Shown one piece after another: positions 1 through 64,000 of a stretch of DNA of 64,000 nt. How positions within the stretch are numbered: the stretch's first letter is position 1; the number at the start of each line of letters is the position of its first letter. The translations under genes were made by a program, and so were the position numbers. This DNA is from a virus (lineage: Duplodnaviria; Caudoviricetes): the IMG/VR virus record IMGVR_UViG_3300027969_004220, positions 32,001 through 96,000 of that record. The stretch is one strand, 5' to 3'. Under the pieces are notes generated by a model. That model searched no databases. It was not told the DNA's origin and was given only the letters and a program-made list of their open reading frames with translations.

Positions 1-2854
1 TACTTGATGCAGGTGCAGTCATTATTGTACTAAGATCTTTAAAACCTGCACCAAAATTTGTTCCTAATGTAACTGATGTAACTGAACCACCAGAAACAAC
101 AATTTGAACTCCCGTAGGATATGATATTGCAGTAGAACCACTTAAATATGTTAAACTAACATTTGGATAGATTCCATCTACATATCCACTACCTCCTGTT
201 ACTTTACCCAATCCATTAACAATTTGACTACCAACAAAACCTGATCCTAAAGTAGATGTAGTATTGTACATTGACTGATATCCAACTGCAGAATTATAAC
301 CACCAGTTGTATTTGAGTATAATGAATTAGAACCAATTGTAGTATTATAAGTACCAGTTGTATTATAATACATTGATTGGTAACCAATTGAATTATTACT
401 ACCACCACTTGTATTACTAAATAATGATTGATATCCAAGTGCGGTATTACCAGAGCCAGTTGTTATATAACTTAATTTTACTGAGAAAGTTACTCCAGTT
501 CCTAAATTGGCACCCATAATAGTTGTAACATCTTTAAAACCACTACCAGAGCTAACTAGTGTAACAGTACTTACAGAACTAGTTGAACCAACATAAACAG
601 TTACTATTGGATAAATATTTGCGGTACTACCAGATATATATGATAATTGAACATTTGAAAATGTACTACTTGCTGTATATCCAGAACCACCATCAGTTAT
701 TATTAGGGCTGAAGTAACTGCAGTATTATTATATAATGATGAAACCCCAAATGCAGAGTTACCATCACCAGTTGTATTATTATATAATGACTGATATCCA
801 ACTGCAGAATTATAACCACCAGTTGTATTTGAGTATAATGAATTAGAACCAATTGCAGTATTATTTGTACCGGTTGATACTAATAAAGCATTTAATCCAT
901 ATAAAGTATTTGAACCTCTTGCATCATTATAAACACTTCCATTTGGTGCAACTACTAATGAAGTAACTAAACTTGATCCAGTTGTTGCTCTTGTTGAAAA
1001 TTTAATTCCACCAGTAGAAACTGAATTATTACCAGTTATTGCATATCCAGTTATTAGTGCATATCTATGTCCAACATTATAAGGTTGTGATGCACCTGGT
1101 TGTCCATTTTGTGAGAATGATATTTCAGATATAGAATCAAATGTTCCAGTATCACCATTATACAAATCTAACATAACATTACTACCAATTGTAGTTGATG
1201 ATGTACTTGATTGTATAAATAATTTAACACCAATGATTGATTGTGTTGAACCAATATTTACATAGCCTCCTAATGTATTAAACATGACTTCACCATCAGT
1301 AACCTCAATAGATCTAAATTTATTTAGATCATTTGTCAATGTTGGTTTAATATAAATACCTCTATCTATACCTGATGCAGTACCTGTTTTATTTATAGTA
1401 GGACTTAATTCAATCATTCTTAATTGATTATTAGAAGAACTAGCACCAATTGTATATTCTTGTAACATAATTTTTTGAGTTACATTAGAATAACCTAATG
1501 GAAGAGTAGAATATATTGGATCAAACTTAAATGCAGTACCAGTACTATATGCTTTGAATATTATACTATTATTACCATCATACATACCAGTAGCACCATC
1601 ATAAAATACATATCGACCACCAGATTGTGATGTAATATAACTACCATTTGTGTGTACTGCAAAACCAAAACTACCTACATTTATGTCAAGTCTTGCATTA
1701 AAAGCAGAAGAAAATGTTGGTCCTATTGATACTTTACCAGAATCCTCAACTAAGAATATACTTGCACTATTACTCCAAGTTGCACCAGTTCCAACAACTT
1801 TCATAATACTTGCTGTAGTACCTTTAACAAATAATGTACTTTGTTGAGTGTTAACAAATGGACTGAATCCTGCAAAAGTATAGTTTGAACCAATCCATAA
1901 GTTTCCTATAGTACCCATTGGGTTTTGAAACTCTATTGCATTTCCCCATAAGTTTGTTATTTGATAACCATTAAATTTCCATCCATATCTAAACAATGTA
2001 TCTGTACCTATAACAATTTCAGCACCACCAGGTGAGTATATAGCAGTTTTACTACCAAAAGTAATAGAACCAGTAGGTATCGGAAAGTAAGAAGCAGAAA
2101 ATGTTGCACCTATTACTCTTGTATCACCACTAAATATACTATCACCTTGTTCATTTACAACTAGTGATAATGTACCACCAGTTGACGAAACTGAAAATCT
2201 ACTACTTGATGTAACCCCAGTACCAACTGATAAAGCACCAGTTCTTACGTTTGAATATGTTCCTATAGAAACATTACCTAAAGTAGTCGAACTACTAGTA
2301 GTTGAGAAAAACGAAAACTCACTTGAAGATTCATCCCATATAAAAGCTTGTGTAGCACCAGTACCTCTATTTATAAATAAACCAGAATCCATTGTCGGTG
2401 TTCCTAATTGATCACCGGCCAATAACATTATTGGGTCTTTAACAATTAAGTTTTCTGAATTTACTGTTGATGTTGTTCCAATAATCAATAGATTACCATT
2501 GATAGTAATAGTATCACCATCATCAGTTATTATACTATCACCTAATATAGACTGACCAAGCCATTTAGTAACACTATTGGTTGTACCAGATCCAGAAAAT
2601 CCACTACTTATAGGTGTCCAACTAGTAGTAACTGTAGAATCGTTTCCAGATAAATAATAAAGCTTGTTAGTATTTGTAACTAATAAAGTACTATAATTCT
2701 GTTTTAACTTTTCTGGTATACCATCAAATGCATTATATAAATCGATATTACTAAAATTAGCAATAATTCTTAATCCGCCTTTAACATCTGTAACATCAGC
2801 AATTGGATAGTTTGGGTTATTGTGTCCTAGTATGTCACCAAATTGAATACTCAT
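1..2854 (-). CDS. Long tail fibre/adhesin-like structural protein, 3' end runs off the window start
   Basis: Missing from the ORF track (no stop in window). ATG at 2854 gives MSIQFGDILGHNNPNYPIADV; the same frame is open at the window start. Gly/Ser/Thr-rich, with trimeric-adhesin-like repeats (NTAIGSNSLYSNTTGGYNSAVGYQS) and a duplicated module ending G(S/A)GFKD..TIM. Confidence 0.7.
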   Translation of the reverse strand, partial: MSIQFGDILGHNNPNYPIADVTDVKGGLRIIANFSNIDLYNAFDGIPEKLKQNYSTLLVTNTNKLYYLSGNDSTVTTSWTPISSGFSGSGTTNSVTKWLGQSILGDSIITDDGDTITINGNLLIIGTTSTVNSENLIVKDPIMLLAGDQLGTPTMDSGLFINRGTGATQAFIWDESSSEFSFFSTTSSSTTLGNVSIGTYSNVRTGALSVGTGVTSSSRFSVSSTGGTLSLVVNEQGDSIFSGDTRVIGATFSASYFPIPTGSITFGSKTAIYSPGGAEIVIGTDTLFRYGWKFNGYQITNLWGNAIEFQNPMGTIGNLWIGSNYTFAGFSPFVNTQQSTLFVKGTTASIMKVVGTGATWSNSASIFLVEDSGKVSIGPTFSSAFNARLDINVGSFGFAVHTNGSYITSQSGGRYVFYDGATGMYDGNNSIIFKAYSTGTAFKFDPIYSTLPLGYSNVTQKIMLQEYTIGASSSNNQLRMIELSPTINKTGTASGIDRGIYIKPTLTNDLNKFRSIEVTDGEVMFNTLGGYVNIGSTQSIIGVKLFIQSSTSSTTIGSNVMLDLYNGDTGTFDSISEISFSQNGQPGASQPYNVGHRYALITGYAITGNNSVSTGGIKFSTRATTGSSLVTSLVVAPNGSVYNDARGSNTLYGLNALLVSTGTNNTAIGSNSLYSNTTGGYNSAVGYQSLYNNTTGDGNSAFGVSSLYNNTAVTSALIITDGGSGYTASSTFSNVQLSYISGSTANIYPIVTVYVGSTSSVSTVTLVSSGSGFKDVTTIMGANLGTGVTFSVKLSYITTGSGNTALGYQSLFSNTSGGSNNSIGYQSMYYNTTGTYNTTIGSNSLYSNTTGGYNSAVGYQSMYNTTSTLGSGFVGSQIVNGLGKVTGGSGYVDGIYPNVSLTYLSGSTAISYPTGVQIVVSGGSVTSVTLGTNFGAGFKDLSTIMTAPASS

Positions 2855-2877
2855 TTATTTTTATTTATTTTTGAATT

Positions 2878-5622
2878 TTATAATGTTGTTATTGTTACTG
2901 TTGTTCCATTACCATAACTATTATCAGCAACTGCAATATATACAGTATATGATACTAATGCACCACTTATTGTCGTAATTGATAGTGCAGAAGTTCTTTT
3001 TATAAATGCGGTTAGTGTACTTGATACGGTTGGTGGTGGAATCGATTCTGGATAAGGAGTTACTGTTAAAGATGAAAGATCTCCTAATGAAGAAGGATAA
3101 GCAAATACCAATCTTGAACCAGCACCCCCATCATTGGAAGCAAATTTTTGTGCCTTAGTACCAAATTTATAATTTCCAAGTCCTTCCACAATACTTTGAA
3201 GAGTAACTGAATCATATGTATCAACATCTGTTTGAGTAAGACTTATCGAAGCTGATCCAATATTTGCATATCCATAGTAAAATACATTACTAAATGCTAA
3301 TGATGCACTAACTGGTGTACTATCACTTCCAGTTGCCGCAATTACTTGCGAACCAGATACAATTAAACCAGTTTTTGGTTTTGATATTGTTGTAGTATAA
3401 GTAGTACCACTAGATAATCCAGTAGTAGATAAAGTTGCACTAACTTTTGGATATGAACCTGAACTAAATGTATATGATCCAGTTACTGTAGATGGGGTTG
3501 AAAATCCAGTAGTTGCTGCAGGAATACTACTTGTTCCAGTATATTTAACTATACATCCATTAGGCACTGTTACTGAATTCGATGTACTAAATGTACCTAC
3601 TGAAAACGTAGCCATACTTGTTCCAGTACCTTTTATTACAGTCGGTCCAAATAGTGTAGTACCATCAGACTCATATATCTCCCATCTAGAAACAATTGTT
3701 GGAGTAACTAATGCAGTTGCAGCTAAGTCTATTTCAACTTGTTGATTATTTAACTTACCAACTAATCTAGCGGGGTTTTGTTGAGGTAAATCACCTTGAA
3801 AAACCAAATTATATTCAGATAAAAGTAATATTAAGGTTCTATCATATAAATAATTATCAAATACTAAGTTGTATTGTATTGAACTTGTATTAGTATTCAA
3901 ATTATATTGACCCGATAAATTATTCATTGTTATATTAGTTTGTGAAATTCCTCTAAAGTTGATATTTTCATTATAAGAATTCACTATATTTTGACTACCA
4001 ATTCCCTTACCATTAGCAGTATTGTATACATTACCCCATTGAAATGCTTTTATTGGATTATATAATCCAATATCATCTATCCAATAACTAATATTTTGTG
4101 TATTAGTACTTACTATATTTGTACCTCTCTCACTTCTATAAATTATTTTATTAGTAAATCTATCATACTTAATTTCATCATAACTAATATTATAGTTTGG
4201 AGTCGTATAAGAAAGAAGTGTCCATTCTGATAAGGCTAATGAAAAATTATCAAGTGATGCTAATGTATTAACTCCAGAGATATTACTCCAAGCTCTACCA
4301 CCCCAATAAACAACAGAACCGGTTGCGTAGGATGATGAAGGACCCGCCCATATTTTATATCCGGCAACTGTTTGATCATATTTAGGATTATAGAATTTAC
4401 CTTCTCCAACATCATTTAATATTCCTTGTGAATTTGTTGTTAGGTATATTTCTGTACCACCATATAAATCAATATCAGCATCTGTTATTCTATAAGTACT
4501 AGATGATGACAATGTTGACAATCCAGCAAATGCTGTAGCAGTTATAGTAATAACCGGTGTTCCAACTCCAGAAGACCAGCTAAGATTACCAACACCATCT
4601 GTTTTTATAACTTGCCCAGAAGTTCCATCTGATAAAGGTAGTTTATATTGATTATTAATGTCTACTTTACCACCTAAATAAACCGTATCTGCACTATCAA
4701 CTATTAAATCTTGACCACCAATAACAACTGTATTAGATAAACCAGGATCAACTGCTGCTCTAGAAGATGATATAAAAGTAATGTTAGTATTTTCAGTTCG
4801 TGTAGTAAATCCATTATCAATATCAGTAATAAAAATTCCACTATAATCACTCACCAGAGTATTCTTTGAATTTAATAAACCAATAATATTTCCAATTGAT
4901 GTTAAGTAAGTTTCATTATTACCGTTAAATTTTAACTGACCATCTCCACTTATTCCTTTTACATAACCACCATCTTTTATTATTAAATTAGGTGCATAAA
5001 CAGAGTTTGATTGTGTTCCAACAATCTGAGAACCACCAATAATAACACTATTATTAACGGTATTTGAAAATCTTGAACCATCTGATGATATAAATGCAGG
5101 AACTCTATTACCACTTGTTCTCACAGTGGTTGCTGTTGTAAACTCTAAAACATTTGTTACTCCTAATTTTAAATAAGAGTTGTTATTTTGTAATAAAAAT
5201 TGATTTGCACCATAACTTAAACTAATATAAGATGTATTCATTATTACAGATGAACTTAAACCAGTTAGTTGAATAGTATTATCATCCATAGTTAAAGTAG
5301 AACCTGTTATTGAAGATGATAATTGTACATAATTACCATAACTACCATTATTATCTAATCTTAAACTGGCTGATCCACCATTAGATCTTAGACGAGTATT
5401 TAGATCTAAGTATATAGAATTCGTACCGGTTGTTTTACCAATAGATAATGTTTGTGCAAGTGAACCTATTCCACCACCTGATCCAATTGGTGTAATAACA
5501 CCTAAATGATCTTTTTGTGTTAAAACTCCTAATGTATCATATCCAACTACGAATCCACCAATTGAAGAAGGTGTTGCCACAGTTATCATATTTACTCTAC
5601 TCTCAAAAAGAACTAATGCCAT
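2878..5622 (-). CDS. Large virion structural protein (tail fibre/baseplate-associated)
   Basis: 914 aa, Ser/Thr/Gly-rich, LPLSDGTSGQVIKTDGVGNLSW fibre-like motif; co-oriented with the fibre gene. Confidence 0.6.
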   Translation of the reverse strand: MALVLFESRVNMITVATPSSIGGFVVGYDTLGVLTQKDHLGVITPIGSGGGIGSLAQTLSIGKTTGTNSIYLDLNTRLRSNGGSASLRLDNNGSYGNYVQLSSSITGSTLTMDDNTIQLTGLSSSVIMNTSYISLSYGANQFLLQNNNSYLKLGVTNVLEFTTATTVRTSGNRVPAFISSDGSRFSNTVNNSVIIGGSQIVGTQSNSVYAPNLIIKDGGYVKGISGDGQLKFNGNNETYLTSIGNIIGLLNSKNTLVSDYSGIFITDIDNGFTTRTENTNITFISSSRAAVDPGLSNTVVIGGQDLIVDSADTVYLGGKVDINNQYKLPLSDGTSGQVIKTDGVGNLSWSSGVGTPVITITATAFAGLSTLSSSSTYRITDADIDLYGGTEIYLTTNSQGILNDVGEGKFYNPKYDQTVAGYKIWAGPSSSYATGSVVYWGGRAWSNISGVNTLASLDNFSLALSEWTLLSYTTPNYNISYDEIKYDRFTNKIIYRSERGTNIVSTNTQNISYWIDDIGLYNPIKAFQWGNVYNTANGKGIGSQNIVNSYNENINFRGISQTNITMNNLSGQYNLNTNTSSIQYNLVFDNYLYDRTLILLLSEYNLVFQGDLPQQNPARLVGKLNNQQVEIDLAATALVTPTIVSRWEIYESDGTTLFGPTVIKGTGTSMATFSVGTFSTSNSVTVPNGCIVKYTGTSSIPAATTGFSTPSTVTGSYTFSSGSYPKVSATLSTTGLSSGTTYTTTISKPKTGLIVSGSQVIAATGSDSTPVSASLAFSNVFYYGYANIGSASISLTQTDVDTYDSVTLQSIVEGLGNYKFGTKAQKFASNDGGAGSRLVFAYPSSLGDLSSLTVTPYPESIPPPTVSSTLTAFIKRTSALSITTISGALVSYTVYIAVADNSYGNGTTVTITTL

Positions 5623-5639
5623 AATTTTATATAAAATAT

Positions 5640-5670
5640 TTTGTACCTTATATATTATTTTTTATATTTG
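5640..5670 (+). promoter_or_regulatory. Bacteroidota housekeeping-sigma-type promoter (representative of about 17 copies)
   Basis: TTTG(5640)-N19-TATATTTG(5663). TAnnTTTG boxes also at 6850, 7176, 10822, 12532, 14856, 15931, 17220, 25453, 25562, 26741, 28691, 32178, 35284, 35465, 41022 and 41963, each just upstream of a + strand gene or array. Confidence 0.8.
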
Positions 5671-5689
5671 TAAATTAAAGGAAAGCAAC

Positions 5690-6193
5690 ATGATTATTAC
5701 TAAAGGTGAAATAAGTGAGAAGAAAAATAAATCTAAGATATTTAGATTTGAAAATGAAGAGTATGAAAAGGAACATTATAGTAAATTTGACTTACATCAA
5801 ACTAAAATAAAAACAGGTAAATTCTTTTTGTATGAGTCTGTTACTGGAAGAGGTCAATCAGTTTTGACTTATCCTAAGTTGGGAGTTTTCATAGATACTT
5901 ATCTGGTAGATCAAGCTTTAGAAGTTGAATGGATTGATACTCGAAGAACTTGGGAGTATAAAGTTGAATATGAATATGATTATAATGGTAAAATATACAC
6001 TAATCTTGTCGCTGAAGATAAATCTGAATTAAAAAGTTTAATTCTATGGGATGATGTAATGTATGTTTATGGAATTTGGGATATAAAACCGGATTGGAAA
6101 CAATTAAGACAAGCATATGAAAGAACTTTATGGTTCAAAAAAACAAAATCTGAACTGAGAAATTCTCAAATAAATAGAATACTAAATGGATAA
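5690..6193 (+). CDS. Hypothetical protein with C-terminal RxxxIxxIL tag
   Basis: 167 aa ORF after promoter; ends LRNSQINRILNG. Confidence 0.7.
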   Translation: MIITKGEISEKKNKSKIFRFENEEYEKEHYSKFDLHQTKIKTGKFFLYESVTGRGQSVLTYPKLGVFIDTYLVDQALEVEWIDTRRTWEYKVEYEYDYNGKIYTNLVAEDKSELKSLILWDDVMYVYGIWDIKPDWKQLRQAYERTLWFKKTKSELRNSQINRILNG

Positions 6194-6452
6194 ACAACAA
6201 ATAATCGACCTAGTAATTACAATGAAAAGTGATGCAGTTAAACTTCAAATATTTGACGCAGCGAGTGCTCTAAGAAGTATTGAGAATACTTTTAAAGGTC
6301 AGTTTGTATTTCCAGAAGAACAAAAAGAAGTCACTGTTGAAAATTTTATATCATTACTAAATCATTATATCCAAAGAACCCAGGATGAAGAAACCAAATC
6401 TTATCTAAAATCTATTTTAAGAGATTTCAAGATAAATTTAGTATCTAGGTAA
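6186..6452 (+). CDS. Hypothetical protein
   Basis: 88 aa, overlaps the previous stop; ends LRDFKINLVSR. Confidence 0.65.
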   Translation: MDKQQIIDLVITMKSDAVKLQIFDAASALRSIENTFKGQFVFPEEQKEVTVENFISLLNHYIQRTQDEETKSYLKSILRDFKINLVSR

Positions 6453-6806
6453 TTGCATATCAGTTGTAATCTCAATCTTAAATCCAAATCCAGAATCATC
6501 ATCTGATGTATATCTAACTTCTGAGTCATATCCTCTATCACCGCTAAATGTCATTGGTTTTGGACCAGTCATTTGTTGTTGTCTTCTCATTTGATTATTT
6601 CTTTCTTCTGATTCTTGTTGAGCAATCATTTCTTCAAATGTTAAACCCGGTGGAGTCGGAGGAGTTGGATCATCTTGACGAGTTGTAAATTGTTCTGGTT
6701 GATGTCCATATTTACGAAGTAGTTGTTCTGCTTCCCAACTTGGAATATTTGCTGGTCTAGTTTCCTCTGATTGAGGTTCGATCATTGTTACTTGAGTTCT
6801 TTCCAT
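6438..6806 (-). CDS. Hypothetical protein
   Basis: 122 aa; WATATATA motif upstream at 6830. Confidence 0.65.
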   Translation of the reverse strand: MERTQVTMIEPQSEETRPANIPSWEAEQLLRKYGHQPEQFTTRQDDPTPPTPPGLTFEEMIAQQESEERNNQMRRQQQMTGPKPMTFSGDRGYDSEVRYTSDDDSGFGFKIEITTDMQLPRY

Positions 6807-6934
6807 AACTTTTTATTTATTTTATAAGGTATATATAAAAAATTGTCACTATATTTGTACTCAGAAAGAAAAAAAGTTCAAAAATATGAAAAGGAAGAAA
6901 AACTTTTTAATATATAGAACTATAAAACATATAT

Positions 6935-7005
6935 CGCGTTAAAGTGTAAAGGTTGCATGAGACTCTCATAAGGTCTACGGGGTGGTTCGAATCCACGATA
7001 CGCTA
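6935..7005 (+). tRNA. tRNA-Met(CAT)-like, degenerate acceptor stem
   Basis: Anticodon arm AGACT-CTCATAA-GGTCT, T-arm GTGG-TTCGAAT-CCAC; three acceptor mismatches. Confidence 0.55.
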
Positions 7006-7051
7006 CAAAAGAGATAGATAACGATTTAGATACAAGTCTCAAAGAATATAT

Positions 7052-7124
7052 CGCGGGATAGAGCAGTAGGCAGCTCGTGTGGCTCATAACCATAAGGTCG
7101 GAGGTTCGAGTCCTTCTCCCGCTA
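7052..7124 (+). tRNA. tRNA-fMet(CAT)
   Basis: CGCGGGA...TCCCGCTA with unpaired C1, loop CTCATAA, GGTTCGAGTCC. Confidence 0.9.
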
Positions 7125-7152
7125 CTAAAAGAATAAAAAAAGTTAAAAAAGA

Positions 7153-7183
7153 TTTGGTGAATTAAAAACTTATCGTATCTTTG
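7153..7183 (+). promoter_or_regulatory. Host-type promoter of attenuated tRNA array 1
   Basis: TTTG-N19-TATCTTTG. Confidence 0.8.
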
Positions 7184-7221
7184 TAGAAGAATTAAAAACA
7201 ACAATTTAAAAAATAGAAAAA

Positions 7222-7323
7222 ATGACAACAATTACTAACATAACAATAGCTATCGAAGCCATAGGCGGGTATGAAGCGGGGTATACAATACCATCGGTCA
7301 GAAGCGTTATGTGTATAAAGTAA
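7222..7323 (+). CDS. Attenuator leader peptide 1 (Ile/Ala/Glu/Gly/Tyr sensor)
   Basis: MTTITNITIAIEAIGGYEAGYTIPSVRSVMCIK*; codons 9-21 are all I/A/E/G/Y; five ATA codons. Confidence 0.8.
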   Translation: MTTITNITIAIEAIGGYEAGYTIPSVRSVMCIK

Positions 7324-7350
7324 TGAGTTGAAAAAACATTATTATACAAC

Positions 7351-7388
7351 AAACCCAATCTGACGTAAAAATCAGATTGGGTTTTTTT
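7351..7388 (+). terminator. Attenuator terminator 1
   Basis: AAACCCAATCTGA/TCAGATTGGGTTT stem plus T7; its 5' arm TCTGAC can instead pair with leader GTCAGA (7297-7302). Confidence 0.85.
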
Positions 7389-7402
7389 ATTGAATTATAT
7401 CT

Positions 7403-7488
7403 GGGTAGATATGCAAGTGGTTAAAGCTGGCAGACTGTAAATCTGTTCTCATTCGAGTTCGGGGGTTCGAATCCCTCTCTACCCACCA
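7403..7488 (+). tRNA. tRNA-Tyr(GTA)
   Basis: GCAGA-CTGTAAA-TCTGT, long variable arm, encoded CCA. Confidence 0.95.
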
Positions 7489-7494
7489 AAATAT

Positions 7495-7567
7495 GGTGTA
7501 TTCGTCTAGCGGTAAGGATTACGCTTTTTCAAAGCGGAGGACGTCGGTTCGAATCCGACATACACTA
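7495..7567 (+). tRNA. tRNA-Glu(TTC)
   Basis: ACGCT-TTTTCAA-AGCGG, GGTTCGAATCC. Confidence 0.9.
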
Positions 7568-7581
7568 CAAAAAACATAATC

Positions 7582-7649
7582 GGGATGGATTATGGTGATA
7601 GCCGGGTCTGTAAAACCCTAGCAGGAGAGTTCGAGTCTCTCGCATCCCA
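7582..7649 (+). tRNA. tRNA-Tyr(GTA)-like, atypical (short D region, no long variable arm)
   Basis: GGGT-CTGTAAA-ACCC, GAGAG-TTCGAGT-CTCTC, GGGATG/CATCCC. Confidence 0.6.
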
Positions 7650-7655
7650 CTGCAA

Positions 7656-7727
7656 GCTGCTATCGTCTAACGGTAGGACAACATCTTCTCAAGGTGTGAG
7701 ATACGGGTTCGACCCCCGTTAGCAGTA
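7656..7727 (+). tRNA. tRNA-Glu(CTC)
   Basis: ACATC-TTCTCAA-GGTGT. Confidence 0.9.
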
Positions 7728-7734
7728 CAAAAAT

Positions 7735-7957
7735 TGGGTTAACTTCCGGTGTAGGAACCGGCGTCCTCAGGTAAGGGAGGAAGCTAACAAAGCTAAGGAA
7801 AATGGTGGTAAACAAACCACAAGGTGCGAGACCCCTTTAGCCCACAAAGTAGATATTTGAGTGTAAGCAAGTACAATATCAGTCGTTAGGTTCTTACAGA
7901 CAGTGAACGATGGTCCGAATGTCATTATTCGGTGATGGATACCAGGCAACTCCATCA
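7735..7957 (+). ncRNA. Unidentified structured RNA(s) inside tRNA array 1
   Basis: GC-rich; closing helix TGGGTTAA/TTAGCCCA (7735-7844) encloses several hairpins, followed by a further hairpin series. Confidence 0.5.
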
Positions 7958-7962
7958 TATAT

Positions 7963-8034
7963 GATCCGGTCTTCTAATGGTCAGGAAGCAAGGTTTTCAT
8001 CCTTGTAATCAGGGTTCGATTCCCTGTCGGATTA
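7963..8034 (+). tRNA. tRNA-Glu(TTC)
   Basis: CAAGG-TTTTCAT-CCTTG. Confidence 0.9.
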
Positions 8035-8043
8035 CAAAAAAAC

Positions 8044-8118
8044 TGGTAAGTAGCTTAGACGGTAGAAGCATCTGTCTTATACACAGAAGATAGTCGGGTT
8101 CGATACCCACCTTACCAA
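8044..8118 (+). tRNA. tRNA-Ile(TAT)
   Basis: TCTGT-CTTATAC-ACAGA. Confidence 0.85.
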
Positions 8119-8125
8119 CAAAATC

Positions 8126-8199
8126 GCGGGAGTCGTATAATGGCTCGATTATGCTGGCTTTCCACGTCAGAGACGAGGGTTCGATTCCCTTCTCCCGCA
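8126..8199 (+). tRNA. tRNA-Gly(TCC)
   Basis: GCGGGAG/CTCCCGC, CTGGC-TTTCCAC-GTCAG. Confidence 0.9.
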
Positions 8200-8253
8200 C
8201 CGCAGACTTTTTTGACTTTTTTATTTTAATATATATAATAAAAAAGTCTGAAA

Positions 8254-8880
8254 ATGTCAAAAAATAAAATAAAGTATCACTTTTTGTATAAAACTACAAA
8301 TTTGATAAATAGTAAGTATTATTATGGAATGCATAGTACCTATAAACTAGATGATGGTTATTTAGGATCTGGTAAAATGTTAAGATACTCAATACGTAAA
8401 TATGGTAAAGAAAATTTTAACATCGAAATTATAGAATTTTTTCCTTCAAGAGAAGATTTAGTAAACGCTGAAATGAATTTGATTACAGAAGAAATGGTAG
8501 TTGATAACAAACTATGTATGAACCTTAAAAAAGGTGGTTTAGGTGGATTTACAAAAGAACAATCTCATAAAGGTGCATTAAGGATGTTAGATATAATATG
8601 GAGTGATAGTGATTTTATAACAAGACACAACGAAAGAAAAAGTAAGCTAATCAAAGAACTATATCTAAGTGGTAAAATAAAAAGATGTGACTGGACTGGT
8701 AGAAAACATAGTAAAGATACTATAGAGAAAATGACTTTATCTAAAAAAGGACAAGGATTAGGAGAATCTAATTCACAATTCGGAACTTGCTGGATAACAA
8801 AAGATGGAGAGAATAAAAAAATAACAAAAGAAAAATTAGAAGACTATTTGATGGATGGTTGGATAAATGGAAGAAAATAA
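8254..8880 (+). CDS. GIY-YIG (Seg-like) free-standing homing endonuclease with NUMOD3 motif
   Basis: FLYKTTNLINSKYYYGMH, YLGSG, GRKHSKDTIEKM; inserted between tRNAs. Confidence 0.85.
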   Translation: MSKNKIKYHFLYKTTNLINSKYYYGMHSTYKLDDGYLGSGKMLRYSIRKYGKENFNIEIIEFFPSREDLVNAEMNLITEEMVVDNKLCMNLKKGGLGGFTKEQSHKGALRMLDIIWSDSDFITRHNERKSKLIKELYLSGKIKRCDWTGRKHSKDTIEKMTLSKKGQGLGESNSQFGTCWITKDGENKKITKEKLEDYLMDGWINGRK

Positions 8881-8881
8881 T

Positions 8882-8953
8882 GCGAATGTAGCTCAGTGGT
8901 AGAGCTTCTGCTTGCCAAGTAGAAGGCCGCCGGTTCGACCCCGGTCATTCGCT
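8882..8953 (+). tRNA. tRNA-Gly(GCC)
   Basis: TCTGC-TTGCCAA-GTAGA. Confidence 0.92.
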
Positions 8954-9033
8954 CAGTATAAGTGGTTTAAGTTATAGAAATCTCTATATCTAAGACGTTA
9001 GATGAAAAATTTTTATACACCACTTTAATTATA

Positions 9034-9177
9034 AAGATAGTAGTAATATAAAGCGTTACTTCGTATTCAAACGACTATTATAGGTTCGAATCCTATTGTC
9101 TGCTCAAATAATTAAAAATGCAGATATAGTGTAATGGTAACACAGTAAAAACACGTTTAATAAACTTTCTCTATCTT
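9034..9177 (+). ncRNA. YrlA-like (bacterial Y RNA-type) permuted tRNA mimic
   Basis: Order is outer stem, T-arm (ATAGG-TTCGAAT-CCTAT), acceptor-like stem TGTCTGC/GCAGATA closed by a loop, D-arm (GTGT-AATGGTA-ACAC), then outer stem (AAGATAG/CTATCTT). Confidence 0.6.
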
Positions 9178-9182
9178 ACTTT

Positions 9183-9254
9183 GGGGCTATCGTATAATGG
9201 CTATTACACAGGATTTGCAATTCTGATATGAGATTTCGACTATCTCTAGCTCCA
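9183..9254 (+). tRNA. tRNA-Ala(TGC)
   Basis: GGGGCTA/TAGCTCC with G3:U70, CAGGA-TTTGCAA-TTCTG. Confidence 0.9.
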
Positions 9255-9429
9255 CAAAATAAAAATTAAATATGAAAACTAAAGAACAGTCGCTGGACGC
9301 ACTTTAGTCACAGAAGAATATAAATCTTACTGTGACGGTAATAAAACAGAAAGAATTAAAAGATCATTAGTAAAAAATGGTTCTCGTAATGATAGAAAAT
9401 TACAAAAATATTCTGATAAATTTAACAAA

Positions 9430-9816
9430 ATGTTTGAGTTTTACTTCAAAATTTACAGAAGTGGTTTAGTTAAATTTTGTGGTGATATTGTTAAGGTAGA
9501 CTTTGATGTAAATGGCTCAGAAGGAAAATTTGCATTTAGGGAATATGATAATGGTCGTTTTAAACTAATAACACCTATATCAAGACACCCTAATATACTT
9601 CAATCCGTAATCATTGGTAAAAAAGGTTGGGGATTATGGGTAAATCAATGGACTGATGGAATTGTTGATTGGTCATTCACAAAAGAAGAAATACTAAAAG
9701 AATTTGAATTAAGAGATATAGAAATACCAGAATCACTAATGATTGAATGGGATAAATTGATACTAAAAAGAAAGATTATACGTAACGAAAATTATATGAA
9801 GTCTATTAAAATCTGA
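9430..9816 (+). CDS. Hypothetical protein (possibly frameshifted from ATG 9272)
   Basis: Frame is open back to 9283; the ATG at 9272 is one base out of frame. Confidence 0.6.
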   Translation: MFEFYFKIYRSGLVKFCGDIVKVDFDVNGSEGKFAFREYDNGRFKLITPISRHPNILQSVIIGKKGWGLWVNQWTDGIVDWSFTKEEILKEFELRDIEIPESLMIEWDKLILKRKIIRNENYMKSIKI

Positions 9817-9834
9817 GATTATTCTCAGATTTTT

Positions 9835-10797
9835 TTATATACCTTTACTTAAATTTGTTAAGTGTTCAGTAATATCGGCAATTGTTAAAATGGCTGATTT
9901 TTCTGCATCTTCACTACTAATTTCCTTATTATTCTTATCAATTCCAGTAACCAATGAATCTATATCAAAATGTAAGTCTGATATTTTTAGGTAAATTTCA
10001 TCAATTGAGGTTTTTATTTCTCTTGCACAAATATTTATTAAACCCTCTAGATCAGAAATAGGTAAGGTAACTTTTTTAGTATTATTATTACTAATTTTAT
10101 TGGTATTTAATTCAACATAACTTTTCACACCACTAACTACAATATTTCTATTTACATTTGTTTTATCACCACCACGTTTACTAACTGCAAAATCATCACT
10201 TATTATCTGACTATAATCTAAAATATGTACATCTATATTGCTATCAGATTGATTTTTAAGACATATTACATAGTAGTCACATGGTTTTAATGTATTAACT
10301 TTAATAACATTACCTGCTTTATATAATTTTATTTGATATGTTACAATATCTTCACCGGTATCTTCCTCAGATGGAACTGTTTTAAATTCAGCAACAGATA
10401 ATTCACTATATGATTTTGATGCAGTAATATCTGCAATTGCACGACCAGCAGTTAATTTACCATGAATTAGTGAAGCAAGAAATCCTTCTAATAAAAATCC
10501 AGCACTTGACTCATTGAAATTGGTTCTTAGTTCATTTAGATATTGTAATATTGTAATTAATGAAATTTTGTCTTTAATAGTTATATTATTATCATTTACT
10601 AGTTCATTTATCTGTGATAATAATTTTACTTTTTTCTGTAAATCATATTTATCTTTTTTTCTACTATTTGGATTTTTAGTTAATATCTTATCTAATATCG
10701 TAACGTATCTAGCCATTCTAATATACATATCATCATCCACTTTAATATTTACCCAACCTCTCGGATAAGTAAAGTTTTCAAATTTCATTATTTCCAT
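9835..10797 (-). CDS. Hypothetical protein, possible PD-(D/E)xK-like fold, N-terminal MxxMKFENF tag
   Basis: SAGFLLEGFLASL...IADI...YQIKL. Confidence 0.55.
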   Translation of the reverse strand: MEIMKFENFTYPRGWVNIKVDDDMYIRMARYVTILDKILTKNPNSRKKDKYDLQKKVKLLSQINELVNDNNITIKDKISLITILQYLNELRTNFNESSAGFLLEGFLASLIHGKLTAGRAIADITASKSYSELSVAEFKTVPSEEDTGEDIVTYQIKLYKAGNVIKVNTLKPCDYYVICLKNQSDSNIDVHILDYSQIISDDFAVSKRGGDKTNVNRNIVVSGVKSYVELNTNKISNNNTKKVTLPISDLEGLINICAREIKTSIDEIYLKISDLHFDIDSLVTGIDKNNKEISSEDAEKSAILTIADITEHLTNLSKGI

Positions 10798-10844
10798 ATT
10801 GTATATATTAAATCTTTTACTTACTTTTGTAAAAATTAAAGATT

Positions 10845-11114
10845 ATGGAGTTAAAAGATTTTCTAATAAAAACAGGTTTAAAATCTTCTGAGGTTTCATT
10901 TTTCTATAAGAATAGAACTGATGAAAGACCGGTTGAAGTAAAAATAATTCAATCTAATAAAAAAGGAATGTGGGAAATAATTAGAAAAAGTCAAATTCAA
11001 GATAGAACTGAATATTCTGGTTTTTTCACAACTTTTTCTACTCTCTGGATTAAAACTCCATCAAGATTTTTAAAGGTAGGTAAATTATTACAAGAGTTGG
11101 ATGCAGTTGAATAA
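10845..11114 (+). CDS. Hypothetical protein
   Basis: 89 aa after TACTTTTG promoter box. Confidence 0.65.
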   Translation: MELKDFLIKTGLKSSEVSFFYKNRTDERPVEVKIIQSNKKGMWEIIRKSQIQDRTEYSGFFTTFSTLWIKTPSRFLKVGKLLQELDAVE

Positions 11115-11583
11115 AGATACACCAAGAAGAATTAAACAACGTAAAGATTGTCGTACTGTACAAGAGATTAGAGATTTCTTGTTACAGTATTTTGACTTAC
11201 ACGATAGATACGAAAACAGACAGTTTGGTCACCAAAGTAATTTCACTTTAACTTATAAAGATAAACCGAGAGGTAATAATCATACCGATATTAGTATAAA
11301 ACTTGTGTGGTATAATGATGAAGATTTAGTTACTGAGGTTAAACTAGAATGGTATAAAGGTTGGAGAGACAACGATCGAGAATATAAAAATTACGAATGG
11401 ACATTTAAGAATGAAGATTATAATGATGAATGTTGGTTTCTATGGAATGATCAAGGTCGAAGAGATATAGTTGAAAACTGTGACATATTGACAGAGATTA
11501 CAAATTTTATCATTAAATATGAAAAAAGATTACCACGTGCTCTCTCAAGAGATAATAAATTAAAACAATTGCTCGGGTTATAG
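11101..11583 (+). CDS. Hypothetical protein with C-terminal RDNKLKQLL tag
   Basis: 160 aa ORF. Confidence 0.65.
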   Translation: MQLNKDTPRRIKQRKDCRTVQEIRDFLLQYFDLHDRYENRQFGHQSNFTLTYKDKPRGNNHTDISIKLVWYNDEDLVTEVKLEWYKGWRDNDREYKNYEWTFKNEDYNDECWFLWNDQGRRDIVENCDILTEITNFIIKYEKRLPRALSRDNKLKQLLGL

Positions 11584-11651
11584 TATAAGTTTATATTATA
11601 TATCATGATGTTACATGTTTTTGAAAATACTAATAAAAAATTAAATATAAA

Positions 11652-12257
11652 ATGAAGAAAATTGAATACGATCCATTTGTAACCAGACAATTCTCACAGA
11701 ATTTTTCTGGAACTAAAGTATCACTAGAAATTAAAGATGAACTTTTAGAAGTGATAAATGATGCTTATGAGCATTCTTCATCTGAAACCATGTTAAACTC
11801 TGACTGGGGTTTCTGTAAGTATCTTATCTTACCAAATGAATTTGGAGTTAAATGTGCAGTTAGAGAAATCACACTAGATATTTATCCTTATATTAGAACT
11901 GACTATGTTCAAAGAACACCTGAGGAATTACCAATCTTGTCCAGATTTGCTCAATTACCTCCTGGGTTTAAGTCACAAGAAGCCAATTATATTGTCTTAG
12001 TTCTTTACACAAGAAGACAATTAGAAAAAGAATTTAAACCTAAAGAAGAAGGACAAGAGTTTTACTTTGATGATTCTGTTAAATGGGGTATTGTTTCGAT
12101 AATGGGAACTATGGAACCGAAGCCAGATCCACTTGTGCCAATTACAATTATGAGAAATGCTTTAGGTGTTGAAGAAGGTGGTAATGGAGAAACACTAGAT
12201 AGAAAAGTTTATAACGAATCAGTGGAATTCTGGTCTAAATATATTTTAGTTAAGTAA
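11652..12257 (+). CDS. DUF3228-like protein
   Basis: VLYTRRQL...WGIVSI...PITIMRNALGVEEGGNG..LDR..Y.ESVEFW. Confidence 0.75.
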   Translation: MKKIEYDPFVTRQFSQNFSGTKVSLEIKDELLEVINDAYEHSSSETMLNSDWGFCKYLILPNEFGVKCAVREITLDIYPYIRTDYVQRTPEELPILSRFAQLPPGFKSQEANYIVLVLYTRRQLEKEFKPKEEGQEFYFDDSVKWGIVSIMGTMEPKPDPLVPITIMRNALGVEEGGNGETLDRKVYNESVEFWSKYILVK

Positions 12258-12496
12258 TGAAAAAATTTATAATCACATTTATCGTATCATTTATCGTATT
12301 CTATTTAATAGAGTATTCACTACACTATTTCTTTGATATAGATCTCGATACACTTGAATTAGGATGGCTAGGATGGCTTGGTTTCATAATTGCTTATGGA
12401 TTTAAGTTTCACATCTTTTGTTGTCTTATACCTCTTATTTTTACTTCGTATAAGTGTAAACATAAAAAATGTGAACACGATCACTGTAAAAAATAA
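12257..12496 (+). CDS. Small membrane protein
   Basis: Hydrophobic segments, C-terminal Cys/His cluster. Confidence 0.6.
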   Translation: MKKFIITFIVSFIVFYLIEYSLHYFFDIDLDTLELGWLGWLGFIIAYGFKFHIFCCLIPLIFTSYKCKHKKCEHDHCKK

Positions 12497-12560
12497 ATCA
12501 CCTTTTAATAGGTAAATACAAATATATGTTGTATATTTGCAAAACAAAATAAATAAAAAT

Positions 12561-13322
12561 ATGGAACTTAAAGACATAAACGTAGATACAATTACATCAG
12601 ATGAACTTTCAAAGGTTGACTTTTCAGTGTTTGCTAGTTTACTAACAGACTTAAAAAATGAACATTTAACAACTGATGAAGAAAGAAAAACTTTCTTAAC
12701 TGTTTTAAAAAGAATGTATGGTGGAGACTCATTTCCACACGTTGACATCTATCTTAAAAATACTCAATCTGGAGAACTTATTGAGAAGAAATTCGTTGAT
12801 ATGGTAAACGGAGTTACTAGAGTAACTAGTGAGAACTATGACTTTTCATATGATGAAAATAATAAGAAAGGTGAAATTAAATCTATTAGAGTAATGTCTA
12901 GCAAAGATAAAGATAAGTATCCTGTACAAAGATCAATGTCTATCTTTGAAAAACAAACCTGTCTTTCTAATACAAGTTTTCAGCAAATTAAACCAAGTGA
13001 GTTTGACTCAATGGTTGGTGTGTTAGTTTACAAAGATGGTATAAGTATATACAATGTTCCAAATACAGTATTCCACCCAACAGTAATTAAGAAAACTGAT
13101 AAGACTAAGAAAGCTTTTATCAAAGAATTAAATGATGCTGGTAAAATTGTACTATCTGGACAACACAAGTCTAACTTAACAGAAGGACAAATTGGATTTA
13201 ACGAATTAAAAAAATATCTTAAATTCTCACTTTATGTAAAAGATGGTAACTACTACTACATTGAGAATGGTAAGAAAACTGACAAACTATACACTAACTT
13301 AGATTTTAGTGATTTACTATAA
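12561..13322 (+). CDS. Putative PD-(D/E)xK (restriction-type) endonuclease
   Basis: E..E...YDFSY..GEIKSIR pattern; convergent with a DNA methyltransferase; start placed after the promoter at 12532. Confidence 0.5.
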   Translation: MELKDINVDTITSDELSKVDFSVFASLLTDLKNEHLTTDEERKTFLTVLKRMYGGDSFPHVDIYLKNTQSGELIEKKFVDMVNGVTRVTSENYDFSYDENNKKGEIKSIRVMSSKDKDKYPVQRSMSIFEKQTCLSNTSFQQIKPSEFDSMVGVLVYKDGISIYNVPNTVFHPTVIKKTDKTKKAFIKELNDAGKIVLSGQHKSNLTEGQIGFNELKKYLKFSLYVKDGNYYYIENGKKTDKLYTNLDFSDLL

Positions 13323-13323
13323 T

Positions 13324-13351
13324 AAAAAAGGAGACTAATGTCTCCTTTTTT
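13324..13351. terminator. Bidirectional intrinsic terminator
   Basis: AAAAAAGGAGAC-TAAT-GTCTCCTTTTTT between convergent genes. Confidence 0.8.
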
Positions 13352-14778
13352 TATTTCTTATATTTAAACTCTTCCATAAATTCTACTGGAACTCCAAAGT
13401 AAAACTTACTATAAGTTTTCTTAATATTCTTATACCAATCAGACTTATAGATAAATATCATATACTCATAAATCATATCAATTGGCATTTCAGTATTTTC
13501 ATACCAATACTTTTTAAATTCATCAGTAAGATTATCTTCTATACCTGCAAGAGGAACTGTTCTTATACTCCCAGGACTTGAGTTTCTATTTGCATCATAA
13601 TCTGTGTATCCATAATAATCAGTTGATATTGATGTTGGATTACTTGTAAAGTAAAAAGACTCCCCAGGATTACTATTTATAAGATAAACAAATGAAACCT
13701 TTTTAATACTCTCGTGTCTAAAATAGAATCTCCATTCATTTCTATGTTTTATTCTTTTATAATTATCAATATTCTGAAATACTGATAAATCATAAGAATC
13801 TTTGATCTCATTTATATAACCTAAAATTATTACCAATTTGTTATCATCGATTTTACTCAAGTGATAAGAATTATTATAAGACAGTTTATCTTTTAAATTA
13901 GTAAGATTAGTTTCTTCAAAAAAGATACTACAGATTCTTTGCATAAAATGTTCTTTAGGTTCATCTTTACAAGAAAGTAAAAAGGATTCTGCAGGAACAC
14001 TACCTAAATATGTTTTCTTAAAAATCTTATTATAAGGTATGATATTTTGATTAGCACCTAAGAAATCTTCTAATAAAACTTCTTCATCATTATATAACAT
14101 AGTTTTACTATTAGTAATAGTAGTAGTAAAGTGAACCAGAATTAAATTCTGGCTAACATTCTCGAAATTACTTTTATCAATATCTTTTATAGAAACGATA
14201 TTCAAATGGTTATTTAAGAAAGTATAAAATGACTTAAATGCCTTTGTTGGATTTTGAAAGATTGTTTTCGGTAGAATATAAAAAACATCAGCTTCTTTAT
14301 TTACATTTTTAATTACATCCAGTGTTTTTACTATAAAGAATATACATTCTTCTTTAACACCATCAATATTATATAATCTTTTCAATCTATCAATCTCAGG
14401 TTTTCTATCTTTTAAAGATAATGCTGGGGTTCTATAAGGTGGGTTACCAACTAATAAAATTCTATCACAATCTTCGATGAAATCTTTATCTAAATCAAAG
14501 TCATAAATATTCTGATTTATCAACTGACAATTATCTATTGGTGCAAACTCAGAGAAAACTTCTTCATCTATCTCAACTGCAACAATCTTATTTTTATAAA
14601 TCTTTCTAAATGATTTTACAAAGTTACCAGAACCAAAAGATGGTTCTATAAAAACAGTTTTATCAGTAATCTCAACAGGTAGTTCTGAAATAATTTTATC
14701 AGTACCTTCTATCTTAGTATTATACTGACCAAGTATCTCTACCTTTGTATAATTATCTTTATTTGTTGCTTTTCTCAT
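13351..14778 (-). CDS. Amino (N6-adenine) DNA methyltransferase
   Basis: Motif I IEPSFGSG, VAVEID, motif IV GNPPY. Confidence 0.85.
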   Translation of the reverse strand: MRKATNKDNYTKVEILGQYNTKIEGTDKIISELPVEITDKTVFIEPSFGSGNFVKSFRKIYKNKIVAVEIDEEVFSEFAPIDNCQLINQNIYDFDLDKDFIEDCDRILLVGNPPYRTPALSLKDRKPEIDRLKRLYNIDGVKEECIFFIVKTLDVIKNVNKEADVFYILPKTIFQNPTKAFKSFYTFLNNHLNIVSIKDIDKSNFENVSQNLILVHFTTTITNSKTMLYNDEEVLLEDFLGANQNIIPYNKIFKKTYLGSVPAESFLLSCKDEPKEHFMQRICSIFFEETNLTNLKDKLSYNNSYHLSKIDDNKLVIILGYINEIKDSYDLSVFQNIDNYKRIKHRNEWRFYFRHESIKKVSFVYLINSNPGESFYFTSNPTSISTDYYGYTDYDANRNSSPGSIRTVPLAGIEDNLTDEFKKYWYENTEMPIDMIYEYMIFIYKSDWYKNIKKTYSKFYFGVPVEFMEEFKYKK

Positions 14779-14810
14779 TGTAAAAATTCTTTATTATTAT
14801 ATGAGTTTAT

Positions 14811-15263
14811 ATGATTAAAGTTTCAACTTTTACTTGTATTACCAATACAATTCACTATCTTTGTAATCTAAAATATATGAATATGAACGGAACTGTGCAA
14901 GTTGTGCTAGTGAATAAAGAAGGATTAGTATTAGGTGTATCAAGAAAGACAGACCACAATGATTTTGGTTTAGTTGGAGGATCATTAGAAGACTATGATG
15001 TAACACCAGAAGCTGGTGCTTTAAGAGAAACAAAAGAAGAAACTGGATTAGATATTACTAATCTAAAATTGATATATGTAAAAGTAACTAGAGACGGAAG
15101 AATAGGTTATACCTATTTGGCTGACTATTCTGGTGAAATAGAATATGACGAACCACACGTAGTTAAATGGACAACATTTAGCGAATTGATTAAAGGTTCA
15201 TTTGGTCATTGGAATTTACAAGTTTATCAATCAATGTTAAATTTAGGAATAGAAGTTAAGTAA
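14811..15263 (+). CDS. Nudix hydrolase (true start probably near 14878)
   Basis: GGSLEDYDVTPEAGALRETKEETGL Nudix box. Confidence 0.85.
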   Translation: MIKVSTFTCITNTIHYLCNLKYMNMNGTVQVVLVNKEGLVLGVSRKTDHNDFGLVGGSLEDYDVTPEAGALRETKEETGLDITNLKLIYVKVTRDGRIGYTYLADYSGEIEYDEPHVVKWTTFSELIKGSFGHWNLQVYQSMLNLGIEVK

Positions 15264-15706
15264 TGAGTAAAAAAGAAAAATTAGAAGAACTTTATAAAAA
15301 ACTAACAGACGGACAAAGATTTGGATTTAATTTTTTGTATGGTTCACCACATACTATAAGTGATGATAAAATAGATAAAGCCATTTCAATCTGTGAAAAG
15401 TATAGCAGTATAAAACCTAATGTTATTACTACACTACCTGGTATAAATTTTACAAGTTCAACCGCATCTGTTACACCAACAGTAACATATTGTTTGTGTG
15501 GGAATATTCCATCAAAAGGCGATATATTTTATTATCAATCAAAGTATAGTAAAGTTCCACTTGAAGGTATCGTTGATATTATTTATCATGACTCAATTCG
15601 TTCCAAAAATGGAACTGCTTATAAATTTGATGAAATCATTGTTAAACCAAAGTTTGTAATAAGAGACGAAATACTAAATGAAATACTAAATGGGAAAGAT
15701 AACTAA
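15263..15706 (+). CDS. Hypothetical protein with C-terminal RDEILNEIL tag
   Basis: 147 aa, translationally coupled. Confidence 0.65.
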   Translation: MSKKEKLEELYKKLTDGQRFGFNFLYGSPHTISDDKIDKAISICEKYSSIKPNVITTLPGINFTSSTASVTPTVTYCLCGNIPSKGDIFYYQSKYSKVPLEGIVDIIYHDSIRSKNGTAYKFDEIIVKPKFVIRDEILNEILNGKDN

Positions 15707-15893
15707 AGAACAAGTACAAAAACTTCAAGAACAACAAGACAATCCAAGGTATCATCCTTATACGTGTTGTTCTTATGATGGATGCGAACGAGATAAACAA
15801 CCAAATTGGGGAGCTTTAATTCCAACAGAAGATTGTTGGATCTGTCCGTGTGGAAAATATAAACAAGAATATCGTGAAGAAGCCTCAAATTAA
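15690..15893 (+). CDS. Small Cys-rich (zinc-ribbon-like) protein
   Basis: HPYTCC...WICPCGKY. Confidence 0.65.
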   Translation: MGKITKEQVQKLQEQQDNPRYHPYTCCSYDGCERDKQPNWGALIPTEDCWICPCGKYKQEYREEASN

Positions 15894-15961
15894 ATTTTGA
15901 GGTTTTTCTTTTTTATTCAAATAATTTACTTATATTTGTAATCTAATACAAAATATAAAAT

Positions 15962-17188
15962 ATGCAATCTGAAATTAAATATTCCAGTAAGTTCACAAAC
16001 TTATTAAGACTTATCGACCACCGTGTCGCAAAAATACTTTTAGACATTGAAAATAAAAGTCTTATAGTTACACAAAACTATATTGATCTTACCGACAAAA
16101 AAGATACTGTATCTTTTACACCTGATAGAAAAGTTGCTGAAATAAAAGCCAGTATACCTCAGTTGTGGAAAACTACCGAAGATACAAGACATCTTACACA
16201 CGGTTCTGCAAATGATAAAATTTACGAAGATTTAGGATATGAAAAACCTAATAGAGATCCTTGGTCACCAGAGTATGGTACTTTAGGAACTATCTTAGGT
16301 GAAGCTAAGTCACGCACTACTGATAAAGTTTTTGTTATTTTTCAACAATATGAAGGTGACTATAAAGTTGTTGTAAACAAAGCTACTTTGATACAATCAA
16401 GTAATTTTAATAAAATCTGGTCTTCTAATAGAAACTCTATTAGAATCGGTAGATTGACTAGATCAATTCTATCTTCTGTTGGTGCAACATTTACAGAGAA
16501 AGACATTGAAGAATTTACTAATAAGTTTAAGGCGGCTTATGACTTTAATAAAGATGCTACCAATAAATTTGATATAGTATCCGGTGAAGATATTGCAAAA
16601 TGGTATCACTATGAGAAATACACTAAAGGTGGTGGTACACTTAATAACTCTTGTATGGCTAATGTAAAATCAGATTTCTTTGATATTTATGTTCAAAATC
16701 CACAAGTTAAATTAGTTATTCTTTATGATGATGCTGGTAAACTCGAAAATGGCAAATATACTTCTGATAAAATCAAAGGTAGAGCTATTCTTTGGGAAGG
16801 TGCTAAATGTGTTGGTGTAGAAGGCAATATAAACTTTATGGATAGAATTTACACAAGTAATGATTCTGATACAGATTTGTTTATAACATTTGCACAATCA
16901 AAAAACTTTTGGTATAAAAAATCACAAAGTATGGATTTTGAGTGTACTATCTGTAATGGAGTTATCGAACAAAAAGCTAACATCACAGTTGATTTGGATG
17001 AAACTAACTTTTCTTTTTATCCTTATACTGATACAATGTCTTTTGCTAACTTAGATGATAATACATTGATGAACTTCAATGATAAATATGATAGAAGACT
17101 TAGAGGTACAAACGGTGGATATGAAGGTTCAGACGATCACTATTATGATCCACAAGAATACGATGAAGATTATTATGAAGAAGATTAA
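15962..17188 (+). CDS. Hypothetical phage protein, shares a domain with 39056-40960
   Basis: VSGEDIAKWY..GTLNNSCM..IY..NP..GRAILW..FMDRIY. Confidence 0.75.
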   Translation: MQSEIKYSSKFTNLLRLIDHRVAKILLDIENKSLIVTQNYIDLTDKKDTVSFTPDRKVAEIKASIPQLWKTTEDTRHLTHGSANDKIYEDLGYEKPNRDPWSPEYGTLGTILGEAKSRTTDKVFVIFQQYEGDYKVVVNKATLIQSSNFNKIWSSNRNSIRIGRLTRSILSSVGATFTEKDIEEFTNKFKAAYDFNKDATNKFDIVSGEDIAKWYHYEKYTKGGGTLNNSCMANVKSDFFDIYVQNPQVKLVILYDDAGKLENGKYTSDKIKGRAILWEGAKCVGVEGNINFMDRIYTSNDSDTDLFITFAQSKNFWYKKSQSMDFECTICNGVIEQKANITVDLDETNFSFYPYTDTMSFANLDDNTLMNFNDKYDRRLRGTNGGYEGSDDHYYDPQEYDEDYYEED

Positions 17189-17231
17189 ATAAAAATCCTC
17201 CAATGTGAGGATTTTTTTGTATCTTTGTACT

Positions 17232-17585
17232 ATGAAAATCAAACTACAAGATGTTAAAGAAGAAATCGAAGATATAATCGATGGTGTTCTTGTAGAACTA
17301 ATTGATGATGATTTTGAAGTTAGAAAAGTTTTTGTAGATTCTGATACTTATAATTTTGGTGCTAGACATATTATAGATGTTTATATAACCAAAGATAAAA
17401 AAGGATTTAAAATAAGTAAAATACAACCAAAGGTTTTAACAGTTGTTGATTTTATGAAACGAAGATATAACGCAATTATATCTTATCAAACAATGGAAAG
17501 TAATAGTAAAAGAGAATTTCATAAAACCTTTCCTCTTTTTAAATATAATCTTATAAAGAAATTTAAAATAACTATAACTATTTAA
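17232..17585 (+). CDS. Hypothetical protein
   Basis: ATG after promoter at 17220. Confidence 0.6.
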   Translation: MKIKLQDVKEEIEDIIDGVLVELIDDDFEVRKVFVDSDTYNFGARHIIDVYITKDKKGFKISKIQPKVLTVVDFMKRRYNAIISYQTMESNSKREFHKTFPLFKYNLIKKFKITITI

Positions 17586-17641
17586 TAAAAAAATCATATA
17601 ATTTATGATAGTATTTATACTAAAAAGAAACAACGATTCAA

Positions 17642-17839
17642 TTGGACTATTCAAGTATCGAAACCCTAAAACAAGGTATCATTGATACTTTAAGGAATTG
17701 GGAATGGAATGTAACTGATATATTAATCGAAAATGATCAAATTAATATATCTTTTAATGCAGAAACTGATGGTGTTATAAAGTTTTATGAGGAAGACACC
17801 ACCGGAAGTTGGCACTTTGACGAAGTAACTGTTATTTAA
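17642..17839 (+). CDS. Small acidic hypothetical protein
   Basis: 65 aa ORF. Confidence 0.5.
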   Translation: MDYSSIETLKQGIIDTLRNWEWNVTDILIENDQINISFNAETDGVIKFYEEDTTGSWHFDEVTVI

Positions 17840-17857
17840 AAAATTAAAACATATATT

Positions 17858-18853
17858 ATGATAATCAAATCAGAAATAAACCCGAAAGACTTTGAAGTTG
17901 GTACAATTATTGGCCGTTTTCAAGTAAACAAACTACACGATGGTCATAGATCACTAATCAACTACGTATTAGATAACCATAAAAAAGTAATCATACTTTT
18001 AGGTGTATCAAGAGTTCAAAACACTCGTAAAAATCCACTAGACTTTGCTTCTCGTAAAGCAATGATTCAAAAAGAATTTCCTTCTGTTATGATCTTACCT
18101 ATTCAAGATCAAAGATATAACGAAAAATGGTCTCACGATGTTGATTCTATTATCCCTATTCCATTCGGTGAGAAAAAAACTGTAATCTACGGAAGTAGAG
18201 ACTCTTTTATTCCTTACTACTCTGGTAAATTCCCAGTAATCGAATTAGAAGAAAGTGTTACTTACAACGGTACAAATATCCGTGAAGAAGTTGCCAAAGA
18301 AACTTTAGACTCTGACGACTTTAGAGCAGGTGTTATCTACTCTTCTTTTAACCACAGACCTACAACTTTCCCGACTGTTGATATTGTTGCACACGATAAT
18401 GAAGGTAATATACTTTTAGGTAGAAAACCTAATGAGAAATTATTTAGATTTGTTGGTGGTTTTGTTGATACTTCAGATAGTTCATTTGAAGCAGCAGCTT
18501 TAAGAGAACTTAATGAAGAAACTGGTGGTAACTTAGTGGTAAATAAAAACTTAACATACATTACTTCTCAAAAAGTAAATGACTGGAGATACAAAGGTGA
18601 AGAATCTGGTATAATGACTACATTATATTTGGCAACAAGACACTTTGGATTTGCGAAAGCTTCTGACGACATAGCTGAAGTAAAATGGGTACCTGCTCAA
18701 AAATTTAGTAATTATGATGGTATTAGAACTGGAATTGTTCCAGAACACAGAGAGTTGATGAAAACTTTCATTGATAAAGTTTACGATCAAAATCTTATGC
18801 CAATTGGTGAAAGATTAGAAGAAAGAACTAATGTAACCTATACAGCAGAGTAA
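17858..18853 (+). CDS. nadM: Bifunctional NMN adenylyltransferase / ADP-ribose Nudix hydrolase
   Basis: GRFQ..LHDGH (HxGH), NPLDF..R, C-terminal Nudix box GGFVD..AALRELNEETG. Confidence 0.9.
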   Translation: MIIKSEINPKDFEVGTIIGRFQVNKLHDGHRSLINYVLDNHKKVIILLGVSRVQNTRKNPLDFASRKAMIQKEFPSVMILPIQDQRYNEKWSHDVDSIIPIPFGEKKTVIYGSRDSFIPYYSGKFPVIELEESVTYNGTNIREEVAKETLDSDDFRAGVIYSSFNHRPTTFPTVDIVAHDNEGNILLGRKPNEKLFRFVGGFVDTSDSSFEAAALRELNEETGGNLVVNKNLTYITSQKVNDWRYKGEESGIMTTLYLATRHFGFAKASDDIAEVKWVPAQKFSNYDGIRTGIVPEHRELMKTFIDKVYDQNLMPIGERLEERTNVTYTAE

Positions 18854-19188
18854 TGAATAATCCAGTTATAAAGGTAGGAAATGGTTTAATGATGTTACAA
18901 TCTTATCCATTTAATTGGATAAGAGAGTCAGTTTATACTGGCAGTTTTGGACCACCATTTTACTATTACATATTTTTAGGTGATATGTCTGGTGGTCCTA
19001 CGTGTGTCTATAAAGAGGAAGAAAATGAACTAGCTATTTCTGACTTAAAGTTTAAAGTTGAAAGTATAGAAGAAGCAGGTAAAATAGTTCTTAAACTTAC
19101 ACAAGGTATGGGAAAGAATTTGGAAGGAACTGTACATGAATCTGCTGCAGACATTAGAGATAAAAAGATAGAAAAAATATTAAATTAA
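18853..19188 (+). CDS. Hypothetical protein with C-terminal RDKKIEKIL tag
   Basis: 111 aa between the two NAD genes. Confidence 0.65.
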   Translation: MNNPVIKVGNGLMMLQSYPFNWIRESVYTGSFGPPFYYYIFLGDMSGGPTCVYKEEENELAISDLKFKVESIEEAGKIVLKLTQGMGKNLEGTVHESAADIRDKKIEKILN

Positions 19189-19193
19189 ATATT

Positions 19194-20786
19194 ATGAGTT
19201 TACAAAGACAAATTACTCGAAAATTAGAAAGAGCCATTGCTGATAAAGATTGGACTTCTTTACAAGGTATTCAAAAATACCTAACAAAAATTATTACAAA
19301 ACCAGACAATTTAATTCTTTGCTCTGATGCTTACAAATACTCACACCATAAATTCTATGGTGATGAAATGACCAAAATGGTTTCTTATATGGAATCTCGA
19401 GGTGGTAAATTCTCAGAAACTTTGTTCTATGGTTTACAAATCATTATCAAACAATACTTAGAAGGTATCGCTATTACCAAAGAAGAAGTTGATGAAGCAG
19501 ATGATTACTTAGCATCTAAACTAGGAGTATTCGGTAGAGACGATGTATTCGACCGTTCTAAATTTGATTACATTGTTGATAAATATGATGGTAAATTACC
19601 TATCAGTATTAAAGCAGTTCCAGAGGGAACTGTTGTAAATACAAAGAATGTACTTTTCATCATTGAAAGTTTAGACGAGAAATGTGCTTGGATAACAAAC
19701 TTCTTAGAAAGTATCTTACTTCAAGTTTGGTATCCAATTACTGTTGCCACTCTTTCAAGAGAAGTTAGAAAAATTGTAACCAATTCATTTTTAGATTCTA
19801 CTTCTTATGATGATAAAACAATCAATTTCTTAGTTGATTTTGTTTTAAATGACTTTGGTTTCAGAGGTGTATCTTCTGTACAATCAGCGAAAATTGGTGG
19901 GTCTGCACATCTTGTCAACTTCTTAGGTTCTGACACTGTAATCGCTTCTAAATTGATTAGAGACGTATATAATACTGAACGAATCTACGGATTATCAATT
20001 CCTGCAACCGAACACTCTATTATGACACTTAAAGGCGAAGAAGGAGAGTTAGAACTAATGATGCGAGTTTTAAAAACATTCCCAACTGGATTAGTTGCTT
20101 GTGTATCAGATTCATACAATATCTTTAGAGCTTGTTCTGAATATTGGGGAACTGAGTTAAGAGATTTAGTTCTTTCAAGACCAACAACACCTGGTAATCA
20201 ATTAGTTATTAGACCTGACTCTGGTCACGTTTTAAGAACTTTAAAAGAAATCTTTGATATTCTATTTGATAAGTTTGGTTATACTGTAAATGAAAAAGGT
20301 TATAAAGTTCTTCCACCACAAATTAGAGTAATTCAAGGTGATGGTGTGAATTTAGAATCAATTGGTGAAATCTATATGATGTTAAAATCAGAAGGTATCT
20401 CTCCAGAGAACTTAGCATTGGGTATGGGTGGTAAATTATTACAAGCTGATATAAATCGTGATACAAATAACTTCGCAACCAAAGCATGTTTCGCAATTGT
20501 TGATGGTCAAGAAAGAAATGTAGTTAAATCTCCTACAGAAATGGATGCAGATGGTAACATTACAAAATCTTTCAAAAAATCTAAACAAGGTCGTTTGAAA
20601 CTTGTTAAAAATGATGATGGTACTTACAGAACTGTTACATCAATGGATGCAGACTTTGATACTGTTAAAGATGAGTTAGTTGAAGTATTTAGAATGGGTA
20701 ACATCACAAAAGAGTGGAACTTTGATGAAATTAGACAAAGAGCTGCTGTTTTAGTAGAACAAGAATTAGAAGAATTGATAGCATAA
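19194..20786 (+). CDS. nadV: Nicotinamide phosphoribosyltransferase (NAMPT)
   Basis: SDAYKYSH, DFGFRGVSS, SIPATEHS, VSDSY, VIRPDSG, VIQGDG, KKSKQGRL. Confidence 0.95.
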   Translation: MSLQRQITRKLERAIADKDWTSLQGIQKYLTKIITKPDNLILCSDAYKYSHHKFYGDEMTKMVSYMESRGGKFSETLFYGLQIIIKQYLEGIAITKEEVDEADDYLASKLGVFGRDDVFDRSKFDYIVDKYDGKLPISIKAVPEGTVVNTKNVLFIIESLDEKCAWITNFLESILLQVWYPITVATLSREVRKIVTNSFLDSTSYDDKTINFLVDFVLNDFGFRGVSSVQSAKIGGSAHLVNFLGSDTVIASKLIRDVYNTERIYGLSIPATEHSIMTLKGEEGELELMMRVLKTFPTGLVACVSDSYNIFRACSEYWGTELRDLVLSRPTTPGNQLVIRPDSGHVLRTLKEIFDILFDKFGYTVNEKGYKVLPPQIRVIQGDGVNLESIGEIYMMLKSEGISPENLALGMGGKLLQADINRDTNNFATKACFAIVDGQERNVVKSPTEMDADGNITKSFKKSKQGRLKLVKNDDGTYRTVTSMDADFDTVKDELVEVFRMGNITKEWNFDEIRQRAAVLVEQELEELIA

Positions 20787-21112
20787 TGATTAGAGTTAGT
20801 CTATCAGAACATAGTATTCAACAAGGGTACAAAAGATTACAGATCAATTCTGATGAATTATCTATAATATGTCACAATGCTATTTCAGATGGCATACCTA
20901 AAGAAAAAGTTCGTACATTACTAAGGAATAAAATTAAAAGAGTTACAAATAATACTCTAATAAATGGATGTCAGAACCCATTTATTAGAGTTTATGATAA
21001 AAAAATATTTATATTTAACCATTCTTCTAGTACTAAATATAAAGATTATAAACTAATAACATTCTTTAAAATTGATATGTCGGATAATTTATATTATTCA
21101 ATGATAAAATAA
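20786..21112 (+). CDS. Hypothetical protein
   Basis: 108 aa coupled ORF. Confidence 0.6.
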   Translation: MIRVSLSEHSIQQGYKRLQINSDELSIICHNAISDGIPKEKVRTLLRNKIKRVTNNTLINGCQNPFIRVYDKKIFIFNHSSSTKYKDYKLITFFKIDMSDNLYYSMIK

Positions 21113-21123
21113 ATAAAAATAAT

Positions 21124-21753
21124 ATGGAAGAAAGAAAAACACTTGGATTGTCACCACTTATAATAGTTGAACCAGATCCTACTCTTATAGAATACTACAG
21201 AATTGCAAAACATTTTGAAGTAAGTGATATGCTTGTAAGTAAAACAGAAGATGGTGAGTGGTTATACATTCAAAGTAATTTAGATCAAAATATATTCTTG
21301 TTGAAGAAGTTGGATGATATGGGATTACTTACAGATTCTGGAAAGATATGTGATTGTGGTATTGGATTAGGAACTGCGATTTTTGATATTTATCTTCAAT
21401 CAAAAAAAATTGAAAAGAATTATTCTTTTGTAGGGATAGAGAAACAATCTAAATATGTAAATTATCTTAATGAAAATCTTTTAGATTATTGGAATAATGA
21501 TTTACAAATAGTAGAAGGTGATTTAATGGATCAAAAATATGATGATTATAATATCATATATTGTTACACACCTTTTAGAGATATAGAAAAACTTAAAACT
21601 TTCTATTTAAAAGTAATAGAAGAAATGCAACCAGGTTCTATTCTTATTGAGAATAAAAATTATGGATTGGGAGAAAGAGATATTCTTACTTCTTTATCAG
21701 ATAAATTATCTGAAATAGAGTTAGATGGAATAACAGTATTTAAGAAATTATGA
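21124..21753 (+). CDS. Class I SAM-dependent methyltransferase
   Basis: ICDCGIGLG, VGIEK, IVEGDL, YCYTPF, MQPGSIL. Confidence 0.8.
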   Translation: MEERKTLGLSPLIIVEPDPTLIEYYRIAKHFEVSDMLVSKTEDGEWLYIQSNLDQNIFLLKKLDDMGLLTDSGKICDCGIGLGTAIFDIYLQSKKIEKNYSFVGIEKQSKYVNYLNENLLDYWNNDLQIVEGDLMDQKYDDYNIIYCYTPFRDIEKLKTFYLKVIEEMQPGSILIENKNYGLGERDILTSLSDKLSEIELDGITVFKKL

Positions 21754-22082
21754 GTAAATGTAAAGTAGTACATTTTAGAAAAGCACCTTATGATATAATG
21801 ATAGATAGGACAACCAAATGGGGTTGTCCTTTCTCTCATATAAGAGATAGAAAAACAAAAGCTAAGTTCCTTGTAAACTCAAGGAAAGAAGCTATTGAAG
21901 CTTATAAAGAATGGATTACAAATGGAGAAGGTAAACATTTATTGAATGATCTACACGAGTTAAAAGGTAAAACATTAGGCTGTTGGTGTAAAGATGTTGA
22001 TGGTAAAGGAAAATCTTGTCACGGTGACGTACTAGTTGAATTAGTAAATGATATGTTTAGAACAGATGGGTTTACTATTTAG
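21750..22082 (+). CDS. DUF4326 protein
   Basis: IDRTTKWGCPF...ELKGKTLGCWC...CHGDVL. Confidence 0.85.
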   Translation: MSKCKVVHFRKAPYDIMIDRTTKWGCPFSHIRDRKTKAKFLVNSRKEAIEAYKEWITNGEGKHLLNDLHELKGKTLGCWCKDVDGKGKSCHGDVLVELVNDMFRTDGFTI

Positions 22083-22551
22083 GTAAACCAACAACAAAAC
22101 TAATTGATCTCAATTTTTTACCTTCAAGAAGAGCACCATCAAGTAATTCTTTAGTTTTAAATCTACTATTAGTTCCAGTGGCAAATTCTAAACCGAAACA
22201 GTATTTAATAGTAGATCTAGGATCTATCTTCAAAAGGTTATAATTATCTATTAGATATTTTACAAATGGTATAAATCTATCTGATACTTCCTCCCATAAA
22301 AATATTCCAAAGATAGGATTTATATCAGTTTTATAAAAACTTACTCTAAAATAATTTGTTTGATAACCTAATTCCGGATAATCTTTATTACCAACAGATG
22401 GCCATGAATCACTGGCATTATGTTCTCGTATCTCTATTTCAAAACCTTCATCTAAAAGGTAAGCTAAATACATTTCACAGAAGTCTTGTAATTCCTCTTT
22501 TTGTAGTTTAAGTTCTTCTCGACTTTCGTTAAATCTTTTTAAATGTTTCAT
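22075..22551 (-). CDS. MKHLKRFNES-family paralog 4 (putative internal head protein)
   Basis: MKHLKRFNES, FCEMYLAYLLDEGF, WEEVSDRFIPF. Confidence 0.75.
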   Translation of the reverse strand: MKHLKRFNESREELKLQKEELQDFCEMYLAYLLDEGFEIEIREHNASDSWPSVGNKDYPELGYQTNYFRVSFYKTDINPIFGIFLWEEVSDRFIPFVKYLIDNYNLLKIDPRSTIKYCFGLEFATGTNSRFKTKELLDGALLEGKKLRSISFVVGLPK

Positions 22552-22554
22552 AAT

Positions 22555-22992
22555 TTATTTAATAGTAACCATAAAGTATACCTCTCTTAATTGTTTTGTA
22601 TCCAAAGCATTATGTCTTTCTTCAAGAAGTCCTTTAGTTTGATACATTATACTATGCCATCTATAATCTACAAATTTTATATCTGTCTTTCTGTGGTAAG
22701 GTACAGTTGAACTTGGATCTACTTTTTCTAAGTTATAATTATCTTTTAGAAATTTAAGAAATGGTAAAAAGTGATTTATTATATCTTGCCATAAAAAAAT
22801 AGATTTATCTTGTTTTACTAAAGAAACTTGAAAAGGTGTTACACCCGCCGCTAGTTCAGCTCCTCCATAAATCTTCAACTCAAATCCTTCATCTAAAAGA
22901 TAAGCTAAATATGTTTCACAGAAATCACGTAACTCTTCTCTCTGTAAAGTAAGTTCTTCTTGACTTTCATTAAATCTTTTTAAATATCTCAT
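22555..22992 (-). CDS. MKHLKRFNES-family paralog 3
   Basis: MRYLKRFNES, FCETYLAYLLDEGF, WQDIINHFLPF. Confidence 0.75.
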   Translation of the reverse strand: MRYLKRFNESQEELTLQREELRDFCETYLAYLLDEGFELKIYGGAELAAGVTPFQVSLVKQDKSIFLWQDIINHFLPFLKFLKDNYNLEKVDPSSTVPYHRKTDIKFVDYRWHSIMYQTKGLLEERHNALDTKQLREVYFMVTIK

Positions 22993-23483
22993 AAACTATC
23001 ATCGTTTATTTTAAATGTTATTCTAGAAAGATCCCAATATATATTAACATTATCTAAAGTACTAATATACTCAGATTTTAAATCCATACCATTTGATGAA
23101 GTGAAATTTATATAATTAGTAGCTAATTTATAACTCTTTTGTATTCTTAATATAAATGGTATATAATGATCTTTTATATCATCCCACTTAAAATAAGAAG
23201 TATGAACACCGTTTTGATTTGTAGTTAAACTTTTTCTAAGAATAATATAGTAACCTCCACTACGTGGTTGTATATCAATAAAAAATCCTTCATCTATTAG
23301 ATAAGCTAGATTCATTTCACAATAATCTTTTAACATTGCGGTATCATACTCAGCTTTTACCATTTTATATTGTTTATCATCAACAGGTATCATATCTAAA
23401 TTCTCTTCTGTCCAAGCCAATACTTCTGGGTCAAAATCTAAGGATTCATTAAACTTTTTTAAATGTCTCATACCATTACTCAT
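22989..23483 (-). CDS. MKHLKRFNES-family paralog 2
   Basis: MRHLKKFNES, YCEMNLAYLIDEGF, WDDIKDHYIPF. Confidence 0.75.
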   Translation of the reverse strand: MSNGMRHLKKFNESLDFDPEVLAWTEENLDMIPVDDKQYKMVKAEYDTAMLKDYCEMNLAYLIDEGFFIDIQPRSGGYYIILRKSLTTNQNGVHTSYFKWDDIKDHYIPFILRIQKSYKLATNYINFTSSNGMDLKSEYISTLDNVNIYWDLSRITFKINDDSL

Positions 23484-23937
23484 CTTTTATATAAACATTT
23501 ATTTGCCATATATTATAAAGTTCAAGATTATCTAAGTCTTTAATATTCACAATTTTATAATACGGTAAATAACCCTTCTCTTTCTTGTGAGGTACTTGAT
23601 AAATAATCTCTACAGATTGATAATCAAAAAAATTATTAGTTTCTTTAGAATAACCTATTATTTTAGATTTATTATTTAAGTGTGTTAAAAATGGTATATA
23701 ATGATCCTCTATATCCTTCCAATCAAAACCTGGTGAACCCCAGGCCCCCTTGTGTATAGAGTCAGTCACTAGGCTTATTTTATAAACCCAGTAATCTTCA
23801 CCATCTTTTATTCCACACACACTATCTACTTTAAGACTGAATTGTGGATCATCAAGCAGATAAGCTAAATTTACTTCACAAAACTCTTTTAACTGGTCTT
23901 CACCTAAACTTTCATTAAATCTTTTTAAATGTCTCAT
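23476..23937 (-). CDS. MKHLKRFNES-family paralog 1
   Basis: MRHLKRFNES, FCEVNLAYLLDD, WKDIEDHYIPF. Confidence 0.75.
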   Translation of the reverse strand: MRHLKRFNESLGEDQLKEFCEVNLAYLLDDPQFSLKVDSVCGIKDGEDYWVYKISLVTDSIHKGAWGSPGFDWKDIEDHYIPFLTHLNNKSKIIGYSKETNNFFDYQSVEIIYQVPHKKEKGYLPYYKIVNIKDLDNLELYNIWQINVYIKDE

Positions 23938-23993
23938 AATCTATATATAAAAACATTTGACTAATAAAATCATATAATAAGAAAAAACTTTTT

Positions 23994-24647
23994 ATGGAAT
24001 TATTCATGTTTGATATAGAAACGGCCGGACAATATAAAGACTTTACAGAATTTGAAAAAAATGATGAACGTGGTTCAAACCTTTTTAAAGGCAAATACCA
24101 AAAAATGGGTTGGGAAGAAAAATACGGAAACATATACGAAGCTTATTTAGATAATGCAGGTATTGTACCAACTTATGGTAGAATAGTTTGTATCTCATTT
24201 GGTTACTTAGATAACGGTCAAGAAAGAATCTCAAGTTTCTACGGAGACGATGAAAAAGAAATTGTAGAGAAATTTAATAACCTACTTAAAAAGATTGAGA
24301 AGAAAGATTTTAATTTATCTGGATTTAGAATAGCTTATTTTGATATTCCTTGGGTAGCTCATAAGTTAGCTAAGTATGGTATTAAACCAGCTGATATAAT
24401 TACCACTTATAATAAGAAACCTTGGGAAATGAGAATCACTGATATGTCTGATGATTGGAAGTCAAAATTTGCTTGGGCATTCTCATTTGATGAGATGTGT
24501 TATGAGTTGGGAATTGAATCTCCAAAGGATAATATGAATGGTGGAGACGTACATGATGCTTACTGGGAAGGTAGAGTTGAAGAGGTAAAAATCTACTGTG
24601 AGAAAGACGTAAAAGCCTCAATTAAAGTATCTCAGGTTATTTATTAA
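23994..24647 (+). CDS. PolB-related DEDD 3'-5' exonuclease
   Basis: FDIET, GRIVCIS, FDIP, YCEKDV. Confidence 0.85.
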   Translation: MELFMFDIETAGQYKDFTEFEKNDERGSNLFKGKYQKMGWEEKYGNIYEAYLDNAGIVPTYGRIVCISFGYLDNGQERISSFYGDDEKEIVEKFNNLLKKIEKKDFNLSGFRIAYFDIPWVAHKLAKYGIKPADIITTYNKKPWEMRITDMSDDWKSKFAWAFSFDEMCYELGIESPKDNMNGGDVHDAYWEGRVEEVKIYCEKDVKASIKVSQVIY

Positions 24648-24697
24648 AAAACTTCAAAAATAAGGTTTTTTGATATATTTTTATGATATATAGTTTT

Positions 24698-25030
24698 ATG
24701 GAAAACCTCACTATCACGTACATAAAGACACATGGACAAACTTTGGAAATGTGGTCCGCAATAGATACAAAAAACAACCTTTCGGTAGGTCATATTTGTA
24801 TGAATGTAGAGAAAGACAACAGGATAAAATTCCTAGATGCTTGGGTTCATGATGATTATCGCAGAAGAGGAATTTATAGACTTCTATGGGAAACCAGATG
24901 GAAATATGTAAATGAAGAATATAAAGGTTATACTATATATGCTTGGTGTAAAGAAACATCATTACCATTACTTTTAGAGAAGGAATTCACTCCAGGTGAA
25001 ATAGTTACCTATGTTGAGAAAAAAATTTAA
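24698..25030 (+). CDS. GNAT family acetyltransferase
   Basis: WVHDDYRRRGIYRLL acetyl-CoA binding motif. Confidence 0.8.
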   Translation: MENLTITYIKTHGQTLEMWSAIDTKNNLSVGHICMNVEKDNRIKFLDAWVHDDYRRRGIYRLLWETRWKYVNEEYKGYTIYAWCKETSLPLLLEKEFTPGEIVTYVEKKI

Positions 25031-25059
25031 ACTTTTTATAAAATAAAAATATAAGTTGC

Positions 25060-25245
25060 ATGATGAGACCCTTAAAATCAGTAGCTAAGTACTACTCAAA
25101 AGGATTTTTTTTAGCATACGGTTTATTAGCAGTAATAAATCTACCAGAGTTTAACTTCTCTACATTAGCGGAACAGTCACTTATTTTTGGTATAGGTATG
25201 GCACTTCTAATTCATGCATTTGAAGACTTCTATAAAACAAAATAA
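25060..25245 (+). CDS. Small membrane protein
   Basis: Two hydrophobic segments. Confidence 0.55.
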   Translation: MMRPLKSVAKYYSKGFFLAYGLLAVINLPEFNFSTLAEQSLIFGIGMALLIHAFEDFYKTK

Positions 25246-25248
25246 ATT

Positions 25249-25428
25249 ATGGCAAATAAAGACAGAAACTTTATAATTAGAATCTCTGAAAAACTATTAG
25301 AAGATTTTCAAGAGTTCTGTGATGATAATTCAATGAATGCTTCTAAAAGAATTAGAAAGTATATTGAGAATGATGTAGAAGCTTGGAAGAAAAGAAAATT
25401 ACAACAACAACAAAATAATCAAAAATAA
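25249..25428 (+). CDS. Ribbon-helix-helix-like DNA-binding protein (not in ORF track)
   Basis: MANKDRNFIIRISEKLLEDFQEFCDDNSMNASKRIRKYIE..., 59 aa. Confidence 0.65.
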   Translation: MANKDRNFIIRISEKLLEDFQEFCDDNSMNASKRIRKYIENDVEAWKKRKLQQQQNNQK

Positions 25429-25537
25429 ATTAGGTACTACAAAATTTATTCGTATCTTTGTCATCTAATAAAAATAAAGATATGTTTATACTAGTCGGGT
25501 ACCTTATTTGGGGCAATAAAGAATAAAAACAAAAAAA

Positions 25538-25621
25538 TTAGGTAGATAAGTAAACTTTTATTACTTTTGTACTATAAAAATAACAAATAAACAAAAAGAG
25601 AGAATAAACTTTTAATATATA
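25538..25621 (+). promoter_or_regulatory. Conserved dual-promoter module of attenuated array 2
   Basis: TTAG-N20-TACTTTTG, then AAACAAAAAG and TAATATATA; near-identical modules at 26717 and 35441. Confidence 0.75.
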
Positions 25622-25626
25622 CAATA

Positions 25627-25731
25627 ATGAAAACAACTAATCTAAATATTAACTTAACGCTGAATGTCTTATGTCTAAGACAAAGACCGGGTTTTGCCTT
25701 ATTTAGAGCAACTGATTTTGATGGTGTGTAA
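25627..25731 (+). CDS. Attenuator leader peptide 2 (Leu/Arg sensor)
   Basis: MKTTNLNINLTLNVLCLRQRPGFALFRATDFDGV*; six Leu codons (CTA, TTA, CTG) and three AGA. Confidence 0.75.
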   Translation: MKTTNLNINLTLNVLCLRQRPGFALFRATDFDGV

Positions 25732-25759
25732 TCATTAAATTCAAACTAAATATACAAAC

Positions 25760-25792
25760 AAAACCCGAAATTTAAAAGTTTCGGGTTTTTTT
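25760..25792 (+). terminator. Attenuator terminator 2
   Basis: AAAACCCGAAA/TTTCGGGTTTT plus T-run; leader CGGGTTTTG (25688-25696) is complementary to CAAAACCCG (25759-25767). Confidence 0.85.
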
Positions 25793-25811
25793 GTGGAAAA
25801 AAATAAATAAT

Positions 25812-25885
25812 GGCCCCGTAGCTCAGCTGGATAGAGCAACTCACTTCTAATGAGTAGGTCACAGGTTCGAATCCTGTCGGGGTCA
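25812..25885 (+). tRNA. tRNA-Arg(TCT)
   Basis: ACTCA-CTTCTAA-TGAGT. Confidence 0.95.
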
Positions 25886-25900
25886 CAAAAATAATCACCT

Positions 25901-25970
25901 GTCGGGGTGGTGGAATGGTAGACACGCAGCACTTAAAATGCTGTGCTCCAGAAGAGTCCCTTTCCCGATA
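25901..25970 (+). pseudogene. tRNA-Leu(TAA) lacking the 5' half of the T-arm
   Basis: D and anticodon arms intact (CAGCA-CTTAAAA-TGCTG); no GGTTCGA. Confidence 0.65.
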
Positions 25971-25978
25971 CAAAAAAT

Positions 25979-26065
25979 GCGTCTGTGGTGAAATTGGTAG
26001 TACACGCTGGGTTTAAGCCCCAGTGGTCAGGAATGATCGTGAGGGTTCGACTCCCTCCAGACGTA
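25979..26065 (+). tRNA. tRNA-Leu(TAA)
   Basis: CTGGG-TTTAAGC-CCCAG, long variable arm. Confidence 0.92.
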
Positions 26066-26074
26066 CAAAAATAT

Positions 26075-26155
26075 GCCTCAGTAGTCCCAGTTGTCTTCTA
26101 AACAACTACGGGTAATTGGAAACTGAAAATGTAGGTTCGAATCCTATCTGGGGTA
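26075..26155 (+). tRNA. Atypical tRNA-Arg(TCT): no D-arm, D-loop-like insert 3' of the anticodon arm
   Basis: GCCTCAG/CTGGGGT, GTTGT-CTTCTAA-ACAAC, GTAGG-TTCGAAT-CCTAT. Confidence 0.6.
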
Positions 26156-26166
26156 CTAATACACAA

Positions 26167-26249
26167 GCCGAGGTGGTGGAATGGTAGACACGCTGGTCTA
26201 AGAAGCCAGTGTCCGAAAGGACGTGCGGGTTCGAGTCCCGCTCTCGGTA
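26167..26249 (+). tRNA. tRNA-Leu(AAG)
   Basis: CTGGT-CTAAGAA-GCCAG, long variable arm. Confidence 0.88.
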
Positions 26250-26251
26250 CA

Positions 26252-26518
26252 ATGAAAGAAATAAATTATATACAGTACACATCATATACATTATTATCAA
26301 GTGGTGGTGTATTTAAGGTAAATTCAGCAATGCCTTTACCGAATTTAGATAAACACTTGAATGAGAGTATAAACTTAATTATGTTTGTAGTTCATAATAT
26401 AAAGTGTAATGATAAAGAAGTAATGTTTTATAATAGAGATCTATTTAGATTGACATATGGATCAAAAGAATGTTCTGAAATGATTATGAAAATGAAACAT
26501 TCACATATATTAGAATAA
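26252..26518 (+). CDS. Hypothetical protein inside tRNA array 2
   Basis: 88 aa, exactly fills the gap between two tRNA-Leu genes. Confidence 0.5.
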
Positions 26519-26519
26519 T

Positions 26520-26601
26520 GTCGGAGTGATGAAATGGTAGACGTGCTTGGCTCAAGACCGAGTGTCCAAAAGACGTGTGGGTTCGAATCCCACCTTCGAT
26601 A
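26520..26601 (+). tRNA. tRNA-Leu(CAA)
   Basis: CTTGG-CTCAAGA-CCGAG. Confidence 0.92.
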
Positions 26602-26609
26602 CAAAATAT

Positions 26610-26696
26610 ACCCCTATGAGCAAATAGGCAAAGCTTGCTGGCTTAGACCCAGTGGAAAACAATGATACATTCTCGGTTCGAGTCCGAGTAGGGGTA
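26610..26696 (+). tRNA. tRNA-Leu(TAG)
   Basis: GCTGG-CTTAGAC-CCAGT. Confidence 0.88.
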
Positions 26697-26716
26697 CAAA
26701 GAAAAATTAAAAAAGA

Positions 26717-26797
26717 TTAGGTAGATTAAAAAACTAATAGTATATTTGTACTATAAATAAAGATAAACAAAAAGGGACAATAAAAATTTAATATATA
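26717..26797 (+). promoter_or_regulatory. Conserved dual-promoter module of attenuated array 3
   Basis: TTAG-N20-TATATTTG ... AAACAAAAAG ... TAATATATA. Confidence 0.75.
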
Positions 26798-26802
26798 ATA
26801 TA

Positions 26803-26892
26803 ATGAAAACAAATACTGTAAATATTAATGTGATTACGATTACGAATTGTGTGAATAGCACGACTTCGGGTAATGAGATATGTATGGTATAA
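26803..26892 (+). CDS. Attenuator leader peptide 3 (Asn/Ile/Val/Cys/Thr sensor)
   Basis: MKTNTVNINVITITNCVNSTTSGNEICMV*; codons 3-18 are all T/N/V/I/C. Confidence 0.8.
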   Translation: MKTNTVNINVITITNCVNSTTSGNEICMV

Positions 26893-26919
26893 AGTTAAAG
26901 TATATTATAATAAATTCAT

Positions 26920-26951
26920 AAAAACCCGAACTCAAAAAGTTTGGGTTTTTT
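26920..26951 (+). terminator. Attenuator terminator 3
   Basis: AAAAACCCGAACT/AGTTTGGGTTTTT; leader TTCGGGT (26865-26871) is complementary to ACCCGAA (26924-26930). Confidence 0.85.
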
Positions 26952-26970
26952 CATGTCAAAAAATAAATAT

Positions 26971-27041
26971 TCTTCTATAGTGAAATGGTATCACGTCTGA
27001 CTGTTAATCAGTTATTCCAGGTTCGAGCCCTGGTGGAAGAG
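26971..27041 (+). tRNA. tRNA-Asn(GTT)
   Basis: CTGA-CTGTTAA-TCAG. Confidence 0.9.
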
Positions 27042-27047
27042 CAAAAT

Positions 27048-27135
27048 TACTGGGTTGCCATAGCCAGGTCGAATGGTTCGGACTGTTAATCCGATGAGCA
27101 TCGCTCCACCGTGGGTTCGAATCCCACCCCAGTAG
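27048..27135 (+). tRNA. tRNA-Asn(GTT) with long variable arm
   Basis: TCGGA-CTGTTAA-TCCGA, variable stem GAGC/GCTC. Confidence 0.8.
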
Positions 27136-27144
27136 CAAATATAT

Positions 27145-27225
27145 TGGCAAATACCAGCCCAACCTGATAAGTTGGAGAACTGTAGTGGTAAGTTGAAAAC
27201 GTGGGTTCGAATCCCACTTTGCCAA
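27145..27225 (+). tRNA. Atypical tRNA-Ile(GAT): no D-arm, D-arm-like hairpin 3' of the anticodon arm
   Basis: TGGCAAA/TTTGCCA, CCAAC-CTGATAA-GTTGG, AACT-GTAGTGGTA-AGTT, GTGGG-TTCGAAT-CCCAC. Confidence 0.6.
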
Positions 27226-27349
27226 CAAAAAAAATAAAATAATAATTATGAAAATGAAAGAGAATTTATTAAATAGTTCGGTTAGTAGTTAAAAAAAGTG
27301 ATAAAAGTGAGTTATAATTTTTTATATATACAATAAATAAAAAACTATA

Positions 27350-27886
27350 ATGGAAAAAGATAAAATGATAGAACTAATCGAGTTAGGTTACTCACAAAGG
27401 AATCTTGCGGAAGAACTAAAAACATCACAATCTAATGTTAAATATTGGTTAAAAAAATTTGAAATAAGTACAAAATATAAAAAAAATAATATAGATAAAC
27501 ATATAATTGATGGTGGTAAAAATTGTCCTAAATGTAATGAGTTAAAAGATGTGGATGACTTTTATAAAAGAAGTAGTATAAATAGAAACGGAACCGCGGG
27601 TTATTGTAAAAAATGTAGTAATATTTATCATGGTGCTAGATTAAAGAAAGTTAAATTAAAAATGATTTTATATAAAGGTGGTAAATGTTGTGATTGTGAA
27701 CTAAACCATGAAAATACACACTATTGTGTTTTTGATTTTCATCACTTAGATCCAAATACTAAAGACCCAAACTTTAATAAAATTAAATATCAAAAATGGG
27801 AAAAAATTAAAGAAGAAATTGATAAATGTGTATTATTGTGTGCGAATTGTCACCGTTTAAGACACTCTGTTATCAGTGGATGGTAA
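27350..27886 (+). CDS. HNH homing endonuclease with N-terminal HTH and Zn-binding motifs
   Basis: CPKC..CKKC; CCDC..FDFHHLDP..KCVLLCANCHRLRH. Confidence 0.85.
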   Translation: MEKDKMIELIELGYSQRNLAEELKTSQSNVKYWLKKFEISTKYKKNNIDKHIIDGGKNCPKCNELKDVDDFYKRSSINRNGTAGYCKKCSNIYHGARLKKVKLKMILYKGGKCCDCELNHENTHYCVFDFHHLDPNTKDPNFNKIKYQKWEKIKEEIDKCVLLCANCHRLRHSVISGW

Positions 27887-27898
27887 ATAAATAAAAAT

Positions 27899-27981
27899 AG
27901 GTCTATGGTGTAATGGCAACATCCTTCTTTTACATGGAAGAGACGTGAAGTATAATCTCGGTTCGAGTCCGAGTAGACCTA
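27899..27981 (+). tRNA. tRNA-Val(TAC), extended variable region
   Basis: CTTCT-TTTACAT-GGAAG. Confidence 0.8.
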
Positions 27982-27987
27982 CATAAT

Positions 27988-28063
27988 GGTTCCTTAGCTC
28001 AGTTGGTTCAGTAGCGTCTGTTTTACACGCAGAAGGTCATAGGTTCGAATCCTATAGGAATCA
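27988..28063 (+). tRNA. tRNA-Val(TAC)
   Basis: TCTGT-TTTACAC-GCAGA. Confidence 0.92.
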
Positions 28064-28069
28064 CAATAT

Positions 28070-28143
28070 TGGTAGTTAGCTCAACTGGTTAGAGCACTTC
28101 GCTGATACCGAAGAGGTTATGGGTTCGACTCCCTTACTACCAA
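28070..28143 (+). tRNA. tRNA-Ile(GAT)
   Basis: CTTCG-CTGATAC-CGAAG. Confidence 0.9.
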
Positions 28144-28151
28144 CAAAAAAT

Positions 28152-28239
28152 GGCATAGTGTCTGAGTGGTCGAAAGATGCGGTCTGCAAAACCGTAATGA
28201 TTAAGTTCATCATCGTAGGTTCAAATCCTACCTATGCTT
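28152..28239 (+). tRNA. tRNA-Cys(GCA) with long variable arm
   Basis: GCGGT-CTGCAAA-ACCGT, U73. Confidence 0.85.
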
Positions 28240-28245
28240 CTAAAT

Positions 28246-28325
28246 GGTTGGTCACTGTAAATGGCTTCACAGTGGGACGGTACGTGGAATTTATTCCTAA
28301 GTGGGTTCGAGACCCACATCAACCT
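28246..28325 (+). ncRNA. tRNA-like RNA without a recognisable anticodon arm
   Basis: GGTTGGT/ATCAACC acceptor, T-arm GTGGG-TTCGAGA-CCCAC, 6-bp CACTGT/ACAGTG hairpin. Confidence 0.5.
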
Positions 28326-28332
28326 CAATAAT

Positions 28333-28406
28333 GGCGCGGTGGCCGAGTGGCACGTAGGCGGTGGATTGCAAACTCACACACACTGGTTCGAATCCAGTCC
28401 GCGCCT
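28333..28406 (+). tRNA. tRNA-Cys(GCA)
   Basis: GGCGCGG/CCGCGCC, loop TTGCAAA, U73. Confidence 0.88.
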
Positions 28407-28413
28407 CGAGACG

Positions 28414-28468
28414 AGACTGTTACTAATTCATAGGGGCCCATACGATGTAAGTGTCTGCGTAGAATTAG
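28414..28468 (+). ncRNA. Repeated pseudoknot-like spacer RNA, copy 1
   Basis: AGACYGTTACTAATTCATAGGG..GTCTGCGTAGAATTAG, also at 36082. Confidence 0.55.
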
Positions 28469-28473
28469 AAAAT

Positions 28474-28546
28474 GCCGATATAGCTCAATAGGTAGAGTGC
28501 CAACTTGGTAGGTTGGAGGTTAAGGGTTCGATTCCCTTTATCGGAT
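28474..28546 (+). tRNA. tRNA-Thr(GGT)
   Basis: CCAAC-TTGGTAG-GTTGG. Confidence 0.88.
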
Positions 28547-28554
28547 CAAATAAT

Positions 28555-28635
28555 GCTGGTGTTGCGTAGTGGCCGATCGCACCTACCTTGTAAGTAGGAA
28601 TTCCAACGTCGCAGGTTCGAATCCTGTCACTAGCT
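28555..28635 (+). tRNA. tRNA-Thr(TGT)
   Basis: CCTAC-CTTGTAA-GTAGG. Confidence 0.88.
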
Positions 28636-28639
28636 CGAC

Positions 28640-28673
28640 AAAAAAGACTTCTTTTAATTAAGAAGTCTTTTTT
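28640..28673 (+). terminator. Terminator ending tRNA array 3
   Basis: AAAAAAGACTTCTT/AAGAAGTCTTTTTT. Confidence 0.8.
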
Positions 28674-28722
28674 ATTTTAAACTAAATCCATATCTTTGTA
28701 TAGAATAATAAATACTACTATT

Positions 28723-29175
28723 ATGAAAGATATAAAACCTCGTTGCTTCGTGGATATGGATGGCGTCCTATGTGATTTTTTCGGAGCATTCTCAGATGTT
28801 CGTAGAAAAGACCCAAACTTTAAATTTCCTCAATCCAGAATAGGGTTCTTCAAAAATCTTGAACCAATACCAGATGCAATTGAGTCTTTTAATAAATTAA
28901 AAGAACATTATGACGTTTGGATTTTAACACGTCCTTCATTTAAAAACATTAGTTGTTTTAACGAGAAAGCTGAATGGGTATTAGAACATTTAGGTTTTGA
29001 TATATTAGAAAAAACGATTATGTGTGGTGATAAATCTTTGGTGAAAGGTGATTACCTTATTGATGATAATGGTCAAAATGGCCAACCTGAATTTGAAGGA
29101 GAATGGATTGAATTTGCTTCAGAATCCTTTCCGGATTGGACTGCGGTTATTGATTATTTAATACCGACTATCTAA
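28723..29175 (+). CDS. 5'(3')-deoxyribonucleotidase (NT5C, HAD)
   Basis: FVDMDGVLCDF, EKAEWV, KSLVKGDYLIDD. Confidence 0.9.
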   Translation: MKDIKPRCFVDMDGVLCDFFGAFSDVRRKDPNFKFPQSRIGFFKNLEPIPDAIESFNKLKEHYDVWILTRPSFKNISCFNEKAEWVLEHLGFDILEKTIMCGDKSLVKGDYLIDDNGQNGQPEFEGEWIEFASESFPDWTAVIDYLIPTI

Positions 29176-29500
29176 GCCACCAATCACCACCTTTTACTTC
29201 TTCAAAGTCTTTAATATCATATTTATACTTATAAACCCAACACTCAATATCTTTTGATGTGTTTATTTTAACTCTTATATACTCATCACCTTCAAACTCA
29301 TCTAGCTCTGGGAATATTGATGGGTCTATAAGATATATATCTCCTAAAACTTCTCCAGGTCCACTTACAAAACCAGGGTAGAATTCATTTACTCTATAAA
29401 TTTTACCTTTAATTGTTGCTCTTCCAAAAAAAACGGGTTTCTTTAGTAAATTTTTGGCAGTATCTCTAAACTGACCATATACAAATAAATATTCTTTCAT
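29168..29500 (-). CDS. Gamma-glutamylcyclotransferase (AIG2-like)
   Basis: LFVYG, YPG, LDEFEG..YIR. Confidence 0.85.
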   Translation of the reverse strand: MKEYLFVYGQFRDTAKNLLKKPVFFGRATIKGKIYRVNEFYPGFVSGPGEVLGDIYLIDPSIFPELDEFEGDEYIRVKINTSKDIECWVYKYKYDIKDFEEVKGGDWWLR

Positions 29501-29502
29501 AA

Positions 29503-29901
29503 TTAGTAATAACCTTTCCCAATAACAGAGTGTCTAACTCCACCTCTTGGATTTTCTACGTCACCAGTATATCTTGGAATTAAATGACAATGAAATTGCA
29601 TTACAGTTTGTCCTGCTGTTTCACCACAATTCATACCTATATTGTAACCATCTGGTTCATATTGTGATTCAACTATCTCCTTTGCTTTATCTAGCATTTC
29701 AGATAGTTTATTCCTTTTAGATTGACTTAAATCAAAGTAAGTTTCTTCTGGTCCATTTGTTATAATAAGTATATGACCTGGACTTGTTGGAAATCCATCA
29801 AACATTATAAAGAAGTCACTATCTTGATATAAGATTTTATCATCTTCTATCATATGTCTTCCGAACTTAACATCTTCATTTAAACTTGTAAATTTTCTCA
29901 T
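29503..29901 (-). CDS. HIT family nucleotide hydrolase
   Basis: FPTSPGHILII, GYNIGMNCGETAGQTVMQFHCHLIPRY. Confidence 0.92.
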   Translation of the reverse strand: MRKFTSLNEDVKFGRHMIEDDKILYQDSDFFIMFDGFPTSPGHILIITNGPEETYFDLSQSKRNKLSEMLDKAKEIVESQYEPDGYNIGMNCGETAGQTVMQFHCHLIPRYTGDVENPRGGVRHSVIGKGYY

Positions 29902-29913
29902 AATGTATATATT

Positions 29914-32121
29914 TTATTCAAATAGTTGGAAATTTGGTAAAACCAGACGAGTATTTGCGTTGTCTGCAAAAACTAAATACTTAGAATCGTCTCTAATAAT
30001 AGCTTGATTAAGTATCTTATCAAATGTAGATTCTGGTATAATATCAGTAAATAATCTAATATTAGTTGCTTTCATATCAGATCCTAATAATTGAGGATTC
30101 GTATTTTCAATTGTAAATTCAATTGGAGTCATATCTTGTTCATCAGAATAAACTTTTCTTAGGAAGTTATTTGTAAGTTTACCAGCCTCATCTTCAAAAT
30201 CAACATTACGCTTATAAACAAATTGAGAAATTTTTCTATTTCTTTGATCAACATTTAATGTATAGCAATACCAAACTTCTTCATCTAATATTAAATCAGA
30301 ATTAGTTGTATAAGTATCACCATTTAATGTAACTGTTATTACATCATTTACTAAGTTTACTTTCCAACCAATTAGATTCTCATCATCATAGAAGTTAAAG
30401 AAGTTATAAATCTCACCATCTATATAATTATTGATACTAAACCAAATAGTAAATCCAATATTATCAGAAACTTTTAGAATAGGATCAGAGTTAAAGTAAT
30501 TTACAGCTGGTATTCCTGCATCAACTGAGAATAAGTCATAATTTGATTTAGATATTATAGTAGATGAGTTTTCAATTAGTTCTTTATTTATACTAGCTAA
30601 GTATTCTAATCTAATTAAATCCTTAGTTAAAGTTCTTGTTTGAACCTTATTAGCTACTGCTCTCTTATCATCAGTATTCTCAACACCAAATAATGAATCA
30701 ATTGTAGTATTCTGTGTAAGCATATCCAATTTGTTTTGGATCTCTGTTGTACCAGCTTGTACATTTGCTTTTTGGTTGTATTTTTTCAGAATCAATTTAT
30801 AATAAACTGAAGAGTTATTAAATCCTCTAAATTGAGATACGTGATCTACTTGAAACATTCTACTTAATTGACAGAAAAACATAAAGTCTTCTTTACCTGG
30901 TCTTCTTTGAGCACCAAATACACTTTTAAATTGCTCTTTGGTAATATGTACTTCCATATTATCAAATAAACTTAAATCAAATTGATTCATCGTAATTTGT
31001 GAGTCTGGAAATTCATTATTATTTACCGATACTTTAACATCACCTTCACAAACAATATTATACAATTGATATTCGTGCATTGAGTAATCTTGTCCTTTTG
31101 CATCTGGATCAGTTACAAAGTAAACAACTTGATGTCCAAACATCATTTGAGCATCAGTACTTAATTTATTCAAAAGATTTAGTGCAGTACTTTGATTATA
31201 AGGATTGTAAAGAAGTGCTTGTTGGTCTTTAGTCATTGGTGAAAAAATATTAGCGGTATCACAACTTCCTTTACCATCTGAATTTAGATTAGTATTAGGT
31301 ATGAAATTTCCATTAGCATCATATGTACCAGTTAAATTAGACTGACAACATTCTCTTAAACCATATAAATTACTTTTCTGATAATCTAAAGTAACATTTT
31401 GAAAATTACCAATTAAATTTATATCTTGTATCTTTACAGGAACACCAGATTTATTTTCTATTGAGTATTCAACTTCAAAAAATCTTGTTGGAGTTAGTCT
31501 TTTTGTAGATACATTTTCTTTAGTTAAAAATTCCCAATCTGACCAAGTTCTTGAATTATCTTGTGAGTATCTCCATTTCAAATCTACACCTTGTATACCA
31601 GTAGATGATATTACTTCAACATCTTCTAACTTAAAAACTTTATAGATAAAAGGTGGTTTAATTACCTGAATACCACCAGAAACCAATTGAACTGCAGAAC
31701 CATCATCGGTCATAGGTCTTTCAGTTTCACATTCAATTGCATATTCTAATATTCTAATTGAACCAAGTGAATTAGTTCCCTTTCTAACCCACTTTATATC
31801 TAGGTATAAAGGGTCCAAAGGATCGATTGGTGGAAAGTTATCAATATATTTTTTTAAGTCAAACCAAGTAGTCCATTTTTGACCATCTCTTGATAAACGA
31901 TAATATTGTGCTAAATATCTTGTAGTAGATAAACCTAAAGTATCGTAAGTAAATTTGGTTATCTTACTAATATTTTGTAAATTTGTAAAACTGATTATGT
32001 ACTCTTCTTCTATATTATTAATATAAGGTGTTGCATCGGGTGCTGAAGCACTAGCACTTATGTTAAATTTATCAGAAATAACAGTGGAACCATTTAAAAC
32101 ATTTGTATCTATTGTAAACAT
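29914..32121 (-). CDS. Virion protein with T4 gp14-like neck domain and a C-terminal LamG-like region
   Basis: GHQVVYF..EVHITKEQF..RPGKEDFMFF..RMFQVDHV resembles gp14 neck proteins. Confidence 0.55.
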   Translation of the reverse strand: MFTIDTNVLNGSTVISDKFNISASASAPDATPYINNIEEEYIISFTNLQNISKITKFTYDTLGLSTTRYLAQYYRLSRDGQKWTTWFDLKKYIDNFPPIDPLDPLYLDIKWVRKGTNSLGSIRILEYAIECETERPMTDDGSAVQLVSGGIQVIKPPFIYKVFKLEDVEVISSTGIQGVDLKWRYSQDNSRTWSDWEFLTKENVSTKRLTPTRFFEVEYSIENKSGVPVKIQDINLIGNFQNVTLDYQKSNLYGLRECCQSNLTGTYDANGNFIPNTNLNSDGKGSCDTANIFSPMTKDQQALLYNPYNQSTALNLLNKLSTDAQMMFGHQVVYFVTDPDAKGQDYSMHEYQLYNIVCEGDVKVSVNNNEFPDSQITMNQFDLSLFDNMEVHITKEQFKSVFGAQRRPGKEDFMFFCQLSRMFQVDHVSQFRGFNNSSVYYKLILKKYNQKANVQAGTTEIQNKLDMLTQNTTIDSLFGVENTDDKRAVANKVQTRTLTKDLIRLEYLASINKELIENSSTIISKSNYDLFSVDAGIPAVNYFNSDPILKVSDNIGFTIWFSINNYIDGEIYNFFNFYDDENLIGWKVNLVNDVITVTLNGDTYTTNSDLILDEEVWYCYTLNVDQRNRKISQFVYKRNVDFEDEAGKLTNNFLRKVYSDEQDMTPIEFTIENTNPQLLGSDMKATNIRLFTDIIPESTFDKILNQAIIRDDSKYLVFADNANTRLVLPNFQLFE

Positions 32122-32221
32122 AATTTATATATTAAAAAAATAATTCTATAATCTTTTGTTATATTAAATAATATGTGTATATTTGCATGTTATTAATTAT
32201 AATAATAAAAAAATCGCTAAA

Positions 32222-33445
32222 ATGAATATAACAAAAAAATTCTTACAACTAACATCTAGAACTTACCCTCACGGTACTGAGCAAGAACTTTTTCACTTGT
32301 TACCGAAAAGTTTGAAAGAGGATGAATTTGGTAACTTATTTATTAAAATAGGTGAAAGTGATGTTATGTTTACTTCACACTTAGATACCGCAACTAAAGC
32401 AAATACAGAAGTCGTTCACATTTTTGACGGAGATATTATCAAAACTGATGGTAAATCTATCTTAGGTGCCGATGATAAAGCTGGTGTAACAATTATGTTA
32501 AACATGATAGAAAAAAATATTCCAGGTTTATATTACTTTTTCTTAGGAGAAGAAGTAGGTTGTATTGGTTCGAGAAAAGTTGCAGACGTACAAAAAGTAG
32601 AGAAAATTCCAGGTATCAACAAAGTAATTTCTTTTGACCGTAGAAGTACTGATTCTATCATTACATTTCAAAGTTCAAAAAGATGTTGTTCAGATACATT
32701 TGGTGAAGCTCTTGCAAAAGCATTTAATGATGTTGAAGAAACATTCTCATATAAATTAGACAAAAATGGTGTTTTAACTGACTCTATACAATTTATTAGT
32801 ATTTATCCAGAATGTACAAACATTTCTGTTGGTTATTACTCTGAACACACTTTCTCTGAAAGACAAGATATTGGTCACTTAACTAAATTAGCGGCAGCTT
32901 GTTTAAAAGTTGACTGGTCTTCTTTACCAGTAGAAAGAGATCCTTCAAAAGTTGAGTACGATTACTCTTGGGGTGGTTATGGTTACGGTGATGGTGATTG
33001 GGGTGCTTGGGGTGGTTCAAGATATGACACTGGTAACTATACCAATGCCTATGCTTCAACAAATGTGATGGATAACGATTATAGTTCTTCAAGAACTAGA
33101 CAACAAGGAGCTTACAGAGTGAAAACTGAAAAGTCTTATTTCTATGATGAATTGTTCCAATACTTATCTATGATTGAAACAAATGCCACAACTGGTAAAA
33201 TAGTTAAAGTAGAGTTGATTGAGGATAGAATTAAATATGAAGCTCAACTTATTACAAGATTGTTCAAAGATATTGAACTACACTATACTAAATTAGAATG
33301 GGATGGTTTCAAATGTACTGTATTCTATGAGTTAGAGCACAGAACTGAATGTGATAGAAATGATTTACTAGAATACTTACCAGACTTAGATTACCGTGGT
33401 ATTGAAATATTAGGTGATTATGACGATAGTGTCTATATGTGTTAA
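32222..33445 (+). CDS. M20/M28 family zinc peptidase
   Basis: SHLDT, LGADDKAG, GEEVG, FDRR, NISVGYYSEH. Confidence 0.85.
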   Translation: MNITKKFLQLTSRTYPHGTEQELFHLLPKSLKEDEFGNLFIKIGESDVMFTSHLDTATKANTEVVHIFDGDIIKTDGKSILGADDKAGVTIMLNMIEKNIPGLYYFFLGEEVGCIGSRKVADVQKVEKIPGINKVISFDRRSTDSIITFQSSKRCCSDTFGEALAKAFNDVEETFSYKLDKNGVLTDSIQFISIYPECTNISVGYYSEHTFSERQDIGHLTKLAAACLKVDWSSLPVERDPSKVEYDYSWGGYGYGDGDWGAWGGSRYDTGNYTNAYASTNVMDNDYSSSRTRQQGAYRVKTEKSYFYDELFQYLSMIETNATTGKIVKVELIEDRIKYEAQLITRLFKDIELHYTKLEWDGFKCTVFYELEHRTECDRNDLLEYLPDLDYRGIEILGDYDDSVYMC

Positions 33446-33474
33446 AAAAAGTCGAGAGAAATCTCGACTTTTTT
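33444..33474 (+). terminator. Intrinsic terminator
   Basis: AAAAAAGTCGAGA-GAAA-TCTCGACTTTTTT. Confidence 0.8.
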
Positions 33475-33522
33475 GTTTTCTTATAATTGTAATTTAATAT
33501 ATAAGAAAATTGATTACATTAA

Positions 33523-34740
33523 ATGACAAACATATTTGATAAGGAAGTATGGATTAAACTTCTACCTAAAAAACTTACTATTGTTGATAATAATGGTACT
33601 TACGAATTAGTATATTCTGATTGTTCAGTAAATGGTGTTTCTCATAAAGTAGAAATTATGTACTTTCACTCTACACCTAATAATCCTAATGATGTAAATA
33701 AAGATGGTGAACCAGATATGTTACAGTTTGATATACATATGGTTAAAACAAATGATGGCACCGAAGCAAATCCAGACAATCTTAAATTAAATATAGATGT
33801 TACTTACGGAGATGCAATGTTATCTCAATTTAGTATTTCAAAACCTGATCAGATTGAGGTCGGTCAATATAATGGATTTGGATCTAAATATGACAAAGAA
33901 ACATTTTTTGGATTTGAAGATGATTCAATAAAAGATTTAGTAGAGTTTTTTAATAGATTAGGATTTGAACTAACAGTAAAGGATTTTACTTTTATCGATA
34001 AATATCCTGATACATATACTTATACCGAATCAATTAAACTAATGCCTAGTTTTAATGGTGATGTTGTTTTAGTAGTAAATAATACAAAACCACAGGAAAA
34101 TAGATATTTAACAAATGTTACAAACTATTTAAAAGAAAGAGGTATTGATCATGTCATTGCTTCTAATGAAGAAGAAATTAAAAAGAATAATAATGACAAA
34201 GTAATTGGTGCAATTTCAACTGGATCTGAATATAGATTATCTAATCCAGAATCTGACAGTGAATTTTCTGCAAGTTCAGAAGCTCTAAAATCTTTACAAT
34301 GTCCTATATTAGGAATGTGTTATGGAATGCAACATATGGGTATTGAAAATGGTGCTAATTTAGCAACTTTGGATAAAGTTTATACTAACCATTCTACGTT
34401 AGATGATTATGATAAAGAACATCCTTTATTTAAAGATGTCGATTTATCAAATACTCAAGCAAGCTTTGATTTTAATGACTATTTAGAAGATTGTCCCCAG
34501 GGATTTAAAACAATTGCTAAATTAGGTGATAAAGTTGCCGGTATATCAAATGATGAAAAGAAACATTATGGTTTACTTTTTCATCCAGAAGATATAGAAG
34601 ATACACAAGGAATATTAGATAATTTTATAAATATGTGTAAGTCAGGAAGATCTAATAATGACGAACAAGGTATAGATCAATCTAAGAATGATATGAAATA
34701 CATACAAACTTACGAAAGTTTTAGAAAAAAAAGAAAATAA
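33523..34740 (+). CDS. Unknown N-terminal domain fused to a class I glutamine amidotransferase domain
   Basis: PILGMCYGMQ, FHPE; C-terminal MKYIQTYESF. Confidence 0.75.
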   Translation: MTNIFDKEVWIKLLPKKLTIVDNNGTYELVYSDCSVNGVSHKVEIMYFHSTPNNPNDVNKDGEPDMLQFDIHMVKTNDGTEANPDNLKLNIDVTYGDAMLSQFSISKPDQIEVGQYNGFGSKYDKETFFGFEDDSIKDLVEFFNRLGFELTVKDFTFIDKYPDTYTYTESIKLMPSFNGDVVLVVNNTKPQENRYLTNVTNYLKERGIDHVIASNEEEIKKNNNDKVIGAISTGSEYRLSNPESDSEFSASSEALKSLQCPILGMCYGMQHMGIENGANLATLDKVYTNHSTLDDYDKEHPLFKDVDLSNTQASFDFNDYLEDCPQGFKTIAKLGDKVAGISNDEKKHYGLLFHPEDIEDTQGILDNFINMCKSGRSNNDEQGIDQSKNDMKYIQTYESFRKKRK

Positions 34741-34745
34741 ATAAT

Positions 34746-34979
34746 ATGAGTACAATTCCACAAATCGAGACAACAGAAGATCAAACTCAACGTTCAATCT
34801 CAGCCGCATTTGATTCAGTAAATTTAATCAATGAGTTAAAAACAAAACCTTCTTTAACAGAAGAAGAACAAGATAGATTAGACAGAAACAAAGAACACTT
34901 AACAATAATGTTAGGTAAAGATTGGTTTGATGCTGGTTTAACAGAACAACAAAGAAATGACATAAACGCTTGTCTATAA
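34746..34979 (+). CDS. Hypothetical protein
   Basis: 77 aa. Confidence 0.65.
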   Translation: MSTIPQIETTEDQTQRSISAAFDSVNLINELKTKPSLTEEEQDRLDRNKEHLTIMLGKDWFDAGLTEQQRNDINACL

Positions 34980-34996
34980 AAAAATAAATAACCAAC

Positions 34997-35260
34997 ATGG
35001 CTGAAGTTGATGATAAAATTGAAGGTTTGGAAGAATCTAAAATAAATGAATCTAGTATTGACTATGATGTATTAGATAAAATGGTTAAATTACCTTGTTA
35101 TAACAAACTAAGAGAAGATCTTAGAGGTGCTATACAAGAGTTTACATCATGTATATCTGATAGTTCATCAGAAATCGGATATGATGAAGGTGATACAGAC
35201 CATGATATGGCTTTTAATGCAGCAATACAACAAGCAATTGACGAAATAGTTGGTTGGTAG
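34997..35260 (+). CDS. Hypothetical acidic protein
   Basis: 87 aa. Confidence 0.65.
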   Translation: MAEVDDKIEGLEESKINESSIDYDVLDKMVKLPCYNKLREDLRGAIQEFTSCISDSSSEIGYDEGDTDHDMAFNAAIQQAIDEIVGW

Positions 35261-35308
35261 TTTGGATAAAAGAAAAATATTTGTATCTTTGTCAAAATAA
35301 TAGAAATA

Positions 35309-35434
35309 ATGGCTGGTAAAAAAGGACAGTTTGCTGTTTGTAAAGAATGGGCTAAACACTTGAGAAAGAAATACAAAAGAATCTTTTGGAGCTCAGAAAG
35401 AGCACTTTCCAAAAAAGAAATTAAAAAAATCTAA
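35309..35434 (+). CDS. Small basic protein (not in ORF track)
   Basis: MAGKKGQFAVCKEWAKHLRKKYKRIFWSSERALSKKEIKKI*, after TTTG-N19-TATCTTTG. Confidence 0.6.
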   Translation: MAGKKGQFAVCKEWAKHLRKKYKRIFWSSERALSKKEIKKI

Positions 35435-35440
35435 TAATAA

Positions 35441-35523
35441 TTAGGTAGATTGAAAACTTTATATTACTTTTGTAGTATAAAATCAAAGAAAAACAAAAAG
35501 GAACAATAAAAGTTTAATATATA
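35441..35523 (+). promoter_or_regulatory. Conserved dual-promoter module of attenuated array 4
   Basis: TTAG-N20-TACTTTTG ... AAACAAAAAG ... TAATATATA. Confidence 0.75.
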
Positions 35524-35528
35524 GTAAT

Positions 35529-35627
35529 ATGAAAAATGTAAATGTAAATATCGTAGTTATGCCGCAGCCGATGCAGGATCAGGATCGTTTCACGAACCAG
35601 ACTAACTATGTATTTATATCACATTAA
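35529..35627 (+). CDS. Attenuator leader peptide 4 (Met/Pro/Gln/Asp sensor)
   Basis: MKNVNVNIVVMPQPMQDQDRFTNQTNYVFISH*; nine consecutive M/P/Q/D codons. Confidence 0.85.
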   Translation: MKNVNVNIVVMPQPMQDQDRFTNQTNYVFISH

Positions 35628-35650
35628 GAAATTACGTGTATAAAAATTAC

Positions 35651-35685
35651 AAATCCGTTAGTCTTTGAGACTAACGGATTTTTTT
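35651..35685 (+). terminator. Attenuator terminator 4
   Basis: AAATCCGTTAGTCT-TTG-AGACTAACGGATTT plus T-run; leader AGACTAAC (35599-35606) is complementary to GTTAGTCT (35657-35664). Confidence 0.88.
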
Positions 35686-35704
35686 ATGGAATAAAATTAA
35701 ATAT

Positions 35705-35776
35705 TGGAGTATCGTATAATGGTAATTATTCAGGGTGTTGGCCCCTGCGATTTGGGTTCGAATCCTAATACTCTAA
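35705..35776 (+). tRNA. tRNA-Gln(TTG), G at position 33
   Basis: CAGGG-TGTTGGC-CCCTG. Confidence 0.75.
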
Positions 35777-35785
35777 CAAAATTAT

Positions 35786-35847
35786 GGGACCATGGTTGAA
35801 TGGTTTACAATGCCACCCTGTTGCGGGTTCGAATCCCGTTGATCCCG
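35786..35847 (+). pseudogene. tRNA-Asp-like with the 3' half of the anticodon arm deleted
   Basis: CCACCCTGT is followed directly by T-arm GCGGG-TTCGAAT-CCCGT. Confidence 0.55.
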
Positions 35848-35854
35848 CTAAAAT

Positions 35855-35927
35855 AGTTATATAGCTCAGTGGTTAGAGTGCTAGGTTGTCGCCCTAGAGG
35901 TCGCGGGTTCGATCCCCGTTATAACTG
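35855..35927 (+). tRNA. tRNA-Asp(GTC)
   Basis: CTAGG-TTGTCGC-CCTAG. Confidence 0.9.
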
Positions 35928-35999
35928 CAAATGTAATCCTTCAGTCAACAGTGAGGAGAATGAATACCCTAATGCTTGTGTAGGGAGGTTACATAAATT

Positions 36000-36072
36000 G
36001 GTTTATAGGTCAAATGGCTAAGATGTCCGGCTGTCGCCCGGTACGGAGAGGGTTCGAATCCCTCATAGACCG
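36000..36072 (+). tRNA. tRNA-Asp(GTC)
   Basis: CCGG-CTGTCGC-CCGG. Confidence 0.85.
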
Positions 36073-36081
36073 CTGCATGGT

Positions 36082-36130
36082 AGACCGTTACTAATTCATA
36101 GGGACAGAAAGTTGGTCTGCGTAGAATTAG
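36082..36130 (+). ncRNA. Repeated pseudoknot-like spacer RNA, copy 2
   Basis: GTAGACC/GGTCTGC crossed with CTAATTC/GAATTAG. Confidence 0.55.
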
Positions 36131-36135
36131 AATTA

Positions 36136-36208
36136 CTAGGTGTAGGAAAGTTGGTATTCCGCGTGCTTTGGGAGCACGAGATCGCAGGTTCGAGCCCTGT
36201 CACTTAGA
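36136..36208 (+). tRNA. tRNA-Pro(TGG)
   Basis: CGTGC-TTTGGGA-GCACG. Confidence 0.9.
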
Positions 36209-36212
36209 CTAA

Positions 36213-36287
36213 CGCGTAACGATCCACAGAGAGAGGTTACCCGCCTTGGACGCGGGGTTATTGCAGGTTCGAGTCCTGTTTACGCGA
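36213..36287 (+). tRNA. tRNA-Pro(TGG), divergent D-arm
   Basis: CCCGC-CTTGGAC-GCGGG. Confidence 0.75.
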
Positions 36288-36293
36288 CTAAAT

Positions 36294-36378
36294 AGCTACA
36301 GCGCATAATGGCTGGTGTGCCTGACTGTCACTCAGGTGTTGATTTTCAACGTAGCGGGTTCGATTCCCGTTGTAGCTG
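36294..36378 (+). tRNA. tRNA-Asp(GTC) with long variable arm
   Basis: CCTGA-CTGTCAC-TCAGG, variable stem GTTGA/TCAAC. Confidence 0.8.
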
Positions 36379-36384
36379 CAATAT

Positions 36385-36455
36385 TGGAATATGATGTAAC
36401 GGTAGCATCACATCTTTTGACGGTGTTTGTGGAGGTTCGAATCCTCCTATTCCAA
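36385..36455 (+). tRNA. tRNA-Gln(TTG)
   Basis: ACATC-TTTTGAC-GGTGT. Confidence 0.9.
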
Positions 36456-36465
36456 CAAATAAAAT

Positions 36466-36537
36466 GGCGTTGTAGCTCAGAGGCAGAGCGGTCGGTTCAT
36501 ATCCTTCAGGACGGGATCTCGGAATTCCCCAACGCTA
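36466..36537 (+). tRNA. tRNA-Met(CAT), weak anticodon stem and atypical T-loop
   Basis: GGCGTTG/CAACGCT, loop TTCATAT. Confidence 0.6.
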
Positions 36538-36546
36538 CTAAAATAA

Positions 36547-36571
36547 AAATCCTCTCAAATTGAGAGGATTT
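36547..36571. terminator. Terminator ending tRNA array 4
   Basis: AAATCCTCTCAA/TTGAGAGGATTT. Confidence 0.75.
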
Positions 36572-36576
36572 ATTTG

Positions 36577-36771
36577 TTAGTTTTCTAATACCTTATCGAT
36601 ATTAGCTTCTCTAACTTTAGCTTTTACAATACTTGGACTTTGCATATCCTCGTCTGTAATTCCTAATTGAGTTTTGATGATATTTAATAAATATCTTTCA
36701 TTCTCCCATCTGTAGTCTGGTGCTTCTGACATAGTCTCTGACATCATACCACCACTAAGATTCTTATTCAT
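36577..36771 (-). CDS. Small protein with C-terminal REANIDKVL tag
   Basis: 64 aa. Confidence 0.6.
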   Translation of the reverse strand: MNKNLSGGMMSETMSEAPDYRWENERYLLNIIKTQLGITDEDMQSPSIVKAKVREANIDKVLEN

Positions 36772-36838
36772 AGTAATTAATTATTTTTTAATTATATATA
36801 GAAACATAAAATAAGTTTAATAAAAATAATAATAACCA

Positions 36839-37090
36839 ATGAAAACACTTACCGTTAAATCTCCAACTCAACTTTGGACTATTCTTAAAAATAAAGAAGA
36901 GATTTTTGAATCTAATAGAGAATTAGAAAGATTTATATTTGTTACAGAGAAATTCATCAAAGGATGTCAATGTGGCTCAGATAATAAGACTCTAATGGAT
37001 AATCAATATAACTTTATCTCAACAAGTGAAGAAATCATTTCCCTTTTAAAAGAAGAATTAGGATATGATGAAATAATCTTTGATAAATAA
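36839..37090 (+). CDS. Hypothetical protein
   Basis: 83 aa, GCQC motif. Confidence 0.6.
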   Translation: MKTLTVKSPTQLWTILKNKEEIFESNRELERFIFVTEKFIKGCQCGSDNKTLMDNQYNFISTSEEIISLLKEELGYDEIIFDK

Positions 37091-37127
37091 ATAACTTTTC
37101 GTATCTTTACAATTAAATATATACATT

Positions 37128-37583
37128 ATGATGAAACGTGTATATAAAGTAAGATATTCAAAATCCTCATTAGAACTAAATGAAGACTATGATAACCTAT
37201 CCGACTTTGAGAAAGAACAAATTTCAGAATTAGATGCTGAAGGTTTTTTTGATTACGAAGATAATAGTATTTATTGTTGTTATGTTATATCAACACCTGT
37301 AGAAGTAGTAAAATATAGTAAGATACTTACTAATAATCTAATTCAACACGAGTATTTAGATTTATCACAAGAAATTCTAAATAATAAAATAGATATAGAG
37401 TTAGAATTAGAACATAAATTAGACGAAAAGAATTTATTTAAGTATGATTTCTTTTTAGATGATTTAGAACACTGGATTTATAATAACTTAGAAATAGACA
37501 TCGTGTTAGATAGAATAACTGATGTCGGAATAAACTCATTAAGACAAGTCGAGAAAGACTTTTTAAAACATTACTCAATATGA
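37128..37583 (+). CDS. Hypothetical protein with C-terminal DUF6576-like helix bundle
   Basis: IDIVLDRITDVGINSLRQVEKDFL. Confidence 0.65.
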   Translation: MMKRVYKVRYSKSSLELNEDYDNLSDFEKEQISELDAEGFFDYEDNSIYCCYVISTPVEVVKYSKILTNNLIQHEYLDLSQEILNNKIDIELELEHKLDEKNLFKYDFFLDDLEHWIYNNLEIDIVLDRITDVGINSLRQVEKDFLKHYSI

Positions 37584-37996
37584 TCAATATTTTTTTAGAC
37601 GATATCCGTATTCCATCAATGTCTCACAATGTGAGTAAAGGTCTTGGTGTGGACTATTCTAACAAAGATAAATGGGTAATAGTTAGAGATTACTTTGGCT
37701 TCATCGACTTAGTAGATAAACATTTTGATGAAATTGACTTGATTTCTTTTGACCACGATTTGGCTTGTTACAAAGACGGTGTTGAGTTCACCGGTAAGTC
37801 GGCAGTTGATTATTTAATTGATTACTGTTTAGATAATAACAAAAAGTTTCCAGATTGGTATGCTCACACAGACAACACTTCTGGAAAAAGAAATATAATA
37901 GGAGCGGTACTAAACTACATAAATAAAGTAGAAGGTAAAGACATTACAAACTTTAGATACTATCACAATGGTATCGTAAACAACAAACCAGTATGA
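37580..37996 (+). CDS. Cyclic-phosphate-processing receiver-like domain protein
   Basis: IFLDDIR, ISFDHDL, TGKSAVDYL, HTDNTSG. Confidence 0.75.
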   Translation: MINIFLDDIRIPSMSHNVSKGLGVDYSNKDKWVIVRDYFGFIDLVDKHFDEIDLISFDHDLACYKDGVEFTGKSAVDYLIDYCLDNNKKFPDWYAHTDNTSGKRNIIGAVLNYINKVEGKDITNFRYYHNGIVNNKPV

Positions 37997-38316
37997 CATT
38001 TTTAGATACACATCTAATTATTAAAATTAGAGATAAAGTAAAAGCCATAGATCATATCGGATTTATATGGCTTGACCGACCTATCTATGATAAAAAAGTT
38101 GTCATTGATAGAATTAAACTAGATCCTTACGAATGTGACGAGATAATGCCAATCAGTTGGTATGCAGTAAGTCCTAAAGCACGTTTAAAGATTTATAACG
38201 CATTACGTAGAGAAGAGGTTTATATTAAACAAAAATTAAACGAAAATGATGCTTGGTGTAACTATTACATAAATATTAAACCAAGTCAAAAATTAAAAAA
38301 AAATGAACTTAGATAA
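37993..38316 (+). CDS. Hypothetical protein
   Basis: 107 aa coupled ORF. Confidence 0.6.
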   Translation: MTFLDTHLIIKIRDKVKAIDHIGFIWLDRPIYDKKVVIDRIKLDPYECDEIMPISWYAVSPKARLKIYNALRREEVYIKQKLNENDAWCNYYINIKPSQKLKKNELR

Positions 38317-39025
38317 AATAGACTTACATTATCGTTGTGTCGATATAGATTATCACACAGAATATGACTGCGAGAATAATGGTTGCAATGATGAAGGAAT
38401 TTGTCGTTGTGGTAGTATTTATGACGCAGTGGTTACACATGTTGATATTTCTCAAATGGTAAATCTAATTTATGATGAACTATTTGACAGTAGTACTGTT
38501 TTAGGTAAAAGAGAAGATAGATTAAACCAATTACTTTATGGTATAGGTGAAGACATAAACCGTTATACTATTGATAGAATTTTAAGAAAATATAAAGTAT
38601 GGAATTCTGATAACTTTGAGGTTGAAGTTTGTGGTGGATACTATGGACAAGAAATTGATGGTGCATTCATTATTAAAAATATTTCAGATAAAATAGAAAA
38701 CGAATTAGAAATAGCTTTCTCTATTGAAGACTTATCTGGTAGAGTTGAGTATTTATTAGGTTTAGAGTATGGTAATTTATTACCAGAGTTAGAAAACTGT
38801 CAATATGAAATAGTTGAACTTGATAAAGCAGACATCAACTTTGGCGCCATCGATCATCATAGTAAAGTAAAGAAAAAAGACTTAGAATTCTATAGTGATA
38901 AAAACTATAAAGGTATAAGAGGTGTTGTTACATTTGTAAATGGTAAATACCGACTTATAGATGGTTATCATAGAGTACATACAACCTCTGGGTATAAAGT
39001 TAAAGTTTTAAAAGCCTTTAAATAG
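38303..39025 (+). CDS. Protein with C-terminal ParB/Srx-like motif
   Basis: GKYRLIDGYHRV; N-terminal Cys cluster. Confidence 0.65.
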   Translation: MNLDKIDLHYRCVDIDYHTEYDCENNGCNDEGICRCGSIYDAVVTHVDISQMVNLIYDELFDSSTVLGKREDRLNQLLYGIGEDINRYTIDRILRKYKVWNSDNFEVEVCGGYYGQEIDGAFIIKNISDKIENELEIAFSIEDLSGRVEYLLGLEYGNLLPELENCQYEIVELDKADINFGAIDHHSKVKKKDLEFYSDKNYKGIRGVVTFVNGKYRLIDGYHRVHTTSGYKVKVLKAFK

Positions 39026-39052
39026 AAAAAGACTCCAATTGGAGTCTTTTTT
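39026..39052. terminator. Bidirectional terminator
   Basis: AAAAAGACTCC-AATT-GGAGTCTTTTT between convergent genes. Confidence 0.75.
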
Positions 39053-39055
39053 ATT

Positions 39056-40960
39056 TTATTCAAACCATTTTTGTAAAAATTCAGATCTTTGTGTCCAATA
39101 GTGAGGATCTAATTTTTCAGTATCCTCTTTTTCCGAATCTATGATTCCATCTATTTTATTTTTCAATTCTTCAACTGTTATAATTGGTTTGTCTCTGAAT
39201 AAAGTAGGTTTGTCTTTATAAGTTTCTATATCTTTATAATAGTCAAACCAATCAGTTATTCTTCTATACTTATCAAGATTATCATTATCATCACTTACTT
39301 TATCAATTTCATATCCGAGTAATTCAGCATCTTCTTCAGTTAGATAGAAGTATTCTTTTTCATTATCAGTTTTTAGTAAAAATGTTTTTATTTGAAAAAT
39401 GTTTAATACGTATTCATTTTTATAATCTAATGTAACAAGTTCTAACTTAATAGCTTCTTTATCTCTCCAATCACGATCTTCAGTTTTTAATTTTTTATAC
39501 CATTCCTTTTCTTTTACTTTATCCATTAAGATAATAGTATCTTTATCATCTTTGTGATAGTATTCGTCACCCCAACCACCTGAAATAGTACCATCATCAT
39601 CAACACTCGTAACTGTTGTAACTCCATCTTCTTCAAAGATATAATCTTGATAATCTTCACACCAAATCGCATTATCCTCGTGATAGTATTGATCATCCCA
39701 TTCTGACCAATTAAGACTATCATATCCATCAGGATAAACACCTCTACGAGATCCTCTTGTAACAGTAATAGAATCTTCTCGGTATATCCAATCTCCTAAT
39801 CTTTCAGAATAGATTGCATCGTCTCTCTCAATATCACAATCATGCCAATCAGAATAAACAGTGTCATTTATTTCACTATAACCACCTGATGTACTATCTA
39901 AAATATAACATCCAATATTTTTTGTATCTTCATTTTCATTATCATTGTAAAGTATTCCAGTTCTTGGGTCATATCTTCTAAATGTATCAACATAAGGAAA
40001 TCTATTAAATTTCTTTATATTAAGTTGAACTCTCATCTCTAATCTATAGTTTTCATCTTTGAATGTTACAGATTCCAGACTATGATGATTATTATGTGTT
40101 TTATACGCCCAACCTCTTTCCGAAGCATAAGTTCTGAACTTTTCTACATCAGAATCTTTGATAGTATATTGTCTGTCTAAGAAATATTCAATATCTAAGT
40201 GATCTTCTTTAGAAACTGTATCAGAGTCATCCTTTATTTTCCAAATAAGTGATCTTCCAATTAGTTTATCATCTTCTAATAAAACTAACATTCTACACAC
40301 TTCTGGATTAGCAGTATATATTTCAAATGTTCTTTTTTCTGCTCTTGCCATACAAGAACTACCTAATGAGCCATTCATAATTTTATAACTATTGTAGTCA
40401 TACCACTCTGCAATTTCATCACCTGATACTTCAATGAATCTTTCACCACTTTGTTCTAATGTAGATTTGAATTTATTTACAAATTCTTCTACTTCTCTTG
40501 CAGTAAATTTACCTGGAAATATATTATTTATAAAACGGCCTAACTTAATAGGATTTCTAGCTTTTTCATATGGATCTGCATCACCTAACATACCTTGTCC
40601 TCTTAAAGGAGACTCGCTTCTAATAGTATTAGCACCATCGTGTAAGTTCCATATATCGTCACCAATAAGTGGATCATTGTTTAATGTGTCTTCTAAACCT
40701 TCTTCATCAAAAACATCGGAGAATCTATCCGCCAAAATCTTTTTAGTATTTTTCATTGTTGTAAATGAAACATAACCTTCTTTGTCTAAATTGACAAATG
40801 TTATATCTGGTTTTATATCAGTTCTTTCCGTATCTAATAGTATTTTAGAAATAGGTTCATTAGATAACTTTTTTAAGACCTTTTTAAATGGTGGTGCATA
40901 AAATATTACTGACTCATTTAGTAATTTCTCAAGTATAAAATCATTATATTTACTTATCAT
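39056..40960 (-). CDS. Large hypothetical protein, shares a domain with 15962-17188; N-terminal KYNDF..LNES tag
   Basis: VSGDEIAEWY..GSLGSSCM..IY.ANP..GRSLIW..FLDRQY; acidic repeats. Confidence 0.75.
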   Translation of the reverse strand: MISKYNDFILEKLLNESVIFYAPPFKKVLKKLSNEPISKILLDTERTDIKPDITFVNLDKEGYVSFTTMKNTKKILADRFSDVFDEEGLEDTLNNDPLIGDDIWNLHDGANTIRSESPLRGQGMLGDADPYEKARNPIKLGRFINNIFPGKFTAREVEEFVNKFKSTLEQSGERFIEVSGDEIAEWYDYNSYKIMNGSLGSSCMARAEKRTFEIYTANPEVCRMLVLLEDDKLIGRSLIWKIKDDSDTVSKEDHLDIEYFLDRQYTIKDSDVEKFRTYASERGWAYKTHNNHHSLESVTFKDENYRLEMRVQLNIKKFNRFPYVDTFRRYDPRTGILYNDNENEDTKNIGCYILDSTSGGYSEINDTVYSDWHDCDIERDDAIYSERLGDWIYREDSITVTRGSRRGVYPDGYDSLNWSEWDDQYYHEDNAIWCEDYQDYIFEEDGVTTVTSVDDDGTISGGWGDEYYHKDDKDTIILMDKVKEKEWYKKLKTEDRDWRDKEAIKLELVTLDYKNEYVLNIFQIKTFLLKTDNEKEYFYLTEEDAELLGYEIDKVSDDNDNLDKYRRITDWFDYYKDIETYKDKPTLFRDKPIITVEELKNKIDGIIDSEKEDTEKLDPHYWTQRSEFLQKWFE

Positions 40961-41034
40961 ATTATTATTAAAACTTTATTTATTTCTTATATATAAAAAT
41001 TGTCAAGTCAAATTTTATTTGTATATTTGTAATT

Positions 41035-41511
41035 ATGAAAACAAAATCACCATTCGTTATAATATTATCAGGAATACCAATGTCTGGTAAATCTACTTGG
41101 GTAAGAGAAAACTACCCAGATACTCTTGCTATATCCAGAGACGAACTCGTTATGGAAGTTGCAGGTACAAGAGATTATAACTTAGCATTTAAAACTGTTG
41201 ATCAAAAAGCAGTTGATAAATTATTAGCTAAAAGAATAACTGATGCAGCTACTCAAAAAGTAGATGTTATCATCGACATGACTAACTTATCAAGAAAAGT
41301 AAGAGTAAAAAACCTTTCTTACTTCTCTAATGATTATTACAAAGTATCTGTTGTATTACCAATCCTAGATTCAGAAGAATACAAAAGAAGAAACGATTTC
41401 AGATCAATCAATGAAAATAAATTCATACCACCATTTGTAATTAAATCAATGATGGACTCTTTCGTTTTTCCAACAGATGATGAAGGTTTCGATAAAATAA
41501 TTTTAGTATAA
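41035..41511 (+). CDS. AAA_33 / polynucleotide-kinase-like P-loop protein
   Basis: GIPMSGKSTW, ISRD, IIDMTN..R, PT..EGF. Confidence 0.85.
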   Translation: MKTKSPFVIILSGIPMSGKSTWVRENYPDTLAISRDELVMEVAGTRDYNLAFKTVDQKAVDKLLAKRITDAATQKVDVIIDMTNLSRKVRVKNLSYFSNDYYKVSVVLPILDSEEYKRRNDFRSINENKFIPPFVIKSMMDSFVFPTDDEGFDKIILV

Positions 41512-41936
41512 TGGCAGGAAAGATTGAAAATTGGGAACGTATGAAAGACAAAATTAATCGTGCTAATGGTGTAAAAGGTCCCGCACTTCCAAAAGGATGG
41601 TACGTAACAAAGAAAGAAGAAGAAAAAAACAAAAATATGGATATAATAAACATTTTATTAGATGCAGTTGTTGCATCAGGGAAGAAATTTAGTGAGATAC
41701 CTAAAGAGTCAGTTTATGCTTACCTTGAAAAGGCAGGAATAAATAAAAGTAAATGGCAGGGTATCTATGAAACACTAGCCGGTAAATTTAAAGAAACTAA
41801 ATCTACTGTTAAAGTTGTAGAAGATAGAACACCAAAAAACATCGTAGATTATACTGAAAACAGTTCAAGAAATGATGTTATGACAAGAGTACCTAGAAAA
41901 ACTATTTTCTCTGAAATTAAGAAATTAACAAAATAA
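41511..41936 (+). CDS. Hypothetical basic protein
   Basis: 141 aa coupled ORF. Confidence 0.6.
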   Translation: MAGKIENWERMKDKINRANGVKGPALPKGWYVTKKEEEKNKNMDIINILLDAVVASGKKFSEIPKESVYAYLEKAGINKSKWQGIYETLAGKFKETKSTVKVVEDRTPKNIVDYTENSSRNDVMTRVPRKTIFSEIKKLTK

Positions 41937-41991
41937 TTTTTGGATTTCTGGAGTAATCACCGTATATTTGTACTCTAATAAAGAAACAGAT

Positions 41992-42327
41992 ATGACAAAC
42001 TTCGACAACTTAAAATTTATTGATGGTGATTTCTTAACTACTGAAAGTCTTGCAGATATGATCTATGAGAACGAAGGTTCTTTTACACAAAAAGATCAAT
42101 CTATGTCATTTGATGTAGATGGGAAAGATGTTACCGTAAACTATGAAGTTTATGTTGAGGGAACTATCGAAGAAGAAAGTGGTGACTATTGGACACCAGG
42201 TTCTTGTGATGTTGAACTTACTGATGTTGATGTTACTATCAACGAAGTTTTTATCGATGGTGAGTTAGTAGATCTAGATAAAGAAGACTTTTTCAAAGTA
42301 GAAGTTTTATTAAAAAATAACTTATAA
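41992..42327 (+). CDS. Hypothetical acidic protein
   Basis: ATG after TTTG-N20-TATATTTG. Confidence 0.65.
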   Translation: MTNFDNLKFIDGDFLTTESLADMIYENEGSFTQKDQSMSFDVDGKDVTVNYEVYVEGTIEEESGDYWTPGSCDVELTDVDVTINEVFIDGELVDLDKEDFFKVEVLLKNNL

Positions 42328-42371
42328 TAAAAAAACCCAGATTTTTATCTGGGTTTTTTATATATAGTATT

Positions 42372-42854
42372 ATGAGAAAGATAAAAACAATATTAGAGTT
42401 CTTCGATACTGATGATTTTAAATCGCAATATGAGATACCTTATCTAAAAGGTGAAATGCCTAAAGTTATAAGTAAGTTTAAAAACTATGAGACTAGTGAA
42501 GATATTAGATTTTTAGATGTAATGAGATACCAATTTCCAGTACTTAACAACTTCAATTATAAAGTAGTTGAAAAAGGTGAAAATAAAATACACCTTCTTT
42601 TCGCAACATCATTAAAACATGTAAATGGAGACGACTACTATGCTTCTATAACATTTGCTTTCCATAAACAAAAATATACAGTAATTACAATCTTTAGAAA
42701 ATTAAAGAGTCATGATAAATCTAAATGGGATGTCAAAGAACATAAATTTGACGATATACAATCAACATTCACAATTGTTGAGGATTTTATAAAAAGATGT
42801 GAAGACTTTAACATCATTGAACACGAAGACAACTTTAATTTACAAAGTAATTAA
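42372..42854 (+). CDS. Hypothetical protein with N-terminal MRKIKTILEF tag
   Basis: 160 aa; TATATATA 5 nt upstream. Confidence 0.65.
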   Translation: MRKIKTILEFFDTDDFKSQYEIPYLKGEMPKVISKFKNYETSEDIRFLDVMRYQFPVLNNFNYKVVEKGENKIHLLFATSLKHVNGDDYYASITFAFHKQKYTVITIFRKLKSHDKSKWDVKEHKFDDIQSTFTIVEDFIKRCEDFNIIEHEDNFNLQSN

Positions 42855-42898
42855 ACTAATCATACACATTCTCGTATAACATAAAAATTACTTTTTTT

Positions 42899-43219
42899 AT
42901 GTGGGTAAAAATTGACGATGAAGTATTTCATGTCGAAGATATAAGTGTGCAACTTTCTATTTCAAAACATGCAACTATTTATCTGGATTTAGACATCGAG
43001 AATAATAAAAACTACTACGACTTTTTTATAGATAAATATGAGAAGGTTAAGAACTTCACAATTGAACACACAAAATATATTGCAAAGGGATGTAGAATAA
43101 AAACTATTGATATAGTTTTTAATTCTAAGTTAAATTTAAACATTTACTGTGAACATATTGATACTGATGTATCTGAGAGAAGAGATTCAATTATCGAACA
43201 AATTTTAAAGGAAAAGTAA
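42899..43219 (+). CDS. Hypothetical protein with C-terminal RDSIIEQIL tag
   Basis: 106 aa. Confidence 0.65.
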   Translation: MWVKIDDEVFHVEDISVQLSISKHATIYLDLDIENNKNYYDFFIDKYEKVKNFTIEHTKYIAKGCRIKTIDIVFNSKLNLNIYCEHIDTDVSERRDSIIEQILKEK

Positions 43220-43274
43220 AAACTTTAAACAATTACCGAATATAAAACTTATTATAAATCTTATTAAATAAATT

Positions 43275-45380
43275 ATGGAGATAAACAAACAATTACTTAC
43301 GAAAACACTTGACATTAAAGCTTCCTTAGAAGATGATGATGACGATGACTACAACAAATTCGGAGGTGGTAATGGTAAAAAATCTGACACTAAATCTAAA
43401 ACTCCGGTATTAGATACATACAGTCGTGATTTAACTAAATACGCCGAAGAAGGTAAGTTAGATCCAATTGTTGGAAGAGATAAAGAAATTGAAAGAGTTT
43501 CGCAAATTCTTTCCAGAAGAAAGAAAAATAATCCTATGTTACTTGGTGAAGCTGGAGTTGGTAAGTCTTCTATTGCAGAAGGATTAGCACTTAGAATCGC
43601 ACAACGTAAAGTTAGTAGAATCTTATTTGACAAAAGAGTTGTTATGTTAGATCTAGCTTCTATGGTTGCTGGTACTAAATACAGAGGACAATTTGAAGAA
43701 AGAATCAAAGCACTTATGGCAGAGGTTGAAGATGATAAATCTATTATCCTTTTTATTGATGAGATTCATACAATGATTGGTGCCGGTGGATCAAGTGGTT
43801 CTATGGACGCTTCTAATATGTTTAAACCTGCTTTAGCTAGAGGTGAAATACAAATCATTGGTGCAACAACCCTTGATGAATATAGAAAACACGTTGAAAA
43901 AGATGCTGCATTAGAAAGACGTTTCCAAAAAGTAGTTGTTGAACCTGCTACTCCAGAAGAAACTATACAAATCTTAACAAACATAAAAGATAAGTATGAG
44001 TCTCACCACAACGTAACTTACACTGATGAGGCAATTAAAGCTTGTGTTGATCTAACTGTTAGATATATGTCTGACCGACACTTACCAGATAAAGCTATTG
44101 ATGCGTTAGATGAAGCCGGTGCAAGAGTACACATTTCTAACATAGTAGTTCCTAAAGAAATTACTGATGTAGAACAAAAGATCATCGAAATCAAAGAAAA
44201 GAAAAATGATGTAATTAAACGTCAGAAGTACGAAGAAGCAGCTAAATTGAGAGATGTTGAAAAACAATTAAACACTCAATTACAAGTAGCTAAAGAAAGA
44301 TGGGAAGAAGACACGTTGAAAAACAGACAATTAGTAAGTGAAGATAATGTAGCTGAAGTTGTTGCTATGATTACTGGTATTCCAGTTCAAAAAGTAAATC
44401 AAAGTGAAAACAAAAAACTTTCTAAAATGTATGAAAACATTGCTGGTAAAGTTGTTGGGCAAGATGATGCTGTTAAGAAAATCATCAAATCTATCCAGAG
44501 AGGTAGAGTTGGTATGAAAGATCCTAACAAACCAATCTTTAGTGGTATCTTAATTGGTAACTCTGGTGTTGGTAAAACAGAACTTGCAAAACAATTATCT
44601 AAGTATTTATTTGAATCAGAAGATTCTTTAATCAGATTAGATATGTCTGAATATATGGACAAAATCTCTTTAACAAGAATTCAAGGAGCAGCCCCTGGAT
44701 ATGTTGGATATGATGATGCGAATGTTTTAGACAAGATTAGAAGAAAACCTTATTCAGTTATTCTTTTAGATGAGATTGAAAAAGCTCATCCAGATATATT
44801 TAACCTTTTCTTACAAATGTTAGATGAAGGACATATTACAGATTCTCACGGTAGAAAAGTTAGTTTTAAAAACTGTGTAATCTTAATGACTTCAAATGTT
44901 GGTACTAAAGTTGTTAAAGAATTTGGTGCTGGTGTTGGATTCTCTACCAAAACTAAAGAAGATAAAAGAGAAGATGATATAAAAGGTATCTTAGAAAAAG
45001 AGTTGAAGAAAAAATTCGCACCTGAATTTATCAATAGATTAGATGAAATCATTTACTTTAGAGATTTGGGTAAAGAAGAGATAATGAAAATTGTTGACTT
45101 AGAATTAAGAAAAACTTTAGCAAGAGGTTTAGAAATTGGATTTACTTTAGAAGTATCTGATTTATTAAAAGAACATTTAGTTGAGATTGGTTACGACCCT
45201 CAATTTGGTGCTCGACCTTTGAAAAGAGCAATTCAACGAAGTATTGATGATGCAGTAACTGAATTCATTATTGAAAGTGAACCAAAAGAAGGTACTACTT
45301 TAGTACTTGACTATGATGCTGAAAAAGAAGAGACAACAGTCAACTTGAAAAAGAGAAAGAAAACAAAAAAAGAAGAGTAA
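43275..45380 (+). CDS. clpC: ClpC-like AAA+ unfoldase lacking the N-terminal Clp-repeat domain
   Basis: GEAGVGKS and GNSGVGKT Walker A motifs, [14 protein letters not shown]-like middle helix (YEEAAKLRD), VGF loop, GARPLKR. Confidence 0.9.
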
Positions 45381-45399
45381 TACTCTTCTTTTTTTTTAT

Positions 45400-45894
45400 T
45401 TAATTGAAAGCTAATTTTCCTTTCGCTACTGGATCATGTGTGCCCCAAGTATATAGAACTTCACCATCTTGTTGTAGATAATTAGACTTTCCATTAGTTG
45501 GTGTTGAATATATTGCAAGTGTACACATTTTACCAGGTATTTCATTATAACTAATAGTTAGGTCTTCACTTCTTGTAGGCTTTCTAAGAATTTCAATACC
45601 ACCTTCTGGTGAGATTACAGAGAAACTTTGACAAGTTTGTCCAGTCCACTGCATAATACCATATGCGTTCTCATCACCTTGTTTTACTTTATCATATGCT
45701 TCTGCATATAACTTATTAGTTTCATTACTAGATTGTGAATTCTTAGTTATTACTTTTAATCCTTTTTTAACTAAATCTGACTCATATCTTTTTGCCATAT
45801 CTACTAAAGATTTAGTATTATTTTCCATTTTTCTATTAGTTTCATGATCTATATCTAATTCTTCAAAGATTTTGAATGATTTTAAGTATTTCAT
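45400..45894 (-). CDS. Hypothetical protein with N-terminal MKYLKSFKIFEE tag
   Basis: 164 aa. Confidence 0.65.
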   Translation of the reverse strand: MKYLKSFKIFEELDIDHETNRKMENNTKSLVDMAKRYESDLVKKGLKVITKNSQSSNETNKLYAEAYDKVKQGDENAYGIMQWTGQTCQSFSVISPEGGIEILRKPTRSEDLTISYNEIPGKMCTLAIYSTPTNGKSNYLQQDGEVLYTWGTHDPVAKGKLAFN

Positions 45895-45972
45895 AATAAT
45901 TTATTTCTTTTTATAATGTATATATTAAAACAAAAATCACATTTTCTATATAAAAAGAAAATAATTTTTGTA

Positions 45973-46893
45973 ATGCAAAAAGACTCAAAAATATTTATAG
46001 CTGGTCATAAAGGTATGGTCGGTTCTGCTATTTTAAGAAAGCTAACCGAACTAGGTTACACTAATATAATAACTGCTACAAAAGAAGAATTAAATTTAAA
46101 AAATCAAGAAGACGTTAGAAACTTTTTCTGGCATCATTCTTTTGAATATGTCTTCTTATGTGCTGCCAAAGTTGGTGGTATAAAAGCAAATAGTGACTTT
46201 AAAGCAGACTTTATCTATGACAATATAATGATACAATCTAATATCATTCACTCTGCTAAACATTTTGGAGTTAAGAAATTACTTTTCTTAGGTTCATCTT
46301 GTATTTACCCTAAGTTATGTCAACAACCAATCAAAGAAGAATACTTACTAACAGGTTCATTAGAACCAACAAATGATGCTTATGCAATTGCAAAGATTGC
46401 GGGTATTAAAATGTGTCAAAGTTTCAATGAACAATATGGTACTAATTTTATTTCAGTTATGCCAACTAATCTGTATGGTTATAATGATAACTATGATTTA
46501 AAAAATTCTCACGTACTTCCTGCAATGATTAGAAAGTTTCACGAAGCAAAAATCAATGATAATCCACACGTAGAAATATGGGGTGATGGAACACCAATGA
46601 GAGAGTTTTTATTTGTTGATGATCTAGCAGATGCTTGTTTGCATTTAATGGAAAATTACAATGATTCTGAAATAGTAAACATTGGTACTGGTGAAGATAT
46701 AACAATTAAAGACTTAGCTTACTTAGTAAAAGAAGTAGTTGGTTTTAAAGGTAATATACTCTTCAATTCACAAATGCCAAATGGAACACCTAGAAAATTG
46801 TTAGATGTTTCCAAAATTACAAATTTAGGATGGCAATATAAAATATCTCTTAAAGAAGGTATAGAAAAAACATATGTAGAATATGTCAAATAA
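45973..46893 (+). CDS. fcl: GDP-L-fucose synthase
   Basis: AGHKGMVGSA, AAKVGGI, FLGSSCIYP, YAIAK, SHVLPA. Confidence 0.95.
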   Translation: MQKDSKIFIAGHKGMVGSAILRKLTELGYTNIITATKEELNLKNQEDVRNFFWHHSFEYVFLCAAKVGGIKANSDFKADFIYDNIMIQSNIIHSAKHFGVKKLLFLGSSCIYPKLCQQPIKEEYLLTGSLEPTNDAYAIAKIAGIKMCQSFNEQYGTNFISVMPTNLYGYNDNYDLKNSHVLPAMIRKFHEAKINDNPHVEIWGDGTPMREFLFVDDLADACLHLMENYNDSEIVNIGTGEDITIKDLAYLVKEVVGFKGNILFNSQMPNGTPRKLLDVSKITNLGWQYKISLKEGIEKTYVEYVK

Positions 46894-46981
46894 AAGTGTT
46901 TTTATCTCTGGTATAGAAGGATGTCGACTTTTTACAATGGATATCAAGAGATATAGAAATACAAAAAGAATATTTATATAA

Positions 46982-48028
46982 ATGGAAAAAATAAAAAAAG
47001 CACTAATAACAGGAATTACAGGACAATCAGGAAGCCACCTTGCTGATCTCCTTTTAGAGAAAGGTTATGAAGTACATGGTATTATTAGAAGATGTTCATC
47101 ATTTAATACTGCACGTATCGATCATATTTATGATAGAATAAAACTACACTATGGTGATCTAACTGATCCATTAGTTATTTCAGACCTAGTTACGAAAATA
47201 CAACCAGATGAAGTTTATAACTTAGGTGCTCAGTCACACGTTAGAGTTTCATTTGAAATACCTTATTATACCGCACAAGTTGATGGCTTGGGTACTCTGG
47301 TAATACTAGAGGCCGTAAAAAACCACTGTCCTAATGCAAGAGTTTATCAAGCATCTACTTCTGAACTATATGGTGGTATGTCTTATAATATGCCAGTAAC
47401 CGGATACACCGAAGAATCAGTTATGCATCCACGTTCACCTTATGGTTGTGCTAAGATGTATGGTCTTTGGATAACAAAGAACTATAGAGAATCTTATGGA
47501 ATGCATATTAGTAATGGAATACTTTTCAACCACGAAGGTGAAAGAAGAGGTGAGACATTTGTTACCAGAAAAGTCACAATGGCACTAGGTCTTATTAAAA
47601 ACTATTTAGATCACGGTCACACTGATTTTCCTACATTAAAATTAGGTAATCTTTACTCTAAAAGAGATTGGGGATATGCCAAAGATTATGTTTATGGTAT
47701 GTGGCTAATGACACAACAAGACACTCCAGACGATTATGTTTTGGCAACTAATGAAACACACTCAATTAAAGAATTGGTTGACCTAGCTGCTTTAGAATGT
47801 GGAATGGAACTGAAATGGATTGGAGAAGGAATAAATGAGAAGGCTTATTTTGAAGATAATATAATTGTGGAGATTGATGAAAGATATTACAGACCTGCAG
47901 AGGTTGATACACTTTTAGGAGACTATACAAAAGCAAAAGAAAAATTAGGTTGGGAGCCAAAAGTTAAGTTTGAGGACTTAGTTAAAATTATGATGAATCA
48001 TGATATAAAAAATCAACAAACCCCATAA
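46982..48028 (+). CDS. gmd: GDP-mannose 4,6-dehydratase
   Basis: [42 protein letters not shown]. Confidence 0.95.
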
Positions 48029-48720
48029 TGAAGCTTATTATTGAATACTTTAAATCTACAAATCAAAATCGTGATGTAGAATATAAATCTTGTATAAATG
48101 AGAATATTAAGAATACTTTAATTGAAAAGATATATATCTTCATATCAGATGATTCTATACTAGATTTACAATCAGATAAAATTGAAATTGTTAAAATAGA
48201 TAATAGACCTTCATTTAAGTTTTTATTTGAATGGTGTAATACTAATCTACCAGATGAGATTTGTATTGTTGCAAATACGGATATTTTCTTTGATTCGACA
48301 ATCGAACACTTAAAAAACACTGATCTTACTAATACATTTCTTGCTTTAACAAGATGGGACTTAATACTCAAAGATAATCAATGGTTTGTTGATTTTTATA
48401 ATAAGCCTTGGAATCAACATGGTGTAACAACTGGTATGTTATCACAAGATTCTTGGATATTTAAAACTCCTATAAAAATAGATGAACGAAGTAACTTTCT
48501 AATGGGTAAACCTGGGTGTGATAATAGAATTGTTCAGATTTACTTAGAGAACAATTATAATGTTAAAAATCCAAGTATACAGATAGTTAGTAAACACTTA
48601 CATATTTCTAATCACAGAACTTATAATAATACAGATATGGTATTTGGTCCATATCTTTTGGTTGAACCAACCAATGATATAAATATCGATAGCCAAAAGA
48701 AAACAATACCACACTTTTAA
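48028..48720 (+). CDS. GT-A fold glycosyltransferase-like protein
   Basis: IVANTDIFFD, SQDSWIF, GKPGCDN. Confidence 0.65.
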   Translation: MKLIIEYFKSTNQNRDVEYKSCINENIKNTLIEKIYIFISDDSILDLQSDKIEIVKIDNRPSFKFLFEWCNTNLPDEICIVANTDIFFDSTIEHLKNTDLTNTFLALTRWDLILKDNQWFVDFYNKPWNQHGVTTGMLSQDSWIFKTPIKIDERSNFLMGKPGCDNRIVQIYLENNYNVKNPSIQIVSKHLHISNHRTYNNTDMVFGPYLLVEPTNDINIDSQKKTIPHF

Positions 48721-49553
48721 TGAGAGTAGATAAAAGATTTAATTCACAACAAAGTAATGATGCAATTGCTAACTTAGTAAAAGAAAATAAAAGTTTTTTA
48801 ATATCAAGAGTTGGATTAGGTGGAGAAACTGCCATATCTGCTTTAGTATTAGCAAACCAAGAAATACCACAACACGTTTACAATTGGTTTTATATAAATG
48901 CGGGATTCTATGGATCACAAGATTTTTTAACTTATGCCAGATATTATAAATCTGCATGTGACTCTTGTGACTTACATGCATATTGGAACTATCCAGGATT
49001 TATTGAAATGGAAGACTTTTTAGTACCAGAAGAAAAACAACTTGTTGATGTAGGTGCTTTAGAATCTTTTAGATTTGATAACCCTTGGACAGAACATTTA
49101 AAAGGGAAAAAGATACTTATTATAAATCCATTTAAAGAAACAATAGATAAACAACTATTAGTTAAAGATAAGATATGGGAGAATAAAAATATACTACCTG
49201 ATGCAGAATATATTACATATAAGTCTACCCAATCAATTGGTGGTCAAGGTCCCGATAAAGATTGGTATGAATCATATAATAAAATGTGTGAAGATATATC
49301 AAAGATAGACTTTGATGTTGCTTTACTAGGTTGTGGTTCATATGGACTACCACTATGTGATTATATTAAAAATAAATTGAATAAATCCGCTGTTTATATT
49401 GGTGGTGGACTTCAGTTATATTTTGGTATAAAAGGTAAAAGGTGGGAAGGTAGTGAAGACATTACAAAATTCTATAATGAATATTGGGTAAGACCAAATA
49501 CAGAAGAAACACCTACAACAAGTACAATGGTTGAGGGTGGTTGTTACTGGTAA
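48720..49553 (+). CDS. Putative glycan-modifying protein (GT-D-like)
   Basis: ISRVG, DFDVALLGCGSYGLP, IGGGLQLYFGI. Confidence 0.6.
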   Translation: MRVDKRFNSQQSNDAIANLVKENKSFLISRVGLGGETAISALVLANQEIPQHVYNWFYINAGFYGSQDFLTYARYYKSACDSCDLHAYWNYPGFIEMEDFLVPEEKQLVDVGALESFRFDNPWTEHLKGKKILIINPFKETIDKQLLVKDKIWENKNILPDAEYITYKSTQSIGGQGPDKDWYESYNKMCEDISKIDFDVALLGCGSYGLPLCDYIKNKLNKSAVYIGGGLQLYFGIKGKRWEGSEDITKFYNEYWVRPNTEETPTTSTMVEGGCYW

Positions 49554-49568
49554 AAAATAATAAATTAA

Positions 49569-51053
49569 ATGAAAATATACACATATTATACAGAAAGTCA
49601 TAAAGACTTATTTGAAAACTATTTTTCTAAGACTGTAGAAGATTTAGAAATTGATTCAACAATAGGAGAGCAAGAATGTAAAAGTGGTTCTTACTATTCT
49701 GATGGTTGGAAAACAACAACAATGAAAAAGGTTGATGTTTTTATAAAAGCAGTAAATGAAAATATGGGAGATATATTTGTATTTTCTGATGTTGATATAC
49801 AGTTTTTTGGACCTATTAAAGATGCTTTAATACAAGAATTAGGTGAGTTTGATATTGCAATACAAAATGATTATAATGGTGGACTTTGTTCTGGATTTTT
49901 TGTTTGTCGTGGAAATGAGAGAACACTTAAAATGTTTGAAAGTATGAGAGATAATCACGACCAATACTTAGAGGATCAACACGCATTAAATATGAATCTA
50001 AATCATTGCAACTATACGGTCTTATCAACAAGATTTTGGACATTTGGATCATTTGGAACACAATGGAAAAATCAAAACTTTGATATACCAGATAATTTAC
50101 TTATGCACCATTCAAACTGGGTAGAAGGTATTGATAAGAAAGTTGAACTATTAAAAATTGTTAGATTTAAAAATAATCTAAAAAAACAAAACTTATTGGG
50201 TAAAGATAAGTATCAATTATTTCTTAATAATTTCTTTCAGGAATTTAGACCTAATCCTACTTATACAGTTTATCCACCATATCATACAGGTAAATACATA
50301 GAAGGGTTTTTCTTTGATTATTATAATAAGAACTTAAATAGTGATATTTATTATATTCCAGTTGATTGGACAACCTGTTATATACAAAATGTAAGTCTAT
50401 CTTTATTACAAGAAAAGTTACTAAGTTTAGATAAAACTAAAAAGTACTTTACTGTTAGTCAACATGATGATGCAATAAAAGAGTATTTTCCCTATGAAGT
50501 TATAAAATTCTCTGCCGGTGGTAATATGCCAGGAATTCCGATTCCATTAGTTTGTTCACCTATCCCTGAATCTATAAAGGTTATTAGAGATAAAGACATT
50601 TTTTGTTCATTTGTTGGATCCCTTACACATCCAATAAGACAACAAATGGTGAGTGTATTGGGTAAAAACAGTAAATATAATTTACAATATAAAACTTGGA
50701 CTGATAAAGTTAGTCAGTCTGATCTAACTAACTTTATTGATATTACATCAAGGAGTATATTTACACTTTGTCCTAGAGGGTATGGAAAAAACTCATTTAG
50801 AATGTATGAGGCAATGCAATTAGGTAGTATTCCTGTTTATATATATGACGAGGATTGGAGAGCGTTTACTGATACTATAAACTGGGATGAATTTTCTATT
50901 TCCATACATAGTTCAAACCTTAATAATATTGATAGTATTTTATCAAATATTAGTGATGATAAAATAAAACAAATGCAAGAAAATGTCATAAAAGCATATG
51001 ACGATTACTTTTCACTAGAGAGTATGTCAAAACAAATAATAGATAAATTATGA
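49569..51053 (+). CDS. Two-domain glycosyltransferase (GT77-like + exostosin/GT47-like)
   Basis: FSDVD..CSGFF..DQ..LN..HHSNW; SIFTLCPRGYG..SFRMYEAMQLGSIPV. Confidence 0.8.
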   Translation: MKIYTYYTESHKDLFENYFSKTVEDLEIDSTIGEQECKSGSYYSDGWKTTTMKKVDVFIKAVNENMGDIFVFSDVDIQFFGPIKDALIQELGEFDIAIQNDYNGGLCSGFFVCRGNERTLKMFESMRDNHDQYLEDQHALNMNLNHCNYTVLSTRFWTFGSFGTQWKNQNFDIPDNLLMHHSNWVEGIDKKVELLKIVRFKNNLKKQNLLGKDKYQLFLNNFFQEFRPNPTYTVYPPYHTGKYIEGFFFDYYNKNLNSDIYYIPVDWTTCYIQNVSLSLLQEKLLSLDKTKKYFTVSQHDDAIKEYFPYEVIKFSAGGNMPGIPIPLVCSPIPESIKVIRDKDIFCSFVGSLTHPIRQQMVSVLGKNSKYNLQYKTWTDKVSQSDLTNFIDITSRSIFTLCPRGYGKNSFRMYEAMQLGSIPVYIYDEDWRAFTDTINWDEFSISIHSSNLNNIDSILSNISDDKIKQMQENVIKAYDDYFSLESMSKQIIDKL

Positions 51054-51835
51054 ATAAATATTTAATAGTAATTGCTAGATATAATGACTGGCGACAGGAA
51101 TTTTTTGAATCTAACTTTTCTCCAAGAAATAAAGAGTATTGTGATAAATGGGGGTTTAACTATATAGAAATAAAAAATGATACTAATTTAACACTCCATA
51201 GAAATAATCCTACCTGGTGGAAGTTTACCATTGTTAGAGATATGATAAAAGATGGTATTCTAAAGGATGGTGACATTGTAACTCACCTAGATGCTGACAT
51301 GGCAATAGTTGATATGGAACAAGAATTCGTAACAAATAAATCATTCTCTTACTCAATTGACTCTGGTAATACACACTGTATGGGATGCTATAGTATTAAA
51401 ATAAATGATTGGTCAAGAAAAATGATAGATCTTATCTTAGATGAAGATAGATATAAGTTATTAAATGATAAAGTAACTCAACATGAAGCATTTGGACATT
51501 TCTCATCGTTTTGGCATGAATTTAGAGAACAAGCTTCTTGGTACTCACTTGCGGGTGTAAAGAGACATAGCTGGGAACCATTTTTTAATCTTTCTGATTT
51601 TGGATGGCACAGTGATAAAAATGAAACAACCATATATTCTTTAGAAGAATTGTATGAGAATGTAGAAATACTTCCTACTGCTTGGAATGTAACAGAGATG
51701 GTTGGAGAAACAGATGGTCAGTTTAATATAAATAAACTAAGTCCTGATGAAGTAATAATAAGACACTTTTCTGGTGGACAACCTTGGAGAAAAGAATGGC
51801 TTACAAAAAACAATAATAATAATGAAAGAAATTAA
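51050..51835 (+). CDS. GT34-like glycosyltransferase
   Basis: PTWWKF, HLDAD, EQA, WN, HFSG. Confidence 0.65.
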   Translation: MNKYLIVIARYNDWRQEFFESNFSPRNKEYCDKWGFNYIEIKNDTNLTLHRNNPTWWKFTIVRDMIKDGILKDGDIVTHLDADMAIVDMEQEFVTNKSFSYSIDSGNTHCMGCYSIKINDWSRKMIDLILDEDRYKLLNDKVTQHEAFGHFSSFWHEFREQASWYSLAGVKRHSWEPFFNLSDFGWHSDKNETTIYSLEELYENVEILPTAWNVTEMVGETDGQFNINKLSPDEVIIRHFSGGQPWRKEWLTKNNNNNERN

Positions 51836-52697
51836 AATTGGATACTCTGATTTTTGGGGAGAACTAATACCCGATGACAATTATTTTTATAATCTATTAT
51901 CACTAAAATATAAAGTTATAATAGATAATATAAATCCTGATATACTATTCTATACGGTCTATGGAAATAATCATCTCAGATATGATATGAATAAAGTTAT
52001 AAAGATTTTATATACCGGAGAGAACTATAGACCAAACTATAATGAATGTCACTACTCATTATCTTTTGATTACTCTAATGATAGTAGAAACTATAGATTA
52101 CCACTTTGGGTTTTAACTCTTAATTGGTTCGACCGACCATACAGACCGGAGAGAGATCAAGCATACCTTCATTCCGTTGATGATTTTTTAAATAAAAAAC
52201 TATTAGATAAAACAAAATTTTGTAGTTTTATTGCATCTCAACCTAAAGGCAAAAGAATGGAGTTTGTACCTAAATTATATAAATACAAACATATTGATTG
52301 TGGTGGTAGAGTTTTCAACAATATAAACCCAGTAGAAGGTAGAGGTGACCAAATACAAAAGATAGACTTTCTAAAAGACTATAAGTTTAATATTAGTTTT
52401 GAGAATAGTTCTAATCCAGGATATTGTACTGAGAAAATAATACATTCTATGTTTTCAGGTTGTATTCCTATATATTGGGGTGATACGCTAGTTGAAAATG
52501 ACTTTAATCATAATTCATTCTTAGATTTGAATAAATTCAAGTCTGATGAACACTTAATTGATGAGATTATAAAAATAGATAATGATCAAAGACTATATAA
52601 TGAAATTATTAACCAACCATGGTTTACTAATAATCAAATACCAGAATTTGCCAAACCGGAATCGGTTTTATCATTTTTTGAAAAAATAATAAAATAA
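51822..52697 (+). CDS. GT10 alpha-1,3-fucosyltransferase-like
   Basis: YTGEN, YKFNISFENS..GYCTEKI..IPIYWG. Confidence 0.9.
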   Translation: MKEIKIGYSDFWGELIPDDNYFYNLLSLKYKVIIDNINPDILFYTVYGNNHLRYDMNKVIKILYTGENYRPNYNECHYSLSFDYSNDSRNYRLPLWVLTLNWFDRPYRPERDQAYLHSVDDFLNKKLLDKTKFCSFIASQPKGKRMEFVPKLYKYKHIDCGGRVFNNINPVEGRGDQIQKIDFLKDYKFNISFENSSNPGYCTEKIIHSMFSGCIPIYWGDTLVENDFNHNSFLDLNKFKSDEHLIDEIIKIDNDQRLYNEIINQPWFTNNQIPEFAKPESVLSFFEKIIK

Positions 52698-52698
52698 T

Positions 52699-53373
52699 AT
52701 GAAGTTAAATATAGAAAAAGTGTATGTAATACACTATACAAAATTAGAAGATAGAAGAAAAAAAATAATGGATCAATTTTCTAATATCTCTAATTTAGAA
52801 TTCATTAACGATTATGATAAAGATGATCTAAATACTGAAATATTAGAAAAGTTTTACTATCCATCACCAATGGAATGGATAAAAAAAGTATCACCACTTT
52901 GGAATCCAGAAATACACAGGTTTAGAAACCTCAACCTAGCAGAAATATCATGTACAATTAAGCATATTTTGGCAATAAAAAAAATTTCAGAAAATGGAGA
53001 TGGATTTATTATTGAGGATGATCTTTTATTAAAAGAAAATTTTGTTGAGGAATTTAATTTGATGATTTCTAATCTACCTGATGATTGGGATCTAGTGATA
53101 GTTGGTGCGGGTTGTAATTTACATTCAGATAATATTACCAAAGATAAAAGACTTTATAAGGCAAAAAATCCAGCTACTCGATGTTTAGATTCATATCTAA
53201 TTTCACAAAAAGCAGCAAAGAAGATTATGGATACTATTATACCATTTCAATTAGTTTCGGATTGGGAACTAGCATACCATATATACCTACATAATCTTAA
53301 TACCTACTGGTTAGAACCAAGTCCATGTTTTCAAGGTTCTGAATCAGGAGAATATAAATCAACTTTAAGATAA
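52699..53373 (+). CDS. GT25 family glycosyltransferase
   Basis: YVIH..DRR, EISC..KH, IIEDD, SYLIS.KAA. Confidence 0.8.
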   Translation: MKLNIEKVYVIHYTKLEDRRKKIMDQFSNISNLEFINDYDKDDLNTEILEKFYYPSPMEWIKKVSPLWNPEIHRFRNLNLAEISCTIKHILAIKKISENGDGFIIEDDLLLKENFVEEFNLMISNLPDDWDLVIVGAGCNLHSDNITKDKRLYKAKNPATRCLDSYLISQKAAKKIMDTIIPFQLVSDWELAYHIYLHNLNTYWLEPSPCFQGSESGEYKSTLR

Positions 53374-54215
53374 TGGAAGAGATAAATTTAATATGGTTAG
53401 TTAAAAGTGATTACGAAGTAAACTTTTCATTTGATTGGATACAAAATATATTTTCAAATTTTATAATTAAAAATCACTATGATATTGAAAATCAATTTGA
53501 TTTAGTTATCGATAACTCTATTTTAATTGTTTGTGTAAATAAAGACTCTAATGAACGATTGAGTAATTATATAAATGAATATAACAAATTAAGTTTTAAT
53601 TATAGTATTCTACATCTTTCGGATGAAGCATTTGAACAAAACATCGACTTTTACAATGTTTCTAAAAAAATAATTAGAAACTATTATAATAAAGAATATG
53701 TAGAAAAATATAATATATTAACAATACCACTTGGATATCAAACGGGTATTAAGAGGTCAAATATTGATAGAAGTTTAGATATTAATTTTGTAGGACAGTT
53801 AAAATCCGATAGATATGAAATGTTAAATATTTTTAATAGTGTAGATAGTAAATATATTTTATTAACTCAAAGATGGGCAGATCCAAACGGGTTAGGAGTT
53901 AAAGAATTTTCTAATATTTTAAATATAAGTTATTTCACTCTTTGTCCAAGAGGTTGGATAAGTTTAGATAGTTTTAGAATAAATGAGGCCTTAGAATGTG
54001 GATCAATACCTATTACAATATTAGATAATGATGGTACAGACTATTTTATTAAGATATACGGAGAACATCCCTTTATAATTGGACATAATTGGAATGATGC
54101 TTTTGAAAAAATGAATAAATGTAATAAGGAACAACTAAGTTATCTATGTTCAGAGTGGTGGGATAACTATAAAAAGTCTTTGAAATTAAAATTAGAAGAC
54201 TTTATAAAAAAATAA
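53373..54215 (+). CDS. Exostosin/GT47-like glycosyltransferase
   Basis: FTLCPRG..DSFRINEALECGSIP. Confidence 0.75.
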   Translation: MEEINLIWLVKSDYEVNFSFDWIQNIFSNFIIKNHYDIENQFDLVIDNSILIVCVNKDSNERLSNYINEYNKLSFNYSILHLSDEAFEQNIDFYNVSKKIIRNYYNKEYVEKYNILTIPLGYQTGIKRSNIDRSLDINFVGQLKSDRYEMLNIFNSVDSKYILLTQRWADPNGLGVKEFSNILNISYFTLCPRGWISLDSFRINEALECGSIPITILDNDGTDYFIKIYGEHPFIIGHNWNDAFEKMNKCNKEQLSYLCSEWWDNYKKSLKLKLEDFIKK

Positions 54216-54223
54216 TAAAAGAA

Positions 54224-55165
54224 ATGAAAGTATGTTTTCACGATAATGGATTAAGCGTAAGAGGTACATCCAATGCTCTTTGGGATTACGCAGAGCAGTC
54301 ACAAAAGTTATTTAATATTGAACCAATTATTATGTATAACGAAAATTCTATACATAATATGCAAGTTGCAATAGATAGGTTTGAATCCAAATTTGATGTT
54401 TTTTCCTATAAAGAAACTAATCAAATAGATAATATACTTAGAGAACAAAAATGTGATGCGTTTTTTATGATAAAAGGTGGTAGATATGATGGTGTTATAT
54501 CTAACTACTGTGACAATTGGATAAATGCCATTGCAATATGTAATACTAATGATATTCATGGACAAAGATATGCTATGGGATCAAAATGGTTAAGTAAAAT
54601 AACAAATAATCAAATTGACTATGTTTCATATATGGTTAATTTACCAAATATCGAAACTGATCTTAGAGAAAAACTCGGTATACCAAAAAACGCAATCGTT
54701 TTTGGTAGAAATGGTGGTCACGATACATTTGACTTAGACTTTGCAAAACATGCAGTTGTAGAGTCACTTAGATTAAGAAATGATATATTTTTCTTATTTC
54801 AAGGTACTGATAAATTTTATGAACACGAAAGAATTATTTATCTACCAGCATCTCCTGATTTAGATGAGAAGGTTGAATTTATAAATACGTGTGATGTATT
54901 ACTACATGCTAGAGATATTGGTGAATCTTTTGGTTGTACCTGTGCAGAATTCTCTATGAGAAATAAACCAGTTATAACATGGTTTGGTTCAAAGGAAAGA
55001 AACCATATAGACTACTTAGGTGATAAAGGTTTCTATTATAATAATTATGATGAATTGTTAAAAATTTTAATAAACTTTGAACCAAATAATAGTATAAACT
55101 GGAGATGTTATGATGAATGTCTACCAGAGGTAGTAATGGAAAAATTCAAAAAAATATACCTATAA
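54224..55165 (+). CDS. GT-B (GT4-like) glycosyltransferase
   Basis: RGT..ALWDYA, GESFG...AEF..KPVIT. Confidence 0.75.
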   Translation: MKVCFHDNGLSVRGTSNALWDYAEQSQKLFNIEPIIMYNENSIHNMQVAIDRFESKFDVFSYKETNQIDNILREQKCDAFFMIKGGRYDGVISNYCDNWINAIAICNTNDIHGQRYAMGSKWLSKITNNQIDYVSYMVNLPNIETDLREKLGIPKNAIVFGRNGGHDTFDLDFAKHAVVESLRLRNDIFFLFQGTDKFYEHERIIYLPASPDLDEKVEFINTCDVLLHARDIGESFGCTCAEFSMRNKPVITWFGSKERNHIDYLGDKGFYYNNYDELLKILINFEPNNSINWRCYDECLPEVVMEKFKKIYL

Positions 55166-55181
55166 AAAAATAAATTTAAAA

Positions 55182-55967
55182 ATGACTAAAATAACACTAT
55201 GTATAACAACACATTGTATAAAAACAGAAAGCCATGGAATCTATACTGGTATACAGAATACTGTTCCCTCAGCACCATCAACTAGACTAATTGAAAACAT
55301 TATAGATGACTTTTTCAAAAAATCATCCATAGATCCAGAAGATGTATATATACACATAGGATATGATAAAAGAAATAATCGACCAATTGATGAACAATAT
55401 CATCAAAATTTAATTGAATTGAAAAATAAGTTTAAACACTATGAACTAATAGTTAATTCATCGGATATAACTGATCCAATTATCACAGCACCTATAAATT
55501 TTTTAAACTTAATCAATTCGGTTAAAACAGATGTTTATATTTTCTGGGAACATGATTGGATTTTGAAAAGAGAAATTGACTTAAATCCAATCATAGATGA
55601 AGTACTTTTAAATGATAAAGTAAATTATATTAGATTAAATCAATTTGATAATAATAATATAAGATATGATAATCTTATACAAGATGGTAAAATCCCATCT
55701 GATAAAATTCCTTTGATAGCCACCTTTAGATGGTCAAATAATCCATATATATGTAAAACTAAAATTTTTCAAAATTGGTGGTCAACATTTGTTTATTCAA
55801 CCTCAAATGAAGGTGGATTTGTAGAAGGACCATTAAATGAATTCTATAAATTTTACATCGATAAGATGGGATTTGACATGGCATCAGAAAAATTTGGATG
55901 TTTTGTATATGGTAACTGGGATGATGAATCCATAGTAGAACACTTAAATGGAAATGCTTGGTACTAA
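55182..55967 (+). CDS. GT2-like glycosyltransferase
   Basis: YIFWEHDW, WSNNP. Confidence 0.6.
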   Translation: MTKITLCITTHCIKTESHGIYTGIQNTVPSAPSTRLIENIIDDFFKKSSIDPEDVYIHIGYDKRNNRPIDEQYHQNLIELKNKFKHYELIVNSSDITDPIITAPINFLNLINSVKTDVYIFWEHDWILKREIDLNPIIDEVLLNDKVNYIRLNQFDNNNIRYDNLIQDGKIPSDKIPLIATFRWSNNPYICKTKIFQNWWSTFVYSTSNEGGFVEGPLNEFYKFYIDKMGFDMASEKFGCFVYGNWDDESIVEHLNGNAWY

Positions 55968-56731
55968 TGAAAATACTTTTAATTATACACGGTCTTGTTA
56001 GACCTAATTTGGATTCCGTTTTAGAAATAAAAAGAGTTCTATTAGAAAACTTCAAAGAGTATGAATGTCATACTCTTTTATCAACTTGGTTTAATGATCA
56101 AGGTCTAGATCAAGACTCTAAACATTATGAACTAGATATAGATGAAATAAAAAGTAATTTTAACTATTATCTAATAGATAAACAACCAACTAAAAATGAA
56201 CTTTTATCACAAATAAAAAGTTTACCTAGTTTGGATATATCTAAAAATACACATCTTTCAAATATATATGGGTATTTTCATTTTTATAAGAAAAATAATT
56301 TAATTGCTAACTTATTTCAAGATTATGATTATTATGTTTTTTGTAGAAGTGACTTAAAAATTATAGTTAGGGATATTAAATTACAAAAATTCTCTTTACC
56401 AAAACTTTTTTGGAAAAATAATGGAAATACAAATGAATTAAATGATCATTTTTTTATTTCCAATAAGGATACATTTTTGAAAGTTTTTAAAGAGCTTTCA
56501 ATTGATAATATTAATGAACTTTGTTACTTAGATAGTCCAGAAAAAGTTTTCACAGAACTTATAAAAAGAAATGTTACTGAATTTAATATTATTGAGAATA
56601 ATTGTATAGAAGAATACTATATTGTAAGAGAATATAGAAAATGGGAACAATCAGACTTGGATGAAGTTGGAAGAGATAGTACACAGGTATCTATTGATAA
56701 CTCTCTAAATATTAAACGATCTAAAAAATAA
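55967..56731 (+). CDS. Putative glycan biosynthesis protein
   Basis: HGLVR, LSTW, YDYYVFCRSD, NDHFF, PE. Confidence 0.55.
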   Translation: MKILLIIHGLVRPNLDSVLEIKRVLLENFKEYECHTLLSTWFNDQGLDQDSKHYELDIDEIKSNFNYYLIDKQPTKNELLSQIKSLPSLDISKNTHLSNIYGYFHFYKKNNLIANLFQDYDYYVFCRSDLKIIVRDIKLQKFSLPKLFWKNNGNTNELNDHFFISNKDTFLKVFKELSIDNINELCYLDSPEKVFTELIKRNVTEFNIIENNCIEEYYIVREYRKWEQSDLDEVGRDSTQVSIDNSLNIKRSKK

Positions 56732-56738
56732 TAAAAAA

Positions 56739-57431
56739 ATGTTACAAATTTTAATACCTGCTGCGGGTAGAGGTTCCAGATTTATAAACTCTGAGTTTAC
56801 TGAACCTAAACCTCTAATATCTTGGAATAATAAAAATATGATACAACATGTTATAGATAACTTCTCTGACGATGATGTTAATTTTTTCATAATTAAAAGA
56901 AAGGAACATTCTATTAGTTTCGAAAATGATGAAGTCAATATAATAAATATTGACTATATGACGGATGGTCCAGCAACCACCGCATATTTATCTAAAGACT
57001 TAATTGATCTAGAACAAGAACTGATTATAACTAACTGTGATCAAATAATAAAAGATTGGGATAAAAGTTTATTTCTATCATTTGCTAGAAAATATGATGG
57101 TGTCTTCGGATGTTTTATCTCAAACTCTAATAAAAATTCATATGTTAAAGTTGATGATAATAATTTAGTCACTGATGTAAAAGAAAAAATTGTTATTTCA
57201 AACATTGCCACAAACGGACTACACTATTGGAAAAAAGCCAAATATTTTTTTGAATCATATGATAAAATGAAATTAAATAATGATAAAACTAATAGTGAAT
57301 TTTATGTAGCACCAAGTTACAACTATCTAATTAAAGATGGATATAAAATTGGAATTTATATGTTTAATCAACACTTTCCAGTTGGTACTCCGGATGACTT
57401 AAAAAAATATCTACAAAATGAAAATAACTAA
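56739..57431 (+). CDS. Sugar-phosphate nucleotidyltransferase
   Basis: ILIPAAGRGSRF..PKPLI, NCDQ, EK..IS..AT.G, EFYVAP, GTPDDL. Confidence 0.85.
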   Translation: MLQILIPAAGRGSRFINSEFTEPKPLISWNNKNMIQHVIDNFSDDDVNFFIIKRKEHSISFENDEVNIINIDYMTDGPATTAYLSKDLIDLEQELIITNCDQIIKDWDKSLFLSFARKYDGVFGCFISNSNKNSYVKVDDNNLVTDVKEKIVISNIATNGLHYWKKAKYFFESYDKMKLNNDKTNSEFYVAPSYNYLIKDGYKIGIYMFNQHFPVGTPDDLKKYLQNENN

Positions 57432-57738
57432 ACTAGAAAACTACTTCAGAGGTTGGTTTATTGGCAACTTTGAACCAACCTGTTATAAAAATGAAGACTT
57501 TGAAGTTGGACTTCTAACACATAAAAAGGGTGAATTTTGGGCACCACATATTCATAAAATTTCCACAGAAATTAATTTACTTGTAGAAGGTGAAATGATT
57601 ATGAATGATGAAAAAATAAATAAAGGAGATATATTTATTATAGAACCAAATGAAATTGCGACACCAATATTTTTAACTGACTGTAAGGTATTGGTTATCA
57701 AAACCCCATCTTTACCAGGTGATAAATACAATATATAA
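57418..57738 (+). CDS. Cupin-domain protein
   Basis: GWFIGNF, HIHK..TE, GDIF..EP. Confidence 0.8.
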   Translation: MKITKLENYFRGWFIGNFEPTCYKNEDFEVGLLTHKKGEFWAPHIHKISTEINLLVEGEMIMNDEKINKGDIFIIEPNEIATPIFLTDCKVLVIKTPSLPGDKYNI

Positions 57739-57754
57739 AAAAATAAATTAAATT

Positions 57755-58933
57755 ATGAATATTTTTAGAAAAAAGATAAATAAAGAAGACTACTTTATAG
57801 TAACCTACTTCTTAGAGTCCACGACAACACTTAGAGATGCTGCTTGGAATCTTGCAATAGGTCAAAGTGTTGGTAATCCAAATGTTAGAAATCAATGGGA
57901 ATCAGACGAATTATTTAATAATCATTCTTGTATAATATTAGATGATGAACAGATACTAAAAACAAAAAATTCTGGAACTATAGAAATAGCTTTCCCAATT
58001 ATAAATATAGATTTCAAAACAGATGGTATCTCACACTTACTAGTTAATATAATGGGTGGTCAACTAGATATTGATAATATTGTAAAATGTCAAGTTTTGA
58101 ATATTGTATTTCCTGAATCAGTTGAGAAGCTATTTTTAGGACCAAAGTTTGGAATTAAAGGAATAAGAGAATATACAAAATGTTTTGATAAACCACTATT
58201 CGGTGCCATTGTTAAACCAAAAACTGGAATATCACCACAGACTCTTCTGGAAATGGTTAAAGAGTTAGTAGAAGGTGGTGTAAACTTTATTAAAGAGGAT
58301 GAGATTTTGAGTAATCCATCATTTTGTACAATTGAAGAAAGAGTTCCACTAATTATGGACTACTTAAAAGATAAAAATGTTATTTATGCGGTTTCTATAC
58401 ATGCGGATTACCCATATGTAATTGATAGAGTAAAGAAAGTTTATGAACTAGGTGGTAATGCAGTACATATTAATTTTTGGTGTGGACTAGGAGTTTATAA
58501 AACAGTAAGAGAATTAGACTTACCAATCTTTATACACTTTCAAAAAAGTGGTGATAAAATATTGACTAATAAAAATCACGATTTTCATATTGATTGGAAT
58601 GTAATTTCCAAAATAGCTGGAATGATGGGTGTCGATTTCATACATGCGGGTATGATTGGTGGTTATTATAAATGGGATGAATCCGAAGTATTAAATTCTG
58701 TTGAAACATTACATAAATATAATGTAATGCCTGCTCTTAGTTGTGGATTTCATCCTGGACTAACTGAATGGGTTACTTCTAAAGTTGGAATTGATTATAT
58801 GGCTAATGTCGGTGGTGCTATTCACGGGCACCCAGATGGTACACTAGCTGGAGCAAAGGCAATGAGACAATCAATCGATGGTGAGCAGTCTAGCGAATAT
58901 CAAATCGCTATTGAAAAATGGGGCAAAATTTAA
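57755..58933 (+). CDS. RuBisCO-like protein (form IV, RLP)
   Basis: GPKFG, GAIVKPKTG, GGVNFIKEDE, DFIHAG, PALSCG, GGAIHGHPDG..AGAKAMRQ. Confidence 0.9.
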   Translation: MNIFRKKINKEDYFIVTYFLESTTTLRDAAWNLAIGQSVGNPNVRNQWESDELFNNHSCIILDDEQILKTKNSGTIEIAFPIINIDFKTDGISHLLVNIMGGQLDIDNIVKCQVLNIVFPESVEKLFLGPKFGIKGIREYTKCFDKPLFGAIVKPKTGISPQTLLEMVKELVEGGVNFIKEDEILSNPSFCTIEERVPLIMDYLKDKNVIYAVSIHADYPYVIDRVKKVYELGGNAVHINFWCGLGVYKTVRELDLPIFIHFQKSGDKILTNKNHDFHIDWNVISKIAGMMGVDFIHAGMIGGYYKWDESEVLNSVETLHKYNVMPALSCGFHPGLTEWVTSKVGIDYMANVGGAIHGHPDGTLAGAKAMRQSIDGEQSSEYQIAIEKWGKI

Positions 58934-58957
58934 TAAAAATAAAAATAAAAATATAAT

Positions 58958-59599
58958 ATGAGAAGTATAAATATAAATGGATACAACGTAGAATTTAGAG
59001 AAGATAAAACCGATATACTTGGTCTTTCTTTTCTACCACAAATGATTGAATATGACAATGATGAAGATTGGAGTGTTTTTACAAGAGGATGTAAACAAGA
59101 AGTTTCACCACAAAACTTCAATTTAGTTAAGGAAATCTCTAAAAATTACATGACACATGGTATTATGGAGATTGGTGTTTCACGTAATGGTATGGCATCA
59201 TTTACTCAGGCGATGTTTCAATCTAAACCTGATCACATAAAATATTTAGGAATCGATTTAGATGATAAAACATACTTAGATAACAAAGATAAAAATATAT
59301 TTACAATAAGAGAAAATTCTTATAATAGGGATTTGGTGAAGAAATACTTAAATGAGATAGGTTTAGAAAAAATTTCAATACTATTTATTGACGGATGGCA
59401 TTCGGTAAATGCTGTTATCAATGACTGGCAATATGTTGATATGCTTTCAGATAATGGTATAGTAATATTCCACGATACAAATTATCATCCAGGTCCTACT
59501 ATTTTTTTAGAAGCCATTGATGGTAAAATTTTTAAAGTAGAAAAATACTTTGAAAACGAAGATGATTATGGTGTCTCTATAGCATATCGATTAAAATAA
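58958..59599 (+). CDS. Class I SAM methyltransferase (Methyltransf_24-like)
   Basis: MEIGV, GID, LFIDGWHS, GIVIFHD. Confidence 0.8.
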   Translation: MRSININGYNVEFREDKTDILGLSFLPQMIEYDNDEDWSVFTRGCKQEVSPQNFNLVKEISKNYMTHGIMEIGVSRNGMASFTQAMFQSKPDHIKYLGIDLDDKTYLDNKDKNIFTIRENSYNRDLVKKYLNEIGLEKISILFIDGWHSVNAVINDWQYVDMLSDNGIVIFHDTNYHPGPTIFLEAIDGKIFKVEKYFENEDDYGVSIAYRLK

Positions 59600-59608
59600 T
59601 TAAATACT

Positions 59609-60049
59609 ATGAAATACATTTCACATAGAGGAAATACAAATGGTAGATTTGAATCTTATGAAAATGAACCAAACTATATTGATATAGCTATTAAAAAAGG
59701 ATTTGATGTTGAAATAGATGTGTGGTATAAAGATAATATGTTATGGTTAGGACATGACAGACCCGATTACTGTACTGATTTTAGATGGTTTAGAGATAGA
59801 ATATCAAAACTGTGGATTCATTGTAAAAATATTGAAGCAATTGAATACTTTTCGACAAGTGGTTACGACTACAACTATTTTTGGCATCAGGATGATCTAT
59901 TGACACTAACATCACACAAATACATTTGGGTTTTTACTGGAAAACAACCAGTAAAAGGTTCTATTGCGGTTATGCCAGAATTAAATGATGAGGATATAAA
60001 TCAATGTTTAGGTATATGTTCTGATTATATAGAAAAATATAGAAAATAA
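59609..60049 (+). CDS. GDPD/PLC-like phosphodiesterase (short)
   Basis: ISHRGN, EN, GFDVEIDVW, LGHD, GICSDY. Confidence 0.75.
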   Translation: MKYISHRGNTNGRFESYENEPNYIDIAIKKGFDVEIDVWYKDNMLWLGHDRPDYCTDFRWFRDRISKLWIHCKNIEAIEYFSTSGYDYNYFWHQDDLLTLTSHKYIWVFTGKQPVKGSIAVMPELNDEDINQCLGICSDYIEKYRK

Positions 60050-60910
60050 ATGAAAGTTTTAGTAACAGGTGGGGCCGGTTTCGTAGGATTCAATCTAATA
60101 AAAGAATTGAAAAGTAGATATAAAAATCAAGAAATACATAGTCTTGATAACTATTTTACTGGTAAGAAATCTAATCATATCGATGGAGTAACCTACCATA
60201 CTGGAAACACATGGGATATTAATCATATATTTGAAGATTATAAATTTGATATAGTATACCATTTTGGTGAATACTCAAGAATTGTAAAATCTTTTGATGA
60301 TATTGAATATGTTGAAAAAACAATTATGTATGGTACACCTAAGGTTTTAGAAATGTGTAGAAAATGGAACGCAAAGCTAATTTATTCCGCATCTTCATCA
60401 AAATTTGGAAATGATGGTAAAGATGAGAACCTCTCACCATATTCCTGGATGAAGTCAAAAATGGTTGAGCTAATTAAAAACTATTCCAATTGGTTTGGAC
60501 TTGACTATGAAATATGTTACTTCTTTAATGTTTATGGAGAAGGTCAAATAATAGAAGGTGATTATGCAACTGTTATAGGCATTTTTGAGAAACAATATAA
60601 TGATGGTAAACCACTAACTGTAGTATCACCAGGTAAACAAACAAGAGACTTTACACATGTTGATGATATTGTTGACGGTATTATTCGTAGTGTAGAAAAA
60701 GGCCTAAGAGGTGAGTGGTATTTACGTTCTGGTAAAAATATATCAATTATTGAAATTGTTGAAATGTTTAAACACGAATGGAATTTTATACCAGAACGAA
60801 AAGGAGAAAGAGTTTATAGTATAGAAATTAAGACAGATACTGAAGAAAAACTAGGCTGGAAACCTAAACATAATGTTGAAGATTGGATTAAAAAAATAAT
60901 AAAAAAATAA
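60050..60910 (+). CDS. NAD-dependent epimerase/dehydratase
   Basis: VTGGAGFVG, SPYSWMK, FNVYG, RDFTHVDD. Confidence 0.9.
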   Translation: MKVLVTGGAGFVGFNLIKELKSRYKNQEIHSLDNYFTGKKSNHIDGVTYHTGNTWDINHIFEDYKFDIVYHFGEYSRIVKSFDDIEYVEKTIMYGTPKVLEMCRKWNAKLIYSASSSKFGNDGKDENLSPYSWMKSKMVELIKNYSNWFGLDYEICYFFNVYGEGQIIEGDYATVIGIFEKQYNDGKPLTVVSPGKQTRDFTHVDDIVDGIIRSVEKGLRGEWYLRSGKNISIIEIVEMFKHEWNFIPERKGERVYSIEIKTDTEEKLGWKPKHNVEDWIKKIIKK

Positions 60911-61524
60911 TGCATAAGATAAGTGTAGTAATACCAACAATGTGGAAATCAAAAAAATTAGAAATTTTATTAAATAATCTACATAAATGTGATAGAATCG
61001 GTGAAATTTTAATTATTGATAATGATCATATTTCAAAAAATGTAAATATTGATAACTATAATAAAGTAGTTTACTTAAATATGGAACAAAATATTTATGT
61101 AAACCCATCTTGGAATTTAGGAGTATCAAAATCTAATTTTGATATAGTTGCACTATTAAATGATGATATATTATTCGATGTAAGTTTTTTTGATCAACTA
61201 ATTGTTTCTGATGAAACACTTATAGGAGTTTCAGAAAAATCATATAAAGATCAAAATGATAATAACTTTAGATTAGAAGATACCGATAATAGAAATTGGG
61301 GATTTGGATGTATGATTATTTTTAATAAGAAATACTATGTTCAAATACCAGAAGAATTAAAAATTTGGTTTGGTGACGACTATTTATTTAGAAAATTTAA
61401 AAATAGATCTATTATAAAAGGTGTTTACTTTGATACTACAATGAGTGTTACATCCGATCTACCTATTTTTAATGAAGTTAAAAGTAATGATGAGATTTTA
61501 TATAAATCAAAATATTCAATATGA
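60910..61524 (+). CDS. GT2 family glycosyltransferase
   Basis: ISVVIPT, IIDN, WNLG, LLNDD, GDD. Confidence 0.8.
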   Translation: MHKISVVIPTMWKSKKLEILLNNLHKCDRIGEILIIDNDHISKNVNIDNYNKVVYLNMEQNIYVNPSWNLGVSKSNFDIVALLNDDILFDVSFFDQLIVSDETLIGVSEKSYKDQNDNNFRLEDTDNRNWGFGCMIIFNKKYYVQIPEELKIWFGDDYLFRKFKNRSIIKGVYFDTTMSVTSDLPIFNEVKSNDEILYKSKYSI

Positions 61525-61658
61525 ATATCGATGTAGTAGATAAAATAACACAAATGTTAGCAGATGAGCTGACAAAGTCAATTGATGCAGACATCATGAA
61601 AGAACTATTTAGTAAGAGAAATAGAAGAAAAATTAAGATTGAAAATCTTTTTAAATAA
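61521..61658 (+). CDS. Small protein (not in ORF track)
   Basis: MNIDVVDKITQMLADELTKSIDADIMKELFSKRNRRKIKIENLFK*; ATGA overlap with the upstream stop. Confidence 0.55.
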   Translation: MNIDVVDKITQMLADELTKSIDADIMKELFSKRNRRKIKIENLFK

Positions 61659-62250
61659 TCTGAATAATCTGAGGTACATTACCAAGTTCAAGTACCTTAC
61701 TTTGATTAAGTAAGAACTCAATATCATAAAAGTTAAAGTGAAAAGTAATTGTAAATTCTTTCGCATTAACTTTTTGTTGTGAGTAGTTGAAAGTATTCTC
61801 AGATAAAGATTTAAGTATTATTTCATAAAAACGAATTACATAAATTGCATCTCTATGTATATCAACACAAGTAATTGTAAATGGTTCTAAAAATGCATTA
61901 TCTGTATCTAAATAATGTTTACTCATAATATCAAACATCAACCAATAATTTAAGTCAGAATCAACTGATCTAAATGTAACAGTTAAATCATGTGTAGTTG
62001 GTATATCTTGAATATTTTTTGCAGGTTTTAAGAATCTTTCTTTACCTCTAACTTCAATACGCTTAACTAATTCAAATGATATTCCAGGAAAATTTACACC
62101 CTTAATAGTAGAGTTCAAATAATCAATAACATTCTCATACTGAACCCAATTCTTTTCAAGAATTGGTGTATAAGTATCTATAATCTCAGGCTTTAAAAAA
62201 GCTTGAGGTAGATTAAATATAAACTGACTTGCCTGACTGGATAATCTCAT
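61651..62250 (-). CDS. Tail tube/tail completion (T4 gp3/gp19-like) protein
   Basis: VNFPGISF..LTVTFRSVDSDLNYW..FTITFHFNF resembles the tail-tube fold. Confidence 0.5.
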   Translation of the reverse strand: MRLSSQASQFIFNLPQAFLKPEIIDTYTPILEKNWVQYENVIDYLNSTIKGVNFPGISFELVKRIEVRGKERFLKPAKNIQDIPTTHDLTVTFRSVDSDLNYWLMFDIMSKHYLDTDNAFLEPFTITCVDIHRDAIYVIRFYEIILKSLSENTFNYSQQKVNAKEFTITFHFNFYDIEFLLNQSKVLELGNVPQIIQII

Positions 62251-62266
62251 TTGTTACATATTATTT

Positions 62267-64000
62267 TTATGATGTTGCACCTGGTTTTATAATAGGAGCT
62301 TGTTCATTTATTAGTTTTCTTGTTACAATCGCAGTTTCTTTAGTTGTACTTGGATCTAAAATAATACTTGGATTATTGGCTTGCATATTAGCAGCTTGAT
62401 CATTTAAAGCATTTACATTTGATCTACTGTCATATATCTTGAATAAACCGGTATATATTACTGATGTAGTAGATTGACTCTTACCTGTGATATAAAATAT
62501 ATTTATACCACCATCATATATCTTTTTAATCTCCGCGAATCTACTTTGGGTTACTTTAAATACTACTTGGCCAATTGCTAAATTAATATCTCCTGATTCT
62601 GTAAATAACGGAAATGTAATTTGATTCTGATCATTCTTTACAACAAAGCTAATTTCACTTATACTAGTCATATTAAAATAATCTGGTTTATTCTCAGGTC
62701 CAGTTGCAATTGAAAATTTAATAACATTATCAAATGGATAAAGTAAGATTTGAATCTTTCCAAAACCATAGAACATAGTATTATTAAAAAGTGCATTATC
62801 AGATTTAGCAATTATATTAAATCTATCCACTAAAACCGGGAAAGGAACTTTAATAGTTTCAATAACTACACCATTTTGTGAACTTAGATTATTCAAACCT
62901 TGACCACTACCATTACCATTATTCATACTACCAGGTGCCATACCAGTATTACCCAATACTAATGACCCATTTGCATTACCTAAACCACCAATTAAAGTAG
63001 TATTGATAGATGATTTAATATTATAGATTTTCGGTTTAGAAACATTCTTAACATTGATTTTCATCATATTTATTGCATATTTAGATAACTCATCCTGTAA
63101 CATACCATAAGAAGCTCTTCTAATAATAGTACTATCATCAACACTATCAATAAGTCTCATCTCAACATCAATTATAGCCGTTGTAGATGAATATTTTATT
63201 ATAGGTCTATATTCTATTGTTTCATTAAAATTATCTGTTACAGTTATCGTGGTAGTTTTTCCACGAATATTTTGTTCATATAAAGTAATATCATATTGAA
63301 CATAGTAATTTCTATCTAACGTAAATGAATCATCAATAAATTTTTTAAATCCATATATTGTATCATTATAAACTCCATATATCTCGAAAAAATCTCCATT
63401 AGATGAATGTTGAACTACTAATCCTAATCTCTCAAATTCTGGTGACTGAGGTATTGATATTGTATTGTTTGCACTTAATAAATAAGATTTAACATTATTT
63501 ATTGTTTGTATATTAGTTATAAAGTGAAAATCAATAAAAATTGGTGCAGTTGAACTTAAACCAATATTATCAGTAAGATTATAGTTTATACTATTTTCCT
63601 TTGGTTTACCATCTAAAATCTGTGAAGATAACTCACTTAATGCAGGAATCTCAACTGTAATATTCTTACCCCATAATTTTTCTTGGAACAATAGTGGTGG
63701 TGATGTAAAATTCAATAAATATTGTTGTTCTATAGAAGTCATATCAAAGTAAAAATTTGATAAATCATATATTTTACTATTTGTATAATCATGTGCATAA
63801 ACCTTTATATAGAATCCTAAGTACTCTCCAAAAGTCCAATTTATCGGTAAGTGAATTTTTAAGGTATCATGTCTCAATGGGTTACCTGATGTATAATCTT
63901 TTACTTGTAAAAATGAATAGTTATTAGAAATAATACCAGGAATTTGTGTTGGTGAAGAACTTACTTTACCATATCTTCCAGAGATAGTATCAAGTTTAAA
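62267..64000 (-). CDS. Large putative structural protein, start probably beyond the window end
   Basis: Track ORF 62267-63877; the frame appears open toward the window edge. Confidence 0.6.
   Translation of the reverse strand, partial: FKLDTISGRYGKVSSSPTQIPGIISNNYSFLQVKDYTSGNPLRHDTLKIHLPINWTFGEYLGFYIKVYAHDYTNSKIYDLSNFYFDMTSIEQQYLLNFTSPPLLFQEKLWGKNITVEIPALSELSSQILDGKPKENSINYNLTDNIGLSSTAPIFIDFHFITNIQTINNVKSYLLSANNTISIPQSPEFERLGLVVQHSSNGDFFEIYGVYNDTIYGFKKFIDDSFTLDRNYYVQYDITLYEQNIRGKTTTITVTDNFNETIEYRPIIKYSSTTAIIDVEMRLIDSVDDSTIIRRASYGMLQDELSKYAINMMKINVKNVSKPKIYNIKSSINTTLIGGLGNANGSLVLGNTGMAPGSMNNGNGSGQGLNNLSSQNGVVIETIKVPFPVLVDRFNIIAKSDNALFNNTMFYGFGKIQILLYPFDNVIKFSIATGPENKPDYFNMTSISEISFVVKNDQNQITFPLFTESGDINLAIGQVVFKVTQSRFAEIKKIYDGGINIFYITGKSQSTTSVIYTGLFKIYDSRSNVNALNDQAANMQANNPSIILDPSTTKETAIVTRKLINEQAPIIKPGATS

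Follow-up and report, generated by a model that had tools for sequence, protein, structure and literature searches.

Leader cassettes matched in codons to their own tRNA arrays: probable ribosome-mediated attenuators in a giant phage

On a giant phage contig each tRNA array (6/6) follows a short leader ORF and an intrinsic terminator, and the codons of the leaders match the tRNAs of their own arrays beyond chance. We consider it likely that these cassettes are ribosome-mediated (leader-peptide) transcription attenuators, which gate the tRNA arrays and feed back on tRNA supply. Since the arrays are led by codons of their own tRNAs and by a switchable stop, a given set of tRNAs is probably produced only when ribosomes are slow to read those codons. 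The computational evidence consists of the architecture, the codon match, an alternative pairing that covaries, and leaders that co-evolve with their arrays. The original interpretation, attenuation of tRNA arrays, is supported, with all of the originally suggested computational checks that were run giving favourable results.

Cassettes and tRNA arrays

The 105.6-kb contig belongs to an uncultured freshwater giant phage with a setting of Bacteroidota-like hosts. In the window, i.e. the whole analysed stretch of 64,000 nucleotides, ARAGORN found 31 tRNAs, and Rfam at the gathering score gave 33 tRNA matches and no other family, neither a T-box nor a leader family. All tRNA matches on the contig fall into six arrays or an initiator-like pair with CAT anticodon (window 6933..7125, contig 38933-39125, plus strand; the first member, 6933-7006, was detected under relaxed settings only). 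This ungated pair has a promoter and, as had been stated, no ORF-plus-terminator cassette.

Four cassettes with a common ORF-terminator-tRNA layout had been described in the window, and all four are confirmed. Across the contig the leaders (L1 to L6) comprise 25-36 codons and share an A/T-rich preamble, MK(T/N)xNxNI, and the terminator hairpins lie 21-29 nt past the stop codon. The downstream regions containing these hairpins fold with a dG of -14.9 to -20.4 kcal/mol, and in every leader the minimum-free-energy fold of the full leader includes the terminator. A motif scan for the Bacteroidota-style promoter TT[AT]GGT-N14-22-TAnnTTTG found 11 matches in the contig, where the expectation is 1.0; five of them stand upstream of L1-L5.

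All features of the four window cassettes are on the plus strand; the promoter-like sites come from the motif scan and the array contents from ARAGORN and Rfam. Cassette 1 begins with a promoter-like site (TTTGGT-N-TATCTTTG, 7153..7183) followed by leader ORF L1 (MTTITNITIAIEAIGGYEAGYTIPSVRSVMCIK, 7222..7323, 33 codons, sensor run at codons 9-21). Folds of truncated transcripts pair its antiterminator strand GTCAGA (7297..7318) with 7342-7363 and add a second helix from the ORF end around the stop codon. Terminator 1 (7351..7388) has its 5' arm 27 nt from the L1 stop, and its T-run ends 14 nt before Tyr (7403). Array 1 (7403..9255) encodes Tyr, Glu, a Tyr-like gene, Glu(CTC), Glu, Ile(TAT), Gly(TCC), a GIY-YIG-like ORF, Gly(GCC) and Ala(TGC).

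Cassette 2 consists of a promoter-like site (25538..25569), L2 (MKTTNLNINLTLNVLCLRQRPGFALFRATDFDGV, 25627..25731, 34 codons) with the antiterminator segment CCGGGTTTTG (25687..25696; 8 bp with the 5' arm, shuffle p about 0.01) and terminator 2 (25760..25792), 28 nt from the L2 stop to the 5' arm and 19 nt from the T-run end to Arg(TCT) at 25812. Array 2 (25812..26697) holds Arg(TCT), Leu(TAA), Leu(AAG), Leu(CAA), Leu(TAG) and two weaker tRNA-like genes. Next comes cassette 3, with a promoter-like site (26717..26748), L3 (MKTNTVNINVITITNCVNSTTSGNEICMV, 26803..26892, 29 codons), the segment CTTCGGGTA (26864..26872; 7 contiguous bp, shuffle p <= 0.006) and terminator 3 (26920..26951; 27 nt from stop to 5' arm, 19 nt from T-run end to Asn at 26971). 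Its array (26971..28636) contains Asn twice, Ile(GAT), an ORF, Val(TAC) twice, Ile(GAT), Cys twice, Thr(GGT) and Thr(TGT). In cassette 4 the promoter-like site (35441..35472) precedes L4 (MKNVNVNIVVMPQPMQDQDRFTNQTNYVFISH, 35529..35627, 32 codons), whose segment CAGACTAACT (35598..35607) is complementary to the terminator 5' arm, in which relatives keep the GTTAGT opposite the segment; terminator 4 (35651..35685) lies 23 nt from the stop to the 5' arm and 19 nt from the T-run end to Gln (35705). Array 4 (35705..36537) comprises Gln, a truncated Asp-like gene, Asp twice, Pro twice, Asp, Gln and Met(CAT), the last (36466-36537) found by Rfam only (36 bits), missed by ARAGORN and with its anticodon read by eye.

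A Phe/His/Lys/Ser/Trp leader had been forecast elsewhere in the genome before it was detected, and it was found in the form of two cassettes upstream of the window, each with a terminator. L5 (MRTNSIHTSFSKSFKWFSHKFGCMSMSFSKEDVILG, contig 22382-22492), rich in S/F/K/H/W, stands ahead of Lys/Trp/His/Lys/Phe/His/Phe tRNAs, and L6 (MKTIITTSSSSSSRSSNLREVLLCS, contig 24177-24254), a Ser run with one Arg codon, ahead of Arg(ACG) and four Ser tRNAs.

The motif TTTAATATATA sits within arrays, upstream of endonuclease-like ORFs. It may be an internal promoter which lets distal tRNAs bypass the attenuator, and this would count against strict gating.

Codon match and co-evolution of leaders and arrays

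That each leader carries the codons of its own array holds beyond chance: among the 720 permutations for the six leaders the true assignment alone scores highest (true diagonal 76, runner-up 65, mean 32), and for the four window leaders alone it is 1 of 24. Cognate runs of 13 (L1), 16 (L3) and 9 (L4) residues are absent from about 24,000 control windows taken from the phage's own proteins; specifically, the 13-residue {A,E,G,I,Y} run of L1 occurs in 0 of 24,031 and nine consecutive cognate codons, as in L4, in 0 of 24,105 windows. In L3, 21 of 28 codons are cognate (binomial p = 7e-9). The enrichment is moderate in L2 (empirical p = 0.013), where 9/33 codons are cognate to the Arg(TCT)/Leu tRNAs (AGA three times; TTA, CTA, CTG) and the remaining N/T/V/C codons correspond to the next downstream array, and also in L5 (empirical p = 0.056 with the set F/H/K/N/W). 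The match extends to isoacceptors, with five ATA codons in L1 for Ile(TAT) versus three ATT codons in L3 for Ile(GAT), and AGA with Arg(TCT) versus CGC with Arg(ACG). An excess of G/C-ending sensor codons had also been reported; it is real (26/73 cognate codons versus 9.3 expected) but not sensor-specific, because non-cognate leader codons show it to the same degree (32/103 versus 12.1 expected).

The correlation of leaders and arrays extends to related genomes. LR756501.1 and LR745206.1 are published, unannotated huge-phage genomes in which the arrays are re-partitioned and the leaders follow; the true assignment is in each the unique best of 120, although the permutation results for the contig and these two genomes are linked by phylogeny and hence not wholly independent. 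The five cassettes of LR756501.1 have the leader YNDYCIND ahead of Ile/Cys/Asp/Asn/Tyr, a Leu-rich leader ahead of five Leu, SKHSKHFSSSSKWF ahead of Trp/His/Phe/Lys/Ser, IINMIQEQMQQIQ ahead of Glu/Met/Gln/Ile(TAT) and TPAPAVAFRRGTGTGTGTCVPAGCG ahead of Arg/Pro/Ala/Thr/Val/Gly. In LR745206.1 window array 1 is divided into Glu/Tyr (SYESYYEEG) and Ile/Gly/Ala (ISIAVIGNGAGAI), arrays 2 and 3 are fused under one leader (TTMNLNMTMNLTLNVVNITLCNIR), and array 4 is divided into Pro/Asp and Gln (QQIQQQQ).

Among close relatives, variation in the sensor runs is synonymous or stays inside the amino-acid set of the array. Orthologues show 5 synonymous and 0 non-synonymous changes in the L1 sensor (codons 9-21) and 3 and 0 in that of L6; the L4 sensor is unchanged, the rest of this ORF having 4 synonymous and 5 non-synonymous changes. 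For the L3 sensor, four pairwise comparisons list 8 non-synonymous entries, of which 7 lead to an amino acid from the set of array 3; some of the entries are recurrent and possibly single events.

Antiterminator pairing and the proposed mechanism

As claimed, each ORF contains a segment with complementarity to the terminator 5' arm: GTCAGA (L1), CGGGTTTT (L2), TTCGGGT (L3) and AGACTAAC (L4). Of 49 cassette rows, which count some terminators under duplicate boundaries and contain two false ones, 35 have an ORF/5'-arm duplex that outperforms shuffled sequences (p <= 0.05). In L1 and L6 the simple duplex does not exceed the shuffled controls (p 0.2-0.4), and their predicted antiterminators rest on longer bipartite folds.

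A covariation analysis had been suggested for the fold, and the antiterminator is supported by covariation as well as by reading-frame independence. Among 14 cassettes of the Lys/Trp/His/Phe type, the base that follows CCGAAC in the 5' arm makes a C:G pair with the ORF base in seven, a T:A pair in six and a mismatch in one; opposite the 3' arm of the terminator itself, all seven C variants give C:A mismatches. The TTCGG core is found in reading frame 0, 1 or 2, depending on the lineage. In the L4 family GTTAGT opposite ORF ACTAAC is kept by three unrelated terminators, with one compensatory G>A/C>T pair, and the L2 segment shows a compensatory change in the relatives L008/L009.

Ribosome geometry was modelled by folding the transcript with the 3' arm cut off, for given A-site positions and a 15-nt leading edge. 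The 5' arm is predicted to be paired (0.5-0.7) with the A site at or before L1 Tyr21, L4 Asp19 and L6 Ser15, and to lose this pairing one to three codons further on. In the model the antiterminator is permitted to the exact end of the sensor run in L1, L4 and L6 and to one to six codons short of it in L2, L3 and L5, where a stall in these last codons would not free the antiterminator because they are too near to or inside the segment. With no ribosome the antiterminator is predicted in five or six of six leaders. A trp-like 1:2 anti-antiterminator or pause hairpin was not found in the leaders; termination would therefore depend on transcription-translation coupling.

We infer that the leaders are translated, that ribosomes stall on them and that read-through is conditional, under a physiological trigger. 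Transcription would start from the Bacteroidota-type promoter and a ribosome would translate the leader. If aminoacyl-tRNAs for the sensor codons, whose isoacceptor families are those encoded by the downstream array, are scarce, the ribosome would stall within the sensor run; the ORF segment just 3' of the stall would remain free and pair with the emerging terminator 5' arm, the terminator would be blocked and RNA polymerase would continue into the array. Upon fast decoding the ribosome would cover the ORF segment and reach the stop codon, holding the strands apart, and the hairpin forming behind the stop codon would end transcription. The product of the array, tRNA, would therefore turn off its own synthesis, and on the attenuator reading the cassettes represent a homeostat of tRNA supply per codon family during infection. 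The trigger could be tRNA depletion by anticodon nucleases or starvation, which would suggest a counter-defence purpose.

It is unlikely that the cassettes report general translation capacity or ribosome-polymerase coupling instead of specific tRNAs, such that few ribosomes on the leader (late infection, global translation stress) would leave the default antiterminator and turn on all arrays together. The predicted antitermination without a ribosome and the common preamble agree with this, but it fails to explain leaders in the codons of their own array (1 of 720, 1 of 120 and 1 of 120), leaders which divide and fuse along with the arrays, and sensor runs whose changes are all synonymous or stay inside the amino-acid set of the array.

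The same substitutions (5:0 and 3:0), which keep the amino acid as expected for a translated frame, make it very improbable that the short ORFs go untranslated and the terminators serve as processing signals or leaky insulators, the likeness in composition between ORF and array being a by-product of RNA-level constraint or shared ancestry. To our knowledge Bacteroidota lack Shine-Dalgarno sites, hence initiation is not judgeable from sequence, and part of each ORF is clearly RNA-constrained because the same element is kept across different reading frames; however, leader composition follows array composition through three different partitions, and cognate runs of 9-16 residues do not occur in the control windows. 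Cognate codon runs adjoining a terminator/antiterminator switch could also recall a T-box-like leader RNA which contacts tRNAs directly by codon-anticodon pairing, free of the ribosome. We regard this as extremely improbable, as Rfam detects only tRNAs in the window, up to 16 consecutive codons for 5-7 amino acids are without precedent as specifier elements, all leaders have an ATG-to-stop frame and the substitutions obey the genetic code.

Comparison with known systems

In a literature search we found no account of leader-peptide attenuation for tRNA genes. Multivalent leader-peptide attenuators are known from enterobacteria, such as ilvGMEDA (Ile/Leu/Val) and thr (Thr/Ile), besides trp, his, leu and pheA. 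The phage cassettes share with them a short, here presumably translated, leader rich in regulatory codons, an intrinsic terminator and an antiterminator which exclude each other, the (proposed) use of ribosome position as switch and the sensing of several amino acids by one leader. While the enterobacterial systems control biosynthetic enzymes, the phage cassettes would control tRNAs, so that the gene of the sensed molecule would be the output and the loop would be closed. Furthermore, the phage leaders would sense up to 6-7 amino acids each, lack the 1:2 anti-antiterminator and pause hairpin with an untranslated state predicted to read through, belong to a phage of Bacteroidota-like hosts and match no Rfam leader family.

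In E. coli the pheM leader of the pheST attenuator controls phenylalanyl-tRNA synthetase according to the supply of Phe-tRNA. Here, too, leader-peptide attenuation is applied to a component of the translation apparatus, but pheST is cellular and concerns a synthetase and a single amino acid, whereas the phage cassettes would control whole tRNA arrays. In LR756501.1 a ribosomal protein L7/L12 gene also appears to be under leader control, beside the tRNA arrays. T-box riboswitches bind uncharged tRNA directly, without translation. As proposed for the cassettes, the state of a specific tRNA switches a terminator/antiterminator upstream of translation-related genes, but the phage elements resemble translated frames and the window has no T-box match.

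According to the accessible parts of two papers (PMC10272220, PMC8421152), the trn operon of Anabaena sp. PCC 7120 is a silent array of 26 tRNA genes which translational stress induces, and it is controlled by promoter direct repeats bound by the repressor TrcR; the accessible text of PMC8421152 has 0 occurrences of 'attenuat', 'leader' and 'terminator'. As proposed for the phage, an accessory tRNA array is held off and turned on when translation is impaired, but as far as these sources extend the Anabaena operon is without codon-specific sensing.

The tRNAs of phages T4 and T5 replace host tRNAs which are degraded or cleaved by anticodon nucleases, and we know of no tRNA-sensing control of tRNA genes described for them. 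Like T4 and T5, the phage studied here encodes tRNA sets sustaining translation in the infected cell; in contrast to them, the sequences suggest that expression of its tRNAs is conditional on decoding speed.

Contig, tRNA arrays and leader cassettes

The source contig is a single IMG/VR record of 105,621 bp with a CheckV completeness of 38% and a G+C content of about 30%. Its auxiliary genes include those for a nicotinamide phosphoribosyltransferase, for an ATPase similar to ClpB and for a 5'-nucleotidase, and near-identical DNA is found mainly in freshwater and lake metagenomes. In the window ARAGORN identifies 31 tRNAs, and the Rfam scan yields 33 RF00005 matches at gathering score. These tRNAs form four plus-strand arrays and a pair of initiator-like CAT tRNAs (6933-7125). 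All tRNA matches of the contig lie inside six arrays, two of them upstream of the window, or in this pair, and none of the twenty amino acids is missing from the six arrays combined. With introns allowed and a threshold of 80%, ARAGORN made 229 calls, most of them spurious, and this mode was used inside the arrays only.

The layout claimed for the four window arrays, consisting of a promoter, a short ORF, a terminator and the tRNA genes, is seen before each of them. The leader ORFs L1 (7222-7323), L2 (25627-25731), L3 (26803-26892) and L4 (35529-35627) precede arrays 1 to 4 with tRNAs for Tyr/Glu/Ile/Gly/Ala, Arg/Leu, Asn/Ile/Val/Cys/Thr and Gln/Asp/Pro/Met, respectively. From ATG to stop these leaders comprise 29-34 codons (25-36 across all six cassettes). 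In the window cassettes the stop codon is followed after 23-28 nt by a hairpin and a T-run, and 14-19 nt separate the end of the T-run from the first tRNA. Judged by the folds (dG -14.9 to -20.4 kcal/mol) and the T-runs, an intrinsic terminator is present between leader ORF and tRNA genes. A Bacteroidota-style promoter motif matches the contig 11 times with 1.0 match expected, and five of these matches precede L1 to L5; the motif is absent upstream of L6. The initiator-like pair, which had been described as lacking a cassette, indeed has none in front of it. Because initiator tRNA is not sensed by elongation, this fits the logic of an attenuator.

The original prediction further placed the Phe, His, Lys, Ser and Trp tRNAs elsewhere in the genome behind a matching leader, and they were found in this arrangement on the same contig upstream of the window. 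L5 (contig 22382-22492; MRTNSIHTSFSKSFKWFSHKFGCMSMSFSKEDVILG) and its terminator are followed by Lys, Trp, His, Lys, Phe, His, Phe and an interrupted tRNA-Asn, while L6 (contig 24177-24254; MKTIITTSSSSSSRSSNLREVLLCS) and its terminator are followed by Arg(ACG), two Ser(TGA), Ser(GGA) and Ser(GCT). This Ser array, behind the L6 leader without promoter motif, is located directly downstream of the L5 array, and Ser codons are 2.7-fold enriched in L5. The tRNA-Asn(GTT) at contig 24002-24133 (contig part L037:1753-1884) carries a 58-nt insert in the anticodon stem. Its assignment as an intron-bearing tRNA-Met was ruled out, because excision of contig 24030-24087 yields a canonical 74-nt tRNA-Asn(GTT).

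Some genes within the arrays are unusual. A tRNA-like gene of only 62 nt (window 35786-35847; Rfam 36.7 bits) is apparently a truncated copy of the tRNA-Asp(GTC) which is found in full length at the same place in the relative L009. Several tRNAs which normally belong to class I are of unusual length (Asn 89 nt, Ile 94, Val 84, Cys 89, Thr 82 and Asp 86; window 27048-27226, 27899-27982, 28152-28240, 28555-28636 and 36294-36379), which suggests inserts or extra arms like in the interrupted tRNA-Asn. Structured, G+C-richer stretches between tRNAs at 7730-7960 and 9034-9177 were not called as tRNA. Array 1 contains an ORF (8254-8880) whose match to SegE GIY-YIG is weak and falls below the cut-off (E = 9e-4), and array 3 a Cys-rich ORF without Pfam match (27350-27886). 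Similar ORFs break up the arrays of all relatives at varying positions, as homing endonucleases do.

The motif TTTAATATATA occurs nine times with 0.86 expected, at window positions 6906, 8225, 10802(-), 25611, 26787, 32126(-), 33493, 35513 and 45919(-). It is located 4-6 nt upstream of the ATG of L2, L3, L4 and two other genes, 18-19 nt upstream of two further ORFs and the initiator-like tRNA pair, and it also precedes L5 and L6. We regard it as a candidate for a promoter or initiation signal of the phage; within the arrays it may act as an internal promoter. In window 25430-25537 another promoter-like site, 108 nt upstream of that of L2, precedes a short segment richer in G+C.

A run search returned 24 runs from 13 studies. 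Most of them were DNA from freshwater or lakes, and four were RNA libraries with small shares. These four were compared with window 17000-36900 as Logan contigs, which do not show transcript ends, strand or level. In this region one lake metatranscriptome has identical contigs on protein-coding parts; short RNA-library contigs also touch the L2/L5-type and L3 leader regions, and are as such uninformative on termination or read-through.

Leader codons and array content

The anticodons of each array were decoded by standard wobble and the cognate codons counted in each leader. The true assignment of leaders to arrays has a diagonal sum of 76 and is the unique best of 720 permutations (next best 65, mean 32). 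The same rank is obtained from a strict and an amino-acid-level version of the test, and the four window leaders alone rank first of 24. Compared with the codon usage of the phage, the binomial p values for L1 to L6 are 0.024, 0.008, 7e-9, 0.005, 0.001 and 1e-5. Cognate runs as long as those of L1 (13), L3 (16), L4 (9) and L6 (9) have zero occurrences when some 24,000 sliding windows across the proteins of the phage itself are taken as control. In the same control L2 (p = 0.013) and L5 (p = 0.056, set F/H/K/N/W) are only moderately enriched, and the non-cognate codons of L2 are largely those of array 3, which is next downstream.

The match can also be seen at the level of isoacceptors. ATA occurs five times before Ile(TAT) and ATT three times before Ile(GAT), AGA is used before Arg(TCT) but CGC before Arg(ACG), and L6 carries all three groups of Ser codons (TCA/TCG, TCT and AGT) for the UGA, GGA and GCU anticodons. 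An excess of G/C-ending codons was considered as a sign of sensing and dismissed as such, because it is not specific to cognate codons.

Close relatives in IMG/VR possess orthologous cassettes for all six types, next to genes for proteins which are 61-94% identical; these relatives demonstrate conservation, not independence. In comparison with the orthologues, the L1 sensor run (codons 9-21) shows five synonymous and no non-synonymous substitutions, and the L6 sensor run three and none. The nine sensor codons of L4 are unchanged, while the remainder of this ORF has four synonymous and five non-synonymous substitutions. The L3 sensor run has eight non-synonymous entries over four pairwise comparisons, some of which recur and may be single events; all but one of the eight (N>M) lead to an amino acid which the array itself serves (N>T, V>I, V>T, T>N, S>N). 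In one relative a stop breaks the L4 preamble, and the ORF begins directly at MPQPMQDQD. Such a pattern would be expected if selection sees the identity of the decoded tRNA, and it argues indirectly for translation of the leaders.

No cultured phage with this system was found in INPHARED by blastn of window 25400-29000, tblastn of the L4 peptide or blastn of cassette 3. The first search gave 1008 records with tRNA-sized pieces only, none covering 80%, and the second no match. The third gave a terminator-like 32-mer in LR756501.1 and LR756503.1 only, and it was this match which led to LR756501.1, an uncultured phage of 735,411 bp without annotation. This genome and LR745206.1 (634,780 bp) presumably derive from a published huge-phage paper.

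LR756501.1 harbours five cassettes in which the amino acids are partitioned differently from the contig. A leader containing KYNDYCIND belongs to an Ile/Cys/Asp/Asn/Tyr array, a Leu-rich leader precedes five Leu tRNAs, and the leaders SKHSKHFSSSSKWF, IINMIQEQMQQIQ and TPAPAVAFRRGTGTGTGTCVPAGCG precede arrays for Trp/His/Phe/Lys/Ser, Glu/Met/Gln/Ile(TAT) and Arg/Pro/Ala/Thr/Val/Gly, respectively. In the first of these cassettes a gene for ribosomal protein L7/L12 (L033:7960-8331, minus strand; PF00542, E = 2.6e-19) is located between terminator and array, so that an attenuator at this place would gate a ribosomal protein too. LR745206.1 shows a third partition. In place of window array 1 there are two arrays, Glu/Tyr with the leader SYESYYEEG and Ile(TAT)/Gly/Met/Ala with ISIAVIGNGAGAI. 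Arrays 2 and 3 are fused to a single array of 21 tRNAs with the leader TTMNLNMTMNLTLNVVNITLCNIR, and array 4 is divided into Pro/Asp, preceded by PVNPQPQDQDP, and three Gln tRNAs, preceded by QQIQQQQ.

In both genomes the true assignment scores higher than every other one of the 120 permutations, for LR756501.1 at codon as well as amino-acid level. An absence of correlation between leader codons and arrays in related genomes had been named as grounds for abandoning the idea; in LR756501.1 and LR745206.1 the two are correlated. As the best assignments are unique under differing partitions, the leaders track their arrays through splits and merges. The Lys/Trp/His/Phe leaders look homologous and the contig, LR756501.1 and LR745206.1 are probably distantly related, therefore the three permutation tests are not fully independent.

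In a more distant relative (L028; G006:C1:56945-57096) two adjacent amber-reading tRNAs with CTA anticodon are found behind a promoter and without leader, which may point to a reassignment or suppression of TAG there.

Antiterminator pairing and modelled position of the ribosome

Folds of the full leaders contain the terminator in all six cases. If the transcript is cut just before the 3' arm of the terminator, the 5' arm pairs with a segment of the ORF, again in six out of six, and this segment is found immediately behind the sensor run or overlaps with its end. A simple duplex of ORF and 5' arm, compared with shuffles, reaches p <= 0.02 for L2, L3 and L5, is borderline for L4 (0.07) and is not significant for L1 and L6. 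In these last two leaders the antiterminators were kept on the truncated-transcript folds; the simple duplex test alone would reject both. Over all genomes p <= 0.05 is obtained in 35 of 49 cassette rows, a count which includes duplicate boundaries and two false terminators.

The comparative evidence for the antiterminator is stronger than these duplex tests. A MAFFT alignment of 14 cassettes of the Lys/Trp/His/Phe type misaligned the antiterminator segment between lineages, and pairs were counted by sequence anchors instead. The 5'-arm base after CCGAAC forms C:G with the ORF in seven of these cassettes and T:A in six, with one mismatch; within the terminator itself, the seven C variants face an A of the 3' arm and are mismatched. 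Since the C variants pair with the ORF but mismatch the 3' arm, the constraint at this base comes from the antiterminator and not from the terminator. Depending on the lineage, the core TTCGG of this strand of the ORF is in frame 0, 1 or 2; its conservation is at the level of RNA. In the L4 family GTTAGT is found in three unrelated terminators opposite ACTAAC of the ORF, and one relative shows a compensatory change (ORF CAG>CAA with arm C>T). In relatives of L2 an arm G>A is compensated by C>T in the ORF, which costs a Pro>Met change. Two leader and terminator cassettes of the Lys/Trp/His/Phe/Ser type in tandem, each with its own matched antiterminator pair, precede one array in the loci L006 (4584-4897) and L007 (8916-9220).

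For the ribosome we modelled a footprint of 15 nt from the A-site codon. In this model the antiterminator is available with the A site at or before a last permissive codon and is lost one to three codons later. The last permissive codon is also the last sensor codon in L1 (Tyr21), L4 (Asp19) and L6 (Ser15/16); it lies one codon before the sensor end in L3 (Val17), a few codons before it in L2 (Leu17) and 5-6 codons before it in L5 (Lys15/Trp16). The modelled codon placement is that of an attenuator, in which a stalled ribosome would free the antiterminator and a ribosome further on would block it. In the remainder of the ORF, 7-17 codons from the segment end to the stop, a moving ribosome would keep the strands separate while the terminator forms. 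A trp-type 1:2 anti-antiterminator or pause hairpin was not found in the leaders, and ribosome-free truncated transcripts pair the 5' arm with the ORF (0.29-0.71). An untranslated transcript is therefore predicted to antiterminate, and termination would depend on coupled translation.

Probable attenuation of tRNA genes and known systems

Taken from sequence, the cassettes are probably real, codon-specific leader-peptide attenuators. Two other kinds of leader were considered. A T-box riboswitch was ruled out by the Rfam gathering scan of the window, which returned tRNA only, and the Rfam families of amino-acid operon leaders (His, Thr, Leu, Trp) were ruled out in the same way, all 33 window matches being RF00005. 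With codon-specific attenuators, the speed of decoding at an array's codons would be coupled to transcription of this array, so that the supply of tRNAs would be under negative feedback for each codon family separately. The purpose could be to replace tRNAs which disappear through host shut-off or anticodon nucleases, or simply to economise.

A more far-reaching proposal, which we put forward only tentatively and consider rather doubtful, is that of an inducible, modular counter-measure to tRNA loss in which each leader is a test translation of one decoding subset. If tRNAs were depleted by host shut-off, by an anticodon nuclease or other tRNA-cleaving defence or by the codon demand of the phage, only the matching replacement array would be transcribed, and it would shut itself down as soon as decoding has recovered. 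Ribosomal protein L7/L12 would also be part of the output in some relatives.

If true, a virus would exert closed-loop control of the tRNA pool, resolved by codon family. Attenuation of the tRNA genes as such would offer a new answer to the question of the mode and timing of tRNA expression in phages. It would also explain why the tRNA genes of these giant phages are sorted by amino acid into separate arrays, and the debated role of viral tRNAs, matching of codon usage versus replacement of degraded host tRNAs, would become directly testable. The leaders would be compact, portable sensors of individual aminoacyl-tRNA pools and possible reporters in Bacteroidota or cell-free systems. The element can be recognised from the sequence alone, and it is unannotated in LR756501.1 and LR745206.1, two published huge-phage genomes.

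Leader-peptide attenuation is a textbook class of regulation, known from trp, his, ilvGMEDA, thr and pheST, i.e. amino-acid biosynthesis and a few synthetase genes. In the trp attenuator an anti-antiterminator or pause hairpin gives termination without translation, whereas the untranslated state of the phage leaders is predicted to antiterminate. The 1:2 anti-antiterminator is a feature of the trp subtype and is not needed in all attenuators. In a full-text literature search, for the most part at the level of titles and abstracts, no paper turned up in which tRNA genes are controlled by leader-peptide attenuation. The terms 'attenuat', 'leader', 'terminator' and LR756501 have 0 occurrences in the main text of PMC7162821, presumably the source of LR756501.1 and LR745206.1; its supplements list tRNAs per genome and might mention such elements. 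The nearest functional parallel we found in print is the trn operon of Anabaena, which is induced under translational stress and controlled by the repressor TrcR at the promoter (PMC10272220, PMC8421152). What would be new here is attenuation of the tRNA genes themselves, with the translation speed of codons setting the supply of the tRNAs which read them.

What the first reader, a model, noticed from the sequence alone, without database searches (positions are those of the whole stretch)
7222..7402. Attenuator 1: 13 consecutive Ile/Ala/Glu/Gly/Tyr codons before the Tyr-Glu-Ile(UAU)-Gly-Ala array
Codons 9-21 are ATA GCT ATC GAA GCC ATA GGC GGG TAT GAA GCG GGG TAT, only the five amino acids served downstream. 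Five ATA codons match the unusual tRNA-Ile(UAU). The antiterminator is GTCAGA(7297)/TCTGAC(7359) plus TGTATAA(7312)/TTATACA(7342). It starts 12 nt after the last Tyr codon, about one ribosome footprint.
Basis: partly seen in the sequence, partly recalled or inferred. Interest (0 to 1): 0.88.

Follow-up and report, generated by a model that had tools for sequence, protein, structure and literature searches.

The report
Leader-peptide attenuator gating phage tRNA array
A tiny 33-codon gene, spelled largely in the five amino acids carried by the tRNA genes behind it and wired to a switchable transcription stop, probably lets this phage make that tRNA block only when ribosomes read those codons slowly.

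Summary
ORF 7222-7323 (33 codons) has 13 consecutive Ile/Ala/Glu/Gly/Tyr codons (7246-7284). A strong intrinsic terminator (7351-7384 plus a T-run) ends 14 nt before a tRNA array that carries exactly those five amino acids.

The run is not chance. Among 430 small ORFs of the genome the next-longest run is 6, and 0 of 30,291 windows in long ORFs reach 8.

Five paralogous cassettes in the same 105.6-kb phage genome each match their own array. The true pairing ranks 1st of 720 permutations.

Thirteen distinct relatives keep the ORF, the terminator and the Tyr-Glu-Ile(UAU)-Gly-Ala array. Within the block all 5 variable codons are synonymous; outside it all 8 are non-synonymous (with an ascertainment caveat).

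Folding with a ribosome mask shows the terminator's 5' arm sequestered (p about 0.7) until the A site passes Tyr21, then freed. This holds in all 14 distinct sequences.

There is no covariation and no usable expression data.

This is a new variant of leader-peptide attenuation, with tRNA genes as the target. Six literature searches found no account in print. The scan has noted the same kind before, on this genome and on other phage DNA.

The parts
7153..7183 (+). Promoter-like site, TTTG-N19-TAnnTTTG. I recall this as the Bacteroidota -33/-7 type.
   Evidence: The pattern matches 9 times in the window against 2.05 +/- 1.39 in shuffles, with 0 of 100 shuffles reaching 9; this site is one of the nine. 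It is conserved in the three IMG/VR relatives. The consensus itself is recalled, not taken from a call.
7222..7323 (+). Leader ORF of 33 codons, ATG to TAA
   Evidence: The ATG is invariant, the frame is kept, and a 6-nt in-frame deletion occurs in 3 of 14 distinct sequences.
7246..7284 (+). Regulatory block: 13 consecutive Ile/Ala/Glu/Gly/Tyr codons (codons 9-21)
   Evidence: All 5 variable codons in the block are synonymous.
7272..7300 (+). Possible '1:2' hairpin of 11 pairs. Its triloop is the hypervariable codon 22, and its 3' strand overlaps TCA of GTCAGA.
   Evidence: all 11 pairs are invariant. Energy is -7.1 kcal/mol, z -1.26, matched by 24 of 200 shuffles. Its role is inconclusive.
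7297..7308 (+). Antiterminator 5' strand (GTCAGA plus GTT), lying inside codons 26-29
   Evidence: The stretch 7288-7302 is invariant in 15 sequences.
7320..7342 (+). Conserved inner hairpin (6 pairs) that contains the stop codon. Its loop varies in sequence and length.
   Evidence: 100% of cells paired.
7351..7388 (+). Intrinsic terminator: 13-pair stem (5' arm 7351-7363, 3' arm 7372-7384) and a T-run at 7382-7388. Bases 7352-7354 and 7359-7364 are shared with the antiterminator.
   Evidence: 13 pairs, 5 G-C, loop of 8; -18.1 kcal/mol; 11 of 11 scored pairs kept in all sequences.
7403..9255 (+). Controlled tRNA array: Tyr, Glu, (Tyr), Glu, unassigned, Glu, Ile(tat), Gly(tcc), a GIY-YIG-like ORF at 8254-8880, Gly(gcc), unassigned, Ala(tgc)
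   Evidence: The same order of isotypes occurs in all 8 relatives' loci with at least 3 kb downstream.

Best explanation
This is a ribosome-mediated (leader-peptide) transcription attenuator whose target is a block of tRNA genes.

Proposed sequence of events:
1. Host RNA polymerase starts at the promoter-like site 7153-7183 and transcribes the 33-codon leader.
2. A ribosome follows it along the leader.
3. If Tyr, Glu, Ile (ATA), Gly and Ala codons are decoded quickly, the ribosome runs on to codons 22-33 and the stop codon. There it covers or disrupts GTCAGA/GTT and the inner hairpin. The 13-pair terminator then forms, and transcription ends about 14 nt before tRNA-Tyr.
4. If any of these codons is decoded slowly, the ribosome stalls inside codons 9-21. 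RNA from 7297 onward stays free. GTCAGA plus GTT pair with TCTGAC plus AAC in the terminator's 5' arm before the 3' arm is made, and the polymerase reads on into the array.

The product of the operon is the limiting tRNA itself, so the loop is self-limiting. Supply rises until the leader is read quickly again.

Shown: the sequence anatomy, its statistics, its conservation, its paralogues, and the ribosome-position dependence of the predicted fold.

Inferred: that the ORF is translated, that the hairpin terminates, that stalling switches it, and that the signal is tRNA supply rather than amino-acid supply.
For: 1. Anatomy. The ORF, the terminator and the first tRNA are tightly spaced (27 nt from stop to stem; 14 nt from T-run to tRNA-Tyr). 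There is no room and no promoter motif between terminator and tRNA, so the array can only be transcribed through the terminator.

2. Codon match.
- 17 of 32 codons lie in the array's set against 9.6 expected.
- The run of 13 is unique among 430 small ORFs.
- 0 of 30,291 windows in long ORFs reach 8.
- 12 of 13 block codons are readable by the array's anticodons, 13 of 13 in the 9 of 14 sequences with ATA at codon 11.

3. Paralogues. Six cassettes in the genome each carry a leader enriched for its own array. The true assignment ranks 1 of 720. The Met pair at 6933-7125 has a promoter but no leader or terminator.

4. Switch geometry.
- Pairing of the terminator's 5' arm with upstream RNA is 0.69 for A sites at codons 1-21, 0.31 at codon 22 and at most 0.1 from codon 25.
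- The same step appears in all 14 distinct homologues and at the end of the block in the other five leaders.
- Shuffles of the upstream RNA give 0.31 +/- 0.16, and 1 of 200 reach 0.69.

5. Conservation.
- 13 distinct relatives keep the ORF, the frame and the terminator.
- Block codons vary only synonymously (5 of 5). Codons outside the block vary only non-synonymously (8 of 8).
- From 7285 to 7390, paired columns are variable in 4 of 53 cases and unpaired columns in 32 of 56 (Fisher p = 1.7e-8).
- The array's isotype set is kept in 8 of 8 loci long enough to show it.
Against: - No pair shows a compensatory change, because all stems are invariant. The alignments therefore neither prove nor refute the helices.
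- The ribosome mask (A-site codon plus 12 nt) is my assumption.
- With no ribosome at all the antiterminator is still predicted (0.69), so there is no clear 'superattenuation' state. The candidate 1:2 hairpin is not unusually stable.
- The antiterminator rests on 6 + 3 long-range pairs. The whole alternative fold is -15.7 kcal/mol against -18.1 for the terminator.
- The same shuffle control is weaker for the other five leaders: 11, 16, 52, 82 and 188 of 200 shuffles reached the observed value at the codon I chose.
- Eleven of the 13 distinct relatives came from a pattern that fixes the amino acids of codons 13-21. Their synonymous-only variation at codons 13, 16 and 18 is therefore by construction. 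The unbiased support is codons 10-11, plus the three IMG/VR relatives found by promoter motif and blastn.
- The rare G/C-ending codons in the block (GGC, GGG, GCC, GCG: 3-7% usage; GC3 6 of 13 against 0.17 for the genome) could serve RNA structure rather than decoding speed.
- The host is unknown.
Confidence: 0.72

Rival explanations
1. The switch is the same, but the signal is general translation stress or amino-acid starvation (uncharged tRNA, slowed ribosomes of any cause) rather than the supply of these particular tRNAs. The array would then be an emergency set, induced whenever translation falters.
For: With no ribosome on the leader the antiterminator is still predicted (0.69), so any loss of translation would open the gate. 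A cellular precedent exists: the Anabaena trn array is silent and is induced by translation-targeting antibiotics (abstract of PMC10272220; listing of PMC8421152).
Against: A general sensor needs no array-specific codons, yet six leaders each match their own array (rank 1 of 720). The block's amino acids are also conserved through synonymous change. Making more tRNA would not relieve amino-acid starvation.
Confidence: 0.13
2. The hairpin plus T-run is a constitutive, leaky terminator or insulator, or an RNA processing or stability element, placed between transcription units. The short ORF would be untranslated or irrelevant, and its composition a by-product of RNA-level constraints or shared ancestry of duplicated cassettes.
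For: There is no covariation and no expression data. The leaders share a T/N/I-rich opening and upstream boxes, so they are paralogues. G/C-rich block codons overlap a hairpin.
Against: Paralogy cannot explain why each copy diverged towards its own array's amino acids. RNA-level constraint predicts conserved bases, not freely varying third positions with fixed amino acids. A run of 13 is far outside the genome's background. The antiterminator strand sits one footprint after the block in all 14 distinct homologues.
Confidence: 0.1
3. The ORF encodes a functional small peptide (for example a regulator or membrane peptide), and the terminator simply ends its gene.
For: The ORF and its frame are conserved.
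Against: Outside the block every variable codon is non-synonymous, and the last two codons are lost in 3 of 14 sequences. That is poor conservation for a peptide. A terminator there would silence the tRNA array, which has no promoter of its own. The six paralogues share no common peptide beyond the first residues.
Confidence: 0.03

Closest known systems
Multivalent leader-peptide attenuators of enterobacterial amino-acid operons (thr leader: Thr + Ile; ilvGMEDA leader: Ile/Leu/Val; also trpL, hisL, pheL, leuL). Recalled textbook knowledge; pheL is seen in the abstract of PMC3082878.
   Same: A short ORF with a run of regulatory codons. An intrinsic terminator and a competing antiterminator whose formation depends on where the ribosome sits. 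Several amino acids are read by one leader.
   Different: The controlled genes are tRNAs, not biosynthetic enzymes. The element is viral. One leader mixes five amino acids. The default state without a ribosome appears open. There is no sequence similarity: Rfam Thr_leader scores 12.7 bits against a threshold of 55 (E = 6.9).
pheST (pheM leader) attenuation of phenylalanyl-tRNA synthetase in E. coli (recalled, not checked in a call)
   Same: A leader-peptide attenuator governs a component of the translation machinery.
   Different: The target there is a synthetase gene, with a single amino acid, in a cellular genome.
T-box riboswitches
   Same: They tie transcription read-through to the state of a specific tRNA through a terminator/antiterminator choice.
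   Different: A T-box binds uncharged tRNA directly and needs no translation. No T-box match was found here, and the codons here lie in an ORF.
The silent long tRNA array (trn operon) of Anabaena PCC 7120, induced under translational stress (PMC8421152, PMC10272220)
   Same: An accessory tRNA array is kept off and switched on when translation is impaired.
   Different: Control there is by a protein repressor, TrcR (abstract of PMC10272220). The 2021 paper's main text has no occurrence of 'attenuat', 'leader' or 'terminator'. That system is cellular, not viral.

Membership tests
Ribosome-mediated leader-peptide transcription attenuators | A short ORF lies between the promoter and the first controlled gene | tested here: met
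   A 33-codon ORF at 7222-7323 lies downstream of the promoter-like site 7153-7183.
Ribosome-mediated leader-peptide transcription attenuators | A cluster of codons cognate to what the operon supplies | tested here: met
   A run of 13 I/A/E/G/Y codons precedes Tyr, Glu, Ile(tat), Gly and Ala tRNAs. It is unique among 430 small ORFs.
Ribosome-mediated leader-peptide transcription attenuators | An intrinsic terminator lies between the leader ORF and the first controlled gene | tested here: met
   A 13-pair stem of -18.1 kcal/mol with a 7-T run ends 14 nt before tRNA-Tyr.
Ribosome-mediated leader-peptide transcription attenuators | A mutually exclusive antiterminator whose formation depends on ribosome position | tested here: met
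   Met in silico only. Arm pairing is 0.69 up to codon 21 and at most 0.1 from codon 25. This holds in 14 of 14 distinct homologues, and 1 of 200 shuffles reach it.
Ribosome-mediated leader-peptide transcription attenuators | Helices supported by compensatory changes | tested here: inconclusive
   0 pairs change on both sides, and the stems are invariant.
Ribosome-mediated leader-peptide transcription attenuators | The leader is translated, and stalling raises read-through | not testable with these tools
   Only read-sized contigs from RNA libraries lie on the leader. They show neither ends nor levels.
Ribosome-mediated leader-peptide transcription attenuators | The controlled genes are amino-acid biosynthesis or synthetase genes (as in all described members that I recall) | tested here: not met
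   The controlled genes are tRNAs. I therefore file this as a new variant, not an ordinary member.
T-box riboswitch | Match to the T-box covariance model (specifier loop, T-box sequence) | tested here: not met
   There is no T-box match at the gathering score over the window, nor at E <= 10 in 7126-7402.
Rfam amino-acid operon leader families (e.g. Thr_leader RF00506) | Score at or above the family's gathering threshold | tested here: not met
   Thr_leader scores 12.7 bits against 55, E = 6.9.

The most novel reading that the evidence does not exclude
The six codon-matched attenuators form a per-isotype demand sensor. The phage would read, through ribosome speed on six 'test' ORFs, which host tRNAs are scarce or are being destroyed (for example by anticodon-nuclease defences). 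It would then transcribe only the matching replacement arrays, as a self-limiting, translation-coupled counter-defence and codon-supply circuit covering all 20 amino acids except the leaderless Met pair.
Probability: 0.3. Interest if true: 0.92.

Novelty: new variant of a known kind. Interest (0 to 1): 0.85.

Why it matters
How phage tRNA genes are regulated is largely unexplored. Current debate concerns why phages carry them: codon compensation, or escape from tRNA-cleaving defences (abstract starts of PMC10264068, PMC11555353 and PMC12409363).

An attenuator that reads the very codons served by the array would show that a virus measures tRNA supply directly and supplies tRNAs on demand. It would extend a classic mechanism from metabolic operons to the translation apparatus itself.

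It would also give a compact, programmable 'codon-speed' sensor for synthetic biology. The idea is directly testable with a reporter, or with a reconstituted translation system using defined tRNA pools.

Tried and rejected
Expression data. One search for sequencing runs listed 16 runs, all with small shares of the stretch. I laid 4 of the 16 (X3, X5, X10, X14), which are RNA libraries kept as contigs. Read-sized contigs lie on 7176-7326 (X3, 0 differences), 7147-7291 (X14, 0 differences) and 7145-7300 (X10, 3 differences). They also cover the promoter region and may be DNA carry-over. Contigs cannot show ends, strand or level, so I draw no conclusion about termination or read-through.

Covariation. 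Three structures were counted on alignment A2. None had a pair with changes on both sides, so the counts are uninformative.

Known RNA families. The whole-window Rfam scan at gathering score gave 33 matches, all tRNA. The permissive scan of 7126-7402 gave 11 matches, all below threshold with E >= 0.34. A scan of 7725-7965 gave nothing at E <= 1.

Fold of 7285-7350 alone. It is not unusual: -8.3 kcal/mol, z -0.55, matched by 53 of 200 shuffles.

Similar DNA in named phages. blastn of 6800-9300 hit 371 records, none covering 80% or more. The matches were tRNA pieces and the GIY-YIG-like ORF, which resembles T4-type seg genes. This gave no help on the leader.

Further relatives.
- The promoter-motif scan returned 47 stretches. 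Only 6, from 5 contigs, were relatives; the rest were chance matches.
- Two of those 5 records had no match to this leader region. They are fragments.
- A block-independent pattern found only the same 3 IMG/VR contigs.
- One of the 17 metagenome matches (L070) was an unrelated ORF and was dropped.

Alignment A2 holds the window plus 14 of the 19 leader-bearing loci. Five exact duplicates (L067, L071, L072, L073, L074) were left out.

Neighbouring proteins.
- Pfam on 8 proteins gave only a sub-threshold SegE GIY-YIG match for 8254-8880.
- PHROGs on 10 proteins gave nicotinamide phosphoribosyltransferase and an ATP-dependent protease, and nothing tied to tRNA.

Literature. Six searches were run, read at the level of listings and abstract starts. 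For PMC8421152 I ran a term search of the main text. For PMC10272220 I read the outline and abstract. None describes a leader-peptide attenuator of tRNA genes. Supplements were not opened.

I rejected the idea that the hairpin merely ends the upstream Met-tRNA unit. A promoter-like site lies between the Met tRNAs and the leader, and the same cassette follows protein genes elsewhere in the genome.

Full report
**What is there.** The window is bases 32001-96000 of a 105,621-bp virus record with 29.4% G+C.
- At 7222-7323 on the + strand lies an ATG-to-TAA ORF of 33 codons.
- The stop codon is followed after 27 nt by a hairpin of 13 pairs (7351-7363 with 7372-7384, loop of 8, -18.1 kcal/mol). The hairpin runs into seven T's (7382-7388).
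- tRNA-Tyr begins at 7403, 14 nt after the T-run.
- The array then carries Tyr, Glu, a weak second Tyr, Glu(ctc), an unassigned 230-nt stretch, Glu, Ile(tat), Gly(tcc), a GIY-YIG-like ORF, Gly(gcc), an unassigned stretch and Ala(tgc).
- Upstream, at 7153-7183, is TTTG-N19-TAnnTTTG. This pattern occurs 9 times in the window against 2.05 expected, and 0 of 100 shuffles reach 9. I recall it as the Bacteroidota promoter form.
- No such motif, and no room for one, lies between the terminator and tRNA-Tyr. The array can therefore be transcribed only through the terminator.

**Is the codon run chance?** It is not.
- The five amino acids make up 0.299 of residues in 106 long ORFs.
- The leader has 17 of 32 codons in the set against 9.6 expected.
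- The run of 13 is unique among 430 small ATG-ORFs in six frames; the next best is 6.
- None of 30,291 32-residue windows of long ORFs exceeds 7.
- At codon level, 12 of the 13 block codons can be read by the array's anticodons. The exception, ATC, is ATA in 9 of 14 distinct homologues.
- All five ATA codons claimed are present.

**Paralogues.** The genome holds six such cassettes, with ATGs at genome positions 22382, 24177, 39222 (this one), 57627, 58803 and 67529.
- Each has a 25-36 codon ORF and a terminator of -12.8 to -19.1 kcal/mol, followed by a tRNA array.
- In a matrix of leaders against arrays, the true pairing has the highest enrichment score of all 720 permutations.
- The two Met tRNAs just upstream (6933-7125) have a promoter but no leader or terminator.
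- Some array members were assigned only under relaxed settings or by eye, and two assignments follow earlier notes. The sets for the other arrays are therefore less certain than the set for this one.

**Switch geometry.** I folded the nascent RNA up to the terminator loop, masking everything up to 12 nt past the A-site codon. That offset is my assumption.
- The terminator's 5' arm is paired with upstream RNA at p = 0.69 for every A-site position from codon 1 to Tyr21.
- Pairing falls to 0.31 at codon 22 and to 0.1 or less from codon 25.
- The partner is GTCAGA (7297-7302) with TCTGAC (7359-7364), plus GTT (7306-7308) with AAC (7352-7354). Between them lies a hairpin (7320-7325 with 7337-7342) that contains the stop codon.
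- Dinucleotide shuffles of the upstream RNA give 0.31 +/- 0.16, and 1 of 200 reach the observed value.
- The same step, at the end of the cognate block, appears in the other five leaders. Their shuffle controls are weaker: 11, 16, 52, 82 and 188 of 200 at the codon I chose.
- The whole 181-nt leader folds better than all but 1 of 200 shuffles (z -3.47).

**Relatives.**
- A promoter-motif scan and blastn found three IMG/VR contigs with this leader, at 79-89% identity.
- A back-translated pattern for nine block residues found 17 metagenome stretches, of which 16 were real.
- Alignment A2 holds the window and 14 loci, giving 14 distinct rows.
- The ATG, the frame, bases 7288-7302 and the terminator stem are invariant or nearly so.
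- In the block, the 5 variable codons are all synonymous, and 3 rows carry an in-frame 6-nt deletion. Outside the block, the 8 variable codons are all non-synonymous.
- Codon 22, the triloop of a possible hairpin at 7272-7300, takes six forms.
- Caveat: the metagenome pattern fixed the amino acids of codons 13-21, so only codons 9-12 and the three IMG/VR relatives are unbiased. Among those three relatives the same five synonymous differences are seen, with non-synonymous changes at codons 22 and 31.
- From 7285 to 7390, outside the search pattern, paired columns vary in 4 of 53 cases and unpaired columns in 32 of 56 (p = 1.7e-8).
- No pair shows a compensatory change.
- The ribosome-position step recurs in all 14 distinct rows.
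- All 8 loci with at least 3 kb downstream show Tyr, Glu, Ile(tat), Gly, Ala in that order. There are three odd low-confidence calls: Thr in L060 and L073, Ser in L064, and a distant Leu in L066.

**Mechanism.** The best reading is a leader-peptide attenuator. Fast decoding of the block carries the ribosome over the antiterminator strand, and the terminator forms. A stall inside the block leaves that strand free, and the polymerase reads into the array. Because the array supplies the tRNAs that the block tests, the loop limits itself.

Weak points:
- The untranslated state is also predicted open.
- The candidate 1:2 hairpin is not unusually stable (-7.1 kcal/mol, matched by 24 of 200 shuffles).
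- The long-range helix is short.
- The rare G/C-ending codons in the block may serve structure as much as decoding speed.
- There is no usable expression evidence.

**Comparison with what is known.**
- It works like the multivalent thr and ilv leaders (recalled), but the target is a set of tRNA genes in a virus.
- It matches no Rfam leader or T-box model.
- The nearest physiological parallel in print that I could check is the silent tRNA array of Anabaena, induced by translational stress. That array is governed by the repressor TrcR, not by attenuation.
- Six literature searches found no account of leader-peptide attenuation of tRNA genes. Supplements were not seen.
- Earlier notes of this scan describe the same kind on this genome and on several other large phages. 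I treated these as leads and re-derived the evidence for this cassette independently.

**Verdict.** I file it as a new variant of a known mechanism, with confidence 0.72 in the attenuator reading and interest 0.85.

Noticed in passing
window 6906, 8225, 25611, 26787, 33493, 35513; also genome-wide: The box TTTAATATATA sits 4-6 nt before the ATG of five of the six leaders and of many ordinary genes on both strands (20 exact copies in the genome). This leader has only a diverged form. It could be a phage-specific promoter giving near-leaderless mRNAs, or a translation-initiation element.
   Followed up: no
window 7729-7962: About 230 nt inside the array, between Glu(ctc) and Glu(ttc), carry no tRNA call and no Rfam match at E <= 1. 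The first 110 nt look tRNA-like by eye (acceptor-like ends, T-arm-like stem). Relatives also have a gap at this place.
   Followed up: partly
window 9033-9105 and genome 24002-24133: There are odd tRNA-like genes. ARAGORN under relaxed settings gives a 2-base 'anticodon' at 9033-9105, and an Asn(gtt) body interrupted by an insert at genome 24002-24133. Earlier notes read these as a permuted tRNA and a tRNA with a structured insert.
   Followed up: no
window 6933-7125: Two Met(cat) tRNAs follow a promoter-like site directly, with no leader ORF and no terminator. This is the only array in the genome without a cassette.
   Followed up: partly
window 8254-8880: A 208-aa ORF inside the tRNA array has a weak GIY-YIG (SegE-like) match and DNA similarity to T4-type seg homing-endonuclease genes, which also sit in tRNA regions.
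   Followed up: partly
window 19194-20786 and 43275-45380: The phage encodes a nicotinamide phosphoribosyltransferase (E = 1.3e-136) and an ATP-dependent protease-like protein (E = 3.2e-227) by PHROGs.
   Followed up: no
genome-wide tRNA complement: Counting relaxed calls and calls made by eye, the six arrays plus the Met pair cover all 20 amino acids in a 105.6-kb genome.
   Followed up: partly

What the first reader, a model, noticed from the sequence alone, without database searches (positions are those of the whole stretch)
25627..25811. Attenuator 2: Leu/Arg(AGA) leader before an array of only Leu and Arg(UCU) tRNAs
The leader has six Leu codons (CTA, TTA, CTG) and three AGA. The array is Arg(UCU) x2 plus Leu(UAA x2, AAG, CAA, UAG). 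A long alternative helix (CGGGTTTTG/CAAAACCCG, TATTTAG/CTAAATA) excludes the terminator. The codon run is looser than in the other three leaders, and the second AGA abuts the antiterminator.
Basis: partly seen in the sequence, partly recalled or inferred. Interest (0 to 1): 0.82.

Follow-up and report, generated by a model that had tools for sequence, protein, structure and literature searches.

The report
Leader-peptide switch controlling phage tRNA genes
A 34-codon mini-gene rich in leucine and arginine codons, followed by a transcription stop signal that an alternative RNA fold can override, sits directly in front of a giant phage's leucine and arginine tRNA genes, which suggests the phage makes these tRNAs only when ribosomes run short of them.

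Summary
The region 25627-25811 contains a 34-codon ORF with 6 Leu and 3 AGA codons, a 13-bp terminator with a U7 tail, and a mutually exclusive antiterminator. A promoter lies upstream. Downstream are seven tRNA or tRNA-like genes that read only Leu and Arg(UCU) codons.

The unit is one of six in this 105.6-kb fragment of a huge phage. Its nearest relatives are 634-642-kb phages predicted to infect Bacteroidetes. Within this genome, the true pairing of leader amino acids with arrays scores best of all 720 possible pairings.

The same architecture recurs in more than 20 related viral contigs and in published huge-phage genomes that carry no annotation. Leader composition tracks array content there. 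A Leu-only leader precedes a Leu-only array, and a Leu/Ser/Cys leader precedes a Leu/Ser/Cys array.

All three helices (1:2, 2:3, 3:4) are kept in 14 homologues, with compensatory changes.

The best reading is a classical ribosome-mediated attenuator that controls tRNA genes rather than biosynthetic genes. Nine literature searches found no description of this. Leu sensing is well placed: five Leu codons lie upstream of the antiterminator arm. Arg sensing in this copy is doubtful, because two of the three AGA codons lie under or inside the arm.

There is no expression evidence. I rate it a new variant of a known kind, of high interest.

The parts
25538..25569 (+). Promoter-like region. A 10-base box (25538-25547) is shared exactly by four units of the genome. 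An element at 25562-25569 fits the -7 consensus of Bacteroidota promoters; that consensus is recalled, not tested.
   Evidence: Exact copies of the box lie at 25538, 26717 and 35441 in the window and at a fourth place outside it. I read the alignment of the upstream regions by eye.
25611..25621 (+). An 11-base AT-rich box 5 nt upstream of the leader start codon. It also occurs upstream of ordinary genes and may be a second, phage-type promoter element.
   Evidence: One search found 28 matches at up to 1 mismatch, against 18.6 +/- 4.2 expected. Exact copies precede the leaders at 25627, 26803 and 35529 and the genes starting at 8256, 32121(-) and 33523.
25627..25731 (+). Leader ORF of 34 codons. 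Leu is at codons 6, 10, 12, 15, 17 and 25. Arg(AGA) is at codons 18, 20 and 27.
   Evidence: The ORF is retained in 14 of 14 homologues, and its stop codon always falls in the apical hairpin.
25641..25662 (+). Region 1, the anti-antiterminator arm. Bases 25641-25648 pair with 25700-25707, and 25656-25662 pair with 25688-25693.
   Evidence: The fold is -16.1 kcal/mol. The 7-bp core is 94.9% paired in 14 sequences, with one C-G (8) to U-A (6) swap.
25666..25687 (+). Local hairpin inside the leader that contains AGA-18 and AGA-20. It may act as a pause hairpin (inferred).
   Evidence: Folds.
25688..25707 (+). Region 2, the 5' arm of the antiterminator, encoded by codons 21-27.
25713..25742 (+). 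Apical hairpin of the antiterminator. It encloses the stop codon at 25729-25731.
25747..25767 (+). Region 3, the 3' arm of the antiterminator. It overlaps the 5' arm of the terminator.
25760..25792 (+). Intrinsic terminator: a 13-bp stem (25760-25772 with 25777-25789), a 4-nt loop and a run of seven U (25786-25792).
   Evidence: The hairpin is -16.3 kcal/mol. It is 92.2% paired in 14 homologues, with 4 pairs changed on both sides. The scan flagged it on the minus strand only.
25812..26697 (+). The regulated tRNA array, in order: Arg(UCU), Leu(UAA)-like, Leu(UAA), Arg(UCU)-like, Leu(AAG), an 88-codon ORF (26252-26518), Leu(CAA), Leu(UAG).

Best explanation
This is a ribosome-mediated (leader-peptide) transcription attenuator that gates transcription into a phage tRNA array.

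Transcription starts at the promoter near 25540-25570 and runs into the 34-codon leader.

- **Smooth translation.** The ribosome covers region 2 (25688-25707), or sits at the stop codon between regions 2 and 3. Region 3 then pairs with region 4, and RNA polymerase terminates at the U-run 25786-25792, 19 nt before the first tRNA.
- **No translation.** Region 1 (25641-25662) traps region 2, and the terminator forms again.
- **Stalled translation.** The ribosome stalls for lack of usable Leu-tRNA at codons 6, 10, 12, 15 or 17 (CTA, TTA, CTG), or perhaps for lack of Arg-tRNA(UCU) at codon 18. Region 1 is then covered while region 2 stays free. Region 2 pairs with region 3, and polymerase reads through into the Arg(UCU) and Leu tRNA genes.

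The result would be negative feedback. The phage makes these tRNAs when the codons they read are decoded slowly.

Shown here: the sequence anatomy, its conservation and covariation, and the clade-wide match between leaders and arrays. Inferred: translation of the leader, codon-specific stalling, the kinetic order of folding and regulated read-through.
For: **Anatomy.**
- The ORF, helices and terminator are as described.
- Only 19 nt separate the U-run from the first tRNA, so the array must be transcribed through the terminator.

**Within this genome.**
- The genome holds six promoter-leader-terminator-array units.
- The true pairing of leader residues with array amino acids is the single best of all 720 pairings.

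**Across relatives.**
- In 39 units from related contigs, 0.40 of leader residues match the array behind them, against 0.21 +/- 0.018 when arrays are permuted; 0 of 10,000 permutations reach the observed value. The units are not independent, and two probably unrelated rows are included.
- The match extends to codons (62 rows with near-duplicates). Leaders before Arg(tct) arrays use AGA for 24 of 28 Arg codons. Leaders before Arg(acg) arrays use CGN for 10 of 16. Leaders before Ile(tat) arrays use ATA for 16 of 21 Ile codons. Leaders before Ile(gat) arrays use ATT for 19 of 27.
- Matching codons cluster upstream of the antiterminator arm: 408 of 772 (53%) upstream, against 82 of 443 (19%) from the arm to the stop. 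This used 39 of 59 units. For this unit the counts are 7 of 19 against 2 of 14.

**Helices in 14 homologues.**
- Anchored without gaps on the invariant G and C triplets, the base just 5' of the triplet pairs in 13 of 14 sequences through three pair types.
- Antiterminator basal helix: 77% paired, 20 cells changed on both sides against 11.2 +/- 2.5 in shuffles (0 of 500 reach it), covariation 0.164 against 0.084.
- Terminator: 92.2% paired, covariation 0.372 against 0.118.
- Helix 1:2: 94.9% paired, with a C-G to U-A swap.
- All 14 fold into 1:2, 2:3 and 3:4, with the stop codon in the apical hairpin.

**System-level co-variation in more distant huge phages.**
- In LR756501.1, a 22-codon leader with 7 Leu, using all six Leu codons, precedes a Leu-only array.
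- In LR756504.1, a Leu/Ser/Cys leader precedes a Leu/Ser/Cys array.
- Where the Tyr/Glu and Ile/Gly/Ala tRNAs are split into two arrays, the leader is split in the same way.

**Codon rarity.** CTG makes up 0.09% of this phage's codons, yet it is kept in the leader.
Against: **No functional data.**
- Contigs from four RNA libraries do not cover the leader and cannot show 3' ends.

**Thermodynamic modelling is ambivalent.**
- With the full transcript, the antiterminator reaches P = 0.64-0.73 only for stalls at codons 8-12. It is 0.2-0.3 for codons 13-17 and 0 for the AGA codons under a +12-nt footprint.
- With all upstream RNA masked, it never exceeds 0.21.
- Before region 4 is made, helix 2:3 wins even without a ribosome, at P = 0.99. 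The off state therefore relies on an unshown kinetic order in which 1:2 forms first.

**Weak points in this copy.**
- AGA-20, TTA-25 and AGA-27 cannot act as sensors in this model.
- Taken raw, the leader holds more residues of the neighbouring Asn/Ile/Val/Cys/Thr array (0.36) than of its own (0.27).
- The second helix is not conserved.
- Two of the seven tRNAs are atypical and may be pseudogenes.

**Limits of the comparative tests.**
- One covariation measure, the number of pairs with a change on both sides, does not exceed shuffles. The tool warns that related sequences can beat shuffles without any structure.
- In other unit types, my test found no arm inside the ORF. In this genome's Tyr/Glu/Ile/Gly/Ala unit, 39 of 50 shuffles did as well. 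In its Ser/Arg unit, 31 of 50 did as well.
- In the more distant phages, some arrays showed no unit: 2 of 5 fetched pieces of LR756501.1 and 3 of 4 of LR756500.1.

**Leader translation is unverified.** Translation initiation in a host group that mostly lacks Shine-Dalgarno pairing (recalled) has not been checked.
Confidence: 0.8

Rival explanations
1. The element is a translation-coupled switch without codon specificity. It reports only whether ribosomes are translating at all (general translation capacity, or inhibition by the host or by the phage itself). The Leu/Arg bias would have no sensing role.
For: The structural logic of 1:2, 2:3 and 3:4 works with any stall. Much of this leader's sensing zone is Asn, Thr, Ile and Val codons that its own array does not serve.
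Against: Leader composition follows array content in every lineage looked at, down to synonymous codons. Matching codons also cluster upstream of the arm. A non-specific switch would not need any of this.
Confidence: 0.08
2. The terminator is constitutive and leaky, and simply damps tRNA expression or ends a small leader transcript. The short ORF and its codon bias would be a by-product, for example of shared ancestry among duplicated units.
For: There is no expression evidence. At equilibrium the terminator is favoured, at P = 0.94 without a ribosome. The units are clearly paralogous, with shared promoters and shared N-terminal codons.
Against: Shared ancestry predicts similar leaders. It does not predict leaders that diverge in step with their arrays. 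The antiterminator arm co-varies with four different terminator stems. The ORF stays open in 14 of 14 homologues of an AT-rich genome.
Confidence: 0.07
3. The element is an RNA that binds tRNA directly, in the manner of a T-box, and reads uncharged tRNA through codon-like specifiers without translation.
For: It regulates translation-related genes, and a terminator and antiterminator compete, as in T-boxes.
Against: No T-box match appears at Rfam gathering scores, or at E up to 1 in 25400-26260. Many in-frame cognate codons are present rather than one specifier. The ORF and its frame are conserved, and Leu is kept through synonymous changes.
Confidence: 0.03
4. The ORF encodes a functional micro-protein, and the hairpin is its ordinary terminator.
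For: The ORF is conserved in length class and in its N-terminal residues.
Against: The peptide sequence changes with the tRNA content behind it. The conserved N-terminal codons coincide with the region-1 RNA arm. The tRNAs directly behind it have no promoter of their own.
Confidence: 0.02

Closest known systems
Leader-peptide attenuators of amino-acid biosynthetic operons (trp, his, leu, thr, ilv of enterobacteria; recalled textbook systems)
   Same: Both have a short ORF enriched in cognate codons, four pairing regions (1:2, 2:3, 3:4) and an intrinsic terminator. In both, a stalled ribosome selects the antiterminator.
   Different: The regulated genes here are tRNA genes, not biosynthetic enzymes. 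The signal would therefore feed back on tRNA supply, not on amino-acid supply. One leader mixes codons for several amino acids to match a mixed array. The host is a phage of Bacteroidota-type hosts. There is no sequence membership: Rfam Thr_leader scores 27.1 bits against a gathering score of 55, and Trp_leader 22 against 41.
The pheST attenuator of E. coli, a leader peptide that controls a tRNA synthetase operon (recalled)
   Same: Attenuation by a leader peptide controls a component of the translation apparatus that serves the same codons as those in the leader.
   Different: That system controls the charging enzyme. This one controls the tRNA genes themselves, and it does so in parallel for six or more arrays in one viral genome.
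T-box riboswitches
   Same: Both use terminator/antiterminator competition that responds to the state of a specific tRNA, and both regulate translation-related genes.
   Different: T-boxes bind uncharged tRNA directly and need no translation. Here a translated ORF is the likely sensor, and no T-box model matches.
tRNA gene clusters of large phages such as T4, T5 and the huge phages of Al-Shayeb et al. 2020
   Same: These are arrays of phage tRNA genes interrupted by homing-endonuclease genes. They are thought to serve codon usage or to replace host tRNAs lost to defence nucleases (the abstract of PMC12409363, seen in the listing; passages of PMC11025619).
   Different: I found no description of regulation of such arrays by leader peptides. 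The main text of PMC7162821 contains none of the words 'attenuat', 'leader' or 'terminator'.

Membership tests
Ribosome-mediated (leader-peptide) transcription attenuators | A short ORF just downstream of a promoter, retained among relatives | tested here: met
   The ORF is 25627-25731. An ORF is present in 14 of 14 homologues.
Ribosome-mediated (leader-peptide) transcription attenuators | Enrichment of codons cognate to the regulated function, placed upstream of the antiterminator arm | tested here: met
   Leu plus AGA make 9 of 33 codons (p = 0.0066). In this unit 7 of 19 codons match upstream of the arm, against 2 of 14 downstream. Family-wide the figures are 53% against 19%. Two of the three AGA codons are badly placed.
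Ribosome-mediated (leader-peptide) transcription attenuators | An intrinsic terminator between the leader and the regulated genes | tested here: met
   A 13-bp stem plus U7 at -16.3 kcal/mol. It is 92.2% paired with compensatory changes. The simple scan flagged it on the minus strand only.
Ribosome-mediated (leader-peptide) transcription attenuators | An antiterminator that shares the 5' arm of the terminator | tested here: met
   The fold is -24.7 kcal/mol. None of 50 codon shuffles is as stable. Covariation appears.
Ribosome-mediated (leader-peptide) transcription attenuators | An anti-antiterminator (1:2) that overlaps the sensing codons | tested here: met
   The fold is -16.1 kcal/mol. It is 94.9% paired with a C-G to U-A swap.
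Ribosome-mediated (leader-peptide) transcription attenuators | Read-through rises when the cognate charged tRNA is scarce | not testable with these tools
   This needs reporters or 3'-end mapping. The RNA contigs were uninformative.
Ribosome-mediated (leader-peptide) transcription attenuators | The regulated genes encode amino-acid biosynthesis enzymes or aminoacyl-tRNA synthetases, as in all cases I recall | tested here: not met
   The genes downstream are tRNA genes. This is the reason for rating it a new variant.
Rfam leader families (Thr_leader RF00506, Trp_leader RF00513 and others) | A covariance-model score at or above the gathering score | tested here: not met
   Only tRNA passes the gathering score in the window. 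Thr_leader scores 27.1 against 55 and Trp_leader 22 against 41, and both matches lie mainly on the terminator hairpin.
T-box riboswitch | A match to the T-box covariance model | tested here: not met
   No T-box match is listed at gathering scores or at E up to 1 in 25400-26260.

The most novel reading that the evidence does not exclude
Huge phages may run a codon-resolved, closed-loop tRNA supply. Each tRNA array would be guarded by a sentinel mini-ORF written in the very codons those tRNAs read. The virus would then detect which decoding steps are failing and transcribe only the matching tRNA set. The failure could come from its own AT-rich codon demand, from host shut-off, or from host immune nucleases that cut particular tRNAs. 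This would be the first case of tRNA genes under leader-peptide attenuation, and a built-in sensor for tRNA-targeting defence.
Probability: 0.3. Interest if true: 0.95.

Novelty: new variant of a known kind. Interest (0 to 1): 0.86.

Why it matters
Why large phages carry dozens of tRNA genes, and when they use them, is an open question. The usual answers are codon usage and replacement of tRNAs destroyed by host defence.

If these units work as read here, the phage genome itself says which codons each array is meant to rescue, and that the supply is demand-driven. That makes the question directly testable with reporters and 3'-end mapping.

It would also extend a textbook mechanism to a new class of target, because the sensor and the product would be the same kind of molecule. 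It would supply compact, natural, codon-specific sensor parts. Finally, it would give a simple annotation rule (a short ORF plus a terminator within about 30 nt of a tRNA array) for huge-phage genomes that are deposited without annotation.

Tried and rejected
**Searches that gave little.**
- The first pattern scan, built on the promoter box and run over viral contigs, was too unspecific: more than 119 mostly unrelated loci.
- The scan with the N-terminal codon pattern returned 94 loci, of which about 9 were relevant.
- DNA searches of the phage collection found no homologue of the leader. The near search hit only tRNA pieces, and the distant search with 25537-25811 found nothing.

**Expression evidence.**
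- I asked for sequencing runs and laid the contigs of four RNA libraries on the region.
- A few exact pieces of this phage occur in one lake metatranscriptome, but none covers the leader.
- Contigs cannot show ends, and DNA carry-over cannot be excluded. This is therefore no evidence either way.

**Equilibrium folding with ribosome masks.** The two states are nearly iso-energetic, so equilibrium cannot decide a kinetic switch. I use these calls only to map which codons leave the arm free.

**Generalising the in-ORF antiterminator arm.** The cognate arm was the best or tied in only 13 of 59 units. Several unit types, including short Gln-only leaders and Ser/Arg leaders, show no arm inside the ORF. 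Their arms may lie after the stop codon; I did not pursue this.

**Distant huge phages.**
- I did not run an enlarged permutation test that included the units of the four more distant genomes. Their concordance is described but not tested statistically.
- Reading the Lak phage units under table 11 is tentative. Those phages are described as alternatively coded in the listing.

**Other.**
- Supplementary files of papers were not seen. Supplementary tables of PMC7162821 might hold tRNA annotations.

Full report
**What is there.**
- The window is bases 32001-96000 of a 105,621-base viral record that CheckV rates 38% complete.
- Its genes are phage-like: a nicotinamide phosphoribosyl transferase, a peptidase and an HNH endonuclease.
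- By tblastn of a 735-residue protein, the nearest public genomes are two unannotated 'uncultured phage' records of 634,780 and 642,428 bases, at 62.9% and 58.4% identity.
- Al-Shayeb et al. 2020 (PMC7162821; passages seen in find mode) state that their five genomes longer than 634 kb belong to the Mahaphage clade and are predicted to replicate in Bacteroidetes. I infer from the record lengths, not from an accession table, that these two records are among them.
- The window carries 31 ARAGORN tRNAs and 33 Rfam tRNA matches, grouped in four blocks.

**The observation.**
- The fold energies are -44.9 kcal/mol for the whole region (z = -5.2), -16.3 for the terminator alone and -24.7 for the alternative helix.
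- All seven downstream tRNA or tRNA-like genes read Leu or Arg(UCU). Two of them are found only by Rfam at 31.8 and 38.1 bits, and each lacks a normal arm.
- Taken alone the codon bias is modest but real. Leu plus AGA make 9 of 33 codons against 10.7% phage-wide (p = 0.0066). The rare CTA and CTG make 3 of 33 against 1.2% (p = 0.007).
- The arm's complementarity to the terminator is -14.5 kcal/mol, against -6.6 +/- 2.1 in codon shuffles; 0 of 50 reach it.

Bases 25641-25648, which are codons 5-8 of the leader, pair with 25700-25707, and 25656-25662 pair with 25688-25693. This 1:2 structure is -16.1 kcal/mol. The same segment of region 2 therefore has two alternative partners, one upstream and one downstream. 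That is the classical four-region design.

**It is not alone.**
- The same promoter box occurs four times in the record.
- The record holds six units of promoter, short ORF, terminator and tRNA array. Four lie in the window, with leaders at 7222, 25627, 26803 and 35529. Two lie upstream of it.
- Each leader is rich in the amino acids of its own array:

| Leader residues | tRNA array behind it |
|---|---|
| Ile(ATA), Glu, Ala, Gly, Tyr | Tyr, Glu, Ile(UAU), Gly, Ala |
| Asn, Thr, Val, Ile, Cys | Asn, Ile(GAU), Val, Cys, Thr |
| Pro, Gln, Asp | Gln, Asp, Pro |
| Phe, Lys, Trp, His | Lys, Phe, His |
| Ser, Arg | Arg(ACG), Ser |

- Of the 720 ways to pair the six leaders with the six arrays, the true one scores highest.
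- One tRNA pair (Met-like, about 6933-7125) has the promoter but no leader.

**Relatives.**
- Pattern scans of viral contigs, followed by a script that combines ARAGORN, a T-run, a hairpin and a short ORF, found 39 non-redundant units in the first sweep and more later.
- These units lie in at least 21 IMG/VR contigs, some of 385 and 476 kb.
- The fraction of leader residues that match the array behind them is 0.40, against 0.21 +/- 0.018 for permuted arrays; 0 of 10,000 permutations reach it. Homologous units are not independent, and two rows (L173, L194) that are probably unrelated were left in.
- The match extends to synonymous codons: AGA before Arg(UCU) arrays, CGN before Arg(ACG) arrays, ATA before Ile(UAU) arrays and ATT before Ile(GAU) arrays.
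- It is positional as well. Upstream of the antiterminator arm 53% of codons match, against 19% from the arm to the stop (39 of 59 units used).

**Published huge phages.**
- In the two nearest genomes, 8 of the 10 fetched tRNA-bearing pieces carry such units.
- Leu tRNAs keep different company in different lineages, and the leader follows each time:

| Lineage | Leader | Array |
|---|---|---|
| This phage's close relatives | Leu and Arg(AGA) codons | Leu with Arg(UCU) |
| The two nearest genomes and several contigs | Also carries Asn, Met, Thr and Val codons | Fused with Asn, Val, Thr, Ile and Met |
| LR756501.1 (735 kb) | 7 Leu in 22 codons, using all six Leu codons | Leu only |
| LR756504.1 (636 kb) | Alternating Leu, Ser and Cys | Leu with Ser and Cys |

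  The calls for this table are 49, 75, 76 and 85.
- Where the Tyr/Glu and Ile/Gly/Ala tRNAs lie in two arrays, there are two leaders with exactly those compositions.
- The units are not universal. Two of five fetched pieces of LR756501.1 and three of four of LR756500.1 showed none. The two candidates in a Lak phage are tentative.

**Structure conservation in the 14 homologues of this unit.**
- Four different terminator stems occur, and the leader's arm changes with them.
- Anchored without gaps on the invariant G and C triplets, the base just 5' of the triplet pairs in 13 of 14 sequences through three pair types. The terminator pairs in 14 of 14 at the same positions.
- On a MAFFT alignment that was not fitted to any structure, the three helices score as follows:

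| Helix | Cells paired | Cells changed on both sides | Covariation (observed against shuffled) |
|---|---|---|---|
| Antiterminator basal helix | 77% | 20 against 11.2 +/- 2.5 (0 of 500 reach it) | 0.164 against 0.084 |
| Terminator | 92.2% | 27 against 11.1 | 0.372 against 0.118 |
| Helix 1:2 | 94.9% | one C-G (8) to U-A (6) swap | 0.194 against 0.127 |

- For the antiterminator helix, the slid controls score 0.051-0.140.
- The measure 'pairs with a change on both sides' does not beat the shuffles in any of the three. The tool warns that related sequences can beat shuffles without any structure.
It is a feature of close relatives only.
- Each of the 14 sequences folds on its own into 1:2, 2:3 and 3:4. 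The stop codon always lies in the apical hairpin between regions 2 and 3.
- The conserved N-terminal codons of these leaders coincide with the region-1 arm.

**How it most likely works.**
- I masked a ribosome footprint at each codon. A stall with the A site at codons up to 17 (+12 nt) or 18 (+9 nt) leaves region 2 free to pair with region 3. From codon 19-20 onward the arm is covered.
- Five of the six Leu codons therefore qualify as sensors, and AGA-18 is borderline. AGA-20, TTA-25 and AGA-27 do not qualify. They seem fixed by the RNA structures they belong to.
- In two close relatives, a pair of AGA codons sits at codons 8-9, well inside the sensing zone. Arg sensing is thus plausible for the family but weak in this copy.
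- Equilibrium probabilities do not decide the switch. Without a ribosome the full transcript favours the terminator (P = 0.94). Before region 4 exists, 2:3 is favoured even without a ribosome (P = 0.99).
- As in the trp attenuator (recalled), the outcome must therefore depend on the order of folding and on the position of the ribosome. That a ribosome at the stop codon sterically prevents closure of 2:3 around it is my inference.

**Comparison with known systems, and novelty.**
- In mechanism this is a textbook leader-peptide attenuator. By sequence it belongs to no Rfam leader family and is not a T-box.
- What differs is the target. The regulated genes are tRNA genes, in a virus, multiplexed over six or more arrays, with mixed-codon leaders.
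- Nine full-text searches found no paper that links leader peptides or attenuators with phage tRNA arrays or huge phages.
- In the listings, no listed paper on tRNA arrays, huge phages or phage tRNAs contains the attenuator or leader-peptide terms. The one listed exception is a broad synthetic-biology review (PMC12857756) that I did not read.
- The library lacks most subscription journals, and supplements were closed, so prior description cannot be excluded.
- Work on tRNA-cleaving defence systems notes that some viruses carry tRNAs to counter them (abstract of PMC12409363, seen in the listing). A demand-driven switch would fit that setting, but nothing here ties the unit to defence.

**Verdict.** It is a new variant of a known kind. 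Confidence in the attenuator reading is 0.8. It is somewhat lower for Leu-specific sensing and about 0.4 for Arg sensing in this copy.

Noticed in passing
window 7152-7402, 26717-26970 and 35441-35704; L001 1508-1765; G000:C1:24177-24318: The same phage record holds five further units of promoter, leader ORF and terminator in front of tRNA arrays. Each leader is rich in the amino acids of its own array.
   Followed up: yes
window 6830-7125: Two Met-type tRNA genes lie behind a similar promoter and the AT-rich box, with no leader ORF and no terminator. This is the only array here without a switch.
   Followed up: partly
window 25611-25621, 26787-26797, 35513-35523, 6906-6916, 8225-8235, 33493-33503, 32126-32136(-), 45919-45929(-), 10802-10812(-): An 11-base AT-rich box lies 5-30 nt upstream of both leaders and ordinary genes. 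It has 28 matches at up to 1 mismatch, against 18.6 +/- 4.2 expected. It may be a phage-specific promoter element. If it is, transcripts of the leaders would have almost no 5' untranslated region.
   Followed up: no
window 27350-27886; window 8256-8881; L001 about 2310-3034: Endonuclease-type genes sit inside tRNA arrays. The first matches HNH endonuclease families. The other two were read by eye only and not searched.
   Followed up: partly
window 26252-26518: An 88-codon ORF without any PHROG match splits the Leu/Arg array between Leu(AAG) and Leu(CAA).
   Followed up: no
window 25901-25970 and 26075-26155; also 27048-27136, 27133-27226 and 28152-28240: Several tRNA genes are atypical: a missing T-arm, a truncated D-arm, or lengths of 88-94 nt with long inserts. 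They could be pseudogenes, tRNAs with unusual arms, or genes that carry introns.
   Followed up: partly
window 26167-26250: A tRNA-Leu carries an AAG anticodon (A at position 34). This is unusual for bacterial-type Leu tRNAs, as far as I recall. No CTT or CTC codon occurs in this leader.
   Followed up: no
window 25431-25520: A second promoter-like stretch and a tiny ORF lie just upstream of the unit's promoter.
   Followed up: no
window 24000-29000: DNA runs labelled freshwater, lake, river and estuary metagenomes hold 30-38% of the sampled words of this stretch; I did not lay them. One RNA-library contig covers 25533-25636 with 6 differences and then continues into what looks like a relative's Phe/Lys/His-type leader.
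   Followed up: partly
window 19194-20786: A nicotinamide phosphoribosyl transferase gene (PHROG 448, E = 1.3e-136). It is an auxiliary metabolic gene.
   Followed up: no
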